Below, one piece after another: positions 1-64,000 of a DNA stretch of 64,000 nt. The notes beneath the pieces were generated by a model that saw only the letters and a list, made by a program, of their open reading frames with translations, ran no database searches and was not told the DNA's origin. Within the stretch, counting starts at the first letter, position 1; each line of letters begins with the position of its first letter. The stretch is taken from the NCBI GenBank assembly GCA_002383165.1, contig DFXK01000007.1:34403-98402 (forward strand). The letters run 5' to 3'. The position numbers and the translations under genes were made by a program. This DNA comes from Flavobacteriales bacterium UBA4110. Lineage in GTDB: Bacteria; Bacteroidota; Bacteroidia; Flavobacteriales; Weeksellaceae.

Positions 1-266
1 AGATCAATGTTCATGACAATGATGGTCAGCTCGGCTTATATGTTCCTTATTCACCGGAGCAAAATGCTGTGACCGACATTGTGGGCAGTATGGGGCAAAC
101 TTCTGGTACCAATATTATGATGACGCAGTCGGCTGGTCAGCAGATCGCGGCGGATTTAAGCAGAGGCGTGGTGCAGGGGTTATCAGGATATTTCCAGAAA
201 CGGGTCAGACAACAAAAAGTAAAGGTAAAAGCAGGCCATCAGGTTTTGCTTGTGCCAAAAAAATAA
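1..266 (+). CDS. traM: Conjugative transposon protein TraM, C-terminal end (5' part outside window)
   Basis: The frame is open from the window edge. The tail ...KVKVKAGHQVLLVPKK and the position directly upstream of traN fit Bacteroidetes TraM. The listed ORF 69-266 is only the GTG-started tail. Confidence 0.65.
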   Translation, partial: INVHDNDGQLGLYVPYSPEQNAVTDIVGSMGQTSGTNIMMTQSAGQQIAADLSRGVVQGLSGYFQKRVRQQKVKVKAGHQVLLVPKK

Positions 267-285
267 CCCATTAAAAAACAAAAAA

Positions 286-1188
286 ATGAATAAAATAAAA
301 AGGAATTATCTCACTACAGTCGTATTTCTGCTTTTGACAGTAAGAGCACTAGCGCAGGATTCTATCTTTACATATCTTCCATTAGAAGAGGCTAGATTAC
401 AGCCCTACAAAATGCAGGTCACCTACAATAAAACCTCGCATCTACTTTTTCCTTCGCCGATCCGATATGTTGACCTGGGGAGTGACCTGCTGGTCGCCAA
501 TAAGGCAGAGCCTGTTGGAAATGTTCTTCGGATCAAATCGGCAGTCCGGGACTTCGAAGAAGAAACCAATTTTTCGGTGATCACCGAAGACGGAAAGTTC
601 TACAGCTTCGATGTGTTTTACAGTTCATATCCTGATGCACTCAGCTATGACCTTTTAAAGATGCAGAGAAGCCATGAGCGCCAGTATATTGCGGATGTCC
701 TGTTTGAAGATCTCAGGGGAAGTTCGTCCTCTCTTACGGAATTGATTATGGAAAACCTGTATGAAAAAAGCAGCAAGACCATCAAACACATATCGTCCAG
801 AAGCTACGGCATCCAGTTTTCAGTCCGGGCACTGCACGTCAATGACAGCAAATTCTTTTTCACCTTGGAGATTAAAAACAGCAGTAACGTGTCATACGAA
901 ATTGACCTGGTAAATTTCAAAATTATCGATAAAAGGAATTTAAAAAGAACGGTCGTTCAGGATAAACTCTTAGAGCCGGTTAGGGTATATTTTCCAACAA
1001 TGATAGCTTCTCATCATTCTGACATATCAGGAGTTTATTTATTGGATCAGTTTACCCTTCTGAAAGATCAGGTCTTGGAAATTGAAATTCTGGAAAAGAA
1101 TGGCGGAAGGCATCAGAAGGTTCAGCTTGACAATAAAGACCTGATTCAAGCTAGGCTGATCAACGGTTTAAACGTAAAAACAAAATAA
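286..1188 (+). CDS. traN: Conjugative transposon protein TraN (DUF4138-type)
   Basis: Likely ATG at 286 (MNKIKRNYL, signal-like N-terminus). Conserved block YKMQVTYNKTSHLLFPSPIRYVDLGS...NVLRIKS...EEETNFSVITEDGKFYSFDV is typical of TraN. Confidence 0.85.
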   Translation: MNKIKRNYLTTVVFLLLTVRALAQDSIFTYLPLEEARLQPYKMQVTYNKTSHLLFPSPIRYVDLGSDLLVANKAEPVGNVLRIKSAVRDFEEETNFSVITEDGKFYSFDVFYSSYPDALSYDLLKMQRSHERQYIADVLFEDLRGSSSSLTELIMENLYEKSSKTIKHISSRSYGIQFSVRALHVNDSKFFFTLEIKNSSNVSYEIDLVNFKIIDKRNLKRTVVQDKLLEPVRVYFPTMIASHHSDISGVYLLDQFTLLKDQVLEIEILEKNGGRHQKVQLDNKDLIQARLINGLNVKTK

Positions 1189-1189
1189 G

Positions 1190-1750
1190 ATGAATAGATT
1201 ATTTTTAAATACCGCATTACTACTTACAATAAGTATTCAATCGTTTGCCCAGCAAATGATCCCTAATCAAAAAGGATTCGAAATTTCCTATTCAGTATTT
1301 CCACAATCTCCTGAAAAGCAAAATTACGCTTTAGGTGCAGGTGTTATTTCTTACACCAAAAACGGTAATTACCTCTTCGGATTGGCCGAATACAGCAGAA
1401 AGTATTACGAGTATGTCCATTACGATATTCCGATTGATACCTTCCTTTTCAATGGGGGTTACAGTCTCTATGTGTGGGGAGATCTGATGCGGAATGTCAA
1501 TTTCAATCTTAGTTTAGGAGGCCTTGCAGGTTATGAGCAGATCAATAGGGGAAATGAAACGATCTATGATGGCTCTATTATTAATGCAACCGAGAATTTT
1601 ATTTATGGTGCAAGTGGTAAACTGTCTTTAGAAAGTTATCTGACATACCAGTTGGTTTTTTTGGTCAATGGGCAGCTGCGCTATTTGCAGAAAAGTCAGC
1701 TCGGTGAGTTTCACGCTTTGTTTGGTTTCGGAATACGATTTAATTTTTAA
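1190..1750 (+). CDS. traO: Conjugative transposon protein TraO-like, secreted
   Basis: 186 aa with a signal peptide (LLLTISIQSFAQQ), starting 1 nt after the traN stop. Size, position and beta-rich composition fit TraO. Confidence 0.65.
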   Translation: MNRLFLNTALLLTISIQSFAQQMIPNQKGFEISYSVFPQSPEKQNYALGAGVISYTKNGNYLFGLAEYSRKYYEYVHYDIPIDTFLFNGGYSLYVWGDLMRNVNFNLSLGGLAGYEQINRGNETIYDGSIINATENFIYGASGKLSLESYLTYQLVFLVNGQLRYLQKSQLGEFHALFGFGIRFNF

Positions 1751-1762
1751 AAAGCTTGTAAA

Positions 1763-2203
1763 ATGAAAAATGTAATCAACAAAAAGATCTTGCAACTATT
1801 TAAGTATTCAATGGCAATTTTCTTAGTGAGTTTTGTATTTAATTCCTGTCAGGACAGCGATCTGCAAATTCAGCACGACTTTCCTTTTGAAGTTCAAATA
1901 ATGCCAGTTCCTGGTAAAATAGCTGAGAATGAAACGGTAGAAATTCGCATTTCACTATTGACTTCTTCGAACTTTAATGGAACAATGTACAGTGTTAGGT
2001 ATTTTCAATATGAAGGAGCTGGTCAACTTCAATATTACAGCGATCCACCATATCTACCGAATGACGAGTATCCATTGAAGCAAAAACAATTCAGACTTTA
2101 CTATACATCTAAAGCTTCCGAATCCCATCAGTTCAGTATTTGGATCAAAGATAATTTTGGAAATGAAAGAAAGGTAGATTTTGAATTTGACAATGCATCT
2201 TAA
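1763..2203 (+). CDS. DUF3872-like lipoprotein (TraQ position of Bacteroidetes ICEs)
   Basis: 146 aa with a lipobox-like FVFNSC. The pattern FPFEVQIMPVP...RYFQYEGAGQL...FRLYYTS matches proteins found after traO. Confidence 0.55.
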   Translation: MKNVINKKILQLFKYSMAIFLVSFVFNSCQDSDLQIQHDFPFEVQIMPVPGKIAENETVEIRISLLTSSNFNGTMYSVRYFQYEGAGQLQYYSDPPYLPNDEYPLKQKQFRLYYTSKASESHQFSIWIKDNFGNERKVDFEFDNAS

Positions 2204-2221
2204 AATTTCTAATTGACTTCT

Positions 2222-2253
2222 AGCGGCTTGTTTTTGTACCAAGCCGCTTTTTA
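2222..2253 (+). terminator. Rho-independent terminator closing the tra operon
   Basis: Perfect 9-bp stem AGCGGCTTG (2222-2230) / CAAGCCGCT (2240-2248) with a 9-nt loop, followed by TTTTTAT. Confidence 0.75.
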
Positions 2254-2334
2254 TGAGGACATTGAAAGAAAAATCAGATCAGGATTAGACTGAGTGAAGT
2301 CTCAACACCATTTTACAGGAGATTGCAAATAAAA

Positions 2335-3323
2335 ATGAATTATTTGGGATCTAAAAAAAGACTATCGGGGTTTATCTACAAAGTCATTTCAAATTCTGTA
2401 GAACAAAAACTGGCTGATTGCAGCTTCTGCGATCTTTTTGCAGGAACAGGAATAGTAGGAAACTATTTCCATGACAAAGTTAAAAGTATCATTTACAATG
2501 TTAGGGAATACTATAGCTTTGTTATTAACAGTGCATTCTTTAGCAACGTATCAGAAGAGAAATACCGGGGAATGCTTGCGGAATTAAATCAATTAGATGG
2601 CAGGGAAGGATTTATATTTAATCAATATTCGGAATGCGGAACAGCTGGTCGGTTATATTTTTCATCCGAAAACGGTCAAAAAATAGATGCCATAAGGATG
2701 CATATTGAACGACGATTTCAAAGTTTTGAGATAGATCAAAATTTCTATATGCTTTTATTGGCTACCTTGTTAAAAGCGGTTGATAAAGTTGCTAACACAG
2801 CTTCCGTGCACTGTGCTTACCTAAAAACAGTAAAAACAACCGCCACTAAAAATTTACATTTACTTGCTGTTAAAAGAACAGAACTATCATCCTGACTATC
2901 AAATATTTAATGAGGACAGCAACGAATTAATTACCCAGGTGAAAGGTGACATCCTGTATTTGGATCCTCCGTACAATGGCAGAGAATATGGTTCCTATTA
3001 TCATTTGTTGAACACCATCGCTTTGTACGATATCGACTTTGAACCTAAGGGAAAGAAAGGTTTGAGACCCTACAATACATCAAAATTCTGTTTAAGATCA
3101 GAGGCTGAAAATGTGATGTTTGATCTTTACAAAAATGCGATTTTCAGCATATTTTCTTAGTTACAATAATGAAGGATTTCTTTCATATCCTATGATTAAG
3201 GAGATGATGAATGGTTTGGGAACTTATAGTTGTTCAACGATTGAATACAAGCGATTTCAAAGCAAGCAAGCAATGGGTACTGGAAGAAAAATAGAATATC
3301 TTCATCATTTAATAAAACATTAA
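2335..3323 (+). pseudogene. D12-class N6-adenine DNA methyltransferase (Dam-like), split over three frames
   Basis: ORFs 2323-2895, 2864-3160 and 3120-3323 together give NYLGSKKRL...CDLFAGTG (SAM site), DILYLDPPYN (DPPY motif) and LSYNNEG. Two +1 frame changes. The first maps to the A4 run in gttaaaagaac (~2870). Confidence 0.8.
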
Positions 3324-3509
3324 ATCTACACAGTCTCACAACTTTTATGAAGCAGGGAGGGTTTGTGAGGCATAACATAAGAGTTGTATCCCTACTTTTT
3401 GCGAAAAGACGTTTCCGACCATCGGAAGGAATTGTCTTTTCGCCCGAATTTGAAAATACACGACAACATTTGATTTATCGTGTATTTTTTTTAATAATAA
3501 TGAATGCAT

Positions 3510-3953
3510 TTACAAAAGACCTTCGTCGGCAAATGATAAATGATCGGTTGATGTCAGAATGAAATGATCCAGTAATTTAAGGTTTAAACATTCTGATGCG
3601 CTTTTAATGCTCTGCGTAATTTTCAGATCTTCGGCAGAAGGTTTCAAATTTCCGGAGGGGTGATTGTGTGCCAATATCACTGCTGAAGCGTTACAAAGAA
3701 GTGCCGCCTGCATGATGATGCGGACGTCAACAACCGTGGAAGAAATTCCCGATTCAGAAATTTTTCTTATACCTAAAACTTTGTGAGCCTGATTTAAATA
3801 TAAGGCAAAAAATGATTCTCGGTAATCTATTTCATCACGGTCAAAGTGCTGACGGAATACATCCACTGCGTCCCGCGAACTTCTAACTAATTTTTCAGAA
3901 TTTCCTTTTCTGGAATAACTTAATTTTATCTCGTTGACAATATTGAATTTCAT
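3510..3953 (-). CDS. radC: RadC-like JAB/JAMM domain protein
   Basis: 147 aa with AVILAHNHPSGNLKPSAEDLKIT (JAMM HxHxxG...S..D motif). Confidence 0.85.
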   Translation of the reverse strand: MKFNIVNEIKLSYSRKGNSEKLVRSSRDAVDVFRQHFDRDEIDYRESFFALYLNQAHKVLGIRKISESGISSTVVDVRIIMQAALLCNASAVILAHNHPSGNLKPSAEDLKITQSIKSASECLNLKLLDHFILTSTDHLSFADEGLL

Positions 3954-4014
3954 AAGGGTTGCTCTTGTACGGCAGAGACTTGAATTTCCCGTACTTAATT
4001 TGTAAAATTTATAG

Positions 4015-5088
4015 TTAATTCATGATCAAATTTTCTGCACCAGATCGGGCAAAACTTTCACACAGATCAAAAGCTTTTTGAGATTTCAATTGTGCTGTCC
4101 CTCCCAAGACGATGGACTGAAGTTTTGCTTCGTTATCCTTGTAACTTCTGACATTCTGAAAGTAACCTGTAACAGCATTGTAAGCACCAAACAAAGTTCC
4201 TTTGGTGGTCTCCATTTGTTGGCTTTCGCTGATCATCGCATAGGCAAAGACGTCATCAACGGTGTTTTTAAAAACTGTTGAAACATCATCGAAATTTCCT
4301 TTCCGCAAATGGTTTAAAGTTTCTTTATTGGGGCAGAGTGCCAATTGGATCAGCTTTTTCATTTCATCATCACCGACCTTTATTTTTGCCCAATGATTAA
4401 ACGTGCTTTCCAATTCAGTACTCAATTTATTCGCTAATCCCATGACCTTGTGGGCATCGTCTAAACGCTGTTTTGCGCCTGCGGTATGTCTGATCCGCAC
4501 CACATTGCTCATATTTTTTAGTGAAGCGTTTAAAGTATTTTGACAGACAATGCGTACAGGCGTAAATGCGGCGGTGATGCTTCCGCTCCCATCGTGGGAG
4601 GTGGTTAGGAAAATATATTTTTCCGTAATATCGTCACCATTTCCAACACGGATATAATCGGGTAATTTAGCCGTGATAAATATGCGTTCACCATTTCCCA
4701 AAGCTCCTGCAGTCTCATACAAGATACCATTCCCACCGCCTACAATAGAATCAAAAAATGAAAAGGCTTCACGATTTTGTACGATATGGTAATCTTTTCC
4801 GACTACGCCTAAAACGGTGTTATTATCGGTGCGGATATTGGCAAAGTAGTTGGGAACTTCCAATTCTGAATCGATCATTTCTATTCCGTTGGTATTTTCC
4901 ATAATGCCTGCACCTTTTGTAAATAGCGGAGATTTTTCAACCTCGTAGTCAAGTCCTGCAAATTTGATGGCTTCTTCACTTGTCGGGTATTCCTGTACGA
5001 TCTGCCCCAAGTTGTGCCATGCTTTTTCCTTTACGCTGAAAAATGAATATTTTCCTGTTCTGTTGTTGAAATTTAATTGATGTGCCAT
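4015..5088 (-). CDS. DUF932 domain protein (phage/plasmid-like, common on ICEs)
   Basis: 357 aa. The N-terminus MAHQLNFNNRTGKYSFFSVKEKAWHNLGQIV and overall pattern are typical of DUF932. Confidence 0.75.
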   Translation of the reverse strand: MAHQLNFNNRTGKYSFFSVKEKAWHNLGQIVQEYPTSEEAIKFAGLDYEVEKSPLFTKGAGIMENTNGIEMIDSELEVPNYFANIRTDNNTVLGVVGKDYHIVQNREAFSFFDSIVGGGNGILYETAGALGNGERIFITAKLPDYIRVGNGDDITEKYIFLTTSHDGSGSITAAFTPVRIVCQNTLNASLKNMSNVVRIRHTAGAKQRLDDAHKVMGLANKLSTELESTFNHWAKIKVGDDEMKKLIQLALCPNKETLNHLRKGNFDDVSTVFKNTVDDVFAYAMISESQQMETTKGTLFGAYNAVTGYFQNVRSYKDNEAKLQSIVLGGTAQLKSQKAFDLCESFARSGAENLIMN

Positions 5089-5129
5089 GATGTTAATATT
5101 TATTTTTTAGATAATTGTATTTGATGATT

Positions 5130-5546
5130 TTAAAATGGTAGGTCATCATCTTTTTCGCTGTTGTTGGAATTGGAATTGGAATTTGAATTTTCCTTATTAA
5201 TTTTTTTATTCGATTCATTAGACTTGTTTTCAGTTCGTTTACTACTGCTGTGTACTTTGATTTGTGAGGTGTGGAACTTCAGACCTGCATGGGGTTCTCC
5301 GTCTTTTCCTAACCATGCAGAGGTGTAGGCTCTTCCGCTTAATTCTACCAAAGTCCCTTTTCTTAAAAAGTCTGCAACTTTTGGAGAAATCCAGTAACCA
5401 CATTCAAAATAGGTGGTGTGTTCGATTCGTTCGCCCTGTTTGTTGCGATAATTGTCATTTGTAGCAATTGAAAAATTAACTACATGTTTTCCATTTGGCA
5501 AGTTGCGCACTTCCGCATCCCTTGTCAGTCTTCCGATAATGTTCAT
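5130..5546 (-). CDS. ssb: Single-stranded DNA-binding protein
   Basis: OB-fold start MNIIGRLTRDAEVRNLPNGKHVVNFSIATND, an NS-rich linker and an acidic tail DDDLPF. The likely start is the second Met (5546). Confidence 0.9.
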   Translation of the reverse strand: MNIIGRLTRDAEVRNLPNGKHVVNFSIATNDNYRNKQGERIEHTTYFECGYWISPKVADFLRKGTLVELSGRAYTSAWLGKDGEPHAGLKFHTSQIKVHSSSKRTENKSNESNKKINKENSNSNSNSNNSEKDDDLPF

Positions 5547-5947
5547 AACCGTTGATTTTAAAAGATTGTACATTTTGATCTGTTCTCAACCTCTTCTCCG
5601 TCCTTTCTCTGAAAGCCCTTTGGGTTTCGCTGAATATTTTTCAAAAGAAAAACCGGAAAAAAGAAAGCAGATAATCTTAGCGGGCAAAGGCGAAAGCCAA
5701 AAGGAAACGGAATAATTGGAGGGTACCTTCAGGGAGGAGACCGTTTATGCCGTAGTCTTTTGGGTGGGTGAAGAAATGGATGACCGATATACCTTAGCTG
5801 CCTTTTTACCGGCTTCTTATGAAAAATGATCAGTTGTCGGTAACAATTAATAATTTTACCTTGATGGCTGGTTTTAGTGTTTTTCGATTTGTATTTTACA
5901 CACTAAATACACTATATTTACATTATTGATTTAAATCTTGAAGACCT

Positions 5948-6622
5948 ATGCAGATCAGTGCTTTTAACGAATACTACGATAAGCTTACTACCGTTGAGAA
6001 AAAGAACAGTCCCAAAGAGTTGTTTTACAAAGGGGATTTTTCGTTAGTGGAAAATGGAAGAAGGGTAGCGGTCGTTGGTTCCAGGAAGGTTTCTGAACTG
6101 GGTTTAAGAAGAGCAAGAAAGATAGCTAAGTTCTTGGTTCAAAATGACATTACTGTGGTCAGCGGCTTAGCAGAAGGTGTTGATTCGATCGCACATAAAA
6201 CTGCCATTGAATTTCAAGGTCATACCATCGGTGTTATCGGTACACCCCTCAATAAATATTTCCCTGCTGAAAATAAAGAACTTCAGGATTTTATTGCTGA
6301 AAATCACCTATTGATCTCGCAGTTCCCGGAAAACTATCCCGTAACTCCAAAAAGTTTCCCTATCAGAAACCGCACAATGGCGTTGATCAGTGATGCAACG
6401 ATCATCATTGAGGCGAGTGAGAAAAGCGGAACAAAACATCAGGGTTGGGAGGCATTAAGATTGGGAAGACAGTTGTTCATTATGGAGAATGTCCTTAACG
6501 ATAAAATTTCATGGGCAGAAGAGATGTTAAGCTATGGTGCGCAGTTACTGACCAATGATAATTTTGAATTTCTGATCGAAAGCATTCCTTTTTTAACCAC
6601 AAAAAAAGAATATGTCTTTTGA
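5948..6622 (+). CDS. DprA/Smf-like DNA-processing protein (Rossmann core only)
   Basis: 224 aa with VAVVGSRKVS...VVSGLAEGVDSIAHKTA...FPIRNRTMALISDATIIIEASEKSGT, the DprA signature. No extra N- or C-terminal domains. Confidence 0.7.
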   Translation: MQISAFNEYYDKLTTVEKKNSPKELFYKGDFSLVENGRRVAVVGSRKVSELGLRRARKIAKFLVQNDITVVSGLAEGVDSIAHKTAIEFQGHTIGVIGTPLNKYFPAENKELQDFIAENHLLISQFPENYPVTPKSFPIRNRTMALISDATIIIEASEKSGTKHQGWEALRLGRQLFIMENVLNDKISWAEEMLSYGAQLLTNDNFEFLIESIPFLTTKKEYVF

Positions 6623-6631
6623 GTTTCTATC

Positions 6632-7178
6632 GGTGTACACTTTGTATTTAACCATTTTGGAGTAATCATAACAGGTAGTTTCTCTACTAAATCTCGTATG
6701 ATTTCAAATGAAGCGCTGCCAGATCCAACGATAATAGCAGCACGAAGTGCAGTTAAAGAATATTTCTCACTTCTTAAACAATCCTCAACTGCTTAACGTG
6801 AACTTAAATGCTTGGATAATTTACTTTCGTTAACAATCCCTGTTAAAAATATAACTTGTTCACAATTAGTATCTTCTAAAGCATTTCTAAAATTAATTGC
6901 TGATAATTCTTCTTTTCTGTAAAATATCCATCGCCTGAAGACATTGAGTGCATTAAATAATAGGCTACTTCAATATCCTTTGGGATATTATTTAGTGTAG
7001 AAATCTTTAGAAAATCACTTTCAATAATTTCGATATTACCCTTCGCCTCATTATAAATTTTTGTACTGAAACGTAATTTATCTCTAACTGAACAAACTAC
7101 AGTATGACCTTCAAATAACAGTTGTATCAGTTATCTTTTACCAATTTATCCTGTCGCACCTGTTAATAAAATCTTCAA
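6632..7178 (-). pseudogene. NAD(P)H-binding SDR (YbjT/NmrA-like), decayed and 3'-truncated
   Basis: Reverse translation gives LKILLTGATG*IGKR*L...IVGSGSASFEIIRDLVEKLPVMITPKWLNTKC. In-frame TAA stops lie at 7146-7148 and 7131-7133, with further stops or shifts beyond. Homology stops at ~6635, just past the dprA-like stop. Confidence 0.6.
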
Positions 7179-7228
7179 AATAATTTTTTTTTATAAAATT
7201 TTCTTTAATTATCTCAGACATTATATAA

Positions 7229-8950
7229 CTAAACCGCAGTGGCGGCATCATTAAAGTCATTTAGTATTGAATTTACAATTCTCTCAGATGCAGTATCACA
7301 AAAGTCCATTCCTGAATAATCTGGATTTAGACCACCAATAAATGGAACAGACATATTATAGAATTTTTTATTGCTGACTGCATAAATATCTTTTTTTTCG
7401 AAATTATCTCCTATATTAAGACCTGTAACTAATAAATAGTATTTGCCTGTCGAATCCTGCTTAACATTCTGATTTCCATTTTGTATTTCTTCTTCAGCAA
7501 TATCATTATTTTTAAAATATAGAAATCCTCTTGATATCAATTGTTCGTTTTTTACACTTTCAAATGGAAAATCTCCGTAATTCATAGGTTTTTGACCGAT
7601 GGCATCAACGAACATATCATATTTGATTTCCCTACTTCCGTTGTCATCTTTGATATTATATATTGCGCCATAATTTTCATTAGGAACTACATCACTGTCT
7701 TTACCAACTGAACTTACTGCAAGGATATTAGCATTGTATAATGCCATTATTTCGTGGTAAGAAGATTGTGGAAGTGAAGCAATAATGATTGATATAAGCG
7801 GCATTAATTTTCCTTTTAACCTTAACATATCTTCTGCAGGAAAATGTTTTGCAGGATAATTTACAGCATAACTAAATGCGGATAAAATTTCTTTCCAAAC
7901 AATAGATTGGTGGCGTTCAATAGATTTTTCAGCTTCTGTGAATTCTGCTTTTAATAAAGTAAAACTGTCTAACTCATTTCTAATTTTTAGCATTTCATCA
8001 ACGAATTGCTCAATTGATAGATCTTTTATGCGGTCATAAAATTTATAGTCTTTTTCTTTAACTCTTTCTATGAAATTCTTTTTAAAAACATAATCTAAAT
8101 CAACGAAACCATTATTTTTGTTTTTATAATCATTAATTTCCTCATTGTTCATAGTCCAGTTTGTATCAAATGCTTCATCCTCTGTATGAAATCGTAACGC
8201 TGGTAAAAAACCACTTAATGAATATAAATGAATTTTAAAATTTGGACTCTCATTTGAGACTATATATTCAAGATTACCATTCTCATCTTCTTTATATATA
8301 CCGTTGTTTCTAGAAATTGTTTTTATAGCATCAACTGCTGTAAGAGAAGCTCCCCTTATTGAAACAGGATAATTATTTTTACCTGTAAATTTTGACGGTG
8401 GGTATGGAGAATCATACCAATTTTCAATCTTATCTTCAAATGTTTTTTTCCATAGATGTCCTATACATATTACAGTGTAATCAGATTTAAAAGTATCATT
8501 ATCAGTAATTATGTTGAAAATATTATCAGAATACTTAATGTCTTTAACTTCAGTATTTAGGAGTAACTGTAATTCAATGCCTTGCTTTATCAGTTCCGAT
8601 GAATAAATTTTAAATTGTTCCTCAAGATAATTTCCAAGCAGTAGCCGTGGTATAACTTCGTATTCATTTATATTTCCACCTTTAACAAAATTCTGAAAAC
8701 CTTGATCTGGTTTACGTTTAATGTAGTCTGAAAATGATTCGAATAATTTAGGTAATTCATTAGCACTTACATTAGCTACGTGTTCTTCTTTGCTACCAAA
8801 TTTACCATAAGGCATGCCTACTCCAAATCTGTCATTTCTTTCAAAAATTATGATTTTTTTGAATTGTAATTTCTTGTCGTAAACTTGCTTAAGCATAAAA
8901 AGTGCTGCTGGTCCACCACCGATTAAAGCGAGGGTTGATGTTGCATTCAT
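7229..8950 (-). CDS. FAD/NAD(P)-binding protein of unknown function
   Basis: 573 aa. N-terminal dinucleotide fold LALIGGGPAALFMLKQ, a second fold near YTVICIGH, and a C-terminal VDAIGQKP. Very AT-rich codon usage. Confidence 0.55.
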   Translation of the reverse strand: MNATSTLALIGGGPAALFMLKQVYDKKLQFKKIIIFERNDRFGVGMPYGKFGSKEEHVANVSANELPKLFESFSDYIKRKPDQGFQNFVKGGNINEYEVIPRLLLGNYLEEQFKIYSSELIKQGIELQLLLNTEVKDIKYSDNIFNIITDNDTFKSDYTVICIGHLWKKTFEDKIENWYDSPYPPSKFTGKNNYPVSIRGASLTAVDAIKTISRNNGIYKEDENGNLEYIVSNESPNFKIHLYSLSGFLPALRFHTEDEAFDTNWTMNNEEINDYKNKNNGFVDLDYVFKKNFIERVKEKDYKFYDRIKDLSIEQFVDEMLKIRNELDSFTLLKAEFTEAEKSIERHQSIVWKEILSAFSYAVNYPAKHFPAEDMLRLKGKLMPLISIIIASLPQSSYHEIMALYNANILAVSSVGKDSDVVPNENYGAIYNIKDDNGSREIKYDMFVDAIGQKPMNYGDFPFESVKNEQLISRGFLYFKNNDIAEEEIQNGNQNVKQDSTGKYYLLVTGLNIGDNFEKKDIYAVSNKKFYNMSVPFIGGLNPDYSGMDFCDTASERIVNSILNDFNDAATAV

Positions 8951-9049
8951 AGATTATCTTTTTTATCTTATTATGATTTGGTTTTTTTATTGATTTTAGA
9001 AAATCATTTAATTTTCTAATGCAACATTTTTATAAGTAAAAGCATACAA

Positions 9050-9508
9050 TTAATCTAAATTTTTTACTTCTCTGAATATTGTTTTTACAACTCCTCTTGT
9101 CTCAATGATTTCTCCTTCTGGAATTGTCAAAATTGGGAATTCTTTATTAAGAGGTTTTAAGCATTTATTTTTAAAATCAATTTTTTTTGCAGAAAAACCA
9201 TCTCCTGGAATATAAACAATTGCTAAATCATTGTTTTTTGCGTCTAAATCTGCTCTAATAACCAAATAATCTCCTGGCAAAATATAGGGATAGTTTGACA
9301 TTCCTTTAGCTTTACCAATATATGTTGCTTCGGGTTTAGATAAAAATTTTTCGTCTAAACTGATACGTTTGCCTGAAAAATCTTCTGCAGGTGAAGGAAA
9401 GCCGTTTGCAATCGAATTGTGCAACTCTACATAAAACTTTTTACCATCTTTTTTAATTTCAAAAAATTCTAATTCATCAGAATTCTTGGTCATTTTCTTT
9501 AATATCAT
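9050..9508 (-). CDS. umuD: UmuD-like S24 peptidase (translesion polymerase accessory subunit)
   Basis: [10 protein letters not shown] aligns with E. coli UmuD CGFPSPAADY. Ser in KGMSN and Lys in SAKKI correspond to the catalytic dyad. ATGA overlap with the upstream polymerase gene. Confidence 0.75.
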
Positions 9509-10761
9509 CCGATTTCAATTAAATCATTCCACTTTGTTGTATAGCATTTAGATAGTTTTTCTCTACGCATTTTTTCTCTTTTCTTCAAATCCTGGGAAGC
9601 AATTCTTACCACTGGATCCATTTTAGAGATATTTAATTTATCCAATGTTTCCATTAATACTTTATGTTTATCTGATTCATTAAAAAATAAATTCATTTGT
9701 TTATATGGTTCGGGTGTAATTTCGTGGACTACTACACCTGTTTTTTTATATCCGAAACCATCTATGTATATAATATTTAGGGCTTGTTTGGCGTACTTTG
9801 CTATCGTAATGTCTGAGTTTGTAGGGAATGGTAAATTAATTACCACTTTATTTGAATATTGCGGATTATTTTCTTTAAATCTGTTCGTAATTAGAAAGAC
9901 TTCAATTTTACTGCAAAATGATTTTTCTCTGCGAAGTTTCTCGGCACAACGCACTGCAAATGTGCTTACTCTTTCTGCAATATTATTATATTCATATTCA
10001 TCAGAAGCAAAACTCCTTGTTGTAGCAATGGCTTTTTTTCTTTCCTGTACTTCTAAGTCTAAAAAATTAATCCCTAACAATTCTTTTTTTAATCTTAAAC
10101 CGACAATAGAAAATTCCTTTTGAACCGTGTAATCATCTAATTGGGTGAAATCATAAGCCGTTTTTACATTCCACGAAATTAATTTTTTAGAAATCTGTCT
10201 GCCAATACCCCAAACATCTTCAATATTTAACCATTTTAATGCTTTAATACGCTTTTCCTCATTATCAATTACATACACACCGTTACATCTATCAGGAAAT
10301 TTTTTAGCAATTTTGTTTGCAACTTTCGCCAATGCTTTAGTAGGTGCGAAACCAACACAAACAGGAAGCCAAGTGTTTTTTTTTACAGCATTTTTCATTT
10401 TTTGACCATAATCAAAAAGATTAAAATCTTGAAAGCCAACAAATTTTAAGAAAATTTCATCAATTGAATACACTTCAATATCCGGCGTGAAATATGTTAA
10501 CGTTTTCATAACCCTTTTACTCATATCATCATACAATTCATAATTACTTGAAAATACTTTAATGTCATATTTTTCTGTAAATTCTTTTAATTGATATGCG
10601 GGTAAACCCATTTTAATTCCTAAATCTTTAGCTTCATAACTTCTTGCAATAACACAACCATCATTATTTGATAAAACAACAATGGGAACACCTTCCAAAT
10701 GAGGTTGGAATGCACGTTCTGCGGATGCATAAAAATTATTACAATCTACTAATGCAAACAT
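9505..10761 (-). CDS. umuC: Y-family DNA polymerase, UmuC-like
   Basis: 418 aa. [20 protein letters not shown]...[14 protein letters not shown]...SIDEIFL are canonical UmuC/Y-family motifs. Confidence 0.85.
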
Positions 10762-10835
10762 TTTTTTGAATTATAAAGCAAATAAATTAAAATAAGTGTA
10801 AATTTATGCAATAAATCCTCAAGCCAAATAATTAA

Positions 10836-11108
10836 ATGGATAATATTTTTACACAAGAAGAAATACGGTTTCTACAAAGGTTAAACAAAGAAAGTGGTTT
10901 TGATTATGCAAAATATAATTGTAATGGATTGGATGTTCGTGACGATGAAGTGATCATTAATATTGTTGATAATGATTTCAAAGGAGATGATTTGAATGAT
11001 GCAGATATTTTAGCAGATTTATTAAAAAAAACTTATGATAAAATTCAATATGGCTATGAGTTGTTTATAGAAAATGAAGGTAACGAAATTAAACTTGTAA
11101 AAATATAG
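10836..11108 (+). CDS. Small acidic hypothetical protein
   Basis: 90 aa, D/E-rich, ending 2 nt before the SRAP gene start. No recognisable motif. Confidence 0.35.
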   Translation: MDNIFTQEEIRFLQRLNKESGFDYAKYNCNGLDVRDDEVIINIVDNDFKGDDLNDADILADLLKKTYDKIQYGYELFIENEGNEIKLVKI

Positions 11109-11110
11109 AT

Positions 11111-11776
11111 ATGTGTTATCGCTTTAGTACATTATATACAGCAAAGGAAGCAGAACAGTATTACAATGCTTATGAAATTGAGGAAGGATATTATACTGTT
11201 GATGAATTAAATGGCTTTAATTATCCTGAAACTGCTATCATAATGGATATTGCACCTACAGAAATAGTTGTGGGTAAATGGGGTTTATTTCCTAGTTGGG
11301 CGAAAGAAGATTTCCAAAAGAAAACCAATACCTTAAATGCTAAGGTAGAAACGATACCTCAATTGGCTTCCTATAAAAATTCAGTTAATAAAAGATGCGT
11401 AATACCGGCAAAACATTTTTACGAATGGCAATGGTTGGATGAAAAAGGAAAAACTAAAAAAAAGTTTAAAATAAAAATAAAAGATCAAGAGTTATTCTCT
11501 TTGGCAGGTATTTATAATTTATGGACTCATCCGACAACAGGAAAGCAACTTAAGACTTACAGTATTGTTACCACTGCTGCAAATGATTTGATGAGTATTA
11601 TACATAACAATAAGAAAAGAATGCCGATTTGTTTAAATAAAGATCTTCATAAATTATGGTTGGACCAAAAACCTTTAGAAATGTTTAGTTATCCTAATTT
11701 AGATCCCGAACTTGTGGCTGTGGAAGCAGAAGAAACATTTGCAGATACTTTGTTTCCAGAAGTGAACTCAAAATAA
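11111..11776 (+). CDS. SOS response-associated peptidase (SRAP/YedK family)
   Basis: 221 aa starting MCYRF (catalytic Cys2), with typical SRAP blocks ...NAKVET... and RCVIPAKHFYEW. Confidence 0.85.
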   Translation: MCYRFSTLYTAKEAEQYYNAYEIEEGYYTVDELNGFNYPETAIIMDIAPTEIVVGKWGLFPSWAKEDFQKKTNTLNAKVETIPQLASYKNSVNKRCVIPAKHFYEWQWLDEKGKTKKKFKIKIKDQELFSLAGIYNLWTHPTTGKQLKTYSIVTTAANDLMSIIHNNKKRMPICLNKDLHKLWLDQKPLEMFSYPNLDPELVAVEAEETFADTLFPEVNSK

Positions 11777-11967
11777 TATTAATGAGTAAATGATTAAAAA
11801 GAAGGAAAAATAATTTTAAGACACTATCCCGTAAAGTGTGTAAGTAGAAAAGTTAGGCTTGGATTTATGATCTGAGCCTTTTTTCAAAAATAAGCATAAA
11901 TTGGTTTAAAACCAATCCCCAATTATGGATTGGCATCGTCCATTTTTTATTCAGTACTTATAAAATA

Positions 11968-12470
11968 ATGGGTGAGGCGATGATTATTATATACTCTTAT
12001 ACAGTCCCTTTTTTTATTAAAATAGTCTTTGAAATTGCCAGGTTGTTTTCAAAGAATATGCAGATTCAAAAAACGGAATTGCAAGGGAAAATTGATAGAA
12101 GCGTTTATAATAAGAGAAAGAGAAGGATTTTCGGATACATCGAAAAAATTAGGGAAACTTTGAGCAACAAATTTTCAGATTTCACCAATGTTTTTATTGT
12201 AGATTCAACCCATATTGAAATATGCAAAATCAGCAGAGCAAACCGTTCTGCAATTTGTTCTACAGAAGATATCAAACCTTTTTTTGGATATTGTGCTTCA
12301 CAGAAAACCAGGTATTTTGGCTTCAAACTTCATACGGTTTGTGACAAAAACTGAATCTTCCATTCGTTTGATTTTACCTCTTCCAGTGTACATGATGTAA
12401 ATTATCTGAAGGATGTGTAAGAAAATTTAAAGAATTGTTTTTTGATAGGCGACAGAGGATATATTATTAA
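11968..12470 (+). pseudogene. IS982-like DDE transposase remnant
   Basis: FIVDSTHIEICK...FGYCASQKTRYFGFKLHTVCDKN*, then in the next frames FDFTSSSVHDVNYLKDV*...LIGDRGY. Stops and truncation are present. Confidence 0.55.
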
Positions 12471-12895
12471 TCTTTGAAAAATGATCTCTTTATGAATTAT
12501 CTAAAAAACCTTTCACAGATTACTTGGTGCTTTCTTAAAATTGTTTTTTAACTTAGTTCTGGCTACGAGTAATAAAAAATTATTCTTTGCTCATTTTATT
12601 AAAATCAGCTCATGGGATATCATTATTCAAAAAAAATTATGTGCAAATTTATCTGGTAATAAATAGCTTATGATCCAACTACTGTTTTTTTTCCATCTTT
12701 TGTTCTGGATCTGTATTGTAACCCATTCTTATACTCAAAACAATTATTTATATTTATTATCAGTAGTTGAGTTATAAAGTTGTGGGCATAGTTTTTGTTT
12801 TTAGGATTAAGATGTAAAAAGATATTTAAAGTCTCTGTCCCATAAAGGGTAATGTTACTAATAATACTTTCATTTAAAATCCTAATCAATATCTT

Positions 12896-15037
12896 ATGAA
12901 AAAAACTGAACATTCTGACGACAAACTGGAGCAGCTGAAAGAGCATACAACTGACAACTCCGGACAATTACTTACAACCAATCAAGGTCTAAAGATCAAT
13001 AACAATCAGGATTCTTTGAAATCAGGAGAACGAGGTCCGAGTCTTCTTGAGGATTTCATTCTAAGGGAAAAGATCACCCATTTCGATCACGAAAGAATCC
13101 CGGAAAGAATAGTCCATGCGAGAGGATCCGGAGCGCACGGGATTTTTAAAGTCAACAAAAGTTTAGCCAAATACACGAAAGCAAAATTCCTTGCACAAGA
13201 AGGAACGGAAACACCTGTGTTTGTTAGGTTTTCTACCGTTGCAGGAAGCGCGGGCAGTACAGATCTAGCCCGAGATGTCAGAGGCTTTGCCATTAAATTT
13301 TATACGGAAGAAGGCAATTATGACCTGGTGGGGAACAACATTCCCGTGTTCTTTATCCAAGATGCTATGAAATTCCCAGACCTGGTCCACGCAGTGAAGC
13401 CAGAGCCTGACAATCAGATTCCGCAGGCCGCATCTGCTCACGATACATTTTGGGATTTCATTTCTTTGATGCCGGAAAGTATGCATATGATCATGTGGGC
13501 AATGAGTGACAGAGCCATACCGAGAAGTTACAGAATGATGGAAGGTTTTGGTGTCCATACCTTCAAGTTCGTCAATGATGCAGGAAAGGTGCACTTCGTG
13601 AAATTCCACTTCAAACCGAAATTAGGCGTTCATTCCGTAGCTTGGGATGAAGCGACAAAGATTTCAGGGAAAGATCCCGATTTTCACAGAAGGGATCTTT
13701 GGGAAGCTATTGAAAACGGTGCCTTTCCAGAGTGGGATTTTGGTGTACAGATCATTCCTGAAGAGGACGAGCATAAATTTGATTTCGACCTATTAGATCC
13801 AACCAAACTTATTCCTGAAGAAGAAGTTCCTGTTGAATTGGTCGGAACTTTAACCCTTAACAGAAATCCGGATAACTTCTTTGCGGAAACTGAGCAGATT
13901 GCTTTCCATCCGGGACATTTGGTTCCAGGTATCGATTTTAGTAATGATCCGCTTTTGCAAGGTCGATTATTTTCTTACACCGATACGCAACTGTCAAGAT
14001 TAGGTTCGCCAAACTTCCACGAAATTCCGATCAACAGATCCATTAATACTGTTCATAATAATCAGCGTGATGGTCATATGCGCCAGCAGATCGTCAAAGG
14101 AAAAGTGAGTTACGAACCGAATTCAATTGGTGGTGGCTGTCCATTCCAGGCGATGATGAAAGATGGCGGTTTTACATCACAAGAAGAAAGAATCGACGGA
14201 AAAAAAATCCGTTCAAGAAGCGAAAGTTTCGTAGATCATTATTCTCAGGCAAAATTATTTTATAACAGCCAGTCGGCTCCGGAAAAAAAGCACCTTCAGA
14301 ATGCTTTGATATTTGAATTATCAAAAGTGACGATTCCTCCAATCCGAGAAAGAGTAGTTGGTCAATTGGCTTTCATTGATAAAGATCTTGCGGCTTTGGT
14401 TGCAAAAAAAGTGGGTGTAGATGTGACTAAACTGAAACAACCCAACGGAAGTATTCCTGCGGATGCAAATCCGAAAACGCTTCAAAGCCCGGAAAAAGAA
14501 CCTTCAACAAAAAGTTCTGATGCATTAAGTATGCAAAATACAGTCAAAGCTTCCATCAAAAGCCGGGTGATTGGTTTCATTATGGAAAATGGTGTGAATG
14601 CAGCTGATGTAAATGCATTAAAATCAAAATTAGAAAGCAAAGGTGCAGTGGTTCAGTTCATTGCAGGAAGTCTTTCGCATGTAACAGCAGACGACGGGAC
14701 GATTTTTACACCGAAACATTCGTTGACAAGTACAGCAAGTGTTTGTTTTGATGCCTTATATATTTGCAGTGGAAAAAAATCTTCTGACAATTTATTAGAT
14801 GAAGAAAATAAACCGGGAACTATTTTATTTGTAAACGAAGCTTATAAACATTGCAAAGCAATCTATTTTGGAAATGAAACGGAAGAAATAGTGAAAGCAA
14901 GTAACGTGGGCAAAAAAAACCATGAAGATCCAGCCATCATCAATTCAGAAAACAAAAAATCTGATGAGGCTTTCATAACAGCTATTGCCAATCACAGAGT
15001 CTGGGAATTGGAAACAGAAAGAAATAATCCGGCATAA
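12896..15037 (+). CDS. katE: Large-subunit catalase (HPII type)
   Basis: 713 aa. RERIPERIVHARGSGAHG, VRFSTVAG and RLFSYTDTQ motifs plus a C-terminal flavodoxin-like extension. Confidence 0.95.
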   Translation: MKKTEHSDDKLEQLKEHTTDNSGQLLTTNQGLKINNNQDSLKSGERGPSLLEDFILREKITHFDHERIPERIVHARGSGAHGIFKVNKSLAKYTKAKFLAQEGTETPVFVRFSTVAGSAGSTDLARDVRGFAIKFYTEEGNYDLVGNNIPVFFIQDAMKFPDLVHAVKPEPDNQIPQAASAHDTFWDFISLMPESMHMIMWAMSDRAIPRSYRMMEGFGVHTFKFVNDAGKVHFVKFHFKPKLGVHSVAWDEATKISGKDPDFHRRDLWEAIENGAFPEWDFGVQIIPEEDEHKFDFDLLDPTKLIPEEEVPVELVGTLTLNRNPDNFFAETEQIAFHPGHLVPGIDFSNDPLLQGRLFSYTDTQLSRLGSPNFHEIPINRSINTVHNNQRDGHMRQQIVKGKVSYEPNSIGGGCPFQAMMKDGGFTSQEERIDGKKIRSRSESFVDHYSQAKLFYNSQSAPEKKHLQNALIFELSKVTIPPIRERVVGQLAFIDKDLAALVAKKVGVDVTKLKQPNGSIPADANPKTLQSPEKEPSTKSSDALSMQNTVKASIKSRVIGFIMENGVNAADVNALKSKLESKGAVVQFIAGSLSHVTADDGTIFTPKHSLTSTASVCFDALYICSGKKSSDNLLDEENKPGTILFVNEAYKHCKAIYFGNETEEIVKASNVGKKNHEDPAIINSENKKSDEAFITAIANHRVWELETERNNPA

Positions 15038-15550
15038 AATTTCTGTGAGATAGAACGCTAGAAAAATAAGTTTGAACTGCTGGCGGATAAGGTGACACAA
15101 TGGTCTGGCAGTTCTTACGCATTTTTCGGAACTTTTCTTTTTAGGTGTTTCCATAATTAAATGTAATTCTTTTTTTGAAAACACTCCTTAACTTTTATAC
15201 TATAGAATGTCTAATTTTTGCTGACGATTTACATTTTTCTTGCTTCCAAAGCTAAACAAAATTAAAATATTTGTAACATGATATTGAAAGCAAATTAGTA
15301 CTTTCATGTGAACTGAAAAGGAACCTATTAACACCAATTACTAGCAAAAATTAATAATACTTTAAAGATTGTAAACAACTTTTGACTTATGTTATAATGT
15401 TCCTTAAAGAATCAAAATATTGTTATTTTCTGAACGAGTACAAATAATACAAAGACCTACTATCATAGTCTAAATGACAGATTGGTACCTTAATGTAATT
15501 TGGACTGATCTAATTTTTTATTGATAATTGGACTAATGGGTTTATTGTAA

Positions 15551-16444
15551 TTAATTTAAATTTTTATATTCAAGTGGTAACAGACCTGTTTTCTGTTTAA
15601 AAAGGCGAGTAAAATGTTGAGGATACTTAAACCCCAGCTCATATGCAATCTCGCTAATCGATTTATTGACACTAAAAACTCTTTCCTTTGCTACATTTAT
15701 TATTTTAAATTGAATATAATCCTGCGCTGTTTTTCCTGTTTCTCTTTTTATTAGGTCACCAAAATAATTCGGTGAAAGATTAAGTTCATCGGCACAGAAT
15801 GAAACGGTAGGAATTCCTTGTTCTTTAGGTTTGTTTGAAGAGAAGTAATCGTTTAAAAGAGCTTCAAACTTTTTCTACAATTCCCATATTTACTGTTTCT
15901 CTGGTAATAAATTGTCGATCGCAGAACCTTGTGCAGTAGTTTAAAAATAGTTCAATAGCCGAAGTAATTACTGTTTTACTATGCTTATCTATAGACTGAT
16001 TAAGCTCATGTTGAATTTGTCCAAAACATTCTAAAATAATTTTTCTTTCTTTTTCCGATAAATGTAATGCTTCATTTGTTTTGTAAGAAAAAAAACTAAA
16101 GGTATCCATATGTTTTCCTAAAGCAGTATTATGAAGAAAGTCTGGGTGGACCAGCAGAGCAGTACCAGAAGGTTGATACATTTCATTCCCTGTGACTTCA
16201 ACAATTTGACCAGGAGCAAAGAAAACTAATGTTCCTTGTTGGTAATCGTAAGTATTGTTGCCATATTTAATGTCACCGCATTTTACTCTTTTAATATGAT
16301 GCAGTAAACATTAAAGATCATTTTATAAGCGTGCCTAGGATCAGCTTTTGATAGATCTGTAATTGTAACTAAGGGATATAATGTTTCGTTATTATTAAAA
16401 TCATTATAGTCCTGAACTGTATTAAAATTAATTACTCGTTCCAT
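15551..16444 (-). pseudogene. AraC-family transcriptional regulator, two frame changes
   Basis: N-terminus MERVINFNTVQDY..., a middle section (ORF 15864-16181), and a C-terminal HTH ...LSPNYFGDLIKRETGKTAQDYIQ...SEIAYELGFKYPQHFTRLFK lie in three frames. The shifts map to short A runs (~16285 and ~15870). Confidence 0.75.
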
Positions 16445-16617
16445 TTTTGTAGTATTTTTATAAAACAAAGTTATATTTTTATGCTTTATCATTCCTTTTT
16501 ATAAATGATAATCCGTAATTACGGTACAAAATACCGTAATATATATACTTATTAGGGTAAGTGTTTGACGATTAGCATTTATTATTGACTTATTTTTACT
16601 TCCAATTTTTTATTTCA

Positions 16618-17754
16618 ATGGAAAATGATTTTGTTTATTTAGATTTTAATGCAACAACTCCTGTAGATCCGAGAGTGATTGATGAGATGAGTCCATATTT
16701 TAATAATTTTTATGCAAATTCAGGGAGCAGTCATTTATTCGGTATTGCTATAAATGAATCGGTTGAAAATGCACGAAAACAAATTGCTGATCTTATCACT
16801 GCAAATATTAAAGAAATTATTTATACTTCAGGAGCAACCGAAGCAGTAAATCTTGCTTTGAAAGGCTTTAACGAAACTAATAAAAAACATATTATTACTG
16901 TAAAAACGGAACACAAAGCTGTTTTGGATACTTGCAGTTTTCTTGAAAATCAAGGTTTCAACATATCTTATCTTGATGTGGACAGAGATGGACATATCAA
17001 TCTTGATGACCTGAAAAATGAGCTGAATGAAAAAACACTGATGGTTTGTGTCATGTATGTCAATAATGAAACTGGAGTTATTCAACCCATCAAAGAAATT
17101 GCTGAAATTACTCATCAGAACGGAAGTTTGTTTTTTTGTGATGCAACGCAGGCGGTTGGGAAAATTCCAATCGATGTTAAAGAATTAGATATTGATTTGA
17201 TGGCTTTTTCAGCACATAAATTTTACGGACCGAAAGGAATTGGGGCACTTTATATTTCTTCAAAACTAAAGAAAGACCTGAATTCGCAAATCCAAGGTGG
17301 CGGGCAACAGTTTAATTTAAGAAGCGGAACTTTGAATGTACCGGGAATTATTGCGTTGGGAAAAGCTGCCGAAATAGCGATAATGGAAATGCAGGAAAAT
17401 GCAATTTATATTGCCCAATTAAGAGATGAGTTAGAAAATACTTTGCTTGATATTCCAGAAGTTTATATCAATGGTGATAAAACTAACAGAATTTTCAATA
17501 CAACGAATATTTGTTTCCAAGGAGTGAATTCTGATCAAATGATTCTCTCTTTGGGTACGGTTTGTGTTTCCAGCGGTTCCGCCTGTAATGCAACGACTTC
17601 CAAACCTTCTCACGTTCTAAAAGCAATGGGTATGAATGATTCAGACGCCCTTTCTTCAATACGATTCAGCTTAGGTAAATTCAATACAAAATCAGATATA
17701 GAAATTGCTGTTGAGAAAATTAAAAAAATCGCTGCAAAATTGCGAGAGTTATAA
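16618..17754 (+). CDS. Cysteine desulfurase (class V aminotransferase, NifS/IscS-like)
   Basis: VYLDFNATTPVDPRV, SAHKFYGPKGIGALY (PLP lysine) and SSGSACN (active Cys). Likely start MENDF at 16618. Confidence 0.85.
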   Translation: MENDFVYLDFNATTPVDPRVIDEMSPYFNNFYANSGSSHLFGIAINESVENARKQIADLITANIKEIIYTSGATEAVNLALKGFNETNKKHIITVKTEHKAVLDTCSFLENQGFNISYLDVDRDGHINLDDLKNELNEKTLMVCVMYVNNETGVIQPIKEIAEITHQNGSLFFCDATQAVGKIPIDVKELDIDLMAFSAHKFYGPKGIGALYISSKLKKDLNSQIQGGGQQFNLRSGTLNVPGIIALGKAAEIAIMEMQENAIYIAQLRDELENTLLDIPEVYINGDKTNRIFNTTNICFQGVNSDQMILSLGTVCVSSGSACNATTSKPSHVLKAMGMNDSDALSSIRFSLGKFNTKSDIEIAVEKIKKIAAKLREL

Positions 17755-17759
17755 CTTAT

Positions 17760-18710
17760 TTAATGTTCATCACCTTTCTTCACAGAAAAAACATGTAAGA
17801 TTTGCGGAAATAACGCCTGAACATATTCTTTCACAGCACCCGCAGAACCTGGCAATGTCAAAATAAGCATATCATCAGAAAACCCTGCAATACCTCTTGA
17901 AAGCATTGATGTTTTTACGCGATCCTGTCCGTAATTTCTGGCGGTTTCCATAATTCCGGGAATTTCTTTTGTTATGAAAGGCAAAACCGCTTCAGGGGTT
18001 ACATCACGGTCAGATAAACCTGTTCCACCAGTGAATATAAGCAAATTACAATTTTTATTTTTAAAAGATTCAATCTTTTCCTGAATTGATAAAATGTCAT
18101 CGGGAACAATGGAATAATCAATAGTATTGAAGCCCTGCTTTTCAAGTACTTCAACCAATATTTTTCCGGATGAATCATCTTTAACGCCTTGAGAAACCGA
18201 ATCGCTACACACCACAACTGCAGCGGTTAAATCAGTTACATCAATACTTTTCTGGTTGCTTTTTCCTCCTTTTTTTTCTAATAAACGGATGTTTGCAATC
18301 TCCACATTTTTATCAATCGGTTTCAGCATATCGTAAATGACGAGTGAAGCAACGGACGCGCCGTGCATTGCCTCGACTTCAACTCCGGTTTTATAAATGG
18401 TATGAACTTCAACTTTGACGTTGATATTGATTTCATCAAAATCATAGGTTATTGTCGCAAATTCCACCGGAAGAGGATGGCAATCAGGAATTACATCACT
18501 GGTTTTCTTGATAGCCAATAAAGCTGAAGCTCTCGCAAATTCAAGAACGTTTCCTTTGGGCACTGTACCGTTTTTTATAGCTTCAATGGTAGAAACTGAA
18601 GATGTTTTAATGGTTGCACCTGCAATCGCCTTACGAAGTGTGAAAGTTTTAAAAGTAATATCTACCATTTCTTTATTGATTGATTTTCCATTGATGTGTT
18701 TCGTCCTCAA
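17760..18710 (-). CDS. moaC: Bifunctional MoaC / MoaB(Mog)-like molybdenum cofactor biosynthesis protein
   Basis: N-terminal half carries the MoaC pattern (MVDITFK...GNVLEFARASALLAIKKTSDVIPDCHPLP). C-terminal half carries the MoaB/Mog pattern (LIFTGGTGLSDRDVTPEA). Confidence 0.85.
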   Translation of the reverse strand: MRTKHINGKSINKEMVDITFKTFTLRKAIAGATIKTSSVSTIEAIKNGTVPKGNVLEFARASALLAIKKTSDVIPDCHPLPVEFATITYDFDEININVKVEVHTIYKTGVEVEAMHGASVASLVIYDMLKPIDKNVEIANIRLLEKKGGKSNQKSIDVTDLTAAVVVCSDSVSQGVKDDSSGKILVEVLEKQGFNTIDYSIVPDDILSIQEKIESFKNKNCNLLIFTGGTGLSDRDVTPEAVLPFITKEIPGIMETARNYGQDRVKTSMLSRGIAGFSDDMLILTLPGSAGAVKEYVQALFPQILHVFSVKKGDEH

Positions 18711-19110
18711 AAATTTCTTTACCCCAAATCGGAAGCTCAGCTTTTATCCTTTCCACCACTTCGTTACAAGCTATAGTAGCGTTTTTTCTATGAGGTGAAG
18801 ATGTGAAAACAAAGAGACAGATTTCTCCTGTATTCACAACTCCAAGACTGTGATAAATATGCATACAAGTGAGTTGATATTTGGTGAAAATATCTTCTCT
18901 TATTGTAGTCATTTGATTTAAAGCCAATTCCTCGTAAGCTGTATATTCTATCGCTTTTACTATTTTATCATCAATTTTATCGGCTCTGATTTGTCCTAAA
19001 AATATCTGATGGGCTCCGATTTCTGTTTTTGCAGAATGATGCGAAATACTTTCCGCGATAAATGTTGGTGAAATTGCACCTTCTAAAAATATATTTTTGA
19101 TTTTACTCAT
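18673..19110 (-). CDS. moaE: Molybdopterin synthase catalytic subunit MoaE
   Basis: 145 aa with a MoaE-type pattern (GAHQIFLGQIR...IAVFV-like core), in the operon between moeB and moaC. Confidence 0.8.
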   Translation of the reverse strand: MSKIKNIFLEGAISPTFIAESISHHSAKTEIGAHQIFLGQIRADKIDDKIVKAIEYTAYEELALNQMTTIREDIFTKYQLTCMHIYHSLGVVNTGEICLFVFTSSPHRKNATIACNEVVERIKAELPIWGKEIFEDETHQWKINQ

Positions 19111-20213
19111 TCTTTAAATTTTTTTAACTTATAGATTCCGCCTTCCAAGCTGCTGATTTGATATTCTGAACCCAAATTTTCCTGTAGTAATTGGGCTCCA
19201 ATCAAGCTTCTTTTTCCTGACTGACAAATCACAATGATATTTTTATGCTGAATTTCCAATATCTTTTCATTTAATTGAGATAAAGGTATCGATAAATAAG
19301 GTAAATCAATTTTTGGAAATTCATGCAATTCCCGAACATCAATAATTAAAGTGTCCGGAATTTTTGCTGACTCTAAAAATTCGGAAGATGAAATAGTTTT
19401 TATATTATGATTGTTAATTCCACAATGTTCTTCATAATTCATCAATTCAAATTCATCAATTATACATGGGAAGTTAGAATTACTTTCAATATCACTCGGA
19501 ATATCATAAATTGCTGTTTGATAATCCAGCAAATCAATGCTCATTAATTTATTGGCTAAAGGTTCTCCGATTCCGGTGATTATTTTAATGGCTTCTGTAG
19601 CTTGCAATGTTCCGATGATTCCGGGCAAAACACCTAAAACACCTGCTTCATTACAATCGGGAACCTCACTAGGTCTCGGTGGTTTCGGAAAAAGATTTCT
19701 GTAGCTTGTTGTAACTCCTTCTTTATTTGAAACATTGAAAACCGCAATCTGACCTTCATATTGATAAATTGCACCAAAAATCAATGTTTTTTTCAAAATT
19801 CTGCAAGCATCATCAATAAGGTAACGCGTTGGAAAATTATCGCTGCAATCTAAAACTAAATCATATTCTGAGATGATTTTTACTGCGTTTTTGGTGGTTA
19901 TTCGTTCTGAAATGATCTTAATGAAAATATCGGGATTCATTACACGGAGTCTTTTAGAAGCAACTTCAGTTTTTAGTTGACCAATATCTTCTGTTGTATA
20001 CAAAACCTGTCGCTGGAGATTGCTTATTGAAACTACATCATGATCCATGATTCCAATATGTCCGACTCCTGAAGCAGTAAGATATTGCAGAACAGGGCAA
20101 CCCAAGCCTCCGGCGCCGATGACTAAAACACGAGCCGAAAGAAGTTTTTGCTGAGCTTCAATCCCGAATCCCCGCAGTTTTATTTGTCTGTCGTATCTGT
20201 TTTTGTCCAACAT
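19107..20213 (-). CDS. moeB: MoeB/ThiF-type adenylyltransferase with C-terminal rhodanese domain
   Basis: RYDRQIKL, VLVIGAGGLGCPVLQYL and a C-terminal rhodanese-like VICQSGKRS. Confidence 0.85.
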   Translation of the reverse strand: MLDKNRYDRQIKLRGFGIEAQQKLLSARVLVIGAGGLGCPVLQYLTASGVGHIGIMDHDVVSISNLQRQVLYTTEDIGQLKTEVASKRLRVMNPDIFIKIISERITTKNAVKIISEYDLVLDCSDNFPTRYLIDDACRILKKTLIFGAIYQYEGQIAVFNVSNKEGVTTSYRNLFPKPPRPSEVPDCNEAGVLGVLPGIIGTLQATEAIKIITGIGEPLANKLMSIDLLDYQTAIYDIPSDIESNSNFPCIIDEFELMNYEEHCGINNHNIKTISSSEFLESAKIPDTLIIDVRELHEFPKIDLPYLSIPLSQLNEKILEIQHKNIIVICQSGKRSLIGAQLLQENLGSEYQISSLEGGIYKLKKFKE

Positions 20214-20214
20214 A

Positions 20215-20445
20215 TTATCCTCCGGAATAAGGCGGCATTAAAGCTACCAAATCATTATTATTAAGTATTGTAATTTCAGAAATTATTTTCTGATTAACAG
20301 CAACTCTCAGTTTTAACTCTTTTATGGATGGAAATTCTTGATAAATTTTATGTAACAATTCATCTGTTGTTTCAGCTTCCAGCTCAAAATTTGAACCCGA
20401 AATTTCTTTCAATTTACCAAAAGTAATCACTTTAATATTTGCCAT
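20215..20445 (-). CDS. moaD: Molybdopterin synthase sulfur carrier MoaD
   Basis: 76 aa ubiquitin-like protein ending in ...PPYSGG. Confidence 0.75.
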   Translation of the reverse strand: MANIKVITFGKLKEISGSNFELEAETTDELLHKIYQEFPSIKELKLRVAVNQKIISEITILNNNDLVALMPPYSGG

Positions 20446-20924
20446 TAGTCTACTTTTTTCAGTTGGATGGTCTTTAAATTCTTCACATATCTTCTTCCTG
20501 TTGCAAAATCAGTGGGTGATAAAGTAGAAATCCCGTCATTCGGTCGGTCTTTTGCGTCAGTAATAATTAATGCAGTATCTCCGACTGCTGTATTAAAAAT
20601 CTCATTCCACGAAAAAACGACTTTGTAATTATCTTCTGCGATACAAACGATATAATATTCGCTTAGAACTTTGGGCGATTTTTCTTTAAAAGAAACTTTA
20701 GATAAAACATCTCTTAACAAAACTCCATTGGCATTTTCGAGGGTTGATTTATATTCCTTTAAATGGTTTGTTATTTTAAGACTTTTAATAGTATGTTTCT
20801 GAAATGCTTTTAGATCATCTAAGGTGATTACTTTTTTCTCATTATCAGAATTGATAATTTCAAAACTTTGTCCAAAAGACAAAATTGAAGCAAAAAAGAA
20901 GAGTATTACCGTTAAATTTTTCAT
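20445..20924 (-). CDS. Secreted hypothetical protein inside the moa operon
   Basis: 159 aa with a signal peptide (ILFFFASILSFGQS). Weak resemblance to small molybdopterin-oxidoreductase-like domains, not assignable. Confidence 0.4.
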   Translation of the reverse strand: MKNLTVILFFFASILSFGQSFEIINSDNEKKVITLDDLKAFQKHTIKSLKITNHLKEYKSTLENANGVLLRDVLSKVSFKEKSPKVLSEYYIVCIAEDNYKVVFSWNEIFNTAVGDTALIITDAKDRPNDGISTLSPTDFATGRRYVKNLKTIQLKKVD

Positions 20925-20927
20925 ATT

Positions 20928-21656
20928 CTAAATGATTATTAATTTATATGCAGCCATCAGTAAAACGACTGCTAAGACATATTTGATTCCATTTTGGTTG
21001 AGTTTGGAAGACGCAAGATAAGAACCCAATAATCCACCTGCAAATGCGCAAACGACGTACATCCACATATCATTGGTAAAAGAAATTTCTTTTGTAAGCA
21101 TTCCGCCCAATCCCGAAACCGAATTGACAAAGATAAATGCCGCGCTGATGGCTGCCGTTTGTTTTTGGTTGGTCCACTTTAATAAGATCAGAACCGGTGA
21201 CAATAAAATTCCACCTCCAATGCCAATCATTCCTGAAAATAATCCAATTACACCTCCAAAAATCAATGATAAATAGAGATTAGGTTCTTTCAAATCTTTA
21301 TCATCAGGACTTTTGAAAAAGAAAAAGCGAAATACTGGAAACAGTAATAGAACGCCCAAAATTCTTTTATATAAAACATCTTCGATATGAATCATTCCGC
21401 CCACAAAAGCGAGTGGAATAGAGGCGATAGCAATGGGAAGAAAGATACGGAGCTTAAAATGTCCTCCTCTGTAATATTGCATAAAAGACGTCATCGAAAC
21501 AAAAAGATTGAGTACCAAAGCAGTTGGTTTCATCTCTTTCGGAGCAACGCCATAAAGAGCCATCAAAGCAAGGTAACCACTTGCACCGCCGTGCCCTACA
21601 GCAGCATACAGAGCTGCTATAACGAATAAAATGATATAAAAAACTTCTACATTCAT
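20928..21656 (-). CDS. TauE/SafE-family anion exporter-like membrane protein
   Basis: 242 aa, multi-TM, with VGHGGASGYLALMALYG and a repeated GIGGGILL motif. Confidence 0.8.
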   Translation of the reverse strand: MNVEVFYIILFVIAALYAAVGHGGASGYLALMALYGVAPKEMKPTALVLNLFVSMTSFMQYYRGGHFKLRIFLPIAIASIPLAFVGGMIHIEDVLYKRILGVLLLFPVFRFFFFKSPDDKDLKEPNLYLSLIFGGVIGLFSGMIGIGGGILLSPVLILLKWTNQKQTAAISAAFIFVNSVSGLGGMLTKEISFTNDMWMYVVCAFAGGLLGSYLASSKLNQNGIKYVLAVVLLMAAYKLIII

Positions 21657-22831
21657 TACTTTAAAATTATAATTTCAACCACTTCATCTTTTTCACATCC
21701 CTCGGATTCCTCACTTAAAATAATCAGGCAGTTTGCCTCTGCAAAACTTTGGAGCTTGTAAGATTCCTGAGCGTGAAGCGGAGAAACTTTTCCATCTTTG
21801 TAAATTGCCTTGAGGAAATGCGTAAGGCCTTTCTTTTTCTTATAGGTTGAAGTAACAGTAGCTGTTGTTGTATTTGTAATCGCAGGCTTTTTTGTTAATT
21901 CTGAAAGAAGCGGTGCGACATAAAGATAAAAACAGGTGAGAGCCGAAGATGGATTCCCCGGCAGTCCAAAAACTAATTTTTCTCCTTTTGTTCCAAAGTA
22001 AAGTGGTTTTCCCGGCTTCTGTTTTATTTTATGGAATTGTTGCTGGATCTCACATATTTTTGTGGCTTCAATAACAAAGTCATAATCGCCTACACTTACA
22101 CCGCCAACCAACAATACAATATCCGTTTTTGAAACAGCAGATTCCAGAACTTTTTGTATTTCTTCAGGGTTATCTTTTACCCAAAAAGTATCAATCTTCT
22201 GAATTCCTGATTGTCGTAAAACACTTTCTAATTGTATGGTATTGGATTCAAATATTTGCCCGAATTCCAAAGTTTCTCCAGGTTTCTTTAATTCATTTCC
22301 GGTTAAAATCAGAGATACACTTGACGGAGCATACACTTTCACTTTCGTGCATCCGATGCCTGCCAAATATCCAATGGCTGCGGCTGAAAGATAGCTGTCT
22401 GAGCTTATTGCAACGGTATTAATTTTTGCGTCACTGCCGATGGGTCTTACATTCAGCCCTTCTTCCAGCTCTCTTTCTTCTATAATTAATTTGTTATTTT
22501 CAACAATCACTTTTTCCTGCATTACCACAGTATCCGCTCCGAAAGGTAGAGGTGCGCCTGTGAAAATACGATAGGCGGTTCCTTTTTCAAGTTGAAATTG
22601 CTCGGTACATCCTGCAGGAATTTCACCAACAATTTTCAAAGGTTGATTTCTATCCTGAAAACGAATTGCATAGCCATCCATAGAGGATTGTAAGAAATTT
22701 GGAATGTTGTATTTTGAATAAATATCTTCGGAGGTGGTGTATCCGAAGGCTTCTTTTAAAGGAAGAATTTGTTGTTTTTTTTGCGGAATATTTTGCTTGA
22801 TGATTTCCTGAGCTTCTTTTACGCTAATCAT
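21656..22831 (-). CDS. moeA: Molybdopterin molybdotransferase MoeA
   Basis: 391 aa with a MoeA pattern (SMDGYA..., TGAPLP..ADTVVMQE, LVGGVSVGDYD, GLPGNPSSA). Confidence 0.85.
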   Translation of the reverse strand: MISVKEAQEIIKQNIPQKKQQILPLKEAFGYTTSEDIYSKYNIPNFLQSSMDGYAIRFQDRNQPLKIVGEIPAGCTEQFQLEKGTAYRIFTGAPLPFGADTVVMQEKVIVENNKLIIEERELEEGLNVRPIGSDAKINTVAISSDSYLSAAAIGYLAGIGCTKVKVYAPSSVSLILTGNELKKPGETLEFGQIFESNTIQLESVLRQSGIQKIDTFWVKDNPEEIQKVLESAVSKTDIVLLVGGVSVGDYDFVIEATKICEIQQQFHKIKQKPGKPLYFGTKGEKLVFGLPGNPSSALTCFYLYVAPLLSELTKKPAITNTTTATVTSTYKKKKGLTHFLKAIYKDGKVSPLHAQESYKLQSFAEANCLIILSEESEGCEKDEVVEIIILK

Positions 22832-23424
22832 TTATTAAATTTTAAATTATCATAATCCGAAGGGGTATCAATGTCGATTGCCCCTTTTTCAAATTCAAAA
22901 ATAGCGACATCATCACTATTTTGAAGGATTATTTTTTTTGCACCCTGTTCTCCCTCTAGCTGAATCAACTCTTCAAAATATTTTTTCGAGAATAAAGCCG
23001 GAACACCTAATGTTTCTGCATATTTTGCCACGACAATTTCTTTTGCTGAGTTTTCAAAAATCTTCATCATATCAACAAAAATTTCATTGTTGAGGTAGGG
23101 TTGGTCACAAACAGAAATGAAACATTTTTGCATTTCCGGGAATTTTGACAACAACGTTTTTACACCCAAATTGATGGAAGACGCCATTCCGGATTTCCAA
23201 TTTGTATTGATGCAGATTGAAATATTTTTATCTTGAATTGATGATTCTATTTTTTCGTGTTCCGAACCTAAAACAAGGATGATATTTTCTTTTTCAAAGA
23301 CATTCAAAGAAGTATCGATGATTTTCTCGAGCAATGTTTTTCCTTCAAACAATAGCAATTGTTTAGGAGAGCCCAGTCTTGAAGAACATCCGGCTGCGAG
23401 TAATATGATGCCTGTATTTTTCAT
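22828..23424 (-). CDS. mocA: MobA/MocA-like molybdenum cofactor nucleotidyltransferase
   Basis: GIILLAAGCSSRLGSPKQLL N-terminal motif. Context with xdhC and XDH-family enzymes favours a cytidylyltransferase (MCD). Confidence 0.65.
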   Translation of the reverse strand: MKNTGIILLAAGCSSRLGSPKQLLLFEGKTLLEKIIDTSLNVFEKENIILVLGSEHEKIESSIQDKNISICINTNWKSGMASSINLGVKTLLSKFPEMQKCFISVCDQPYLNNEIFVDMMKIFENSAKEIVVAKYAETLGVPALFSKKYFEELIQLEGEQGAKKIILQNSDDVAIFEFEKGAIDIDTPSDYDNLKFNK

Positions 23425-24404
23425 TATCCTCCGATATTTATCATGCTCCTGTTTTGGATAACGGATGCTTCAATATTTTCAAATTTTTCATTGAGCTGTC
23501 CACCCTGAGTTTTTGCCTTTGACCAAATTGCCGATTGAATAATCGGTAAAATATCCTGATTTTCTCTCAAAGGGGTAAGCAAATCGGTTTCCTTTTTAGA
23601 AAAGAGACAGTTTTTCAATTTTCCGTCTGCTGTCAATCTAATTCTGTTGCATCCACTGCAAAAAGGCTCGCTCATGGTACTAATGATGGCAAAATTCCCC
23701 TGATGTCCTGAAACGGAAAAACTTTTTGCAGTATCGTGAATTCCCATTGGAAGAGGTTTGAAGTCATATCTAGTGGCTATGATTTCTAAAATTTCTTTTT
23801 GAGTCATCACCTGATTACTTGTCCATCGGTTTCCTGTAAAAGGCATAAATTCAATAAAACGAACTTCGACCTTGTTATTTTTTGTAAATTCTATAAAATC
23901 ACAAATCTCATCATCATTAATTCCCTTCATCAAAACGACATTGATTTTCGTTTTAATATTATGGATTAATAAAAGGTCAATATTGCTCATTACGCGGTCG
24001 AAATAATTTCTGCGAGTGATCTTTAGAAACTTATCTGAATGAAGTGTATCTAAACTGATATTGATGCTGTGAAAATCTGCATGAACAATATCGGGAAGCA
24101 TATCATCGATACGAATTCCATTAGTTGTACAAGTAAGTTGCACAGGTAATTTGCCCAAATTATGAATGATTTTAGCAGCATCTTTTCTTACAAAAGGTTC
24201 GCCTCCCGTAAGCCTGATTTTGTTCACTCCGTGTTGCACCAATAATTTTGCCAACGTATCAATTTCCTCCACCTGCATCAATTTAGAGTGAGGTGTAAAG
24301 TCATAATTTTCCTCGGGCATACAATAGAAACAACGCAGATTACAGTTGTCTGTGAGTGATATCCTGAGATAGTTATGGGTTCTTCCAAATTGGTCTGTAA
24401 GCAT
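23424..24404 (-). CDS. moaA: GTP 3',8-cyclase MoaA (radical SAM)
   Basis: CNLRCFYCMPEE radical-SAM cluster, a C-terminal CSGCNRIRLTADGKLKNCLF cluster, and the final GG. Confidence 0.9.
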   Translation of the reverse strand: MLTDQFGRTHNYLRISLTDNCNLRCFYCMPEENYDFTPHSKLMQVEEIDTLAKLLVQHGVNKIRLTGGEPFVRKDAAKIIHNLGKLPVQLTCTTNGIRIDDMLPDIVHADFHSINISLDTLHSDKFLKITRRNYFDRVMSNIDLLLIHNIKTKINVVLMKGINDDEICDFIEFTKNNKVEVRFIEFMPFTGNRWTSNQVMTQKEILEIIATRYDFKPLPMGIHDTAKSFSVSGHQGNFAIISTMSEPFCSGCNRIRLTADGKLKNCLFSKKETDLLTPLRENQDILPIIQSAIWSKAKTQGGQLNEKFENIEASVIQNRSMINIGG

Positions 24405-24407
24405 AAT

Positions 24408-25544
24408 TTATTTATAAATACTGACCGTGTCAGTATGGATTTTTTCTTTTTTGTCCCGAAGTGATGTACCGTTTTTTCCACTAAGCACCGCTTTGATTTC
24501 GGCTGTGATAGAAATAGCAATTTCCTCGGATGTTTCTGCACCAATATCCATTCCAACCGGTCCGTAGAGTTTGTTTAAGATGTCTTCTGTGACCATTATG
24601 TTAGAATTTTTAAGGTCTTCCAGCATTCTGTTAAGCTTCGTTTTCGGACCTAAAAGCCCGATATATTTCAAAGGTTTGTCGATGATTAATTTTAAAAGTT
24701 CAAGGTCATAATTATAATTATGGGTCATCAGGACAAAAACAGTATTTTCATCGATTTCAATTGTATTGATAATTTCTTCAGGTTTGACAATGAAAACATC
24801 ATCAGCATTCGGAAACCTGTTTTTGATTGCATGTGTTGCTCTTCCGTCTGCAACCACTATTTTCCAGCCTAAAATAAATGCAGTTTCTACCAAAGGTTTG
24901 GCATCATTTCCTGCTCCGGCAATAACCAATACGATTTGTGGCAGATTGTAATTCAGTAAGATTTCGCATTCGTTACCCTCAACTTCAACTTTACTGAGAG
25001 TACTTTTTTTACTGATTAAAGCTGTTTTTGCTGATTCAGTAATTTCATTTTTGACAGAGTTAACAGAAGAAAATAATGCAATTGTTTCATCGGTTAAAAA
25101 TCCCACTGTCCCCATTTGGAAATTTCTTTTTTCAATGGAAAATAAAGTTGTAATTATTGAATCATTTCTTTTTTCAACAGCTTTTTCTAAAAGTTGAATT
25201 GGATTTTCTGAAGAATTTTCATCAATATATTCAAATAAAATATGTACAATACCATTGCAACCCAACTGCACACCAAATTCTACATCATCAGGATTACTGG
25301 TATCATAAGTGATCAATTTATTGCTTTTTTGATGAATAGCCAAAATAGCTTTACGCAAAGCATCACCTTCCAGGCAACCACCGCTGATAGCACCCGTTAG
25401 CTGACCATCTTCTGTGACCAACATTCTTGCACCGGCCTGCCTGTAAGAAGAACCTTCAACTTTCACAACGGTTGCCAAAGCAGTTTTTAAACCATCGTTT
25501 TGAGCTTTTTTGTAGGCTATGATGATATCATTGATTTCTTTCAT
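24408..25544 (-). CDS. xdhC: XdhC/CoxI-family molybdoenzyme maturation factor
   Basis: 378 aa. N-terminal XdhC_CoxI pattern (ATVVKVEGSSYRQAGARMLV...GAISGGCLE) and a C-terminal Rossmann fold (VIAGAGNDAKPL). Confidence 0.8.
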   Translation of the reverse strand: MKEINDIIIAYKKAQNDGLKTALATVVKVEGSSYRQAGARMLVTEDGQLTGAISGGCLEGDALRKAILAIHQKSNKLITYDTSNPDDVEFGVQLGCNGIVHILFEYIDENSSENPIQLLEKAVEKRNDSIITTLFSIEKRNFQMGTVGFLTDETIALFSSVNSVKNEITESAKTALISKKSTLSKVEVEGNECEILLNYNLPQIVLVIAGAGNDAKPLVETAFILGWKIVVADGRATHAIKNRFPNADDVFIVKPEEIINTIEIDENTVFVLMTHNYNYDLELLKLIIDKPLKYIGLLGPKTKLNRMLEDLKNSNIMVTEDILNKLYGPVGMDIGAETSEEIAISITAEIKAVLSGKNGTSLRDKKEKIHTDTVSIYK

Positions 25545-25765
25545 TGCGTAAATATTGTGCTTTAAAAAAGGTTGTTCATTTTAAGATATTATACGAGAAT
25601 TGTATCAAATTTATGGAATTTATACCTTTTATTTACTTGAATTTCCATAAACAGTAATATTGGTATGAAAAACCGTAATTTAGTTAATGGGAAAATTTTT
25701 CGATTTAGCCATATTTGTTGTATATCTAATTTACAATAAAACTACAACGTAAAAAATAATCTGTA

Positions 25766-25977
25766 TGCAAAGTTAAATATCAATTATAAAGAATATTCAT
25801 TAGATATCGACCCATCGACACCCTTATTGTGGGTTCTTCGTGATCATCTGAATTTAGTGGGTACTAAATATGGTTGCGGAGTTGCTGCTTGTGGTGCTTG
25901 TGTTGTTCATATGGATGGAGAGGCGGTACGTTCTTGTGTGACTAAAATACAAAGGGCGGTAGGAAAGAAAATTGATT
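25766..25977 (+). pseudogene. IorA-like (2Fe-2S) small subunit, N-terminal fragment
   Basis: [69 protein letters not shown], then homology breaks. No clean ATG in frame. Confidence 0.7.
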
Positions 25978-25982
25978 TCCCT

Positions 25983-26087
25983 TAGCAATACAGCCGCCGA
26001 CATGATCTGTCCGGAATGACAATAGCCGCATTGTGGGACATCAACTTCTTTCCACGCTTTTTGCAATGGATGATTTCCATCTTCCGA
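25983..26087 (-). pseudogene. Inverted internal fragment of the same or a similar iorA-like gene
   Basis: The minus strand reads [35 protein letters not shown]. This is the second Fe-S motif region of IorA-type subunits, in opposite orientation to the N-terminal fragment. Confidence 0.65.
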
Positions 26088-26948
26088 ACGGTTTCGGTGT
26101 TGGGAAGAAGCCAAAGTACGTTTCAAAATTACTCCAGACACGTCGCTGCGGTGTCGCTACATTTCGGGAAAATTCCTACAGAATTGGATCCCGAGCAAAT
26201 TCACGATTACCTTTTTTACCTTCAGAAAAAATCTAAATCTCCATCACAATCGTATTTTAAACACACCGTTTACGGACTTCGATTTTTACTGAAATCGGAA
26301 GGTTTAAGCTACGATTTTCTGAGTCTTCCGGAAATTAAAAAAGAGAAAAAACTGCCTGTAGTGCTTAGTAAACAGGAGGTTTGGCAGATGTTGTCCGGCT
26401 GTAAACTTTTAAAGCATAAAGTCCTAATCGGGATTCTTTACGGTTGCGAATTGCGCTGTATGGAGGTTAGAAATCTCCGTTTATGCGACTTAGATTTTGA
26501 TAGAAAACAGTTGAAAGTGGTTCAGGGAAAAGGCAAAAAAGACCGTTATTTGCCACTTTCCGATCATTTGATTCGGGGACTCAAAAAGTATATCGAAGCT
26601 GAAAAACCAGAAGATTATCTCTTTGGAATGCCACGAGAAGGAAGAGCTGGCGCTTCGACTTCGCTCAGCACAGGCTTCGATTCCAGATATTCGCAACGAG
26701 GCGTTCAGTGGGTGGTAAAACAGGCATCAAGAGCAGCAAAAATCTTGAAAGAAGTGAGTGTTCATACGCTTCGTCACAGTTTTGCCACGCATCTTCTTGA
26801 AGATGGGATGGATATTTTAAGCATCGAAAATCTCCTCGGCCACGAAAGTATTGATAGGACGTTGATTTATCTCCAAATTGCACAACTTTCCACACAAAAA
26901 CTCTTTTCACCGCTCGATACCCTTTTTTCAGAATTTGGAAAAAAATGA
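26016..26948 (+). CDS. Tyrosine site-specific recombinase (native N-terminus probably lost)
   Basis: [16 protein letters not shown]...[15 protein letters not shown] (R..H..R/H..Y catalytic set). Recognisable homology starts at ~26088 ([15 protein letters not shown]). The first ~24 listed codons overlap the inverted iorA piece. Confidence 0.75.
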
Positions 26949-28159
26949 GCGGTTTAAAAACCATAAAAAAACAGTCAGTTCAACCTCAATATCAACCTCA
27001 ATATGAAGTCACCGATGTTTTAAATATTTTAGGTTCAAAATTGGAAAATTTAGAACTTAATTCTTGGCAGTTAAGAACTTTATTTGCCTTAAAAAAGTGC
27101 AGAACTTCGGCTTTGGGCGGTCATATCGATGCTTGTGATGAATGTGGAAATGTAAGCATCAGTTACAACTCCTGCCGAAACCGTCACTGCCCAAAATGTC
27201 AGAGCAAAAACCGAGAGCAATGGATTGAAAATCGGGAAACCGAACTGCTTCCGGTACCTTATTTCCACGTGGTTTTTACGCTTCCTGATGTATTGAACAA
27301 AGCCGTACTTCACGAGCCCAAGATGTTGTATGATATATTGTTTGAATCGGCTTGGGAAACCCTTCAAACGTTTGGCAAAAACAAAAATCTCCAAATGGGA
27401 ATGATTGCTGTTTTGCACACTTGGGGACAGAATCTGAGTCTGCATCCGCATTTGCACTGCATTGTTCCGGGCGGTGGAGTGAATGAAAACGGAACTTGGC
27501 AAAACATTAGAACTGACGGTAAATTTTTGTTTCCGGTAAAGGCTTTAAGCAAAGTTTTCAGGGCTAAATTTTGTGAGAAACTGAAGCATCAATTATCATT
27601 AAAATTGAATGAAAATCAACGAGAAAAATTTACTGAAAATGAGGCTGGGAATTACGAAAAATTAAGGCAAAGTTTGTGGGAAAAGCCTTGGGTAGTTTAT
27701 TCTAAAAAGCCTTTTGGAAGCCCAAAATCGGTGGTGGAATATTTGGGTCGTTATTCCTACAAAATCGCGATCAGCAATCGGAGAATCAGAAAAATTGATG
27801 CTGAAAATGTAACGTTCGATTACAAAGATTACCGCCAAAAAGGCATCAAAAAGCAGATGGTTTTGAGACACGAGGAGTTTATCCGAAGATTTGCGATGCA
27901 TATTTTGCCCAAAAGATTTGTGAAAATCCGTCATTATGGTTTTTTGAGCAGCACCTGGAAGCGTATCAAACTTAAAAATCTGCAACAAAAATTAGGTATT
28001 CAAACCAAAGAAAAGCCCCTTCCTAAAGTTTTTCAGCCGAAATGTAGCTGTTGTAAAGTTGGAAACCTTGTCACAATTGCCACGTTCGATCTTCGAGGTC
28101 CGCCGCAATGGTTTTTGGAGATGAGCCGAAATTTACCTGTTCCTAAATCTGCATTTTAA
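26945..28159 (+). CDS. IS91-family transposase (zinc-binding + Y2 HUH domain)
   Basis: CDECGNVSISYNSCRNRHCPKCQ zinc domain, HPHLHCIVPGGG (HUH) and YLGRYSYKIAISNRRI (paired tyrosines). Confidence 0.85.
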   Translation: MSGLKTIKKQSVQPQYQPQYEVTDVLNILGSKLENLELNSWQLRTLFALKKCRTSALGGHIDACDECGNVSISYNSCRNRHCPKCQSKNREQWIENRETELLPVPYFHVVFTLPDVLNKAVLHEPKMLYDILFESAWETLQTFGKNKNLQMGMIAVLHTWGQNLSLHPHLHCIVPGGGVNENGTWQNIRTDGKFLFPVKALSKVFRAKFCEKLKHQLSLKLNENQREKFTENEAGNYEKLRQSLWEKPWVVYSKKPFGSPKSVVEYLGRYSYKIAISNRRIRKIDAENVTFDYKDYRQKGIKKQMVLRHEEFIRRFAMHILPKRFVKIRHYGFLSSTWKRIKLKNLQQKLGIQTKEKPLPKVFQPKCSCCKVGNLVTIATFDLRGPPQWFLEMSRNLPVPKSAF

Positions 28160-28326
28160 AGATTTGGGTAAGGGAAATTATACCCAATTAGATGGATTAC
28201 AGACTAAAAGCCACCACAATACGACCGATAAAAAAAAGAGAACAACCTGTTCTCTTGAAATATTCTCTAAAAATTTTACGATAAACCCATAGTGTTGAAA
28301 AAGCTCCCAAAGCTTCCGTTCAACAG

Positions 28327-28363
28327 GAGTTTCATTGTTGGCTCTTCGAGCCCAACGAAACTC
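28327..28363 (+). repeat. Terminal hairpin of the IS91-like element (candidate ori/ter end)
   Basis: GAGTTTC-ATT-GTTGG (28327-28341), 10-nt loop, CCAAC-GAAACTC (28352-28363): 12 paired bases with a 3-nt bulge. ADH homology begins 4 nt later. Confidence 0.55.
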
Positions 28364-28942
28364 TGGTTATTATGTGCAGGAATTACAGTTTATTCTCCAT
28401 TAAAACATTGGGGAGCTGGTCCCGGAAAGAAGGTTGGTATTTTGGCAATAGGAGGTCTTGGCCATATTGCAATAAAAATTGCAAAAGCTATGGGTGCTGA
28501 AGTTATTGTTTTCACTACTTCACCAGATAAAGTATCAGACGCTAAAAGACTCGGCGCTGATGAGGCTGTATTATCTTTCGATCAGGATGCGATGACCGCT
28601 TATGTGAATAAATTACACTTTATCATTGATACTGTTTCTGCGAAACATGACGTCAATGTTTTTCTTAACTTATTACGTCATGACGGAACAGTAGTGTTGG
28701 TTGGCTTGCCACCGCAACCATTAGAAATAGGAGCTTTTAATGTTGTTATGGGCCGTAAATCGTTCGCTGGATCTACTATTGGAGGTATTGCTGAAACTCA
28801 GGAAATGTTAGATTTTTGCTTTGAGCATAATATTGTAGCGGATAGTGAAATTATTAATATTCAAGATATTAATACTGCATTTGATCGTCTGGAAAGAGGT
28901 GATGTTAAGAATCGTTTTGTTATAGATATGGCTTCATTATAA
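28364..28942 (+). pseudogene. Zn-dependent (cinnamyl-type) alcohol dehydrogenase, 5'-truncated
   Basis: Only the C-terminal ~190 aa is present: LLCAGITVYSPLKHWGAGPGKKVGILAIGGLGHIAIKIAKAMGAEV... The catalytic N-terminal domain is missing. Confidence 0.8.
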
Positions 28943-29239
28943 AGTTAATTCGTAATTCATTTTTACAGGGTATGTCATTTTTGATGTACCCTTCTTAGTA
29001 ATTGTCCAATTTTCTTAGTTAAAGATAAATAAATAGTAATGTTGGAAAACTTTCATTTTGATAGTTAGATTTCTTTTAAAGCCATGCTTATTATAATTAT
29101 AAAAACCCTTAAACATATCGAGTAATCGATTGGCTAATAGTTGATATTTTATTTCTATTCTATTTTTTACGTAAGAAACTGTAATCTATCTTAATAATTT
29201 ATAGACATCATAAATTAATTTGGTTTTGAAAATAATTTT

Positions 29240-31804
29240 ATGAAGAAAAATCATCATATAATAGCGCTCCTGTCGTGCTCCTCTTTGTTTGCTCAAACAA
29301 AGATCAGCGATTCCGTTAAAGTTGATACTCTAGCAATGCAACCTTTGGAAGAAGTGGTCGTGTCAGCATCTCGTATCAAGGAAAGTATTTTAAAATCTCC
29401 TGTTACATAGAAAATATTAGCAACAAACAGTTAAGAAATACGGCAGCACCATCATTCTTTGACGGACTTGAAAATATAAAAGGTGTACAAATGCTTACAC
29501 CAAGTTTAGGCTTTAAAATTATCAATACACGTGGTTTTGCCAATACTACTAATGTGAGATTTACGCAAATGGTTGATGGTTTTGATAATCAGGCACCTCA
29601 TATTGGAGCGCGAATAGTTAATGCATTGGGACCTACAGATCTTGATATCGAACGTGTAGAAATTATACCTGGTACAACATCTGCTCTTTATGGTCTTAAT
29701 GCAATTAATGGTATGGCAAACTTTATTACCAAGGATCCATTTACTTCAACAGGCATTATCATACAACAAAAAACAGGAATGAATCATTTGGGAGATACAA
29801 ATTCAGATGTTCGATTATTTAATGAAAGCGTATTTCGTGTAGCTGAAAAAATAGGAAGCCGCTTCGCCTTTAAAATTAATTTTTCTTATACCAGTGGAAA
29901 TGATTGGATTGCGGATGACCGTACCGATTTAAATCCCAATGCCAACCTAGGAGCGGGAATTGGAGGAGGTATCAATAATCCTGCCTATGATGCAGTTAAC
30001 GGATATGGGAACGAATCATCAAACAGACGAACTCTCACCCTTGGTGGAACGCGCTATGTGATAGCCCGTACGGGTTATAATGAAAAAGATGTGTCAGATT
30101 ACGATATAGAAAACGTCAAAGGTGATATTGGACTTTATTATAAGTTTAGCCCTAAAACAACCATTTCTTATACTTATCGATTTGCGGATTTGGATAATGT
30201 CTACCAACGTGCAAACAGATTTACATTGAAAGATTACGTTTTGCAGCAGCACGCTTTTGAGATTAAAAACGAAATTTTTCAAATACGTGCATTTGCTACA
30301 AGTGAAAATACTGGAAAATCTTACAATCTACGTTCCGCAGCCGAAAACTTAGACAGACGCTTTAAATCTGATAATAATTGGTACAGTGATTTTACAAGCG
30401 CTTTTAATAATGTCATTGCTCAACAGGGAATGAATGTACAGCAAGCTCTTGCAGCTACACGGAGTTCGGCAGATCTCGGCAGACTTCAGCCGGGTACTCC
30501 TGAGTTTCAACAAGCATTGAATCACCTAGCCGCCGTAAACAACTGGGATGAAGGTGCTGCATTGCGTGTTGAGGATTGGCTTATACATGGGGAAGGACAG
30601 GTAAATATTTCAAAAACTATAAGTCCTGATTTTGAAGGTAACACAGGTTTACAACTTCTTGCAGGTGTAGATTATCAATCGTACATTATCAAACCTGATG
30701 GTAATTATTTTATAAATCCAACTGCAGCCGACACATATTCTACATTAACCTATAGTAAGACAGTTGGTTTTGTGCAAGCTGGTAAAAACCTGTTTGATGG
30801 GCTTCTGAAACTGTCTGCCACTGCGGGTTGACAAAAATGATTATTTTAATATGAAGTATAACCCTAGATTTGCGGCAGTTTTGACTCCTTCTAATAGACA
30901 AAGTATTCGTTTTTCCTTTCAGAGTTGTTCTCGTTTTCCATGCATATTCGAAGCCTTTAGTAATGTCAACAGTGGAGGCGTAAGACGTGTAGGAGGTCTC
31001 CGGGTGATGTCTGACGGTGTATTCGAGAATGGTTATCTACGAAGCTCAATAGACCGCTTTCAGGCTGCTGTGACTGCTGATTTTAACAGTGGATCTACAT
31101 TGGATGAAGCTATCCAGAATAACCGGGGACTACTTCAAAAAAATACCTATACTTATTTAAAACCCGAAAAAATAAATTCTTTTGAAGTGGGTTATAAAGG
31201 ATTATTTTTTAATCGTACCTTAAAAGTTGATGCCGATTTTTATTTTAACCGTTACAACAATTTTATAGCGCAAATTGAAATGAATGTCCCACATACAACG
31301 GTAGCAGAATTAATACCGTATTATCTGAACGACCGCACGCTTCAAGATCGTTATCGTATTTACACAAATTCTCAAAGTGTTGTATATAATTATGGCTCCA
31401 GCTTGGGAATTAGCTATATGCTCAATTCAAAATATTCAATAAATGGTAATGTATCTTATGCAAAGCTAAGTCGTACAGATAATGGAGATGGTTTTGAAGA
31501 TGGTTTTAATACACCCGAATGGATTGGTAATATATTTTTTTTAGGAGAAAATGTTTGGAAAACTCTTGGCTTTAATGTTACTTATAAGCGACAGAGCAGC
31601 TTCTATTGGAGGTCATTTTTGGTCAATGGTGGTGTAAAACCTTATGGAGCATTGGATGCCCACATTAGTTATTCATTTGAAAAGTCTAGGCTGGACATAA
31701 AAGTGGGGGCTACAAATCTTACTAATAAATACTATAATTCATTTCTTGGTGGTCCGGCAGTTGGCGGATTATATTATACAACACTTACATACTATCTTCA
31801 ATAA
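29240..31804 (+). pseudogene. TonB-dependent receptor, at least two frame disruptions
   Basis: Signal and plug start MKKNHHIIALLSCSSLFAQ...SASRIKESILKSPVT* (TAG at 29408). It continues in another frame (ENISNKQLRN...NTRGF...) to 30831, then shifts again to 30851-31804, ending in the barrel terminus ...TTLTYYLQ. Confidence 0.8.
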
Positions 31805-32104
31805 AGATATGAATTAGTGTGATAATGCGGATTACTAATTTGCTGCGTTGTTAAGATGAATATATATATATTATAGGAAAAAGGCCTGCAAAAGCAGCGA
31901 TCTTAATCAACAAAACTTTACGAGTAAAGGTTTGGAACGAGTAGTAATTATCGGGACCGTTCCGGTAATTACCAACCTAGTTTATACTGTCATTGGCTTA
32001 CAAATGCGAGATCTTCCTTTTACATCTAATGGTACTGAATAGATAATCATTTAAATAAATCGGTATTTATTATGATTTTAAATTACCTTTAATAATACCT
32101 CATC

Positions 32105-32136
32105 AACCGTTATGTTCTCATAACGGTTCGTTTTTT
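32105..32136 (+). terminator. Strong intrinsic-terminator-like hairpin 30 nt upstream of the XDH-family operon
   Basis: 10-bp stem AACCGTTATG (32105-32114) / CATAACGGTT (32119-32128), TTCT loop, then CGTTTTTTG. Confidence 0.6.
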
Positions 32137-32166
32137 GTACTGTTTTTATTTATCAAATCATTAACT

Positions 32167-32652
32167 ATGGCAACAAATGAAAAACAGCCTGTTAAGCTTC
32201 ATATAAACGGTAAAGATCATCATTTGGAAATTCTACCTTGGGTTTCCTTGCTCGATGCCTTGAGAGAAAACATACAGCTTACAGGAACAAAAAAGGGTTG
32301 TGATCACGGACAATGCGGTGCATGCACAATTTTGGTTGATGGAAAACGCACCCTGAGCTGTCTCACTCTGGCCATTATGAAAGAAGGATCGGAAATAACA
32401 ACCATTGAAGGTATTGCTGTAGACGGTAAACTACATCCTATCCAACAAGCTTTTATAGATCATGATGCTTTTCAGTGTGGATATTGCACTCCGGGACAGA
32501 TTTGCAGTGCTATCGGTTTGCTGAACGAGAATAAAGCCCATACTCGGGAAGAAGTGCAGGATCTTATGAGTGGAAATCTCTGCCGATGTGGTGCCAACAG
32601 AGGAATTATTAATGCGGTAATGGAAGTAAAACAAAGTATATCCTATGAATAA
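32167..32652 (+). CDS. XDH/aldehyde oxidoreductase family (2Fe-2S) subunit (PaoA-like)
   Basis: GCDHGQCGACTILVDG and QCGYCTPGQICS...GNLCRCG motifs. No Tat or signal peptide. Confidence 0.9.
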   Translation: MATNEKQPVKLHINGKDHHLEILPWVSLLDALRENIQLTGTKKGCDHGQCGACTILVDGKRTLSCLTLAIMKEGSEITTIEGIAVDGKLHPIQQAFIDHDAFQCGYCTPGQICSAIGLLNENKAHTREEVQDLMSGNLCRCGANRGIINAVMEVKQSISYE

Positions 32653-33664
32653 TTTTGCCTATACAAAAGCTGTTGATATCAATAATGCCATTTCAAAAAT
32701 AAATGAAAATGACAACAATAAGATCATTGCTGGAGGAACAAATATTATTGATCTGCTGAAATATTTTATTACGGAGGCTGATACATTAATTGATATCAAT
32801 TCTATTTCGGAGATGAAAAAAATTTCTGAGCTTCCGGATGGAAGAATACGACTCGGCACACTGATGACCAATGCTGATACTGCTTATCATCCTGTTATCG
32901 AAGAAAAGTATACGTTACTATCTAAGGCTATTTTGGCAGGAGCTTCTGCTCAGATCAGAAATATGGCAACCAATGGTGGCAATCTGCTTCAACGCACAAG
33001 ATGTTATTATTTTTACGACATTCATACGCCGTGTAATAAAAGAGAACCGGGGTCTGGCTGTTCAGCAATCAAAGGTTACAACCGTATTCACGCAATCCTG
33101 GGACATAGTGATCATTGTATTGCTGTATTTCCTTCCGATATGTGCGTTGCGCTTGCAGCTTTGGATGCTGTTGTTAATGTTACGGGAAAGAATGGATTCA
33201 GAAGTGTTCCATTTGCAGACTTTCACAGGCTTCCGGGTGATTCTCCCCATCTTGATAATCATCTCGAAAAAGGTGAGATTATTACAAGTATTGATTTGCC
33301 GCATAAAGGCTTTTCTAAAAATTATTCCTATTTGAAATTAAGAGACAGAAGCTCTTATTCTTTTGCCTTAGTTTCTGTCGCAACTGCTCTGGAAATTGAG
33401 AATAATCTCATCAAAGAAGCAAGAATTGCTTTAGGAGGTGTTGCCCATAAGCCTTGGCGTGTGAAAAAAGCAGAAGATTTACTTGTGAATAAGGAGCCAA
33501 ATGCCGAAAACTTTGCAACCGCAGCAGAAGTCATCTTAGCTGGGGCACACGGATTTGAACACAACACTTTTAAAATTGATTTAGCAAAAAAAGCAATCGT
33601 AAGAAACTGTATGATGGCTCTTGATCCTAGATCACAACGACCGGGAGCAAAACCTTCTTTATAA
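32645..33664 (+). CDS. XDH family FAD-binding subunit (PaoB-like)
   Basis: 339 aa, FAD_binding_5/CO-dehydrogenase flavoprotein pattern (IIAGGTNIIDLLK, ...NMATNGGNLLQRTRC with an Fe-S-like Cys cluster). Confidence 0.88.
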   Translation: MNNFAYTKAVDINNAISKINENDNNKIIAGGTNIIDLLKYFITEADTLIDINSISEMKKISELPDGRIRLGTLMTNADTAYHPVIEEKYTLLSKAILAGASAQIRNMATNGGNLLQRTRCYYFYDIHTPCNKREPGSGCSAIKGYNRIHAILGHSDHCIAVFPSDMCVALAALDAVVNVTGKNGFRSVPFADFHRLPGDSPHLDNHLEKGEIITSIDLPHKGFSKNYSYLKLRDRSSYSFALVSVATALEIENNLIKEARIALGGVAHKPWRVKKAEDLLVNKEPNAENFATAAEVILAGAHGFEHNTFKIDLAKKAIVRNCMMALDPRSQRPGAKPSL

Positions 33665-33687
33665 ATTTAAATCAAATCAGAATCTCA

Positions 33688-35925
33688 ATGCAAAATAAAC
33701 CATCTATAGGAAAACCGATCAGCCGTCTGGAAGGACATCTTAAAGTAACAGGAAGTGCAAAATACGCCGGAGAATATGATGCACCCGATTTATTATACGG
33801 TTATGTGGTGAACAGCACTATAGCTAAAGGAAAAATAAGATCAATTGATACTGCTGAGATTAAAAAGCTTAGTGGTGTTATTGAAGTTTTTACACATGAG
33901 AATAAACCCTCGACTGCTTGGTTTGATTTCCAGTATGCGGATATGGATGCGCCTCCGGGGAAAGTTTTTAAGCCTTTAAACGATAATGAGATCAAGTATA
34001 ACGGACAGCCCATTGCTTTGGTGGTTGCAGAGACATTTGAAATGGCACGGTATGCCGCAACTAAAATTAAAGTCATCTATGAAAAAGAGGATTTTGAAAC
34101 CGATTTACAGGCAAATATTGGCAAAGCCAGAGATCCGAAAAAAGGTTTAGCCTCCATGCTAAAACCTCCTCCGCCAAAACCTACGGGTGATTTTGAAAAG
34201 GAATACGAAAATTCGTTTGTAAAAACAGATGGCAAATTTACACATGGAACGGAGCACCACAATCCCATGGAAATGTATGCCACGACGGTTATTTATGAAG
34301 GAAAAGATAAACTAAAAATATATGATAAAACGCAGGGAACCATCAATTCCCAAATGTATGTGGCTAATGTTTTCGGATTGAAAATGAAGAATGTTCAGGT
34401 CATTTCCCCATTCGTTGGTGGGGCATTTGGGTCGGGACTTCGTCCGCAACATCAATTGTTTATGGCTGTCATGGCCTCTTTAGCTTTAAAAAGAAATGTA
34501 AGAGTAACTTTGGACAGGGCACAGATGTATATGATCGGACATCGGCCTCCTACTTTACAGCACACAAAATTCGGAGCAGATGCAAACGGAAAAGTGAATG
34601 CTATTTACCACAAAGCTACAGGAGAAACTTCCCGTTTTGAAGATTACGTAGAAATTGTTGTGAATTGGGCCAATATGCTCTATCCTGCAGAAAACACTTT
34701 ACTTGAACATGAAATTGTTCCACTCGATGTTTACAGCCCCATTGATATGAGAGCTCCCGGCGGAAGTACAGGGATGCATGCCATAGAAGTGACGATGGAC
34801 GAAATAGCGTACCAGCTCAATATTGATCCTTTGCAACTTAGGCTTATCAATTATTCTGAAATCGATAAAAGCAGCGACAAAGAATATTCAAGCAAGGAAC
34901 TCAAAGAATGTTATCTTAAAGGAGCGAAAAAGTTTGGTTGGGATCAACGTAATCACGAGCCTCGAAGCATGAAAAGAGGAAATAAATTAATCGGATACGG
35001 TATGGCAACAGGAATTTGGGATGCCAATAGAATTTTAGGAAGAGCAGAAGCTATTATGTATTCTGATGGGAAAGTTGAAATAAAAAGTGCAGTAACTGAT
35101 ATTGGAACAGGAACTTTGACGATTATGAGCCAGATTGCAGCAGATGAGCTGGGACTTCCTATCGATTATATTAAATTTTCTTATGCTGATAGTAAAATGC
35201 CCTTTGCTCCAATTCAGGGAGGATCTTTTACGACAGCTACTATCGGATCGGCCGTTCAGAATGCCTGTAAGTCTTTGAATAAGAAGCTTTTCAAAAAAGC
35301 GCAGGGTTTAAAAGATTCTGTATTAAAAGATGCAAAACTTAAAGATGTTGTTTTTAAAGATGGATTTATCATCCTTAAAAATAATCCTCAAATCAAAATT
35401 AATGTTCAGGATATTTTAGCCGCTAATGGAGGAAAATTAATAAAAACAACTAATTCTGCAATGCCCAATCCTTTAACATACGGCAAAAAAGCAAGAGCTG
35501 TTCACAGTGCAGTTTTTGTGGAAGTTGAGGTAGATGAGCAGCTGGGTGTCATCGAAGTGACTCGGGCTTTAACAGCCGTTGCTGCAGGGAAAATCATCAA
35601 TCCTAAAACTGCAGAAAGTCAGGTCTTAGGCGGAATGATTTGGGGAATCAGCAAAGCACTTCATGAAGAAACAATTTTAGATCATCGGCTAGGAAAGTAT
35701 ATGAATGCTAATCTGGCGGAATATCATATCCCGGTACATGCGGACATTAATGATCTGCAGGTTTTATTTATAGAAGAAAAAGATGAATTTGTAAATGACT
35801 TAGGTGTAAAAGGAGTAGGAGAAATAGGTGGTATAGGAATGCCTCCTGCAATTACAAATGCTATTTTCCATGCAACTGGAAAAAGAATTTATGAACTTCC
35901 TATACATTTTGATAGATTAATTTAG
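33688..35925 (+). CDS. XDH family molybdopterin-binding subunit (PaoC-like)
   Basis: 745 aa. RLEGHLKVTGSAKYAGEY start, GGAFGS and the C-terminal GVKGVGEIG motif. Confidence 0.9.
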   Translation: MQNKPSIGKPISRLEGHLKVTGSAKYAGEYDAPDLLYGYVVNSTIAKGKIRSIDTAEIKKLSGVIEVFTHENKPSTAWFDFQYADMDAPPGKVFKPLNDNEIKYNGQPIALVVAETFEMARYAATKIKVIYEKEDFETDLQANIGKARDPKKGLASMLKPPPPKPTGDFEKEYENSFVKTDGKFTHGTEHHNPMEMYATTVIYEGKDKLKIYDKTQGTINSQMYVANVFGLKMKNVQVISPFVGGAFGSGLRPQHQLFMAVMASLALKRNVRVTLDRAQMYMIGHRPPTLQHTKFGADANGKVNAIYHKATGETSRFEDYVEIVVNWANMLYPAENTLLEHEIVPLDVYSPIDMRAPGGSTGMHAIEVTMDEIAYQLNIDPLQLRLINYSEIDKSSDKEYSSKELKECYLKGAKKFGWDQRNHEPRSMKRGNKLIGYGMATGIWDANRILGRAEAIMYSDGKVEIKSAVTDIGTGTLTIMSQIAADELGLPIDYIKFSYADSKMPFAPIQGGSFTTATIGSAVQNACKSLNKKLFKKAQGLKDSVLKDAKLKDVVFKDGFIILKNNPQIKINVQDILAANGGKLIKTTNSAMPNPLTYGKKARAVHSAVFVEVEVDEQLGVIEVTRALTAVAAGKIINPKTAESQVLGGMIWGISKALHEETILDHRLGKYMNANLAEYHIPVHADINDLQVLFIEEKDEFVNDLGVKGVGEIGGIGMPPAITNAIFHATGKRIYELPIHFDRLI

Positions 35926-36266
35926 TTTTTACTATTTATTCCAAATCCGGAATTATATTGCATTTTTAAAATAAATTAAAATATAAGATAATCTCATTTC
36001 AATGTGTACCATTGCTGAGCGCTTTAATTATGGATCCTATTTATGCAGAAAGCGGAAATGTGCCTAATGTAAAGGTAAGCCGTAAAGTAATGCAGATGGT
36101 TACGAAGAGATTTTAATATACTTGTACAGTATACAGAGGCTATAAGTTCCAAAGTAGTTTTTGTTTCTATTGTAAGGTATTATAAAGATATCCCGAAGAA
36201 AGATCAAAATGGTCATCAAGATAACGCACTGATGGAAGATCCAAGTTTCTTTATGGTTTACTCGTA

Positions 36267-39010
36267 TTATATCAATGCTTTAATTGATGTATATCTGGGT
36301 AGCCCAATCTCGTGTTCCTGCGGATAAGGCTCACGTGATGTTTTACTTACATCTTCGCGCAGACTAAGCTCAATCTCTTTAGATTTTTCTTCATCCATCG
36401 AATATCTCGGATCAGCAATCAACGGCATTTTTGCCATCTTGATAATGGTAATGGTTGGGAAATGATAATCCACTTCAACAGTTCCCAATAAATAGTAAAT
36501 GCCAACTTCTTTAAACGGAAACTGTCTAAGACTGTCAGGGAAATGAGCGGTATCAAAATATTGTCCCTCAGCATCAATCCATGTTCCGAAATACATATCA
36601 TCTTTCTTACCCGGATGATTCTTCATTTTAATAGGGACATGCTTTCTGGAAGTCAGATAAGCTAACATTTTAGTGATTTGTAATTGCCATTTTCTTTCCT
36701 TTCTTCAGGAATAAAAAGTTTAACAGCAGCTTCCAGTTTCTCAATATGCATTAAACCTAAGTAAACATTTGTACCATATACGGTTGTTTGAAATTCGCTG
36801 AGATTGACACCTGGGTTATGAATGGTTGCTCCGGCCATTTTAGCCTCATGGACATAGACTTCCGTTCTATAGAAACCACCACCATTATTAATAGCTGAAA
36901 CCATAAACTCAATAGGGTAGTAGGCTTTTAAATACAGACTCTGATAACTTTCTACAGCATAGGAGGCTGAATGTGCTTTACAAAATGAATAACCTGCAAA
37001 AGATTCGATCTGTCTGTAAACTTCCTGAGAAAGCTGATCAGGATGCCCTTTTTTCTTACAGGAATCAAAAAAATCATCTTTTAATTTTTGCAAAGCAGAA
37101 AGAGAACGCCCCTTTCCACTCATGGCTCTTCTCAATACATCACCATTGGCTGCCGAAACACCGCCAAAGTGCATCGCAATTTTAATCACGTCTTCCTGAT
37201 AAACCATTATGCCATAGGTTTCACCCAGCTCTTTTTCAAATACCTCATGGAAATATTCAAATTGACCGGGATGATTATGCCGGAAGATATATTCCCGCAT
37301 CATTCCACTCTGGGCTACGCCTGGACGAATAATCGATGAAGCAGCTACCAAAACTTTATAATTGTCACATTTTAGCCTTCTCAAGAGCCCACGCATAGCC
37401 GGTGATTCAATATAAAAACAGCCTATGGTTTTTCCAATGCTTAGGTATTCATTGCATTTTAATTCATTCTTTGAAAGTCTAGTATCTTCAATATCTACGT
37501 TGATCCCTCGTTTCTCTTTGATCAGAGTAACCGCATCCTTAATTGTTTCCAAACAACGCTGTGATAAAATGTCAAACTTTTCCAGACCGATATCTTCCGC
37601 AGTATGCATATCAAACTGGACGATAGGAAATTCTTTCGGCGGAAATTCCAAAGCAGAGTAATTGGTTATGGGTTCTTCGGAAATCAGAATTCCGCAGGAT
37701 TGCATACTTCTTTGATTAGGAAAGCCTATCATTAACTGCTCATATTTGTAAATCTGCTGAACTACTGAATTCTGGTCATGGAGTTCTTGCGGTTTTTTAA
37801 AAAGCTGATCAAGTTCATCCTTAGGAAGCCCAAATACTTTTCCAAGTTCTCTGAATCTTGATTTTCTCTTGAATTCTACATTGGTTCCACAAAAGGCTAC
37901 GTGATCCTTGCCATACTTATTGAAGATATATTCAAGGATTGTATCACGATCCTTCCAGCTCCAGTCAATGTCGAAGTCTGGAGATGATTTCCGATTCAGA
38001 TTTAAAAAACGTTCAAAATAAAGATCCAGTTCTAATGGACATATATCAGAAATGCTTAAGCAATAGGCAATAATGCTGTTGGCACCGCTTCCTCTGCCTA
38101 CGTGCATAAAGCCCTTTATTTTGCTGTACTGAATGATATCCCAGGTAATTAAAAAGTATCCTGAAAAATTTAATTGATCAATTACCGTCAATTCTTTTTC
38201 AACTCTTTCAACAGCTTTTTGGTTATTGGCAGGATATCTTCGTGCTAAACCTTCATGCGCCAGCTGAGATAAAAATTTAAAATCATTTTCCTTACTGTCA
38301 GTATAATACTTTTTGTTCTTAGGGGTTTTAAAATCAAAGTCAAAACTGCATTCATTGACAATGTCTTTAGTATTTTCAATAATTTCAGGATATAGTTCGA
38401 ATCGAGCTAAAAGATTTTTTTTGTCCGTAAAAGATTCATTTGTTCTGCAGTAATCTTTTTCTGTCAGTTTTGTAAAAAGCGTATTGCCATCTATGGCCCT
38501 TAATACTTTATGAAGTTCATATTCCTCATCGGTTTTAAAAGTTACCGGATGTCAAATGACCATTTTATGAATTATAGATTTTAATTCCGGATTAATCAGT
38601 AAGTTTAATTCATTTTCTCTGATTCCAATAAACTCATGCTCAAGTAGTTTTTCAGGGATATTCTGTAAAGAATAAATTACAAAACAATTTTCTATTGGAG
38701 GATTTACTTTGGGTATTTCAATACCTTCACAATTATAATTAGTTAACAGCCTATTGACTTCTGCAATACCTTTTGGATTTTTAGCCAAGCAGATATAATA
38801 CTGTTTGTTTTCAACTCTTACATCAACGCCTACAATTGGCTTAATACTTCTTTCCTGACAAAGTTTGTAAAACTGATAAATACCTGTCACGGTATTGATA
38901 TCGGTCAATGCCAATACTTTTAACTTATAATCAACAGCCAGCTGAACCAGATCTTCGACAGAAATAGTCCCATAACGTAAGCTATGATAAGTATGGCAAT
39001 TGAGAAACAT
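36267..39010 (-). pseudogene. dnaE2: Error-prone DNA polymerase DnaE2 (Pol III alpha-like), disrupted
   Basis: PHP start MFLNCHTYHSLRYGT (38552-39010) ends in TGA at 38552-38554. Reading continues in the same frame through 36662 (GFMHVGRGSGANS..., polymerase core). A frame change at ~36665 leads to the OB-fold tail (36267-36668). Confidence 0.85.
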
Positions 39011-39020
39011 AAACTACTTT

Positions 39021-40164
39021 TTAATTTAAAAGACCAGAAGCTCTTCCTACGCTCTTGGATCCAAAACGATCTTTGATTTTATCCATGGATTGATATAATA
39101 ATATCAACTCTTCTGTATCTTCAAAAAGATTCATTTGATGGTTTCCGTGAACTAAGCCTGTAAATCTGACACCTACCAAACGAATTCTCATTCTTCGGGT
39201 ATATACTTTTCTAAACAACTCTGGAAACGTATTTTAGCAGAGTATGATCTGCTGAGGTATAAGGGACTTTACATTGTTTGGTCTCTGTGTCGAAGTTAGC
39301 ATACCTTATTCTTACGGACACTGTCGAGGTCAGCCATTTTTCATGTCTTAACTGATAACACAATTGTTCCACCATTCCAGAGAGAATGCTCCTGATATTC
39401 TGAAGATCAATGATATCTTCTGCAAAAATTGTTTCAGTAGAAATGGATTTCCTTTCTGAATATTGGATGACAGGATTATTGTCAATACCATTGGCTTTCT
39501 TCCAAAGTTCAGTTCCGTTTTTACCAATTAATTGTTGCAATACATCGACTGGCATTTGAGAAAGGGTTTCTATTTTTCTGACACCCAACCTTGAAAGTAA
39601 CTGAAAGGTGACATCACCTACCATGGGAATTTTTTTAACTGACAAAGGATTCAAAAAAGGCTGAATAAACTGAGGCTTTAATTCTAATTTCCCGGTAGGT
39701 TTTGCTTCTCACGTTCCGATTTTTGAAACTGTTTTATTAGTAGACAATGCAAAGCTTATGGGTAAACCTGTGTTTTTCATAACGGTACTCGCAATTTCAG
39801 AAGTCCATTGATAGCAGCCGAAAAATTTATCCATCCCAGAAAGATCAAGATAAAACTCATCGACGCTGGCTTTTTCCAACACAGGAACTTTTTCCTGAAT
39901 AATTTCTGTTACTAAATGTGACATATTGGAGTAGTATTCCATATCACCTTTGATAACTTGAGCTTCGGGACATAAACGTAAAGCCATTCGTATGGGCATG
40001 GCAGAACGAACCCCAAATTTTCTTGCTTCATATGAACAGGATGCTACTACACCACGATCTCCACCTCCTATAATTATAGGAATACTGTTCAAACTAGAAT
40101 TCTTCAGTCTCTCACAAGAAACAAAAAAGGTATCCAGATCAATATGAACAATTGATTTTTCCAT
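39021..40164 (-). pseudogene. Y-family DNA polymerase (DinB/ImuB position), disrupted
   Basis: HIDLDTFFVSCE and SVDEFYLD catalytic motifs. An in-frame TGA at 39709-39711 interrupts ...SKIGT*EAKPTG.... A +1 shift near 39215 precedes ...RMRIRLVGVRF. Confidence 0.85.
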
Positions 40165-40183
40165 GCTTAAAAATTATTATGTT

Positions 40184-40226
40184 TTGTAGCAATATTTTGT
40201 ATATTTGTTGCTATAAATTATAGCAA
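40184..40226. promoter_or_regulatory. Candidate operator of the LexA-like repressor, overlapping a Bacteroidetes -7 box
   Basis: Perfect 19-bp palindrome TTGCTATAA-A-TTATAGCAA at 40208-40226; its last base is the A of the repressor ATG. A third half-site TTGTAGCAA lies at 40184-40192. TATATTTG (TAnnTTTG) lies at 40200-40207. Confidence 0.55.
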
Positions 40227-41002
40227 TGTCAATTTTTTCAGAAAACATGCGGTATTTAAGAGGTAAGCTAAATCTTTCACAACAAAAGGTTGCTGATGAT
40301 CTTTTAATTACCAGAGGCAGATATGGTAAGTATGAAGAAGGTGCAACGGAGCCTCCTCAAGAGATTTTGATTAAAATCTCTAAGTATTATAATGTCAGCA
40401 TCGATTTACTTTTGACAATCAATGTCAGTAAATTTTCTATCGATGAGATTATGGAACTTCCGGATAATAGGATTGTTCTGCCTATCAGGGTTGATCGTGA
40501 TGGAAACAATGAGATTGAGATTATTCCGCAAAAAGCTTCTATGGGATACCTGAATGGATATAGTGATCCGGAATATATAGAAAGTCTTGAGACCATTTCA
40601 CTTCCATTTTTACACCACGGAAAATTTAGAGCATTTCCAGCTGATGGCGATTCTATGCCACCATATAAAGATGGAACCTATATTGTAGGAAAATATATTG
40701 AAGACCTTTCTGAATTGAAAGCGGATAGAACTTACATTTTTATTACGTCCAATGATGGGATTACCTACAAAAGGTTTCAGTTTCACGAAGCAGATAGTAT
40801 TTGGGTTAAGGCCGATAATAGTTTTTATGAGCCATATAAAATTCCATTACCTGAAATTAAAGAAATCTGGGAATTTGCTTGTAGTATCAATACAAAAGAA
40901 TACGAACCTGATGAATTTGCGGAACATCATATTCAAAACTTCATTACAGAGATTAAAACTGATATAAGACAGATCAAAGATAAAATTGGGGGTAAGAATT
41001 GA
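40226..41002 (+). CDS. XRE-HTH + S24 peptidase repressor (non-canonical LexA-like)
   Basis: N-terminal HTH (NMRYLRGKLNLSQQKVADDLLITRGRYGKYEEG). C-terminal S24 core (FRAFPADGDSMPP...ITYKRF). Divergent from the dinB-dnaE2 cassette. Confidence 0.8.
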   Translation: MSIFSENMRYLRGKLNLSQQKVADDLLITRGRYGKYEEGATEPPQEILIKISKYYNVSIDLLLTINVSKFSIDEIMELPDNRIVLPIRVDRDGNNEIEIIPQKASMGYLNGYSDPEYIESLETISLPFLHHGKFRAFPADGDSMPPYKDGTYIVGKYIEDLSELKADRTYIFITSNDGITYKRFQFHEADSIWVKADNSFYEPYKIPLPEIKEIWEFACSINTKEYEPDEFAEHHIQNFITEIKTDIRQIKDKIGGKN

Positions 41003-41128
41003 CTTTATTTTGAGCAATGTCTATAGTTCATTAATCAAAAAACTTCCCCGAAGGGAAGCAAAAACACAAATGATGAAAAAAAATCCCATTTAAGCGGGAT
41101 AATGTAAAGATAAATATTTCAAAAGAAA

Positions 41129-41743
41129 ATGACTATGAGCCAGCTGAGTTTATTTGATGCGGAAGAATTTTATGAATTTCCAAAAGATCTTTTAGAATAC
41201 AAAGAAAATTTCCTGAGCAGGGAAGAAGCCGATCATTTAAAAGATAAATTGCTTCAAAATACGCCGTGGGAGCAGCGTACTCAGAAAATGTATGATAAGA
41301 TGGTACTGACTCCACGTCTTACTGCGTGGTATGGTGATTCTAAGTCTTATGATTCAGCCGACAATAATACTTCTAAACGGAATGAATGGACTCCTGAATT
41401 GTATGCTTTAAAAGAGAGAATAGAAAAAGAATTCGGATATGAGTTTAACGGTGTGTTGCTTAATCTCTACCGTAACAACAATGATTCTGTTGCCTGGCAT
41501 AGAGATAAGGAGAGTAGATATGGAAGACGTCCTGTTATTGCATCCATTAGTCTAGGACAAACCAGAAATTTCGATTTCAGAAAAAAAGATCATCATAATA
41601 GCAAATACAGCTTACCTCTTCCTCACGGATCGCTTCTCATAATGAAAGGGGATCTACAGGAAAATTGGGAGCATCGAATTGCTAAATCAACATTACCAAT
41701 GAAAGAACGAATCAATCTGACTTTTCGTCTCATTAAGGGGTAA
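41129..41743 (+). CDS. alkB: AlkB-family Fe(II)/2-oxoglutarate DNA/RNA dioxygenase
   Basis: VLLNLYRNNNDSVAWHRDKE (HxD), GSLLIMKG..QENWEHRI and INLTFR. Confidence 0.85.
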   Translation: MTMSQLSLFDAEEFYEFPKDLLEYKENFLSREEADHLKDKLLQNTPWEQRTQKMYDKMVLTPRLTAWYGDSKSYDSADNNTSKRNEWTPELYALKERIEKEFGYEFNGVLLNLYRNNNDSVAWHRDKESRYGRRPVIASISLGQTRNFDFRKKDHHNSKYSLPLPHGSLLIMKGDLQENWEHRIAKSTLPMKERINLTFRLIKG

Positions 41744-42068
41744 AAGCGATATAGAATCTTAAACTCGGGAAAGATAGAGATTGTGATAAGAAATTGTTGT
41801 TTGTCAAATAATTAATATATTTTGTGATGTTATTTAAGTTTATTAATTGTATTTTTACAAAGTAAATAATTTATTCATATCCAATTATTTGCTGTAGTTC
41901 GTCTGAGATTAATAAGTACTTTTCATTCGGAACTGCAAAAGAAATATGACTGTTTTTACGGTAGGTTAGATACTTTTCATCTCTTAACTGATTTGGAGTT
42001 CAAACTTTACAAAGTTTATTATTTAAATATCAACTATCCTAGGACAAAAACCTTTTAAAAGAAAAGAG

Positions 42069-42443
42069 ATGTCTAAAACAACAATCCTCATATTTGATAT
42101 CGATTCATCTTTTCGTGAACTTCTTGAAGTTATTTTTGAAGAATCACCTTACAAAATTGCATCATCAGACTCATCACAAAATACAATCCAGCAGATAGAA
42201 TTTCATAGACCTTTTGTTGTTTTGATTAATACTTGGATGTCTGGAGATAATGCATTCAAAATAACGCATCATATCAGACAAGATCTATATTTTAATAATA
42301 TCCCAATTATTTTAATGGGTACCAATTTCAATTTAGCGGCATTGAAAAATGCAGTTGGTGCTGATGATTTTATTGTACAGCCATTTGATATTGATGACAT
42401 AGAGCGCAAAATAGATATTTATAGCCATCATCTAATTACTTAA
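42069..42443 (+). CDS. Stand-alone receiver-like domain lacking phospho-acceptor residues
   Basis: CheY-like fold by pattern (ILIFDIDSS..., IPIILMGT, FIVQPFD). The D57 position reads T/N (VLINTWMSG) and the K109 position reads Q. Confidence 0.55.
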   Translation: MSKTTILIFDIDSSFRELLEVIFEESPYKIASSDSSQNTIQQIEFHRPFVVLINTWMSGDNAFKITHHIRQDLYFNNIPIILMGTNFNLAALKNAVGADDFIVQPFDIDDIERKIDIYSHHLIT

Positions 42444-42663
42444 TTAATACAACTATATATTTTTAATTAGTCTCACAAAGCTCTAAACCTTTAGTGATAA
42501 AATCACCATAAGGTATTTTTAATCCATCCCACTTAGGATTATCAAGCCATATTTCCTCAACCTTGCTTATGGATGGATCATTATGAGATGCTCCTTTAGC
42601 TGTACCATTTTAAAGCATAGGTTTTGCCATTACTTGCTTTGCAGTATATTTCTTTGTGATACA

Positions 42664-43806
42664 TCCTCTGTGCAAAATCCAGCGCAAGCATGGAACGCTC
42701 TGGTAGTAGGAGCATACACCGAGAAAATTCAATTAAATGATCCTCTCTTTCAGGATTATACACTTGTTGCGGATGAAGGGCAACTTTCACCATATAGCTC
42801 TACTTCAATAATTTGGGAAAGAAAGTGGGCGTCTAGGCCAGATGTAGTTTTTGAGGGAGGAAACCTTTTAAGAGCACCAGATAATAGTATTGTGAGACAT
42901 GAGAATTTGGAATTGTTATCTACTTCAAAACAGTTTAATACAAGAAAATATTTTGACACAATATGGGCAACGAGTGCAGCAACAGCACAGGCCTCATGGT
43001 TTGCGGCAAAAATAGCTTTTGAATATCCTGAAGCTTGGGCTGAAACTATTCGCGGTTTGATAATTCATTCTGCAAACTGGAATACTGCAATGTTTGCTCA
43101 GCTAAATGTTGTGAAAGGTAATAGAACAAGTTTTAGAAATTTATTAAAAACCTTTGGTTTTGGTATTCCCAATTTAGAGCGTGCTCTCTATAGTCAGGAA
43201 AGTGCCTTGACGTACATTGCGCAAGAAACTATTCAGCCTTTTAATTATAAGGGAACTACTACCACTACTGAAACAAATGAAATTCATTTCTTTAATTTGC
43301 CTTGGGCAAAAGATTTGTTACTGGATCTTGGAGAAACACCTGTAAAGCTAAAAATTACATTGTCATATTTTATTGAACCGGGTGCTGGAGAAATTGGATG
43401 GAAAGATAAATATCGTTATCAATCACATGGATTACGTTTTGATGTTAATAATGTTGGGGAAACCGAAGATGAATTTAGAAGACGAATCAATATTGCAGCA
43501 AGGGAAGAAAATGAAGAAGTAAATGGAAATACAGGTAGTCAACGTTGGGCAATCGGTGTGAATAATCGTAGTACAGGTTCAATGCATTCTGATTTTTGGG
43601 AAGGAACTGCTGCTGATTTGGCAACTTGTAATCATATCGCTGTGTATCCAATTATTGGCTGGTGGCGTGAAAGAAAAAATTTGGAAAAAGTGGAAAATGA
43701 AACTCGCTATTCTTTAATTATATCACTTGACACACCAGCGCAAGATATTGAACTTTACACTACAGTGAAAAATATTATTGAAGTTCCAATCGAAATCGAA
43801 ATCTAA
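42664..43806 (+). pseudogene. S8 (subtilisin-like) peptidase, 5'-truncated
   Basis: Homology starts at NPAQAWNALVVGAYT and includes the Ser motif region WATSAATAQASWFAAK. The Asp and His catalytic regions are absent. Upstream sequence is non-coding. Confidence 0.65.
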
Positions 43807-43920
43807 GATTAATACTTTCTGATAATTTATTGATTGAAAGTAAAGTTTCTTTTTAATTTTTTTTCTTTAAATTACATCTGCTTTATTTAAGAAATAATGA
43901 ATGCCGAGAGTTTAGCAATT

Positions 43921-44235
43921 TTATCCAAATCTTCTAAAAAAGTGTTCGAAAAATGAACCTTTGCGTCACTTAAGGAGACAACTATTTTTTAGTTGTCTCT
44001 TTTTTGTAGCCATAAATATCTCTTTGTCAAACCTTTATGATTTGACTTTTAGTGTTCGACATTTTAAACGTAAAATGCTTAGTCTGTTTGAAAAAAACAG
44101 TCTGAAATTACCACAGTAGGCTTGTAGTCTACAATTGTTAAGTGTTCGAAATCTTCTTAAGGTTAGGGCTTTTTCTCTTTTTGATTTATTGTAGATCTTT
44201 GATATTAAAGATAATAATTCTAATATAATTTTACC
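43921..44235. repeat. Direct repeat copy 1 (serine-recombinase 3' end + downstream flank)
   Basis: Aligns with 54490-54800 and 58021-58305. The core 43967-44107 differs from copy 2 at ~6 positions by eye. Contains three AGTGTTCGAMA motifs (43941, 44051, 44141). Confidence 0.85.
43975..44005 (+). terminator. Intrinsic terminator inside repeat copy 1
   Basis: GAGACAACTA / TAGTTGTCTC 10-bp stem, 5-nt T loop, T6 tail. Confidence 0.7.
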
Positions 44236-44365
44236 TTTCTTTTATTTCCCATACTATCATTCTTGTCTGTAATAATAATTGCTTGTTATTAATAGATATT
44301 CTTCTGAAAAATCTAAATTCTGATAAAAAGACTTTTGGATTAAATTTTATTTCTAAATTTGCCAT
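44141..44365 (-). pseudogene. Decayed 3' remnant of a serine recombinase gene
   Basis: The reverse strand reads ...RRISINNKQLLLQTRMIVWEIKER*..IIIFNIKDLQ*IKKRKSPNLKKISNT*. This parallels the intact C-terminus ...RNISVEQAIIILAKNGI...LELLYLIAKNHNKSEERKIQNIKEISDN* at 58204. Confidence 0.5.
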
Positions 44366-44692
44366 ATGAATTTCTTGAGACTATTCCTTACAATCTATTT
44401 TGCGGTACTAACTGTATTACCGTGCAATGATGTCAAGGCACAGTCATCCGCTGGAGAATTCACAAAAATCTCCAGCTATTCAGAGGATTCTCACTCCAAA
44501 GACAAAGGAGATATATGTTCTCCACTTTGCATTTGTAATTGCTGCCAGATGACAGTAGGTTCATTTAAGATAGAGCCAATATTAAGTTTTCCTGAGCAGA
44601 TAAAATTGTATTATTCCAAGAAAATTCTTTTCCACAAGAATGATTTTGCTTATTTGGTGTATGACCAGATATGGCGACCGCCTAAGATTTAA
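44366..44692 (+). CDS. Small Cys-rich secreted/membrane protein (DUF6660-like) preceding the czc genes
   Basis: 108 aa with a signal/TM (LFLTIYFAVLTVLPCND) and the motif DICSPLCICNCCQ. Confidence 0.55.
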   Translation: MNFLRLFLTIYFAVLTVLPCNDVKAQSSAGEFTKISSYSEDSHSKDKGDICSPLCICNCCQMTVGSFKIEPILSFPEQIKLYYSKKILFHKNDFAYLVYDQIWRPPKI

Positions 44693-44849
44693 TTTTTATT
44701 TTTTTTTTGAAAGTTAACTTTCAAAATATGTTGTAAAACATTGCAATATCATTGCATTGTTTACAGCTCTACATTTGCTGTAACCTTATGTTTGGGAATT
44801 TCCAAACTTATTGTGTTGGCAGTTTCAATAAAAATTAAATCAAAATTCT

Positions 44850-47800
44850 GTGTTAGATAAAATCATAAAATTTAGCATCAAGAACAAGATTGTCATTGGT
44901 ATTATGACCTTGTTGTTGATTATATGGGGTATTTGGAGTGCAACCAAATTACCAATAGATGCTGTTCCCGATATTACAAATAATCAGGTACAAATAATTA
45001 CAGTATGTCCAACTCTTGCGGGACAGGAAGTCGAACAATTAGTAACATTTCCAATAGAACAAAGTATTGCAAACGTTCCAGATATTGAAGAAACTAGAAG
45101 TATTTCGAGATTTGGACTTTCTGTGATAACAGTTGTGTTCAAGGAAGATGTTGATATTTACTTTGCCCGCCAGTTGATTAGCGAGCAATTAAAACAGGCT
45201 GTAGAAGAGATTCCAAAAGGAGTCGGTACTCCGGAAATGGCTCCTGTAAGTACGGGGTTAGGAGAAGTTTACCAATATATCCTACATCCAAAGAAAGGAA
45301 GTGAAAATAAATATACATCCAAGGAACTAAGAACAATGCAGGATTGGATTGTTAGGAGGCAGCTTAATGGAACTCCGGGTGTGGCTGAGGTCAATAGTTT
45401 TGGTGGAGAATTAAAGCAATATGAAGTTGCAATAGACCCGAATCGTCTTAAAGCGATGGATATTAGTATTACGGATATTTTCACTGCTTTAGAAAAAAAT
45501 AATCAGAACACAGGTGGTGCGTATATAGATAAGAAGCCTAATGCCTATTTCATTCGTGGAATTGGTATTGTAACATCCTTAGAAGATGTTAAAAATATTC
45601 CTGTAAAAAACAATACCGGAAGTGTTCCTATTTTTATCAAAGATGTAGCAGATGTTCAATTTGGTAAAGCGGTAAGATACGGAGCAATGACCTATAACGG
45701 AAAGGTAGATGCAGTTGGAGGTATTGTGATGATGCTGAAAGGTGCTAATAGTAATGAAGTAGTGAATAACATCAAGGATAAAATTCCTACAATTCAAAAG
45801 TCTCTTCCAAACGATATAGTAATAGAACCTTTTCTGGACAGAACCGATTTGGTAGGTAGAGCTATCAGTACAGTTGAGAAAAATTTAATTGAAGGAGCGC
45901 TAATCGTCATTTTTGTACTAGTTATTTTCTTAGGTAATCTTAGAGCAGGTCTCATTGTGGCATCAGCCATTCCCCTTTCTCTTTTGTTCGCTCTGGGGAT
46001 GATGAATGTTTTTGGCGTTAGTGCCAATCTGATGAGTTTGGGAGCAATCGATTTTGGATTGATTGTGGACGGTGCTGTAATTATTGTCGAAGCCACGCTT
46101 CATCACTTAGGTTTAAGGAAAAGCACCAAGATGCTGACTCAATCTGAAATGGATGAAGAGGTTTTTCTTTCAGCGTCTAAAATTAGAAGCAGTGCTGCTT
46201 TTGGAGAGATTATCATCCTAATTGTTTACATCCCAATTTTAACACTTGCAGGCGTAGAAGGAAAGATGTTTACTCCAATGGCAAAAACAGTTGGTTTTGC
46301 TATTCTTGGAGCATTGATTTTGTCTTTAACATATATCCCTATGATGAGTGCTTTGTTCCTTTCAAAAAAAGTATCTCATAAAGAAACGTTCTCAGACAAG
46401 ATGATGAATAAGTTGCAGAACATTTACCAACCGATGTTGGAAAAAGCGATTAGATTCAAATATTGGATAGTTGGAGCAACTCTATCATTGTTTGTTGTCA
46501 GCTTATTGATTTTCAAAAATATGGGTGGCGAGTTCATCCCACAATTACAGGAAGGAGATTATGCCTTTCACTGCATTTTGCCACAAGGAAGTTCTCTTAG
46601 TCAGAGCATAGAAACATCTATGCAGGCATCCAGAATTATTAAAGAATTTGATGAAGTTAAAATGGTTGTTGGAAAAACAGGTTCAGCAGAAGTTCCAACT
46701 GACCCTATGCCTCAAGAAGCTACGGATTTGATTGTAGTACTTAAACCTCAGGACGAATGGAAAACCAAGAAATCTTATGAAGAATTAGCAGATGAAATCA
46801 GTGAAAAATTAGAAGTAATTCCCGGTGTTTTCTTTGAAAAAAATCAACCAATCCAGATGCGTTTCAATGAATTGATGACTGGAATCAGACAAGATGTAGC
46901 GGTTAAGATTTTTGGAGAAAATCTAGATTCTTTAGCAATTTACGCAGATAAAGTTTCAAAGGTTATTCAGACGGTAGATGGAGCAACGTCTCCACAAATT
47001 GAAAGGGTAAGTGGTCTTACCCAAATCAATGTGGAATATGACAGAACCAGAATGGCAAACTATGGATTGAATATCGAAGATGTTAATAATGCTCTGAGTA
47101 CAGCTTTTGCAGGAAAATCAGCTGGGCAGGTTTTTGAAAATGAAAGGAGATTTGATTTAGTGGTAAGATTAGACAGTCTTCACAGAACCAATATGGATGA
47201 TGTCAATACTCTAATGATTTCCACCAATTCCGGAGCGCAGATTCCTCTTTCTCAAGTTGCAAATATTAGCTATAAATTGGGGCCGGCTCAAATCAGCCGT
47301 GAAGAAGGAAAAAGAAGAATTGTAATTGGTTTCAATGTGAAAGGTCGTGATGTAGAAAGTGTTGTGAATGATATTCAGCAAAAGCTGGATAAGCAGATAA
47401 AACTGCCTTCAGGATACTATTTCACTTACGGAGGTCAGTTTGAAAATCTACAGGCTGCAAGTAAAAGGTTGTTGATTGCTGTTCCGGTTTCTCTCTTACT
47501 CATTTTTATGCTATTGTATTTTACATTCAGTTCTTTCAAACAAGCAGGATTAATATTTACGGCAATTCCGATGAGTGCAATAGGAGGTGTATTCGCATTA
47601 GTCATAAGAGATATGCCATTCAGTATCAGCGCAGGAATTGGATTCATCGCATTGTTTGGTGTTGCTGTTCTCAACGGTATAGTACTGATTGGAACTATCA
47701 ACCAATTGGAAAAAGATGGAGAAACTGATGTTTTAAAAAGAGTGATGGAAGGAACTAAGACAAGGCTTCGTCCGGTATTGATGACTGCTGCAGTAGCCTC

Positions 47801-49211
47801 TTTAGGATTTTTACCAATGGCTATCTCTACAGGAGCAGGTGCTGAAGTACAAAAACCTTTGGCAACTGTAGTCATCGGAGGATTGGTTACAGCGACTTTC
47901 CTTACATTATTCGTTTTGCCGATGTTATACATTATTTTTAATACAAAAATTAACAGAAGAAAATTGAAGGTAAAACCTTTGACGACTGTTATAATTTTTG
48001 GAATGCTGATGTTTGGTCAGACTCTTACAGCGCAAAGCAGAGCATTGTCTATAGAGCAGGCGACACAGATAGCTTTGGAAAATAATGACCAGATAAAATC
48101 AAAAGATTTGGACATCAAAGTTAGTGAAGCATTGAAGCCAACAGCGAACGAACTGCCTAAAATGAATTTTGATGCGTTACTTGGTCAGTACAATAGCCCA
48201 AAGTTCGACCAGTCATTTTCCATTTCGCAAAATATTCCGTTTCCGACTTTATTTAAAGCAAGAAAAGAACTTATTGCAGAAGAAATCAAAGCAAAGCAGA
48301 TTGATAAAGCTGTTTCTGCGAACGAACTCGCTAAACAGGTAAGAACCTATTATTATCAGATTGAATATTTACAATATAACCAATCACAACTTTCTTATCT
48401 GGATAGTTTGTATCAGGATTTTATAAGGATTGCAACTGTTAGATTCAAAGCAGGAGATATCAAGAAAATTGAAATCAACACGGCTGAAACACAAAGGGGT
48501 GAAATCAATCTTCTACTCAACCAAAACAAGGTTTATCTCAGCAATGCTTATCAAAATCTAAAAATTTTATTGAATACTAAAGATGAATTTCAGATTTCAG
48601 CTAATAGAAATTATGAGCCGTTAAAAGCAGAGTATATTTTGGATAGTACAGCTCTTGCTAATCATCCAACCGTGAGAGCTTTTTATCAGCAAATGGAAAT
48701 TGCAGAAAAAAATAAAGCAGTACAAAAGTCTCAAGGTATGCCGGAATTTAATATTGGATATACGAATCAATCGTTAATTGGTTTTCACACTGCCAACGGT
48801 CAGGAAAAATTTTATAATGCTGGAAATCGATTCAGTAGCGTAGGCTTAGGTGTCGCTATTCCTCTGACTTTCGGAGCAACAAAAGCAAGAGTTCAGTCTC
48901 TGGAATATGAAAAGCAAGCGGCAGAGACTAATGCAAAGTTTCAACAGAAGCAGTTGTCAGTACAGTTGGAGAATATGCTGAGTCAGTACCAGCAGAATGT
49001 TTTACAATATGATTATTATGTAAAGCAAGCTTTGCCAAATGCCGAAAAAATTGTGAAAGCAGGACAGCTTGGTTACAAGACAGGAGAAATCTCTTACGTG
49101 GAATATCTTTTTGCTTTACAGACAGCAACCAATATTCAATTAAAATACCTTGAGTCCATCCAACAGGTCAATCAAGCTGTAATTACTATTAATTCATTAA
49201 TCAATAAATAA
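44850..49211 (+). CDS. czcA: CzcA/CusA-family heavy-metal RND pump fused in frame to a TolC-like outer membrane factor
   Basis: 1453 aa, GTG start. Residues 1-~1037 are a 12-TM RND. They are followed by KLKVKPLTTVIIFGMLMFGQTLTAQS (signal-peptide-like) and ~410 aa of OMF repeats. Confidence 0.9.
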   Translation: MLDKIIKFSIKNKIVIGIMTLLLIIWGIWSATKLPIDAVPDITNNQVQIITVCPTLAGQEVEQLVTFPIEQSIANVPDIEETRSISRFGLSVITVVFKEDVDIYFARQLISEQLKQAVEEIPKGVGTPEMAPVSTGLGEVYQYILHPKKGSENKYTSKELRTMQDWIVRRQLNGTPGVAEVNSFGGELKQYEVAIDPNRLKAMDISITDIFTALEKNNQNTGGAYIDKKPNAYFIRGIGIVTSLEDVKNIPVKNNTGSVPIFIKDVADVQFGKAVRYGAMTYNGKVDAVGGIVMMLKGANSNEVVNNIKDKIPTIQKSLPNDIVIEPFLDRTDLVGRAISTVEKNLIEGALIVIFVLVIFLGNLRAGLIVASAIPLSLLFALGMMNVFGVSANLMSLGAIDFGLIVDGAVIIVEATLHHLGLRKSTKMLTQSEMDEEVFLSASKIRSSAAFGEIIILIVYIPILTLAGVEGKMFTPMAKTVGFAILGALILSLTYIPMMSALFLSKKVSHKETFSDKMMNKLQNIYQPMLEKAIRFKYWIVGATLSLFVVSLLIFKNMGGEFIPQLQEGDYAFHCILPQGSSLSQSIETSMQASRIIKEFDEVKMVVGKTGSAEVPTDPMPQEATDLIVVLKPQDEWKTKKSYEELADEISEKLEVIPGVFFEKNQPIQMRFNELMTGIRQDVAVKIFGENLDSLAIYADKVSKVIQTVDGATSPQIERVSGLTQINVEYDRTRMANYGLNIEDVNNALSTAFAGKSAGQVFENERRFDLVVRLDSLHRTNMDDVNTLMISTNSGAQIPLSQVANISYKLGPAQISREEGKRRIVIGFNVKGRDVESVVNDIQQKLDKQIKLPSGYYFTYGGQFENLQAASKRLLIAVPVSLLLIFMLLYFTFSSFKQAGLIFTAIPMSAIGGVFALVIRDMPFSISAGIGFIALFGVAVLNGIVLIGTINQLEKDGETDVLKRVMEGTKTRLRPVLMTAAVASLGFLPMAISTGAGAEVQKPLATVVIGGLVTATFLTLFVLPMLYIIFNTKINRRKLKVKPLTTVIIFGMLMFGQTLTAQSRALSIEQATQIALENNDQIKSKDLDIKVSEALKPTANELPKMNFDALLGQYNSPKFDQSFSISQNIPFPTLFKARKELIAEEIKAKQIDKAVSANELAKQVRTYYYQIEYLQYNQSQLSYLDSLYQDFIRIATVRFKAGDIKKIEINTAETQRGEINLLLNQNKVYLSNAYQNLKILLNTKDEFQISANRNYEPLKAEYILDSTALANHPTVRAFYQQMEIAEKNKAVQKSQGMPEFNIGYTNQSLIGFHTANGQEKFYNAGNRFSSVGLGVAIPLTFGATKARVQSLEYEKQAAETNAKFQQKQLSVQLENMLSQYQQNVLQYDYYVKQALPNAEKIVKAGQLGYKTGEISYVEYLFALQTATNIQLKYLESIQQVNQAVITINSLINK

Positions 49212-49212
49212 A

Positions 49213-50466
49213 ATGATGATAAAAGGAAAAATCATATATATCGCACTAATTTCTGTCTTACTTGCTAGTTGTGAGAAAAAAGAAGAAGCTGCCACAGAGA
49301 ATGCCGAAAAAGTATCTCAAGAAAGCACTCACGAAGAAGCACCTCAAACAATCGCCTCTCTAACTGAGGAGCAGATAAAAGCGGTAGGTATTACATTAGG
49401 CAAAGTAGAAATGAAAGAATTGACCTCTACTATCAAAGCTAATGGAGCGTTGCGTGTTCCCAACAATAATAAAGCAACTGTAACATCGCTTTATGGAGGT
49501 GTCATCAAAACACTAAATGTACAGATTGGAGATTACATCAAGAAAGGACAGGTCATTGCTACCATCTCTAATCCAGAATACATCCAGTTGCAGGAACAAT
49601 ATCTTACTGTAAACAACAGAATTATTTTTGCCGAACAGGAATATAGAAGACAAAAAGAATTGTTTGATAATGATGCAGGAGCAAAGAAAAATCTTCAAAG
49701 TTCCGACGCTGAACTCAAAACATTGCGTACTCAAAGAGCATCATTGTTAAGACAACTTCAAATGATGGGCATCAATCCTGGAAAAATCAATAATGGTAAT
49801 TTAAGAGCAGGATTGAGTATTACTTCTCCGATAAGTGGTACAATAAGTAATATCAATGCACAAATTGGAAGTTATGTAGATATTTCCGCACCTGTTGCTG
49901 AGGTTATAGACAACGGCTCGATTCATTTGGACTTACAGGTTTTTGAAAAAGATTTACCGAAGATGCGAGTTGGTCAAATTGTTCATTTCAAATTGACCAA
50001 CAATCCGGAAACCGAATATGATGCGAAAATATATAGCATTGGCTCATCATTCGAAAATGACAGTAAAACAATTTCAGTTCATTGTGCTGTAACTGGTAAC
50101 AAAGCTGGGTTGATTGATGGAATGAACATCACAGGGATTGTAAGTCTTGATAAAAGCACAACACCAGCAGTTCCAGATGAAGCCATCGTTGAAGCTGACG
50201 GAAAATATTATGTTTTCGTAAAAACCAACAAAAAGATTGAAGAACATAATGAAGCGGAAGGCGAACACGCAAATGAAAAGAAGATATCAGAAAAAGAATC
50301 AAAAACGATAAATTTTGAAAAAACTGAAGTTGTTAAAGGCTCTTCTGATATGGGTTATACTGCAATTACTACAGTAAATGCAATTCCTGCAAATATTGAT
50401 ATAGTAATAAAAGGAACATTTTTTGTGAATGCTAAATTATCTAATGCTGGAGAACACGAACATTAA
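49213..50466 (+). CDS. czcB: RND periplasmic adaptor (CzcB/HlyD family) lipoprotein
   Basis: Lipobox LLASC, barrel-sandwich and coiled-coil pattern, and a His/Glu-rich segment EEHNEAEGEHANEKK...GEHEH. Confidence 0.85.
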   Translation: MMIKGKIIYIALISVLLASCEKKEEAATENAEKVSQESTHEEAPQTIASLTEEQIKAVGITLGKVEMKELTSTIKANGALRVPNNNKATVTSLYGGVIKTLNVQIGDYIKKGQVIATISNPEYIQLQEQYLTVNNRIIFAEQEYRRQKELFDNDAGAKKNLQSSDAELKTLRTQRASLLRQLQMMGINPGKINNGNLRAGLSITSPISGTISNINAQIGSYVDISAPVAEVIDNGSIHLDLQVFEKDLPKMRVGQIVHFKLTNNPETEYDAKIYSIGSSFENDSKTISVHCAVTGNKAGLIDGMNITGIVSLDKSTTPAVPDEAIVEADGKYYVFVKTNKKIEEHNEAEGEHANEKKISEKESKTINFEKTEVVKGSSDMGYTAITTVNAIPANIDIVIKGTFFVNAKLSNAGEHEH

Positions 50467-50487
50467 CTAATTTCTAAAATATTAAAA

Positions 50488-51224
50488 ATGGCTTTAAAAG
50501 AAGAACTTGAAAAACAAGGAAATTGGCTTTTCAGATACAGAAGTTTCTTACCACTTATAGTTTTGGTTGTTGGTTTAGCGGTTTTAGTCCAAACTAGTTT
50601 AAAAAAAGAAAGTTTTGATTGTTCAATTTACTATGAACTGTTTTGTCTGTTTGTAAGCATCATTGGTTTGGGAATAAGAATTTATACCGTAGGTTTTACA
50701 CCTAAGAACACTTCCGGAAGAAATACAAAAGAAGGTCAGGTTGCAGATAAACTTAACACTACGGGTATTTATAGTATTGTTAGAAATCCACTTTATTTAG
50801 GAAACTTTTTTATGTGGCTTGGCTTGGGAATGTTTACTGAAAATGTTTGGTTCATTATTTCCTTTATTTTTTTTATTGGATTTACTACGAGCGAATCATC
50901 TTTGCTGAAGAGCAATTTTTGGAAAGAAAATTTGGAAATTATTACAGTTCTTGGGCAGAAAAAGTTCCTGTATTTATTCCTAATTTATCATTGTTTAAAA
51001 ATAACGAGTTGACTTTCAGTGTTCAAAAAGTATTACTGAAAGAGAAAAACGGACTCTTTGCACTGTTTTTAATCTTTACAGTTTTTGATTTAATCGGAGA
51101 AACTATTCAGAATCACGGTCATTATAATTTCATTTTTATAGTTGGTGGTTTTGTAACTATGATGCTATATGTGGCATTGAAAATTGTAAAGACCAGAACT
51201 GCTTTTCTTAAAAATAACAGATAA
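50488..51224 (+). pseudogene. ICMT/PEMT-like membrane methyltransferase, single frameshift in a T8 run
   Basis: ORF 50488-51012 (..GIYSIVRNPLYLGNFFMWLG..) and ORF 50847-51224 (YWIYYERIIFAEEQFLERKFG...) join if one T is added to the T8 tract at 50867-50874. Confidence 0.7.
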
Positions 51225-51250
51225 AATCAAATTTCAAAACACATAAAGTT

Positions 51251-52129
51251 ATGCTACTCAACAAAAGAATTTCAATTGGATACTTTGTTCGTCAAATCAA
51301 ATTTCAAATTTTACTTATTGTATTGTTTGCCTTTGTAATGGGCTTTTTGGATGATATTGCAGTGTTTAAGAATATTTCGATTCCATTAAGTATTCCAGCA
51401 CTTCTGGGTACGGCAGTTTCCCTGCTTCTAGCTTTTAGAACTGCACAATCGTATGAGAGATGGTGGGAAGCACGAACGGTTTGGGGGGCTATTGTGAATG
51501 ACTCAAGGTCTTTGATAAGATTGGTTAAACAATTTGCCACCAATAATGATAGAGAGACGAAGATATTCGCTGAAAGACAGATTATTTGGGTTTATGCTTT
51601 AGGTGAAGCTTTAAGAAAACAGACTTTTTCAAATAGAGTAAAAGAATACTTGCAGTCACATCAAATTGTGGCTGCGAATATTCCTAATGCTTTACTTGAT
51701 GAACACTCGAATCAAATCAGGAAAATTGCACAAGAAGGACATATTTCTGATTTTAAAGAAATTCAAATGAATGAGGTTGTTATGAGACTATGCGATAGTA
51801 TGGGGAAATGTGAAAGATTGAAGAATACAGTATTTCCTAGAGCATACAGTATTTTGCTTCATACATTGATTTACGTGTTTGCATTTCTACTTCCTTTTGG
51901 GTTAGAAGATTCTCAATTAACGGTTGAGATTGCAACAACGATAATAGTTCCAATCATCTTCATTGCCATAGAAAAGACCGCAATCATAATGCAAGACCCA
52001 TTTGAAAATACACCAGTTGATACCCCAATGACATCTTTGGCTCAAACTATAGAAATCAATATTCTTCAAATGATTGGCGAAGTAAACGTGCCAACAAAGA
52101 AAGAAAACACAAATTATTACGAAATGTAA
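51251..52129 (+). CDS. Bestrophin-family (UPF0187/YneE) anion channel
   Basis: 292 aa. LLAFRTAQSYERWWEARTVWGAIVNDSRSL is the family signature. Confidence 0.8.
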   Translation: MLLNKRISIGYFVRQIKFQILLIVLFAFVMGFLDDIAVFKNISIPLSIPALLGTAVSLLLAFRTAQSYERWWEARTVWGAIVNDSRSLIRLVKQFATNNDRETKIFAERQIIWVYALGEALRKQTFSNRVKEYLQSHQIVAANIPNALLDEHSNQIRKIAQEGHISDFKEIQMNEVVMRLCDSMGKCERLKNTVFPRAYSILLHTLIYVFAFLLPFGLEDSQLTVEIATTIIVPIIFIAIEKTAIIMQDPFENTPVDTPMTSLAQTIEINILQMIGEVNVPTKKENTNYYEM

Positions 52130-52155
52130 ATAGTAACCAATAATCATTAAATATT

Positions 52156-54192
52156 ATGGAACATAAACATCAATATGATTCTAACGGAAAACAACTATGT
52201 TGTTCCCCTCAAGAAGAAAAAATAGATAAAAATGCAAACAAGCTTTTAAAAGAAGAAAAGCACAGCTCAGAAGATGGACATAGTCACGGTCATAGCGACG
52301 ATGATGGTCACGACCACGGAAGTACGGATAAAACTACATTTGAAATGTTTTTGCCAGCCATTATTTCCTTAACTATTTTGTTAGCGGGGATAGGAATGGA
52401 TAATTTCTTTCCACAACAATGGTTTACTGGATGGGTAAGAATTGTCTGGTATGCCGCAGCTTATGCACCTGTAGGCTTACCAGTATTGAAAGAAGCATAC
52501 GAAAGTATTATGAAAGGTGATGTGTTTTCAGAATTTTTCCTGATGAGTATTGCAACCATCGGAGCATTTATAATAGGAGAATATCCGGAAGGAGTTGCAG
52601 TAATGCTGTTCTATGCAGTAGGAGAAGTTTTTCAAACTTTGGCAGTTACTAGAGCAAAAAGTAATATCAAAGCTTTGCTGGACCAAAGACCGGATGAGGT
52701 TACCATTTTAGAAAATAATACTCCCAAGACAATTAAAGCAAAAGAAGCAAAAATCGGAGATATTATTCAATTGAAATCAGGCGAAAAACTGGCTTTAGAC
52801 GGAGAATTGATAAGTGATTCTGCATCATTCAACACCGCTGCTTTAACAGGCGAAAGTAAACCCGATACTAAAAATAAGGGCGAAGTTGTTCTGGCAGGGA
52901 TGATTAATCTACAAACTGTAGCCCAGATTAAAATTACTACAGCATATGAAGACAGCAAGTTAAGTAAGATTCTTGAATTGGTTCAGAACGCGACTTCACA
53001 AAAAGCACCAACAGAACTTTTCATCAGAAAATTTGCAAGAATTTATACGCCAATAGTTGTTGTATTAGCTATTCTTATATGTGTAGTACCTTATTTTTTT
53101 GTAGATAATTACATATTTAGGGATTGGTTGTACAGAGCATTGATTTTCTTAGTGATTTCTTGTCCTTGTGCGTTGGTAATTTCAATTCCATTAGGCTATT
53201 TTGGGGGAATCGGAGCAGCTTCCCGCAATGGAATTTTATTTAAAGGAAGTAATTTCTTGGATAAGATTGCAGAAATCCAAAACGTTGTGATGGATAAAAC
53301 CGGAACAATGACGGAAGGCGTGTTTGAAGTCCAAGAAGTGAATATCAATCCTGCTTTTGACAAAACTGAACTACTTCAAATGGTCAATACATTGGAAAGT
53401 AATAGTACACATCCTGTAGCGACAGCTATTCATCAATATGTTGGAGAAATAAATCAGTCCCTAAACTTTCAGAACGTTGAAGAAATAGCAGGACACGGTC
53501 TGAAAGCAAACGTAAAAGGTGATGAACTGTTGGTAGGGAATTTTAAGTTAATGGATAAATTTAATGTTAATTACGATATTAATCCTGCTGATATTATTTA
53601 TACAGTTATTGCAATAGCTTATCAGGGGAAATTTGCGGGTTATATTACCATTGCTGACAGTATCAAAGAAGATGCAAAACTGACAGTAGAAAAACTGCAC
53701 AATCTAAATGTAAAAGCCACAATGTTGAGTGGAGATAAAGGTACAGTAGTAAAATATGTAGCGCAACAATTGGGAATTGATAATGCTTTCGGAGACTTAC
53801 TTCCGGAGGATAAAGTAAATAAAGTCAAAGAAATAAAATCTAAGAATGAAAGTGTAGCATTTGTTGGAGATGGTGTCAATGATGCGCCTGTGGTTGCTTT
53901 AAGTGATGTAGGTATTGCTATGGGAGGTTTGGGAAGTGATGCTACTATAGAAACAGCCGATGTGGTAATTCAGGATGACAGACCGTCTAAAATCCCAATG
54001 GCAATTAATATTGGAAAGAAGACAAAACAAATTGTCTGGCAGAATATTATTCTTGCTTTTGTTGTGAAAGCAATCGTTTTGGTTTTGGGAGCAGGTGGAC
54101 TAGCTACAATGTGGGAAGCTGTTTTTGCAGATGTTGGTGTAGCATTATTAGCAATCTTAAATGCTGTGAGAATTCAAAAAATGAAGTTTTAA
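52156..54192 (+). CDS. P1B-type heavy-metal ATPase (Zn/Cd/Pb-type motifs)
   Basis: His-rich N-terminus (HSSEDGHSHGHSDDDGHDHG), CPC in SCPCALVIS, DKTGT, GDGVNDAP and the terminal-TM ADVG motif. Confidence 0.9.
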   Translation: MEHKHQYDSNGKQLCCSPQEEKIDKNANKLLKEEKHSSEDGHSHGHSDDDGHDHGSTDKTTFEMFLPAIISLTILLAGIGMDNFFPQQWFTGWVRIVWYAAAYAPVGLPVLKEAYESIMKGDVFSEFFLMSIATIGAFIIGEYPEGVAVMLFYAVGEVFQTLAVTRAKSNIKALLDQRPDEVTILENNTPKTIKAKEAKIGDIIQLKSGEKLALDGELISDSASFNTAALTGESKPDTKNKGEVVLAGMINLQTVAQIKITTAYEDSKLSKILELVQNATSQKAPTELFIRKFARIYTPIVVVLAILICVVPYFFVDNYIFRDWLYRALIFLVISCPCALVISIPLGYFGGIGAASRNGILFKGSNFLDKIAEIQNVVMDKTGTMTEGVFEVQEVNINPAFDKTELLQMVNTLESNSTHPVATAIHQYVGEINQSLNFQNVEEIAGHGLKANVKGDELLVGNFKLMDKFNVNYDINPADIIYTVIAIAYQGKFAGYITIADSIKEDAKLTVEKLHNLNVKATMLSGDKGTVVKYVAQQLGIDNAFGDLLPEDKVNKVKEIKSKNESVAFVGDGVNDAPVVALSDVGIAMGGLGSDATIETADVVIQDDRPSKIPMAINIGKKTKQIVWQNIILAFVVKAIVLVLGAGGLATMWEAVFADVGVALLAILNAVRIQKMKF

Positions 54193-54489
54193 TAATAAGA
54201 AATTGTATACAATTTTTTAAATACCAAATGGCATTGGTGGCATTTGGTATGTGTAAACTTTAGCAAAACTTATAAATAAAGAGTAGTGTCTATCTAACTT
54301 ACACAGTTAGTTAGACATTACCAGAAAATATAAAAATATTGTAGATATTATTACCTATGATAATTTGTTAGAGCGTTTATACTTTACAATTGAACAAATT
54401 CAAAAGATATAAACATCGTTTCTGTTCTCTTTAAAAATCCATATTTAACTTATATTTTTAGATGATATTGATTTTCGCAAGCTCTGCAA

Positions 54490-54800
54490 GTTTATTCAAA
54501 TCCTCTACAAAATTTTTCGAAAAATGCACTGCCTCACTTAAGGAGACAACTATTTTTTAGTTGTCTCTTTTTTATAACCATAAATATCTCTTTGTCAAGT
54601 CCTTATGATCTGACTTTTAGTGTTCGACATTTTAAACGTAAAATGCTTAGTCTGTTTGAAAAAAACAGTCTGAAAGCGCCACAACTGGCATGTAATCTAC
54701 AATCCTTAAGTGTTCGAAATCTCCTTAAGGTCAGAGCTTTGTCTCTCCTTTACTTATTGTAGGTTTTTCTATTAAGTATAGTAGTTCTGATATGATTTTA
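54490..54800. repeat. Direct repeat copy 2 (serine-recombinase 3' remnant + flank)
   Basis: Near-identical core with copy 1 (54534-54674). Recombinase-tail remnant ...LKEISNT* on the minus strand from ~54706. Confidence 0.85.
54543..54573 (+). terminator. Intrinsic terminator inside repeat copy 2
   Basis: Same GAGACAACTA / TAGTTGTCTC hairpin plus T6. Confidence 0.7.
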
Positions 54801-54909
54801 AATTTAGTGATAGTTTTTTAAACAATAATTTGAGATAAGGACACTAAAGACTTTGTATATTTTACAAAGGAAATGCTTTAATTTACTTGTGGATTTTAAT
54901 TATTATCGT

Positions 54910-54921
54910 AATATTGCAATA
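54910..54921. promoter_or_regulatory. Candidate ArsR operator 1
   Basis: Perfect 12-bp palindrome ATATTGCAATAT, 15 nt upstream of the arsR ATG, embedded in the conserved TTATTATCGTNATATTGCAATATA. Confidence 0.6.
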
Positions 54922-54935
54922 TAAAAATATAAATT

Positions 54936-55265
54936 ATGGGACTTACTAAAACTGAAATATTCACAGATGAGCAAAACAGTCTAGCTTCTCTCTTTAAAGT
55001 TTTGGCACATCCTGCAAGAATCGCAATCCTCCAATACATCATTAATCAGAAAGCTTGTATCTGTAATGACCTAGTGGATGAACTTGGACTGGCACAGGCA
55101 ACTATCTCTCAACATTTGAAAGAACTGAAAAGTATCGGGATTATTCAAGGGACTATCGAAGGAAAATCTGTTTGCTATTGTATCGAAGATAAAAAATGGA
55201 AAGAGATTCAAGGATTGTTCAATCAATTTTTTGAACAAGATGTAAAAGTTGGGCAATGTTGCTAA
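54936..55265 (+). CDS. arsR: ArsR/SmtB-family metalloregulator
   Basis: LFKVLAHPARIAILQYI...CICNDLVDELGLAQATISQHLKELK (winged HTH with Cys pair); C-terminal GQCC. Confidence 0.85.
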   Translation: MGLTKTEIFTDEQNSLASLFKVLAHPARIAILQYIINQKACICNDLVDELGLAQATISQHLKELKSIGIIQGTIEGKSVCYCIEDKKWKEIQGLFNQFFEQDVKVGQCC

Positions 55266-55294
55266 CAACTTTTTTTATAATCTTTATTATCGTC

Positions 55295-55306
55295 ATATTG
55301 CAATAT
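55295..55306. promoter_or_regulatory. Candidate ArsR operator 2
   Basis: Same ATATTGCAATAT palindrome and flanking direct repeat, 32 nt upstream of the next ars gene. Confidence 0.6.
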
Positions 55307-55337
55307 ATAAATTAAATAATATCAAATATTAATTATT

Positions 55338-55802
55338 ATGAAACTATCAAAAATCAAAGCAATCTTACCTACACTGAACAATGTCGAATTTCAGTTAGAG
55401 AATGGAAAATTTGTTCCTGAGCATTTCCACGTTACAGAAATAGGGGTTATCACAAAGAATTTTATAGACTGCGGTGGCAATACCAGAAATGAAAAGGTTG
55501 TCAATTTCCAATTGTGGGATGCGAATGACTTTGAACATAGGTTGAAACCTACCAAACTCTTAGACATCATCTCACTTTGTGAGGACAAACTAGGAATCGA
55601 AGATTCAGAGATAGAGGTTGAATATCAAAGCGAAACTATCGGTAAGTATGATTTAGATTTTAACGGGAATAATTTTGTTCTGAAAAATAAACAAACTGCT
55701 TGTCTGGCAAATGAGGCTTGTGGAATTCCTGAAGGAAATCAAACTGTGGAATCATCTGATTCGAATAATACTTGCTGCACTCCCAAGTCAGGTTGTTGCT
55801 AA
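55338..55802 (+). CDS. DUF6428-like ars-operon protein with Cys-rich tail
   Basis: 154 aa. FVPEHFHVTEIG pattern and C-terminal NNTCCTPKSGCC. Position between arsR and the other ars genes. Confidence 0.55.
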   Translation: MKLSKIKAILPTLNNVEFQLENGKFVPEHFHVTEIGVITKNFIDCGGNTRNEKVVNFQLWDANDFEHRLKPTKLLDIISLCEDKLGIEDSEIEVEYQSETIGKYDLDFNGNNFVLKNKQTACLANEACGIPEGNQTVESSDSNNTCCTPKSGCC

Positions 55803-55816
55803 AAAAAGACTGCATT

Positions 55817-56308
55817 ATGGAAATCAAACCTATAACCAAAGACAACTTTTCGGAAGTAATCGAAATCTACAAACAAGGCTTGGCCACCAATATAGCCACT
55901 TTTCAGAACGATTCTCCACAATGGGAGGAATGGGATAACGGGCACCTAGATTTTTGCAGGATCAGTATTTACGATGATGAAAAAATGCTTGGTTGGACAT
56001 CTCTAACACCTGTTTCCAGTCGGTGTGTCTATTCTGGTGTCGCAGAAGTCAGCGTCTACGTCGCACAGGAAGCACGAGGAAAAGGAATTGGAAAAATATT
56101 GTTGAAAGAATTGATCAATCAGAGTGAAGAAAATGGGATATGGACATTGCAGTCTGGTATATTCGCTGAAAACGAAAATAGTATCAGGCTGCACGAGAAA
56201 TGCGGATTCAGATTAGTTGGCTACCGAGAAAAGATAGGTAAAAAGAATGGGGTTTGGAAAGACAATGTCCTTATGGAGCTTAGAAGCAAAAATGTCGGAA
56301 TAGATTAA
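55817..56308 (+). CDS. arsN: GNAT N-acetyltransferase (phosphinothricin/arsinothricin acetyltransferase-like, ArsN-type)
   Basis: Likely start MEIKPITKDNF at 55817. GNAT core AEVSVYVAQEARGKGIGKILLKELI...GFRLVG. Confidence 0.65.
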   Translation: MEIKPITKDNFSEVIEIYKQGLATNIATFQNDSPQWEEWDNGHLDFCRISIYDDEKMLGWTSLTPVSSRCVYSGVAEVSVYVAQEARGKGIGKILLKELINQSEENGIWTLQSGIFAENENSIRLHEKCGFRLVGYREKIGKKNGVWKDNVLMELRSKNVGID

Positions 56309-56334
56309 TAAACAATAAAACTTAAACAACGCCT

Positions 56335-56946
56335 ATGTATTCAGAATTAACAAATACTTTTGAACAATTACATTATCAAAACATCAGCGAGGAAAGAAAA
56401 ATGACATTGCAACCATTAATTGATTTTGTACAGCAAAAAATGGATGAAGGAAAAGATATTAATATCAATTTCATTTGTACCCATAACTCGCGCAGAAGCC
56501 ATCTATCACAAATCTGGGCACAAGCAGGAGCTGCTTATTTCAATATTCTAAACGTACATTGTTATTCGGGAGGTACGGAAGAAACAGCATTATTTCCAAA
56601 AGTGGTTGAGACACTCATTAATCAAGGCTTTAATATCTTCAAAATTGCAGACGGCAATAACCCCATATATTCTATTAAGTACAATGAAGATTCATCACCT
56701 GTAATTGGGTTTTCAAAAAGATATGATAGTCCGTTCAATCCTACGTCTGGGTTTGCAGCAATTATGACCTGTTCCCAAGCAGACGGTGGCTGTCCTTTCA
56801 TTGCAGGAGCAAAAAAAAGAATTCCTATCACATTTGAAGACCCTAAAATCTCTGATAACACACCACAGCAGTCACAAGTATATGCAGAAAGAAGCTTGCA
56901 GATAGCTTCTGAAATGTTCTACGTTTTCTCTAAGATTAAAAAATAG
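56335..56946 (+). CDS. arsC: LMW-PTP-type arsenate reductase / protein-tyrosine phosphatase
   Basis: CX5R loop ICTHNSRRS and downstream [10 protein letters not shown] cysteines; ars operon context. Confidence 0.7.
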
Positions 56947-56950
56947 TTTT

Positions 56951-57979
56951 ATGCAACCAAAACTAAAATTTCTTGACCATTATCTTACCTTATGGATATT
57001 CCTTGCAATGGCAACAGGTATTGGCTTAGGATATTTCTTTCCTGCAATTTCACAAATAACAAACGCAATGTCGGTAGGAACGATAAATATTCCACTGGCA
57101 ATAGGCTTGATTTTGATGATGTATCCTCCTTTGGCAAAAGTTGATTATTCATTATTACCTCAAGCTTTCAAAGATAAAAAAGTAATAGGTCTTTCGTTAT
57201 TTCTCAATTGGTTTGTTGGTACGATGCTGATGTTTGGATTAGCCGTTTTATTCTTACGAAATGAACCTGATTATATGACAGGATTGATACTGATAGGCTT
57301 GGCGAGATGTATTGCAATGGTCATTGTTTGGAGTGACTTAGCAAAAGCCAACAGAGAATATACCGCTATGCTGGTTGCATTGAATAGCATCTTTCAAGTG
57401 GTGTCTTACAGCCTTTTAGTTTGGTTGTTCATCAATATATTGCCCGCCAAATTAGGTCTAGCCAACTTCAATATAACCGTATCAATGAAAGATGTTACCG
57501 AAAGTGTATTGATTTATTTAGGTATTCCATTTCTAATAGGTTTTCTAAGTCGTTATCTTCTTATTAAATTAAAAGGTATAGAATGGTATAACAGAAAATT
57601 TGTTCCAAGAATATCGCCAATCACATTGTATGCTTTACTATTTACCATAATAATAATGTTTAGTCTGAAAGGAGATAAAATATTAGAACTGCCTATGGAT
57701 GTGATAAAAGTTGCCATACCGTTGGTTATTTATTTTGTACTAATGTTTTTTGTTAGCTTCTTTATCAACAAATCTTTAAATATACCCTATGATAAAAATG
57801 CTTCAATCGCATTTACTGCTACCGGCAATAATTTCGAATTGGCGATAGCAGTAGCAATAGCAGTTTTTGGCATTCACTCTCCACAAGCTTTCGTAGGTGT
57901 TATCGGACCATTGGTGGAAGTTCCTGTGCTTATCTTATTAGTGAAAACAAGTTTGTGGCTGAAGAAAAAATATTATTAA
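56951..57979 (+). CDS. acr3: ACR3-family arsenite efflux transporter
   Basis: 342 aa, 10-TM pattern. [24 protein letters not shown] start and [11 protein letters not shown] (conserved Cys). Confidence 0.9.
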
Positions 57980-58020
57980 TATAAAGACAATCTAAGAAAA
58001 CTAAAAGTATTTTTATATAC

Positions 58021-58305
58021 GTGCGTCGACTTACTTAAGTAGACAACTATTTATTAGTTGTTTACTTTTTTTAATCCATAAATATCTCTTTATTAAAATT
58101 TTATAGTCTGATTTTTTGTATTCGATATTTTAAGCGTAAAATGCTTATATTTTTTGAAATAAACAGTCTGAAATTGCTACAATAGGCTTGTAACATACAA
58201 TCATTAATTGTCCGAAATCTCCTTAATATTTTGGATTTTTCTTTCTTCTGATTTGTTGTGATTTTTTGCTATTAAATATAGTAATTCTAATATAGTTTTA
58301 GCTTC
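58021..58305. repeat. Direct repeat copy 3 (overlaps the intact recombinase 3' end)
   Basis: More diverged copy of the same unit. The non-coding flank is 58021-58203; the remainder is the last ~34 codons of the recombinase. Confidence 0.8.
58039..58072 (+). terminator. Intrinsic terminator inside repeat copy 3
   Basis: GTAGACAACTA / TAGTTGTTTAC stem (one G-U pair) plus T7. Confidence 0.65.
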
Positions 58306-59859
58306 ATCATCGCTTACCAAGATTCCATTTTTAGCCAAAATAATAATTGCTTGTTCTACTGAAATATTCCTATCAATGAAATTCATTTTTTCCAATATTT
58401 TTTTTGTTGCTTTTTTTGAGAATATTTTTGAGAATGCATGATTTAAATTTAAAGAAAGACTTCCTGTTTTATAGTCAATATCAATCGGAGGAATAAGATC
58501 CACCAGATGTTTTTTATCCGAAATATCAAACTCTGAAAATTTTTGAAAAATTTTGACTAATGCTTTATCTTTTATTTGATTACTGTTATCAATAGCTTTT
58601 AATTTATTAGAAATATTACGGCTTTCCATTTTAAGGTTTTTTGTATTGACTTGATTCTCTTTTTTTAATGCGTTATAATCATCAATTTTTAAAATTCCAG
58701 CTATAAGTAATTTTCTACCTTTGGAAAGAGTTAAATTCTCTTCTTTTATTTTTCTTTCTACTAAGTATTGAGTGTGTAAATAACTTGTCTTCTGAGTCTT
58801 TATATTCTGATCTTCCAATATTTTCTTAAATAATTCAATACAACTATTTGATAGTATTAATTCTTGAAGTTTATTTTGATAGCAATCATTAAGTAAAACT
58901 GCGCCAATCCTAATACTGCAGCCATTATTGCAATGGTAGTAGGGATATCTTTTCAGCTTACCTTTTGAAAAACTCCCAGTAAGTTTTTGACTACAAACAG
59001 GACAAATCAAAAAACCTCTAAGGAAAAACATTTCTCTTATATCATCTCTTTTAGCCGTAATTTTTCTTTCTGTATTAATCACAGACTGTACCTGATAAAA
59101 TAATGACTCTGAAATCAAGGGCTCATGTAGTCCCAGGATAATTTGGTTTTCATTAGTGTTATGCTTTATTAATATATGCCCACAATAAACTGGATTACGC
59201 AAGACTCTGAAAAAATACGATCTTGAACATATAAGTCCTTTATCATTAGCTATTCTATTAATTTCAGATATTTTATGGTCATTCATAGCAACTTGATTGA
59301 AAGCCCATTTTATAATTTCGGCTTCAGGCTCTTTAGGAACAATAGTTTTTTTTCCATCCATTAATGTCACATTGAGGAAACCTATGGGAGCTTTATTAGG
59401 ATATCTTCCCATTAATTTTGCCCGACGAATGCCATTAGAAACATTTTGAGATCTCCGAGTATTTTCTGCTTCTGGAAAAGCTAAATGTAGAGCTTGCAAA
59501 ATTATATTTTCTGGCACAGATAAATCAATGTATTGATCAATTGCCATTGGTGTCGTTTTATATTTTCGAAGTTTTTCAATCATCTCATAAGCATATTCGA
59601 TATTTCGACTAAATCGATCCCATTTTATAAATAATATGTTCTTATCTTCTGTTGGTTTCTTTTTAATTTCGGAGAATAATTCCTTCCATTTAGGCCTATT
59701 AAAATTTTTAGCAGAGTAGTCTTCGCGATAAATTCCTTTGACTTCAATATTGTTATATTTACAATATTTCAGTAATCGGTCTTCCTGATCCGGTAATGAG
59801 TAACCCTTTCTTTTTTGTTCGTCAGTACTTACTCTGACGTATAAGTAAGCTGTTTTCAT
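58204..59859 (-). CDS. Large serine recombinase
   Basis: 551 aa. AYLYVRVSTDEQ (catalytic Ser), recombinase domain, zinc ribbon CPVCSQKLTG...YYHCNNGC and a long coiled-coil C-terminus. Confidence 0.9.
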   Translation of the reverse strand: MKTAYLYVRVSTDEQKRKGYSLPDQEDRLLKYCKYNNIEVKGIYREDYSAKNFNRPKWKELFSEIKKKPTEDKNILFIKWDRFSRNIEYAYEMIEKLRKYKTTPMAIDQYIDLSVPENIILQALHLAFPEAENTRRSQNVSNGIRRAKLMGRYPNKAPIGFLNVTLMDGKKTIVPKEPEAEIIKWAFNQVAMNDHKISEINRIANDKGLICSRSYFFRVLRNPVYCGHILIKHNTNENQIILGLHEPLISESLFYQVQSVINTERKITAKRDDIREMFFLRGFLICPVCSQKLTGSFSKGKLKRYPYYHCNNGCSIRIGAVLLNDCYQNKLQELILSNSCIELFKKILEDQNIKTQKTSYLHTQYLVERKIKEENLTLSKGRKLLIAGILKIDDYNALKKENQVNTKNLKMESRNISNKLKAIDNSNQIKDKALVKIFQKFSEFDISDKKHLVDLIPPIDIDYKTGSLSLNLNHAFSKIFSKKATKKILEKMNFIDRNISVEQAIIILAKNGILVSDDEAKTILELLYLIAKNHNKSEERKIQNIKEISDN

Positions 59860-59981
59860 AAATGTGACGTAATTAACATCTAATTTAAAAACATTTAAGT
59901 TAGGTGTTTATACATCATCCATACACTACAGACCAAATAATGAAACTAACAAGAATTTTTAATGATACTCATGAAAGTGTT

Positions 59982-60467
59982 TTATAGACTCTGTTTGAGA
60001 GTATCACTGTCGGATAGTTTAATTAGATTTCCAATAGCGTCAACATCTTCGAAATGTATAGCAACAGGAATTACTTCATATCCTAATAAATAAGAAGTTT
60101 TAACTCGATGACGGCCGTCCTCGAATTCAATTTTTTTCTCAAATACGTTGAAATGTATTTTTGGAGGATCAAGATATTCCTTATTGATCCAATGTTGTAT
60201 GATTCTATATATTCTATGATTATTATTACTTTTAATATTCTCAGGAAGAAATAAAGATGTCATATCTACCTCTCTAAAATCAGAATTTTTAACCAATTCC
60301 TCGGTTCTTACAAAATGTATTTTAAAAATACCTTCTTCCGGAAGTAAGTCTGAAGCTTTTATAGAGGAACTGTTTTCATTGACAGCCCAGTAAGGTTTAG
60401 GTGTTAATAATATTATTTCTTCAACTGTTTTTGATAAGAATTTTTTTATTAAATATGCCATAATCAA
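59982..60467 (-). CDS. Small ParB/Srx-fold-like protein
   Basis: 161 aa. FEDGRHRVKTSYLLGYEVIPVAI resembles the DGxxR core of ParB-like nuclease/DUF262 domains. Assignment is by motif only. Confidence 0.4.
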   Translation of the reverse strand: MIMAYLIKKFLSKTVEEIILLTPKPYWAVNENSSSIKASDLLPEEGIFKIHFVRTEELVKNSDFREVDMTSLFLPENIKSNNNHRIYRIIQHWINKEYLDPPKIHFNVFEKKIEFEDGRHRVKTSYLLGYEVIPVAIHFEDVDAIGNLIKLSDSDTLKQSL

Positions 60468-60500
60468 AGGTAATAATTCTTATTTAGAATAATTTTCTTA

Positions 60501-61976
60501 TTAATATCGCCCCAAAAAACTTTTTTTTCTTTCCCACTCACCGTATTCAAGATGGTGATCGATTTTATCATTTATATGACGTTTAATTGGAAGTAGAGAA
60601 ATACCTAGAGATGACCTGCCCACAATAGATAATATATTTCTCCATTCGGCAGCGTTGATGTCCCCAAATATGACATTACCGGTTACTACGGTTCCTCCAT
60701 TACCTATCCAGTAAATCTGCTCAAATAACTTTACATCTTGTGTAAAGGTTAGGAATAGTAAGATTATTTGCTCAAATAATTCTTTGAATGAGTGTCTGAC
60801 AATATTAATCAACAGATTCATACGGTCGGGATTTTCATAATTATCAATACAATACTTTCTCAAAAAAGTAGCAGCTCTTTCACGATGCAGAATATCTATA
60901 TTCTCAAAAAACACATTGCAATCATGTGTTCCAACTGCAATAAGATAACTTTCTTTAGAAGCGAAATGGTCTAAGGTCTTAGATAATGAGGACTCAATAT
61001 CTTTAATCTGCCAAATGAGCTTTAATTTTTTATTGTTTCCTGAATTCTTGTTATTAGCATCTTTATAAAAGTAGTCAGTGTAATCGGCAAGAAAGCTTGT
61101 ATCTTGTTGCAGTATGTTCAAAAATATTTTACCATTATAATCATAAAGCCTATGAATTTTACTTTGCTGAATAAATAGCTTCTTAACTAATTCTAAATCA
61201 TTATTTAGTAACTCCAAACTTTCTTCAAGAAAGTCTGTTTGAACTATAATTTCGATGTTTTCTGATTCGTCTTTTTCTGTTATAATGTTAATGAGTTTAT
61301 GGAAAATTGTAGAGTCTATTCTCAAAAACTTGTGCAAGTATTCAAAGTAGATGTAAGTTCTCTCATTTATCTTTCTAATACTATTAATAAGTTTTTTAAT
61401 GTAGGAATTGTTAATCAATGAATCATCTAAATAATAGAAGTAAGACAATTCCCAAGATGCTTGATGTTGATATTTCTCTTCAGTTATTATATTCCAAAGG
61501 GAAGCGCTCTCTTTTTCATTTTTAAGATTATTTTGAAAAATCTTTATTGGTATGTAATCTACTGAGTTATCGTCTTTAATAATTTCCTTTAAAAAAGCAA
61601 GACCGAGCTCTTTGTTATGCTTATAATTTTCATCAACCACAAAATCCAAAGAATTATTATATTCAAAGTCATTTGCTGCCTGATTTTTTAAATATTTGAA
61701 AGTATTATAAAAATTAGTTACTTCTGCTACATTACAAAACACAAATGAAGATCTAATTTCTTTTTCTTTTAATCGATCATATTCGCGATAATCTTCGTAA
61801 TCATATCTTTCTTTGTCTCTAATTCTATCCCAGTCTAATTTCAGATATGCTTTGTAAATATCATTAGTGTATTTATTCAACAGTCTACTGAACGCAGCGT
61901 TCTTTATTTTATGTTTTTTCCATAATCTAACTTGATTTTGAACATACCTACAATCGACAAATGACTCTGATTGCAA
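60501..61976 (-). CDS. Hypothetical helical protein, or C-terminal half of the upstream NTPase
   Basis: 491 aa with no ATG near the start (TTG at 61976). It is in the same frame as ORF 61980-63992, separated only by TAA + CAT. No recognisable motif. Confidence 0.4.
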   Translation of the reverse strand: MQSESFVDCRYVQNQVRLWKKHKIKNAAFSRLLNKYTNDIYKAYLKLDWDRIRDKERYDYEDYREYDRLKEKEIRSSFVFCNVAEVTNFYNTFKYLKNQAANDFEYNNSLDFVVDENYKHNKELGLAFLKEIIKDDNSVDYIPIKIFQNNLKNEKESASLWNIITEEKYQHQASWELSYFYYLDDSLINNSYIKKLINSIRKINERTYIYFEYLHKFLRIDSTIFHKLINIITEKDESENIEIIVQTDFLEESLELLNNDLELVKKLFIQQSKIHRLYDYNGKIFLNILQQDTSFLADYTDYFYKDANNKNSGNNKKLKLIWQIKDIESSLSKTLDHFASKESYLIAVGTHDCNVFFENIDILHRERAATFLRKYCIDNYENPDRMNLLINIVRHSFKELFEQIILLFLTFTQDVKLFEQIYWIGNGGTVVTGNVIFGDINAAEWRNILSIVGRSSLGISLLPIKRHINDKIDHHLEYGEWERKKSFLGRY

Positions 61977-61979
61977 ATG

Positions 61980-64000
61980 TTATTCAATAATTTGAAGAAC
62001 AAAGGGCATATCAAACGTCATCAATTCCTTTGAGATACCTGGATAAGGCTCTCCAAAATTTTGCAGTAAGCTTAAGGCTTGTTTGGGATAGCTGCTGTAA
62101 TATTGATTAAATGTAATCCATATATTTCCTCTAAGGTCTTGTATTTTCTTATAGTTAGGTGTACGATAGATACGACTTGTGACTATATTATTATGAAATC
62201 CGTGAGATGTAAATTCAATTTTTAAGAATGTTTTTGACAACTCAAAAAATGCGACGGCATAAATCGTTTCATTGTTTTGTAGGTTTTCAATCAGAAGTTC
62301 AAAAAGGATGTTCTGTCTTGAAAAATCAATTGATTCATCCTCTCTATCAAAACCGATTACCTCTACTATTTTATGAATAAGCTCTGGAAGGTGTTGTGGT
62401 TTCTTTTTAGCATACTCGAAACCTAATTCTAAAGATTCTTTAAGATAATAGGTATTACGAAAAAAATGACCAAGAAGCTTTATTATTTTATTTTGATTGT
62501 ATACAAAATCATTTGGTTCATAGCTTACATTATATTGATCCAATTCAAGATTTGGCAGAGGTTGAAGTGTTAGGTATATATATTCAAGTGTCTGATTTTG
62601 AAGATAAAACCAAAAAGAGGACAAAAATTTAATTGCTTTTTCCTCTTCATTGTTTTTAGTTTTATTCCAGAATCGGACAAGTGAATCATATAATTTCTCC
62701 TTAACATGATTATGATCAAACATATTGTTAGCAGATATTACATTTTCATCAAACCTTTTTTGATGAGATTCAAAGTACTTGTCAACAAGAATATCAAAAG
62801 ATAATAGCTTGTCTTTTATAAATGTTCTATAAAAAAAATAGATTGTTAGATTTTGTTCAGCTATTTTGACATGATTATGTTGGATTTCGACGAGTTCTAA
62901 TCTGTCAAGTTTTTCTATGGCATGAAAAAAATCTGAATAACCAATATCAAAATGGTTGAGGATTGATTCTGTTATTTCTCTATCATGAAAAGGGATTGTG
63001 TGAAAAAAGGCTATTAGACCTAAACATTTAATGTTGAAATCATTCGAGAACTCTCCATTGTCTTTTATAAACGTGCTAAAATACATTTCAAACAATCCAG
63101 AAATGTCATTTAACACATTAATATCTTTCTTAGCAACTGCCAACTGTGTTGCCATTATTGCAATTCTTGGGTTTCCATTAGCAATGTTAACGATAGTGTA
63201 TAAATAATCATGGTTCGTAATATTAAAAGGTTCAGTTTTAATAATATCTGTGATTTGTTCATCACTTAATTTTTGTAGATGTAATTTGTGAGGTAAAAAG
63301 TCAGTACATAGAAGTTTAAGACTTTCATATGCGTAATCGCGAACTGTGCAAATAATTTTTAAATTTCCACTTCTTATTCCTCTGTTAAAGCCTAAGATTT
63401 GGTTAAAAGCATCAATTCGGTTTGCATCATCTACAAAAAGTATGTAATCTTTGTCATCATTAAAATATTGATTTAAATCGTCCAATAATGAATGATGCTT
63501 ATAAGAAATACAGAAAGACTGATATGACTTATTTTCAGTAACAAAATTCTTGATGCATTCTAAAACTAATTTCGTTTTACCAATGCCCGGAGCTCCAGTT
63601 AAAATAATAAAGTCATGCTTTAATAAATCGGTTTTAAGTGAGTACAGCTCTGATTCTCGATGTAAGAATGGGTTATCTAAAGGAGTTGCAATACTTTTAG
63701 AAGCTTTATTGTATTCATTTATGAATACATCCATTGATACGATCTGTCCAGTATCTAAAGTAATACCAAGGTAGTGGCTAGCCAAATCTCTGTGCTGCAA
63801 GTGGAGTTCCATGGCTAAGGAATCTAAAGTGTTGATCGTAAGGTTGATATTTGTGTGTTCAAGAACTTTGTGTAACTTTTCAATTTCATTAGTCTTCAGT
63901 TTAAAGTTTACACATAAAATAATTTCTTCTATTTTTTCAGGACTAATTGTAGTCTTAGAATGATCGATACAATTGGAAATATCTTTTATCAATTTGTTGA
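61980..64000 (-). CDS. P-loop NTPase (STAND/AAA-like), N-terminus outside window
   Basis: Walker A LTGAPGIGKTKL (~63573-63596), Walker B ILFVDDANR (~63426-63443), then a long helical region. The frame is open to position 64000. Confidence 0.6.
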   Translation of the reverse strand, partial: NKLIKDISNCIDHSKTTISPEKIEEIILCVNFKLKTNEIEKLHKVLEHTNINLTINTLDSLAMELHLQHRDLASHYLGITLDTGQIVSMDVFINEYNKASKSIATPLDNPFLHRESELYSLKTDLLKHDFIILTGAPGIGKTKLVLECIKNFVTENKSYQSFCISYKHHSLLDDLNQYFNDDKDYILFVDDANRIDAFNQILGFNRGIRSGNLKIICTVRDYAYESLKLLCTDFLPHKLHLQKLSDEQITDIIKTEPFNITNHDYLYTIVNIANGNPRIAIMATQLAVAKKDINVLNDISGLFEMYFSTFIKDNGEFSNDFNIKCLGLIAFFHTIPFHDREITESILNHFDIGYSDFFHAIEKLDRLELVEIQHNHVKIAEQNLTIYFFYRTFIKDKLLSFDILVDKYFESHQKRFDENVISANNMFDHNHVKEKLYDSLVRFWNKTKNNEEEKAIKFLSSFWFYLQNQTLEYIYLTLQPLPNLELDQYNVSYEPNDFVYNQNKIIKLLGHFFRNTYYLKESLELGFEYAKKKPQHLPELIHKIVEVIGFDREDESIDFSRQNILFELLIENLQNNETIYAVAFFELSKTFLKIEFTSHGFHNNIVTSRIYRTPNYKKIQDLRGNIWITFNQYYSSYPKQALSLLQNFGEPYPGISKELMTFDMPFVLQIIE

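Follow-up and report, generated by a model that had tools for sequence, protein, structure and literature searches.

Composite SCCmec elements are built by the CcrAB large serine recombinases as tandem modules that lie between repeated integration-site sequences, with rlmH as the target. SCC modules without a recombinase often carry metal resistance genes (ars, cad, cop), and the 3' end of the target gene is preserved. Serine integrases typically act on simple attP and attB sites (approximately 40-50 bp) with a 2-bp crossover; the large serine integrases of phiC31, Bxb1 and the A118/LI phages have single target sites within protein genes, and recombination of attP with attL or attR is not canonical for such enzymes. 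Head-to-tail arrays with internal att sites also arise by serial site-specific insertion in the accretion of ICEs and CIMEs, including ICESt1/ICESt3 of Streptococcus thermophilus, in which older members lose their integration genes, keep their ends and can travel with an intact neighbour (PMC5704250). In work on Islander-type genomic islands, only tyrosine-family integrases were known to target tDNAs (PMC4383910). Among the Tycheposons of Prochlorococcus, elements without a tyrosine recombinase (27/937) carry a large serine recombinase, and tandem-repeat junctions were detected in cultures (bioRxiv 10.1101/2020.12.28.424599).

The 64-kb stretch of DNA analysed here (the window) contains three repeats that are likely the recombinase-proximal ends of three integrative elements of one family, stacked head to tail by serial insertion. 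These elements are designated E1 (czc cargo for zinc/cadmium efflux), E2 (ars cargo for arsenic resistance) and E3 (intact recombinase), with a further element, E0, to the left. The original prediction described three aligning direct repeats, and BLASTN of the window recovers them (E-values from 1e-104 to 5e-56), all in the same orientation within 15 kb; no fourth copy was found in the 64 kb by this search. An ungapped repeat search places the copies at 43962-44200, 54530-54768 (89%) and 58028-58266 (69%). In gapped BLASTN, copies 1 and 2 are 85.9% identical over 319 nt (E-value: 9e-104), copies 1 and 3 are 78% identical over 324 nt (E-value: 5e-69) and copies 2 and 3 are 78% identical over 271 nt (E-value: 5e-56). 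With a DNA profile of the family, the extents become 43929-44311 for copy 1, 54498-54800 for copy 2 (E-value: 2e-64) and 58033-58386 for copy 3, which runs on into the recombinase gene. The repeated motif GTGTTCGA is present, as had been noted, at 43942, 44052, 44142, 54620 and 54710, and copy 3 has the variant GTATTCGA at 58118. The terminator hairpin described for each unit was likewise found in all three copies, with the T run 3' on the + strand (43972-44002, dG -18.8 kcal/mol; 54540-54570, -16.8 kcal/mol; 58037-58067, -14.7 kcal/mol; z-scores -5.3 to -6.0).

Loci with the same end unit are found in Flavobacteriia and Sphingobacteriia, including Chryseobacterium, Elizabethkingia and Flavobacterium. 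In nearly all of approximately 90 loci the repeat is the terminal segment beside a homologous recombinase, in fixed orientation, and it is kept next to the recombinase down to approximately 45% protein identity. The repeat is taken from these comparisons to be the conserved recombinase-proximal end of a large-serine-recombinase (LSR) element family that is widespread and apparently undescribed. In the sense of the recombinase, a complete element is ordered as follows: a terminal sequence termed ext, cargo, large serine recombinase, small ORF, a core with two TTCGAAC boxes, and hairpin. The last three parts form the end unit, with a small ORF of 52-60 aa, a core of approximately 175 bp and a covarying terminator hairpin. 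Conservation of the two core boxes is at least 0.99 across 54 units, and their sequence corresponds to the DNA of the tRNA T-loop. Across 40 distinct stems, 12 pairs of the hairpin are 82-100% paired, and pair 6 is A-T in 20 and G-C in 19.

The czc-ars-recombinase block had been expected to show junctions at the repeats in related genomes, rather than to recur as one invariant unit. Between the window and loci L002, L008, L085 and L010, the only shared stretch is 58033-59863 (recombinase and repeat), with one breakpoint at the outer edge of the hairpin (58033) and the other 4 nt ahead of the recombinase start codon (59863). This recombinase module is 94.6% identical between the window and L002 and is sharply bounded, with different cargo on either side. 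L008, to which copies 1 and 2 show 88-89% identity, is a mosaic in which an E3-type recombinase is joined to a hairpin end of the copy 1/copy 2 type with an 88-nt internal duplication. Copies lacking a recombinase recur in L022 (where the unit has DUF3604/PPIase/HupE/sulfatase cargo), L024, L035 and L053, and solo hairpins followed by ext-like sequence are present in L053, L035 and L022.

Copy 3 alone continues into an intact 551-aa gene, as predicted; the product (58204-59859, - strand) is a large serine recombinase with Resolvase, Recombinase and zinc ribbon domains. The resolvase catalytic domain with its serine nucleophile spans residues 4-153 (PF00239; E-value: 5e-23), and the Recombinase domain is PF07508 (E-value: 4e-12). 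The zinc ribbon (PF13408) scores 21.7 bits, slightly under the cut-off of 25.3, but precomputed annotation assigns it to many homologues. The motif YVRVSTDEQ and residues C286, C289, C310 and C314 are invariant in a 12-sequence alignment. Identification as Ccr was rejected (84.6 bits with NCBIfam CcrB, for which the cut-off is 900), as was identification as XisF (93.7, with a cut-off of 375). An integron cassette array was also rejected: no IntI adjoins, the recombinase is of the serine type, and a unit with a small ORF and boxes is unlike attC. Three weak-to-moderate matches to the recombinase family were found in 2.9 million viral contigs.

Canonical relatives encode a recombinase of approximately 496 aa and an overlapping, separate small ORF. 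The two are fused in frame only in the clade formed by the window, L002 and L008; in the window, homologue comparison assigns 58204-58386 (- strand) to the small ORF, with the large serine recombinase proper upstream. The minus-strand end codons were correctly read (KKISNT and stop in copies 1 and 2, KEISDN and stop in copy 3), and the codons that the copies have in common are those of this small ORF, which is distinct from the canonical recombinase to which they had been assigned. The gene decay proposed for copies 1 and 2 applies to the small ORF, which is broken or truncated; sequence of the recombinase proper is detectable in neither. Remnant 1 (44137-44318, - strand; profile alignment stops at 44311) is nearly full length, its reading frame disrupted by frameshifts and stops. 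Remnant 2 (54705-54800) is the distal two-thirds or so, and the truncation points of the two differ. The small ORF may have a role of its own in these elements.

The hairpin adjoins the 3' end of a tRNA or tmRNA gene in 36 of the 51 distinct scorable loci: a complete tRNA gene, representing 17 isoacceptors, in 33 and a tmRNA gene in three. By a strict criterion it adjoins ext in 8/51, and L002 and L008, outside this strict scoring, also abut ext. Because the joints adjoin tRNA/tmRNA genes or ext, an rlmH (orfX) 3'-end target was rejected. The usual position of the hairpin is 3-4 nt past the gene, and the opposite end of the element is predicted to bear a short repeat of that tRNA's 3' terminus, with ext next to it on the element side. 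In L003 a second native tRNA-Lys has a different terminator, and so the hairpin is borne by the element and not by the host; together with its T run it would replace the displaced tRNA terminator. L020 combines an intact tDNA with a displaced 3' fragment, the arrangement by which Islander recognizes islands. Its hairpin lies at tRNA-Arg(tct), and its far end, approximately 9 kb away, repeats 15 nt of the tRNA 3' end beside the native terminator, with ext inside the element. This narrows the crossover to a block of at most 15 nt common to both ends. L020 is the sole reference element delimited by a tRNA fragment, the far ends of most lying outside the 10-kb flanks examined. In L002 and L007, ext is found at both ends of the element. 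The distance from T-loop box to stem is 17 nt in tRNA joints versus 20-22 nt in ext joints. Neither the window nor the same-species loci contain a far end of E3 or a tRNA gene; as the latter is missing there, the tDNA anchor of the window's array is out of view.

On the + strand, which is the tRNA sense, the left half of the array reads from E0 through ext1 to hairpin 1, core 1, the small-ORF remnant, the czc cargo and ext2. The right half reads from hairpin 2, core 2, the second remnant, the ars cargo and a decayed ext3 to hairpin 3, core 3, the small-ORF/recombinase fusion and defence cargo. Ext1 (43885-43952, - strand; ext DNA profile E-value: 3e-11) and ext2 (54457-54523, - strand; E-value: 7e-10) contain T-loop-like TTCGAA boxes at 43945-43950 and 54516-54521, respectively. 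Sequences homologous to ext1 flank elements in L002, L007 and L020. The two are different variants, ext1 matching the near ext of L002 and ext2 having the far-end ext of L002 as its nearest relative. These sequences of approximately 65 bp to the left of copies 1 and 2 are the far-end termini of the neighbouring elements (E0 and E1, respectively), and copies 1 and 2 are therefore attP-like element-to-element joints. Joint 1 (43953-43971), the putative crossover region, consists of a degenerate tRNA 3'-end mimic, CCTTTGCGTCA, which resembles the 3' end of tRNA-Arg(tct), followed by CTT; it is built like the attP reconstructed from L020. Hairpin 1 (AAGGAGACAACT / AGTTGTCTCTTT and T run; 43972-44007, + strand) is an intrinsic terminator and the outer end of E1. 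Core 1 (44008-44136), defined by a conservation profile over 54 distinct units, contains the conserved block CCATAAATATCTCTTT (44010-44025) and TTCGAAC box 2 (44055-44059), with box 1 (44145-44149) lying inside the 3' end of small-ORF remnant 1.

Joint 2 (mimic CACTGCCTCA and CTT), hairpin 2 and its T run occupy 54524-54575 (+ strand); this hairpin and T run are predicted to end transcription of the E1 cargo and are also the outer end of E2. Core 2 and remnant 2 follow (54576-54800, - strand; boxes at 54623 and 54713). Joint 3 (57980-58036) has at most a degenerate ext remnant and gives no match to the ext profile, so that E2 lacks a clean boundary at its far end, which is judged to be decayed. 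Hairpin 3, its T run and core 3 (box 2 at 58121) span 58037-58203 (+ strand). The conserved flank had been put forward as an attachment region, which is borne out for the joint at the hairpin outer edge plus ext but not for the flank as a whole. The locus thus contains at least two related elements head to tail, with att-derived joints at 43885-44007 and 54457-54575. E1 has no integration genes and both of its ends are intact (hairpin 1 and ext2); E2 has hairpin 2 at one end and the decayed ext3 at the other. Whether the joints are read as hybrid or as intact sites, the data fit both alike.

The earlier cargo annotations hold in Pfam comparisons. E1 (44366-54192, + strand) carries DUF6660, a CzcA-OEP fusion, MFP, a split ICMT/PEMT-like gene, bestrophin and a P-type ATPase. 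E2 (54936-57979, + strand) carries ArsR, DUF6428, GNAT, a 203-aa protein and ACR3, preceded by an operator-like palindrome that starts at 54897. Homology with the ars operon of L010 is confined to 54896-57977, and the ars operon of the window lies 96 nt from the end unit and 57 nt from hairpin 3. The E3 cargo (59982-63992, - strand) runs past the window end and includes a 161-aa protein and an nSTAND3 NTPase split by a stop at 61980; beyond the latter, same-species assemblies have Gabija-like and Shedu-like genes. No czc or ars genes were found on the cargo side of recombinase-bearing relatives. The region appears to be hosted by a conjugative element.

We propose that the recombinase, which would recognize the T-loop box, placed one element after another, site-specifically, into the distal hybrid site of a resident element. 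E3 would be the newest unit, with its recombinase kept, and the older czc and ars units would have lost theirs by deletion and persisted as CIME-like passengers. Within such an array, the hairpin and T run would also stop transcription of the cargo operon in the unit upstream. The original suggestion that related serine-recombinase elements accreted in tandem at one site is supported, as accretion at one attachment lineage, by the family end unit, the breakpoints, the ext joints and the recombinase-less copies elsewhere. Recombinase loss in units 1 and 2 is parsimonious, their small ORFs being broken or truncated, and falls short of proof. Mobilization of modules 1 and 2 in trans by the third finds no support. 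As far as they cover it, the block is unchanged in four assemblies of the same species (99-99.9% identical) and in a fifth, essentially of the same strain, whose coverage is limited to 34366-54692. Two further same-species variants have deletions with breakpoints at 57102/61546 and at 55994, away from the repeats. Strains with only one or two modules had been envisaged; among the seven assemblies, no variant was found in which a single unit is missing or added, and none of these loci has a variant with breakpoints at the joints. Because the variant breakpoints are not at the repeats, current site-specific activity is without support. For the czc and ars units, the only ways to move would be in cis, along with the array, or carried by the conjugative element; canonical LSR rules would predict cis movement of the entire array.

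Since the canonical rules leave no room for attP recombining with an attL or attR site, only a relaxed enzyme, or some other route, would allow a hybrid site to serve as target. The same array could have formed if each new element entered by homologous (Campbell-type) recombination within the conserved 1.8-kb recombinase/small-ORF/core module of a resident one, or from a pre-formed co-integrate, in which case the internal joints would be intact attP sites. The joints at copies 1 and 2 match the attP reconstructed from L020 in their whole architecture, the module shared with L002 is sharply bounded between differing cargo, the L008 mosaic shows recombination inside the unit, and canonical rules disfavour attP x attR. 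However, units that are only 78-89% identical are a poor substrate for homologous recombination, and staphylococcal CcrAB, also an LSR, builds arrays site-specifically; we regard this route as possible but rather unlikely. It is more doubtful that the czc and ars units are primary non-autonomous cassettes that never had a recombinase and were captured and moved in trans by recombinase-bearing relatives, in the manner of satellites or of SCC-like elements that have no recombinase. In its favour, the two units are very compact, as the spacing around the ars operon illustrates, recombinase-less units recur in four other loci, and metal-resistance genes are never found on the recombinase cargo side; yet the frameshifts in small-ORF remnant 1 and the differing truncations fit decay rather than design, ext3 is decayed, and no single unit was lost or gained among the seven same-species assemblies.

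The proximity of three copies in one orientation within 15 kb would also suit a local segmental duplication of one recombinase flank, with the czc and ars operons inserted later and no separate elements. This is very improbable, as the copies, with 78-89% identity among themselves, are equally close or closer to relatives elsewhere (copy 3 to L002, copies 1 and 2 to L008), ext1 and ext2 differ in their L002 counterparts, and the ext-hairpin arrangement recurs in unrelated genomes. Least credible, to the point of being negligible, is the view of the repeat as a dispersed element of a generic kind (REP, MITE or common terminator) with no recombination role. The repeat does contain a strong terminator hairpin, and a solo partial copy with no recombinase nearby is present in Chryseobacterium sp. 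ERMR1:04 (L001). However, no more than three copies lie in the 64 kb, a strict 27-nt core pattern run over 185,579 species genomes matched one locus, and the unit has no terminal inverted repeats. A repeat unlinked to recombinase genes genome-wide, the outcome that would have told against the original prediction, was not what was seen: the unit lies directly downstream of the recombinase as its terminal segment in the approximately 90 loci, which argues against a generic REP or MITE identity.

Beyond the serial insertion favoured here, we offer tentatively, as something possible rather than probable, that this LSR family specifies tRNA and tmRNA genes via the universal T-arm and 3' terminus (TTCGAA box), with its own terminator, two internal T-loop boxes as decoys and a small helical protein that maybe sets directionality. 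If so, one enzyme lineage could land after almost any tDNA and not at one unique site, and the self-brought terminator would repair the tRNA transcription unit. The window array would then be a snapshot of element stacking and recombinase shedding, in which resistance operons become fixed passengers.

Like SCC, the family has a large serine recombinase, tandem modules, recombinase-less metal-resistance units and a preserved target gene 3' end. Unlike the SCC repeat of approximately 15-20 bp, the window repeat is approximately 330-400 bp long and includes a terminator as well as T-loop boxes and a small ORF; the target is a tRNA/tmRNA gene 3' end instead of rlmH, and the recombinase is not Ccr. 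The Resolvase, Recombinase and zinc ribbon architecture is that of phage large serine integrases, and the conserved box sits farther out on the element arm, by 3-5 bp relative to the target arm, a displacement reminiscent of the known difference in half-site length between attP and attB. In contrast to phage integrases, the family is near-absent from viral contigs and has defence or resistance cargo with no phage genes. The head-to-tail order, with recombinase-less members that keep their ends, matches accretion of the ICESt1/ICESt3 type, whereas the described cases rely on tyrosine integrases with short, identical att cores; the present elements use a large serine recombinase, their joints resemble a complete attP, and cis-mobilization is only proposed. 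Tycheposons (bioRxiv 10.1101/2020.12.28.424599), compared by description only, are also cargo-carrying integrative elements; they belong to another phylum, overwhelmingly use tyrosine recombinases, and their description lacks the end-unit features. As in Islander islands (PMC4383910), an intact tDNA is adjoined, a displaced 3' copy marks the far end (15 nt in L020) and tDNA switching within the family is frequent, but the recombinase is of the serine type and the terminator is self-supplied. What appears to be new here is a serine recombinase family inserting beside tRNA genes, a target earlier credited only to tyrosine integrases.

A repeat search of the window returned one family with three direct copies (43962-44200; 54530-54768, 89%; 58028-58266, 69% ungapped) and perfect hairpin arms. 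From left to right, these are referred to as c1, c2 and c3. The three direct repeats of about 300 bp in the original prediction are borne out by this search and by gapped BLASTN of the window against itself (c1/c2: 85.9% across 319 nt, E-value: 9e-104; c1/c3: 78% across 324 nt, E-value: 5e-69; c2/c3: 78% across 271 nt, E-value: 5e-56), which found no fourth copy in the 64 kb. The three hairpins have folding energies of -14.7 to -18.8 kcal/mol (z -5.3 to -6.0), and no Rfam family matched the repeats. The annotations of the cargo between the repeats also hold: a czc unit is found at 44366-54192 and an ars unit at 54936-57979. The ORF at 58204-59859 (minus strand) is, as predicted, a large serine recombinase, with Resolvase, Recombinase and Zn-ribbon domains. 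Transcription of every cargo operon would end at the hairpin that comes next, as each operon reads into it and has it as terminator.

Several features of the cargo were recorded separately. A 1453-aa protein (44850-49211) comprises a complete CzcA/AcrB-type RND pump fused to an outer-membrane-factor (OEP) domain; it has the same length in comparison loci L088-L090 and L093 and is split in L091 and L092. A 29-nt repeat with an internal palindrome occurs upstream of arsR (54900-54928) and upstream of a DUF6428 gene (55284-55312); the two copies are 93% identical and probably represent a duplicated ArsR operator. Split genes occur at 29491-31804, 36267-40164, 50488-51224 and 60501-63992. The ICMT/PEMT-like gene is intact in same-species assemblies (245 aa), as is nSTAND3 in L088 (1243 aa), and TonB receptor and DnaE2/ImuB-like genes are likewise fragmented in the window. 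The splits could be real decay or metagenome-assembly indel errors.

Nearly all of the 2704 recombinase homologues are approximately 496 aa long and span only 87-90% of the 551-aa query. At canonical loci (Chryseobacterium sp. JV274, C. culicis and Elizabethkingia anophelis), the recombinase gene runs into an overlapping downstream ORF of 52-60 aa with the sequence MNFIDRN(V/I)SVEQAI..ILELLYL..K. The 551-aa protein is an in-frame fusion of the recombinase and this small ORF. The fusion is restricted to the clade of the window, L002 and L008; the small-ORF ATG has become ACG in L002 and L008 and is kept as a separate start in about 35 other loci. The repeats had been predicted to end in recombinase codons. 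Such codons are present, but given the homologues of approximately 496 aa and the overlapping ORF, they belong to the separate small ORF. In a DNA profile of the repeat unit built from five loci, c1 starts at the hairpin and takes in nearly all of the small ORF (43929-44311), which is frameshifted, and c2 includes the distal two-thirds of the small ORF (54498-54800). Remnants of the recombinase proper, suggested by a weak peptide likeness upstream of the small ORF in c1 and c2, were rejected: such sequence gave no alignment in the DNA profile, and tblastn gave no support.

The small ORF has no Pfam or NCBIfam match. Its AlphaFold model is a helix-turn-long-helix (pLDDT 80) for which Foldseek returned nothing below E = 1 in the PDB. 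At NCBI, many homologues of 50-65 aa (P0121-P0171) are called "PTS sugar transporter subunit IIBC". No model in Pfam or NCBIfam backs this identity, and it is likely to be a misannotation that has been propagated.

A large family of elements has this repeat as its hallmark end. In the loci searched with the profile (7 via protein look-ups and 80 via a metagenome scan), the recombinase has the repeat unit immediately downstream in virtually every case, down to approximately 45% protein identity. Conservation across 54 distinct units is highest in two TTCGAAC boxes (at least 0.99), a TTTATGG/A-run block, and the hairpin with its junction ...TCTCCTT/AAG/T. These boxes, originally noticed as AGTGTTCGAMA motifs, correspond to the DNA of tRNA T-loops. 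Covariation is seen in the hairpin: its 12 pairs are 82-100% paired among 40 distinct stems, and seven positions show compensatory changes. Read in the recombinase sense, an A run (a T run on the other strand) always comes before the hairpin. Cargo 5' of the recombinase consists mostly of anti-phage defence genes (Gabija-like, nSTAND, AbiC and DUF4365). Viral contigs contain almost no members of the family; a strict 27-nt core pattern found one locus only in genome contigs and is too strict for measuring distribution. A 95% relative of the recombinase is encoded in L008 (10848-11937), where the core has an 88-nt internal duplication. As the L008 hairpin end is nearer to c1 and c2 (88-89%) than to c3 (86%), this is a mosaic unit.

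The target of this family is indicated by what lies beyond the hairpin. Thirty-six of 51 distinct scorable loci adjoin the 3' end of a tRNA or tmRNA gene, always with the same geometry. In 33 of these, a complete tRNA gene (17 isoacceptors in all) lies on the opposite strand with its 3' end 3-4 nt from the hairpin stem, and in three there is a tmRNA gene (Rfam RF00023) with matching geometry. The hairpin adjoins tRNA 3' fragments in three further loci, L053 (6748-6798), L055 (tRNA-Met 3' half, approximately 11850) and L096 (16 nt of tRNA-Arg(acg), approximately 11835), which suggests that elements also sit beside tDNA fragments displaced by other islands. Because the second native tRNA-Lys copy of L003 has a different terminator, the hairpin is element DNA that substitutes for the displaced tRNA terminator. 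L001, considered as an empty attB, carries the element-specific hairpin and core and is a decayed remnant.

To the left of c1 and c2, a further stretch of approximately 65 bp, termed ext, is common to both (43885-43952 and 54457-54523). L020 is an element delimited at both ends, with tRNA-Arg(tct) at the hairpin. At its far end, approximately 9 kb away, a 15-nt copy of the tRNA 3' terminus lies beside a native terminator and a second native tRNA-Arg, and ext comes after this 15-mer, inside the element. Since ext also occurs at both ends of L002 and L007, it is the far-end terminus of the elements. The order in a circular attP would be ext, tRNA-3'-end mimic, CTT, hairpin. The window joints have exactly this architecture, and the c1 mimic, CCTTTGCGTCA, resembles the tRNA-Arg(tct) 3' end. 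A chromosomal hairpin-ext joint is the product of a head-to-tail pair of elements; such joints with recombinase-less units are also found in L022, L035 and L053. The distance from the stem to the start of the T-loop box is 17 (+/-1) nt in tRNA/tmRNA joints and 20-22 nt in ext joints (L020 +5, L053 +4, c1 +4, c2 +1). Serine integrase attP half-sites are about 5 bp longer than attB half-sites, which the greater offset would fit. Far ends with tRNA 3' fragments were found in L020 only, and a scan of the 10-kb flanks with the ext profile added no other far end.

In the recombinase sense, ext varies like coding sequence (..NTF[LVIM]xDLxK[IL]A..; L002 has an indel of 3 nt). It lacks a consistent start codon and ends after approximately 15-25 codons. 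This variation was seen in 43885-43952, 54457-54523, L002, L007, L010, L015, L019, L020, L022, L026, L027, L035 and L085. Together with a longer ORF at the L007 far end, it had suggested an origin of ext in a host protein gene, of which it would be the displaced 3' end. That reading was rejected, as ext lies inside the element in L020 and the L007 ORF is read-through of a terminator hairpin.

The proposed reading of the array, in plus-strand order, is as follows. The end of an element E0 finishes in ext1. E1 consists of hairpin 1, core, sORF' (the small ORF of c1), the czc unit and ext2. E2 consists of hairpin 2, core, sORF'', the ars unit and a decayed ext3. E3 consists of hairpin 3, core, the sORF::rec fusion and defence cargo that continues past 64000. 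In this reading, the czc and ars operons are decayed members of a stack of integrative elements, built by accretion and formation of cis-mobilizable elements (CIMEs), with joints probably formed by site-specific insertion into a hybrid site. E3 has only 58033-59863 in common with L002 (94.6%), L008, L085 and L010. Its breakpoints are the outer edge of the hairpin and 4 nt before the ATG, so the recombinase module is a discrete unit with exchangeable cargo. The predicted tandem accretion of related serine-recombinase elements is supported by the ext-hairpin joints and by these shared modules.

Local duplication could also yield direct repeats, but c1 and c2 are as near to the L008 hairpin end (88-89%) as to each other, and ext1 and ext2 are different variants matching the L002 near and far ext, respectively, which argues against it. 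The joints might instead have arisen by homologous recombination within the conserved module or by co-integrate integration; even taken together, these two routes are rather unlikely. By analogy with SCCmec arrays, site-specific insertion is favoured. The flank had been proposed as an attachment region, and this stands for the joint at the hairpin edge plus ext, of a tRNA-type attachment lineage; it does not extend to the whole flank.

Exact-protein look-ups recovered this array from several assemblies. Collinearity with the window holds for four (99-99.9% identity), and a further one, covering 34366-54692, is essentially the same strain. Two are variants: L090 is without 57102-61546 and L093 is rearranged past 55994, and neither has a breakpoint at the repeats. 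Because the assemblies are collinear and the variants break away from the repeats, the block is fixed in this species. There is no support for the czc or ars unit moving on its own, nor for the proposed mobilization of these units in trans by the third recombinase. Canonical serine-integrase rules predict no recombination between one internal attP-like joint and another. Any movement would then involve either the entire array, from one outer site to the other, or the conjugative element around it. In L093 (11059-12795), the ars region (window 55994) is joined to a 95.7% DprA-like copy and an 89.5% copy of the 161-aa ORF of E3, followed by a sigma-54 activator and kdp genes, a recombinant arrangement.

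At 250-6622, the window carries Bacteroidota conjugative-transposon genes (DUF4138/TraN-like, TraO and TraQ), then Dam methyltransferase, RadC, DUF932, SSB and DprA-like genes. Because the hairpin-ext joint of L010 has a homologous RadC-DprA block immediately after it, and that of L073 has SSB/DUF932, the array is probably in, or beside, an ICE. TraN/TraO look-ups gave no usable contig left of the window. A separate mobile element lies between the tra genes and c1 (26016-28159: a tyrosine recombinase gene, then an IS91-family (Y2) transposase with a zinc-binding domain). PADLOC returned only a weak mad8 match for the E3 cargo. L090 12045-20260, equivalent to window 61546 to approximately 69700, encodes Gabija-like genes (OLD/TOPRIM ATPase and UvrD helicase) and a Shedu-like SduA_C protein; this cargo of the intact element lies past the right end of the window and makes E3 a multi-system defence island.

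These results explain why czc and ars operons lie between repeats, next to a defence island and, in all probability, within a conjugative element. Of broader significance is the family, given how many of its members sit at tRNA/tmRNA 3' ends. Should the T-arm be what the recombinase recognises, the enzyme would be a serine integrase with many natural targets and a terminator of its own. Genome engineering could have an interest in it, since no genome is without T-loop sequences. Such recognition would also aid island-finding software, which now looks for tyrosine integrases at tDNAs, and would bear on how genes for defence and metal resistance spread in Chryseobacterium and Elizabethkingia.

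No prior description of this tDNA-targeting serine-recombinase family was found in the searchable literature; papers on the Riemerella 10K island and the E. anophelis ICEs describe tyrosine-integrase elements or mention serine recombinases just in passing. This family is the more novel part. The array itself is a new version of a known process: it follows the accretion/CIME route, with decayed members, and is SCCmec-like.

Follow-up and report, generated by a model that had tools for sequence, protein, structure and literature searches.

An Avs-like STAND gene, probably inactivated by a recent nonsense mutation, and its ParB/Srx-fold neighbour in a Flavobacteriales defence island

By following the reading frames at the end of a 64,000-nt stretch of Flavobacteriales bacterium UBA4110 DNA (the window) into related contigs, we arrived at the reading that this locus probably encodes a single-polypeptide, Avs-like protein of 1243 aa, recently broken by a TAA stop codon and likely a pseudogene, with a ParB/Srx gene downstream that most likely functions independently. 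The NTPase gene is a known kind of defence gene, with the antiviral-STAND layout, and no new system. An earlier note had seen here an uncharacterised system of three genes; in its place we find a broken Avs-like gene and a lineage-specific ParB/Srx neighbour. What we observed directly is how the genes are built, their motifs and assigned folds, their distribution and linkage, and the nonsense mutation.

Three minus-strand ORFs are listed for this region, of 670 aa (ORF 1, 61980..63992), 491 aa (ORF 2, 60501..61976) and 161 aa (ORF 3, 59982..60467). The gaps between them are 3 nt and 33 nt, and 122 nt separate ORF 3 from a recombinase gene. The gaps, the motifs and the frame of ORF 1, which runs open to base 64000, were confirmed in the sequence as the earlier note had given them. 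Across the 3-nt gap the frame is kept: a single reading frame, interrupted by TAA at 61980-61982 (...VLQIIE*HLQSESF...), runs through ORF 1 and ORF 2. They are one 1243-aa gene cut by a nonsense mutation, and the supposed three-gene module is two genes. The 5' part of the NTPase gene (61983..64000, minus strand, codons 79-750 of 1243) runs from the end of the nuclease domain through the linker and nSTAND3 into the helical C-terminal region, of which it holds the first ~280 aa. The premature in-frame TAA is codon 751, which is Gln in the intact orthologues P0015 and P0016. The 3' part (60501..61979, minus strand, codons 752-1243 and the natural stop) holds the remainder of the putative sensor region, and the 491-aa ORF is this part as read from an internal TTG. 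Only about 80 codons (~240 nt) are missing past base 64000, where codons 1-78 and a single base of codon 79 fall. An extension past this point had been called for, and the missing N-terminus was recovered from contig L001, which matches the window with 0 mismatches/9300 nt.

An intact allele (P0015) is found on contig L089, where codon 751 is CAA (Gln). The two loci are 99.9% identical, with 14 nt differences in 12,096; the L089 gene is unbroken, and P0015 covers ORF 1 and ORF 2, in line with the length of homologues (~1242 aa). Six codons differ between the window gene and this allele, namely one synonymous change, four amino-acid changes and the stop. The CAA-to-TAA change is very recent and truncates the protein inside the putative sensor region, and the NTPase gene of the window genome is most likely a non-functional pseudogene. 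It is very unlikely that the gene works in the window strain, with the TAA being tolerated or an error of sequencing or assembly. The remainder of the gene is indeed almost undamaged, and a single base separates TAA from CAA. However, the independently assembled Logan contig L001, which is recorded in two samples, agrees with the window at every one of the bases compared, TAA included, and copies in related genomes carry lesions of other kinds: L115 has a 1-nt indel, L084 is truncated at the 5' end, L119 holds a remnant and P0011 is a fragment.

The intact 1243-aa protein is organised as a PD-(D/E)xK nuclease fold (aa 1 to ~110), a linker, nSTAND3 with a helical/GxP module (aa ~196-470) and a C-terminal region (aa ~470-1243). 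The NTPase is of the STAND type, as had been supposed: it matches Pfam PF20720 (nSTAND3) with 42 bits (E 1e-10), where the cut-off is 27.2. Its gene encodes, on the minus strand, Walker A GAPGIGKT (63573-63596), Walker B ILFVDD (63426-63443), TVRDYA (63330-63347) and GNPRIA (63159-63176). Among 70 homologues, Walker A, the hhhhDD Walker B, R298 and G353-N354-x-R356 are at least 95% conserved. The C-terminal region of about 800 aa is less conserved than the rest of the protein and, by analogy with known STAND systems, may be the sensor.

The earlier suggestion that an N-terminal effector domain had been cut off by the window edge was borne out. We compared an AF2 model of aa 1-195 (pLDDT 80) with known structures using Foldseek; the best PDB match was 8dgf_B, Avs4 in complex with phage portal (E 1.1e-3, prob 1.0, TMq 0.52, 180 columns), the E value for the nuclease domain being modest at 1e-3. 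Card1, YaeQ, MUS81/XPF, MspJI, EcoT38I and MunI recurred among the next matches, all of them PD-(D/E)xK folds. D55, E69 and K80 are each kept in at least 95% of the 70 homologues and lie in the most conserved region of the protein. The canonical (D/E)xK lysine is replaced in this family by Ser71 (E69-Y-S71), and our guess is that K80 serves as catalytic residue. With Avs4 as the top structural match for the N-terminal domain, 'Avs-like' is a fair description. PADLOC and Foldseek had both been proposed as checks, and only the second led to Avs4: PADLOC has no model for the NTPase, its v2 models, Avs1-5 included, giving only weak P-loop matches to the family. A family-profile search of the PDB detected no solved Avs or NLR sequence.

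More than 1300 homologues of the NTPase were found, nearly all single ORFs of 1238-1292 aa. At 70 of 80 other-species loci the gene is a single ORF of 1200-1300 aa; the other ten are cut by a contig end (L016, L025, L049), split (L042, L065, L077), truncated (L055) or shorter ORFs of 1121-1173 aa (L063, L074, L075). The family is scattered over Bacteroidota, Bacillota, Spirochaetota, cyanobacteria, CPR and archaeal MAGs; plasmids of Leptospira and Bacillus carry it as well. Its neighbours vary between genomes and are often defence or mobile-element genes, with GajA/B, SoFic, a TIR-like effector, HNH, integrases, transposases and group II introns adjoining it; many immediate neighbours elsewhere are housekeeping genes. 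Such neighbours, with no single dominant defence partner, together with a length that is unusually uniform, sequences that align end to end across phyla and the absence of the family from PADLOC v2, would suit a mobile-element or housekeeping DNA-processing NTPase-nuclease that is no immune sensor. We consider this most improbable given the sporadic spread over distant phyla and archaea, the plasmid-borne copies, the recurrent pseudogenisation and IS insertion, the nuclease-STAND-large-C-terminus layout shared with Avs proteins, the structural closeness of the N-terminus to Avs4 and the proximity of Gabija, Shedu, SoFic and TIR-like genes.

An anti-phage role of the Avs-like family is suggested by analogy, and a mechanism can be sketched on the model of Avs3, Avs4 and Avs7. 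Here, the C-terminal region would act as sensor by binding an invader-derived protein, and binding of this trigger would lift the autoinhibition of the STAND protein. The NTPase would then power nucleotide-dependent oligomerisation, and the assembled nuclease domains would cleave DNA indiscriminately, so that the infection is aborted.

On the side of the small gene the locus adjoins a large serine recombinase of 551 aa (58204..59859, minus strand; Resolvase, Recombinase and Zn_ribbon_recom matches). GC content is 0.293 across 58204-64000 and 0.351 in the rest of the window. Directly upstream of the NTPase gene, just past the window, lie GajA, GajB and SduA (PADLOC E 1e-225, 8e-246 and 2e-142), that is, Gabija and Shedu. 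The low-GC DNA next to a serine recombinase, with these two systems just beyond, agrees with the mobile-element cargo position proposed earlier. The recombinase itself is a neighbour in the window lineage only and stands outside the conserved cassette, other genes taking its place in L084 and L115-L118; for this reason a role of the small gene as recombinase accessory was rejected.

The small gene (59982..60461, minus strand) encodes 159 aa from its likely start, ATG 60461, on which the homologue alignment (A1) and the L001 gene call concur, or 161 aa from TTG 60467. Near-invariant across the family (161-aa numbering) are W27, W93, P101-P102 and D117-G118-R119-H120-R121, the last being the DGRHR motif at 60105-60119 on the minus strand. 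The ParB/Srx-like character ascribed to this ORF held up at the level of fold. With an AF2 model of pLDDT 77, the top 50 PDB matches in Foldseek were all ParB/Srx, the best being Osa (4ovb) at a modest E of 9e-3. The top BFVD matches were ParB/Sulfiredoxin proteins, three of them at E <= 1e-3, and a 77-sequence profile of the family matched SbnI (E 1.5e-3), with DGRHR aligned to DGVHR. In Pfam searches the window protein had no ParBc or PFIN match; one family member weakly matches PFIN. On these models it is a single-domain protein of the ParB/Srx superfamily with an intact predicted DGRHR nucleotide-binding pocket. By analogy with Osa it most likely acts alone, as an NTP-binding or NTP-regulated DNase-type conflict protein, any enzymatic activity being one that we infer.

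In Chryseobacterium-like genomes a single 4.3-kb cassette carries the NTPase gene and the small gene, which are inherited together. L001 and L115/L116 are homologous (87%) only over L001 5541-9842, which comprises the promoter and both genes, and are unlike on either side of it; the 3' end of the small gene also marks the right-hand boundary in L084, L119 and L091. Within the cassette the two genes lie on the same strand 39 nt apart, and no terminator-like site was found between them. Such sharp bounds, short gap and uninterrupted arrangement may therefore reflect a lineage-specific functional link. The same features, and a small-gene relative 292 nt upstream of a 1489-aa Avs2-like protein in L096/L097/L099, would fit a real two-gene system in Chryseobacterium, with the small protein as accessory, for instance as an additional NTP-dependent DNase effector, as a regulator or as a factor giving immunity to the STAND nuclease. 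This is unlikely, however, as tblastn with the small protein gave 0/80 hits at the other-species NTPase loci, and all relatives of the small gene with no more than 60% identity lie without the NTPase. Moreover, the small gene is intact where the NTPase is truncated or a remnant (L084, L119), as it is beside the stop-interrupted window copy and the frameshifted L115 copy, which argues for an independent function. All pairs trace to one lineage, and the adjacency is therefore one event. The NTPase/ParB-like pairing of the earlier note was accordingly abandoned, there being no conserved co-occurrence across these other genomes: the small gene is neither a conserved partner nor an obligate subunit of the NTPase, and was joined to it once, in a Chryseobacterium-type mobile-element cargo cassette.

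We also considered whether the small family goes together with OLD-family (Gabija-like) ATPase-nuclease systems, which would make its place beside the STAND gene here incidental. An OLD/AAA_15-type ATPase directly follows on the same strand in L088, L092 and L114 and is no more than ~5 kb away in the window lineage, L082 and L096, and the small proteins are 40-65% identical to one another where the adjoining ATPases reach only 20-30%. Such ATPases accompany 6 of 21 distinct small-gene contexts and, with the same queries, 3 of 80 control NTPase loci, but the sample is small and detection is biased, as loci of the small gene itself supplied the query ATPases; leaving these loci out gives 3/18. 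Gabija is, in addition, common in defence islands, orientation and spacing vary (divergent, with other genes between, in the window and L082), and most contexts hold no such ATPase. We regard this association as quite improbable and retain an independently acting small protein.

Among the known systems closest to the NTPase protein is Avs4 (Mrr-like nuclease-STAND-TPR sensor; PDB 8dgf). In both, one polypeptide starts with a PD-(D/E)xK nuclease, followed by a STAND NTPase and a C-terminal region of very large size, and besides the structural match of aa 1-195 the window gene shares a defence-island setting. The two have no sequence-level relationship in the PADLOC Avs models or the PDB profile search, and the window protein differs in belonging to the nSTAND3 clade and in its replaced (D/E)xK lysine. 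nSTAND3 is the NTPase module of Avs5 (bioRxiv 10.1101/2025.07.08.663546). PF20720 and the tripartite logic are common to the window protein and Avs5 (SIR2-STAND), but its effector has a PD-(D/E)xK fold rather than SIR2, it has no PADLOC Avs match and its sensor is unrelated in sequence. A catalogue of prokaryotic STAND proteins lists 589 clades, 198 of them defence-associated, and at least 90 Avs families (Lee et al., Nature 2026, PMC13581612). The NTPase family has both features used there, an immune-type effector domain and known defence genes nearby. A literature search by accession found no paper on the family; our Avs comparison covers PADLOC Avs1-5 and solved structures.

For the small protein, SbnI and SerK, free-serine kinases of ParB/Srx fold, are both among the Foldseek matches, and the family profile places aa ~83-143 on the N-terminal domain of SbnI. 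It differs from SbnI in being a single domain without the SbnI C-terminal domain, and from both in its setting, which is without siderophore or cysteine-biosynthesis context. Osa-like ParB/Srx domains have been reported as ATPase/DNase conflict effectors (PMC5512222). Around the window protein no setting of conjugation or T4SS genes emerged. Osa, the pSa plasmid fertility-inhibition factor (4ovb/4o7k; prob 1.0), is only 11% identical to the window protein (TM about 0.46); like the window protein, Osa is a small stand-alone ParB/Srx protein on mobile DNA.

At the right end of the window three minus-strand ORFs stand upstream of a large serine recombinase gene (58204..59859, minus strand, 551 aa; Pfam Resolvase, Recombinase and Zn_ribbon_recom): ORF 1 (61980..63992, 670 aa), ORF 2 (60501..61976, 491 aa) and a small ORF (59982..60467, 161 aa). 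The gaps along this series are 3, 33 and 122 nt, and the stretch from 58204 to 64000 has a GC content of 0.293 compared to 0.351 in the remaining window. The earlier note took the three ORFs for a candidate new system. Its description of the ORFs, their gaps, the low GC and the motifs GAPGIGKT, ILFVDD and FEDGRHRV agrees with the window sequence, as does its remark that the ORF 1 frame is open up to base 64000. To extend the sequence past that base, as the note had proposed, we used a Logan contig (L001) which is identical to window 54701–64000 (0 mismatches in 9300 nt) and runs 5.9 kb past the window end. Here ORF 1 begins a mere 80 codons past base 64000 and comprises 750 aa.

A search with the 750-aa protein returned more than 1300 homologues, and nearly all of the best 120 are 1240–1245 aa long. 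The choice of query matters: the 491-aa ORF alone in a word-indexed search gave 4 proteins and missed the full-length family, whereas the 750-aa ORF led to the homologues of ~1243 aa. The best homologue, P0015 (1243 aa), aligns to both the 750-aa and the 491-aa ORF and has ...VLQIIEQHLQSESF... opposite ...VLQIIE*HLQSESF... of the window. Since P0015 spans both ORFs, the 3-nt gap is in frame and a single TAA (61980–61982) splits one 1243-codon gene. The contig coding for P0015 (L089) has the same gene order as L001 and differs from it at 14 of 12,096 positions. Six of these differences lie within the large gene, namely one synonymous change, four amino-acid changes and the stop, which is a Gln codon in L089. 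With so few differences between the contigs, the TAA mutation is very recent. A single ORF of 1200–1300 aa (listed range 1238–1292 aa) is present in 70 of 80 loci from other species; the remaining ten are cut by a contig end (L016, L025 and L049), split (L042, L065 and L077), truncated (L055) or carry shorter ORFs of 1121–1173 aa (L063, L074 and L075). The three-gene reading therefore gives way to one gene interrupted by TAA plus one loosely linked small gene, and the large protein of the window genome, cut short at codon 751, is most likely inactive.

The large gene has been damaged independently in several Chryseobacterium-like genomes. Besides the nonsense codon at window 61980–61982, we observe a 1-nt indel which leaves ORFs of 358 and 884 aa (L115:4314-8044), a 5′ truncation to 459 aa (L084:8582-9961), a short remnant (L119:7611-8000) and a 498-aa C-terminal fragment in Chryseobacterium sp. 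T16E-39 (P0011). Such repeated inactivation is consistent with a costly abortive-infection gene.

The full-length large protein matches PF20720 (nSTAND3) at aa 200–322 with E 1e-10 and 42.0 bits against the Pfam cut-off of 27.2; the window fragment scores 41.4 bits, and homologues too have precomputed PF20720 matches. STAND NTPases are reportedly defined by a Walker A motif GxxGxGK[ST], a Walker B motif hhhhDD, a conserved Arg following strand 4 and, within the helical module, a motif of GxP type. The protein has GAPGIGKT at 213–220, ILFVDD at 264–269, TVRDYA (R298) and GNPRIA at 353–358. Within these motifs G213, G216, G218 and K219 of Walker A, D268 and D269 of Walker B, R298 and G353-N354-x-R356 are at least 95% conserved among 70 intact homologues. 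By both its Pfam score and its motif set the large protein is thus a STAND NTPase of the nSTAND3 clade.

The N-terminal domain was modelled with AlphaFold2 (aa 1–195, pLDDT 80) and shows the order alpha-alpha-beta-beta-beta-alpha-beta. Foldseek, a check which the earlier note had suggested, places Avs4 in complex with a phage portal first among the PDB matches of this model (8dgf_B; E 1.1e-3, probability 1.0, TMq 0.52, 180 columns), and further recurrent matches are Card1, YaeQ, MUS81/XPF, MspJI, EcoT38I and MunI, all of which are PD-(D/E)xK folds. Pfam gave weak matches to EC042_2821 REase-like and bunyaviral L_protein_N, and profile searches of PDB sequences with the N-terminal domain or the whole family returned nothing but a UvrA P-loop at E ≥ 0.015. 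The model thus predicts a PD-(D/E)xK core fold (alpha-beta-beta-beta-alpha-beta). Among the 70 homologues, conservation of at least 95% is seen for T53-P54-D55, E69 and K80, and K48 is invariant among close homologues. The residue two after E69 is Ser71, where the canonical Lys is expected, and the catalytic assignment is to this extent incomplete; judging from conservation, K80 in the next helix or K48 might stand in for the canonical Lys of the putative nuclease triad. Conservation is highest in the N-terminal domain (65% identity among closer and 44% among distant homologues), followed by the NTPase (58% and 38%) and the C-terminal region (~40% and 25%). For the C-terminal ~770–800 aa we found no Pfam match, no PDB-sequence match and, using hhalign, no internal repeat. 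A weak BLAST self-match had hinted at an internal duplication, which we reject (hhalign of aa 430–790 against 791–1243, probability 0.06).

The family is widespread, with hosts in the Bacteroidota, Bacillota, Planctomycetota, Ignavibacteriota and Spirochaetota as well as a Gracilibacteria MAG, Stenoxybacter, cyanobacteria and two archaeal MAGs. Plasmid copies are found in PLSDB on 13 Leptospira plasmids and one B. cereus plasmid; the Leptospira interrogans plasmids NZ_CP092989.1 and NZ_CP092742.1 match in pieces, with an IS3-like IS1501 transposase annotated beneath. No match was obtained in the phage records searched with the NTPase. Past base 64000, the block L001:216-5177 carries three genes divergent from the NTPase gene, coding for GajA (595 aa; PADLOC E 1e-225; Pfam AAA_15 and OLD-like_TOPRIM), GajB (652 aa; PADLOC E 8e-246; Pfam UvrD-helicase) and the Shedu protein SduA (408 aa; PADLOC E 2e-142). 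The Gabija pair is complete, with both GajA and GajB present. All three genes adjoin the large gene in L001, L089 and the metagenome contig with the intact orthologue P0016 (L087). With a Gabija pair and Shedu directly past the edge, the large gene lies inside a defence island, among known defence genes. On the P0016 contig the Shedu gene is broken into pieces of 82 and 258 aa (L087:854-2047).

In other species the surroundings are more varied. Among 139 flanking proteins scanned, no Pfam family occurs in more than four, and the recurrent types are AAA_21/AAA_15, UvrD, Fic, reverse transcriptase/group II intron, DDE transposase and resolvase, along with housekeeping genes. Individual homologues have GajA/B, SoFic, TIR-like, HNH protein or tyrosine integrase genes as neighbours, and many other neighbours are non-defence. 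In nine of the 80 loci (L003 at 6874-7993, L015, L019, L022, L023, L026, L035, L046 and L053) a protein of ~243 aa, TIR/nucleoside-2-deoxyribosyltransferase-like at its C-terminus (PADLOC 'TIR effector', E 3.7e-7), directly adjoins the start of the NTPase gene or overlaps it, and in seven of the nine a protein of ~140 aa of no known family comes before it. The TIR-like gene, the ~140-aa gene and the NTPase gene may form a three-gene variant; this operon is absent from the window locus.

The earlier note had paired the NTPase with the small ParB/Srx-like gene, and had also considered that the latter could be an accessory factor of the recombinase. A tblastn search with the small protein found no relative in the 80 NTPase loci from other species, so that conserved co-occurrence is seen in none of them. 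Small-gene relatives at ≤60% identity stand without the NTPase, for example beside SbcCD-like and OLD/UvrD genes (L082), between an AraC regulator and an AlkB-type gene (L085) or upstream of a Gabija-like pair (L088). Across 24 metagenome loci of the small gene the NTPase is missing except in the Chryseobacterium-like L090. The serine recombinase follows the small gene only in the window, L087 and L089 and is absent in L082, L084, L085, L088, L115–L118 and L119; not being a constant neighbour, it gives the accessory-factor reading no support.

Within Chryseobacterium-like genomes the linkage is closer. Comparing L001 with L115/L116, 87% identity is confined to L001 5541–9842, a 4.3-kb block which comprises promoter, NTPase and small gene and corresponds to window ~60015–64000 plus 316 nt past the edge. 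To the left of this block L115/L116 carry Gabija genes with patchy 68–76% similarity to L001, and to the right DprA-like, SSB, DUF932 and RadC genes in place of the recombinase. The homology of L001 with L084, L119 and L091 likewise stops at the 3′ end of the small gene, the right boundary falling always within its last ~35 nt, and the C-terminal tail varies among homologues. Since the shared block is sharply bounded and its flanks differ, the NTPase and the small gene act as one 4.3-kb cassette in Chryseobacterium-like genomes, and every pair of the two traces to one lineage. The small gene is intact where the NTPase has decayed to a 459-aa 3′ fragment (L084) or a remnant (L119), and also beside the stop-interrupted copy of the window and the frameshifted copy of L115 with its 1-nt indel, which argues that the small gene functions on its own.

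On its other side the recombinase adjoins an arsenic-resistance-type operon (window 54936–57979, plus strand) with genes for an ArsR-like HTH protein, DUF6428, a GNAT acetyltransferase, a 203-aa protein with no Pfam match and an SBF/ACR3-type transporter. The junction between operon and recombinase is kept in L087, and L089 shows the operon beginning before the contig ends. Elsewhere in the window, 7001–13000 and 15001–17000 have a GC content of ~0.29–0.30 compared to the window mean of ~0.35 and may be other acquired segments.

The small protein has 10 close homologues, and every one with a source name is from Chryseobacterium. An exhaustive profile search extends the family to 191 representatives at 50% clustering, mostly stand-alone and of 135–175 aa. 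In 77 family members W27, W93, P101-P102 and D117-G118-R119-H120-R121 (numbering of the 161-aa ORF) show little or no variation. No Pfam, NCBIfam or PADLOC match at E ≤ 1 was obtained for the window protein; in particular, it matches none of the curated superfamily Pfams (ParBc, DUF262, DUF1015 and PFIN), to which three of the 77 relatives (DUF1015) and one (PFIN) show weak matches at E ~2e-3. Its AlphaFold2 model (pLDDT 77, pTM 0.75) has ParB/Srx proteins as all 50 of the 50 PDB matches listed by Foldseek, headed by Osa, a plasmid factor that inhibits fertility (4ovb; E 9e-3, probability 1.0); after it come ParB, Noc, KorB, PadC, sulfiredoxin, SbnI and SerK. Matches in the viral library BFVD are also ParB/Sulfiredoxin proteins, three of them at E ≤ 1e-3. 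A profile of 11 sequences found nothing in the PDB; the 77-sequence profile found SbnI at E 1.5e-3, aligning DGRHR with DGVHR. The guess of a ParB/Srx relationship in the earlier note is thus supported, and the protein combines the ParB/Srx fold with the Arg-containing pocket motif (DGxHR/GxxR).

ParB/Srx domains of conflict systems, such as Osa, are described as NTP-regulated and largely non-specific DNases (PMC5512222). It is most likely that the small protein binds nucleotide via its DGRHR pocket and is an independent conflict factor of DNase or NTPase type. A partition ParB (ParABS), which would have HTH DNA-binding and dimerisation domains beside the ParB N-domain and a ParA partner, was considered and rejected, since the small protein has one domain only (159 aa) and the gene tables of its loci hold no ParA-type gene. 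A few relatives (P0220, P0222 and P0216) are fused to Amidoligase_2 or an ADP-ribosyltransferase-like domain, and ParB/Srx fusions of this kind occur in the multidomain proteins which phages and conjugative elements use in conflicts. Relatives were not found in IMG/VR viral contigs, GenBank phages or PLSDB plasmids, and matches to PHROG are weak; given this lack of viral, phage and plasmid relatives, an origin of the small gene from phage or plasmid is unsupported. Scans for sigma-70 promoters and terminators around the small gene gave counts equal to those of shuffled sequences, Bacteroidota promoters lying outside the models used.

In L088 (2377-5298), L092 (120-1745) and L114 (2-2121) a relative of the small gene directly precedes an OLD-family ATPase gene, and an OLD-family ATPase is found within ~5 kb of the small gene in the window lineage, L082 and L096. 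OLD-type neighbours thus occur in 6 of 21 distinct contexts compared to 3 of 80 control loci, in a small sample with detection biased to the loci that supplied queries. In L096 (5947-11185) the gene next to the relative codes for a 1489-aa protein similar to Avs2 (PDB 9o4e, E 2.7e-6); a relationship of this protein to the window NTPase was rejected on comparison. The 965-aa P-loop protein of L107 has no PDB match. Small proteins are 40–65% identical to each other, and the neighbouring ATPases 20–30%. A general accessory role of the small family is possible. We consider it improbable that the 159-aa protein founds an unnamed stand-alone ParB/Srx family of portable, NTP-dependent modules which serve defence ATPases as accessories or effectors. 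What speaks for such modules is that relatives adjoin OLD/Gabija-like ATPases (L088, L092 and L114), an Avs2-like STAND protein (L096) and the nSTAND3 protein (window), that conservation is higher in the small protein than in its partners, and that it is always at the 3′ edge of the cassette. If true, several defences which otherwise consist of a single system would share the small family as a new component, be it a regulator, a co-effector or a cassette-boundary element. The recurrence of the small family beside different defence ATPases is a weak but testable lead on a promiscuous companion gene.

The reading as a new three-gene system is thus unsupported, and is replaced by a stop-interrupted, probably inactive single-gene Avs-like protein with a loosely linked small gene. 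The large gene belongs to an uncharacterised, widespread Avs-like family, the nuclease-nSTAND3 family, which is probably already among the clades of a 2026 survey (PMC13581612) that lists 589 clades of prokaryotic STAND proteins, of which 198 are associated with defence, as well as at least 90 Avs families. A literature search by accessions of family members returned no paper mentioning them, and we found no experimental study of the family. The value of this family, with its more than 1300 homologues of uniform length and no PADLOC v2 model, is modest; the intact proteins P0015 and P0016 are reasonable candidates for trigger screens. Beyond the gene structure, folds, motifs, linkage pattern and nonsense mutation, which are shown, we infer three mechanistic steps by analogy with Avs3, Avs4 and Avs7 (PMC13581612): the C-terminal region would bind an invader protein, the NTPase would then oligomerise, and the clustered PD-(D/E)xK domains would degrade DNA and abort the infection.

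A PADLOC v2 run, as the earlier note had advised, included models for Avs1–5 and, for the window protein and three homologues, gave only weak P-loop matches to mad8 and MkoA. The Avs-like STAND reading in the earlier note is supported by the nSTAND3 module and the Avs4-like N-terminus. The protein appears to have the Avs layout but, judged by sequence, falls outside the named families with PADLOC v2 models (Avs1–5) or Avs chains in the PDB. Compared with the tripartite layout of Avs proteins, the effector fold and the STAND NTPase are found here and a large C-terminal part is present, which by analogy would be the sensor. The NTPase module reported for Avs5 is nSTAND3, the same as in the window protein (bioRxiv 10.1101/2025.07.08.663546).
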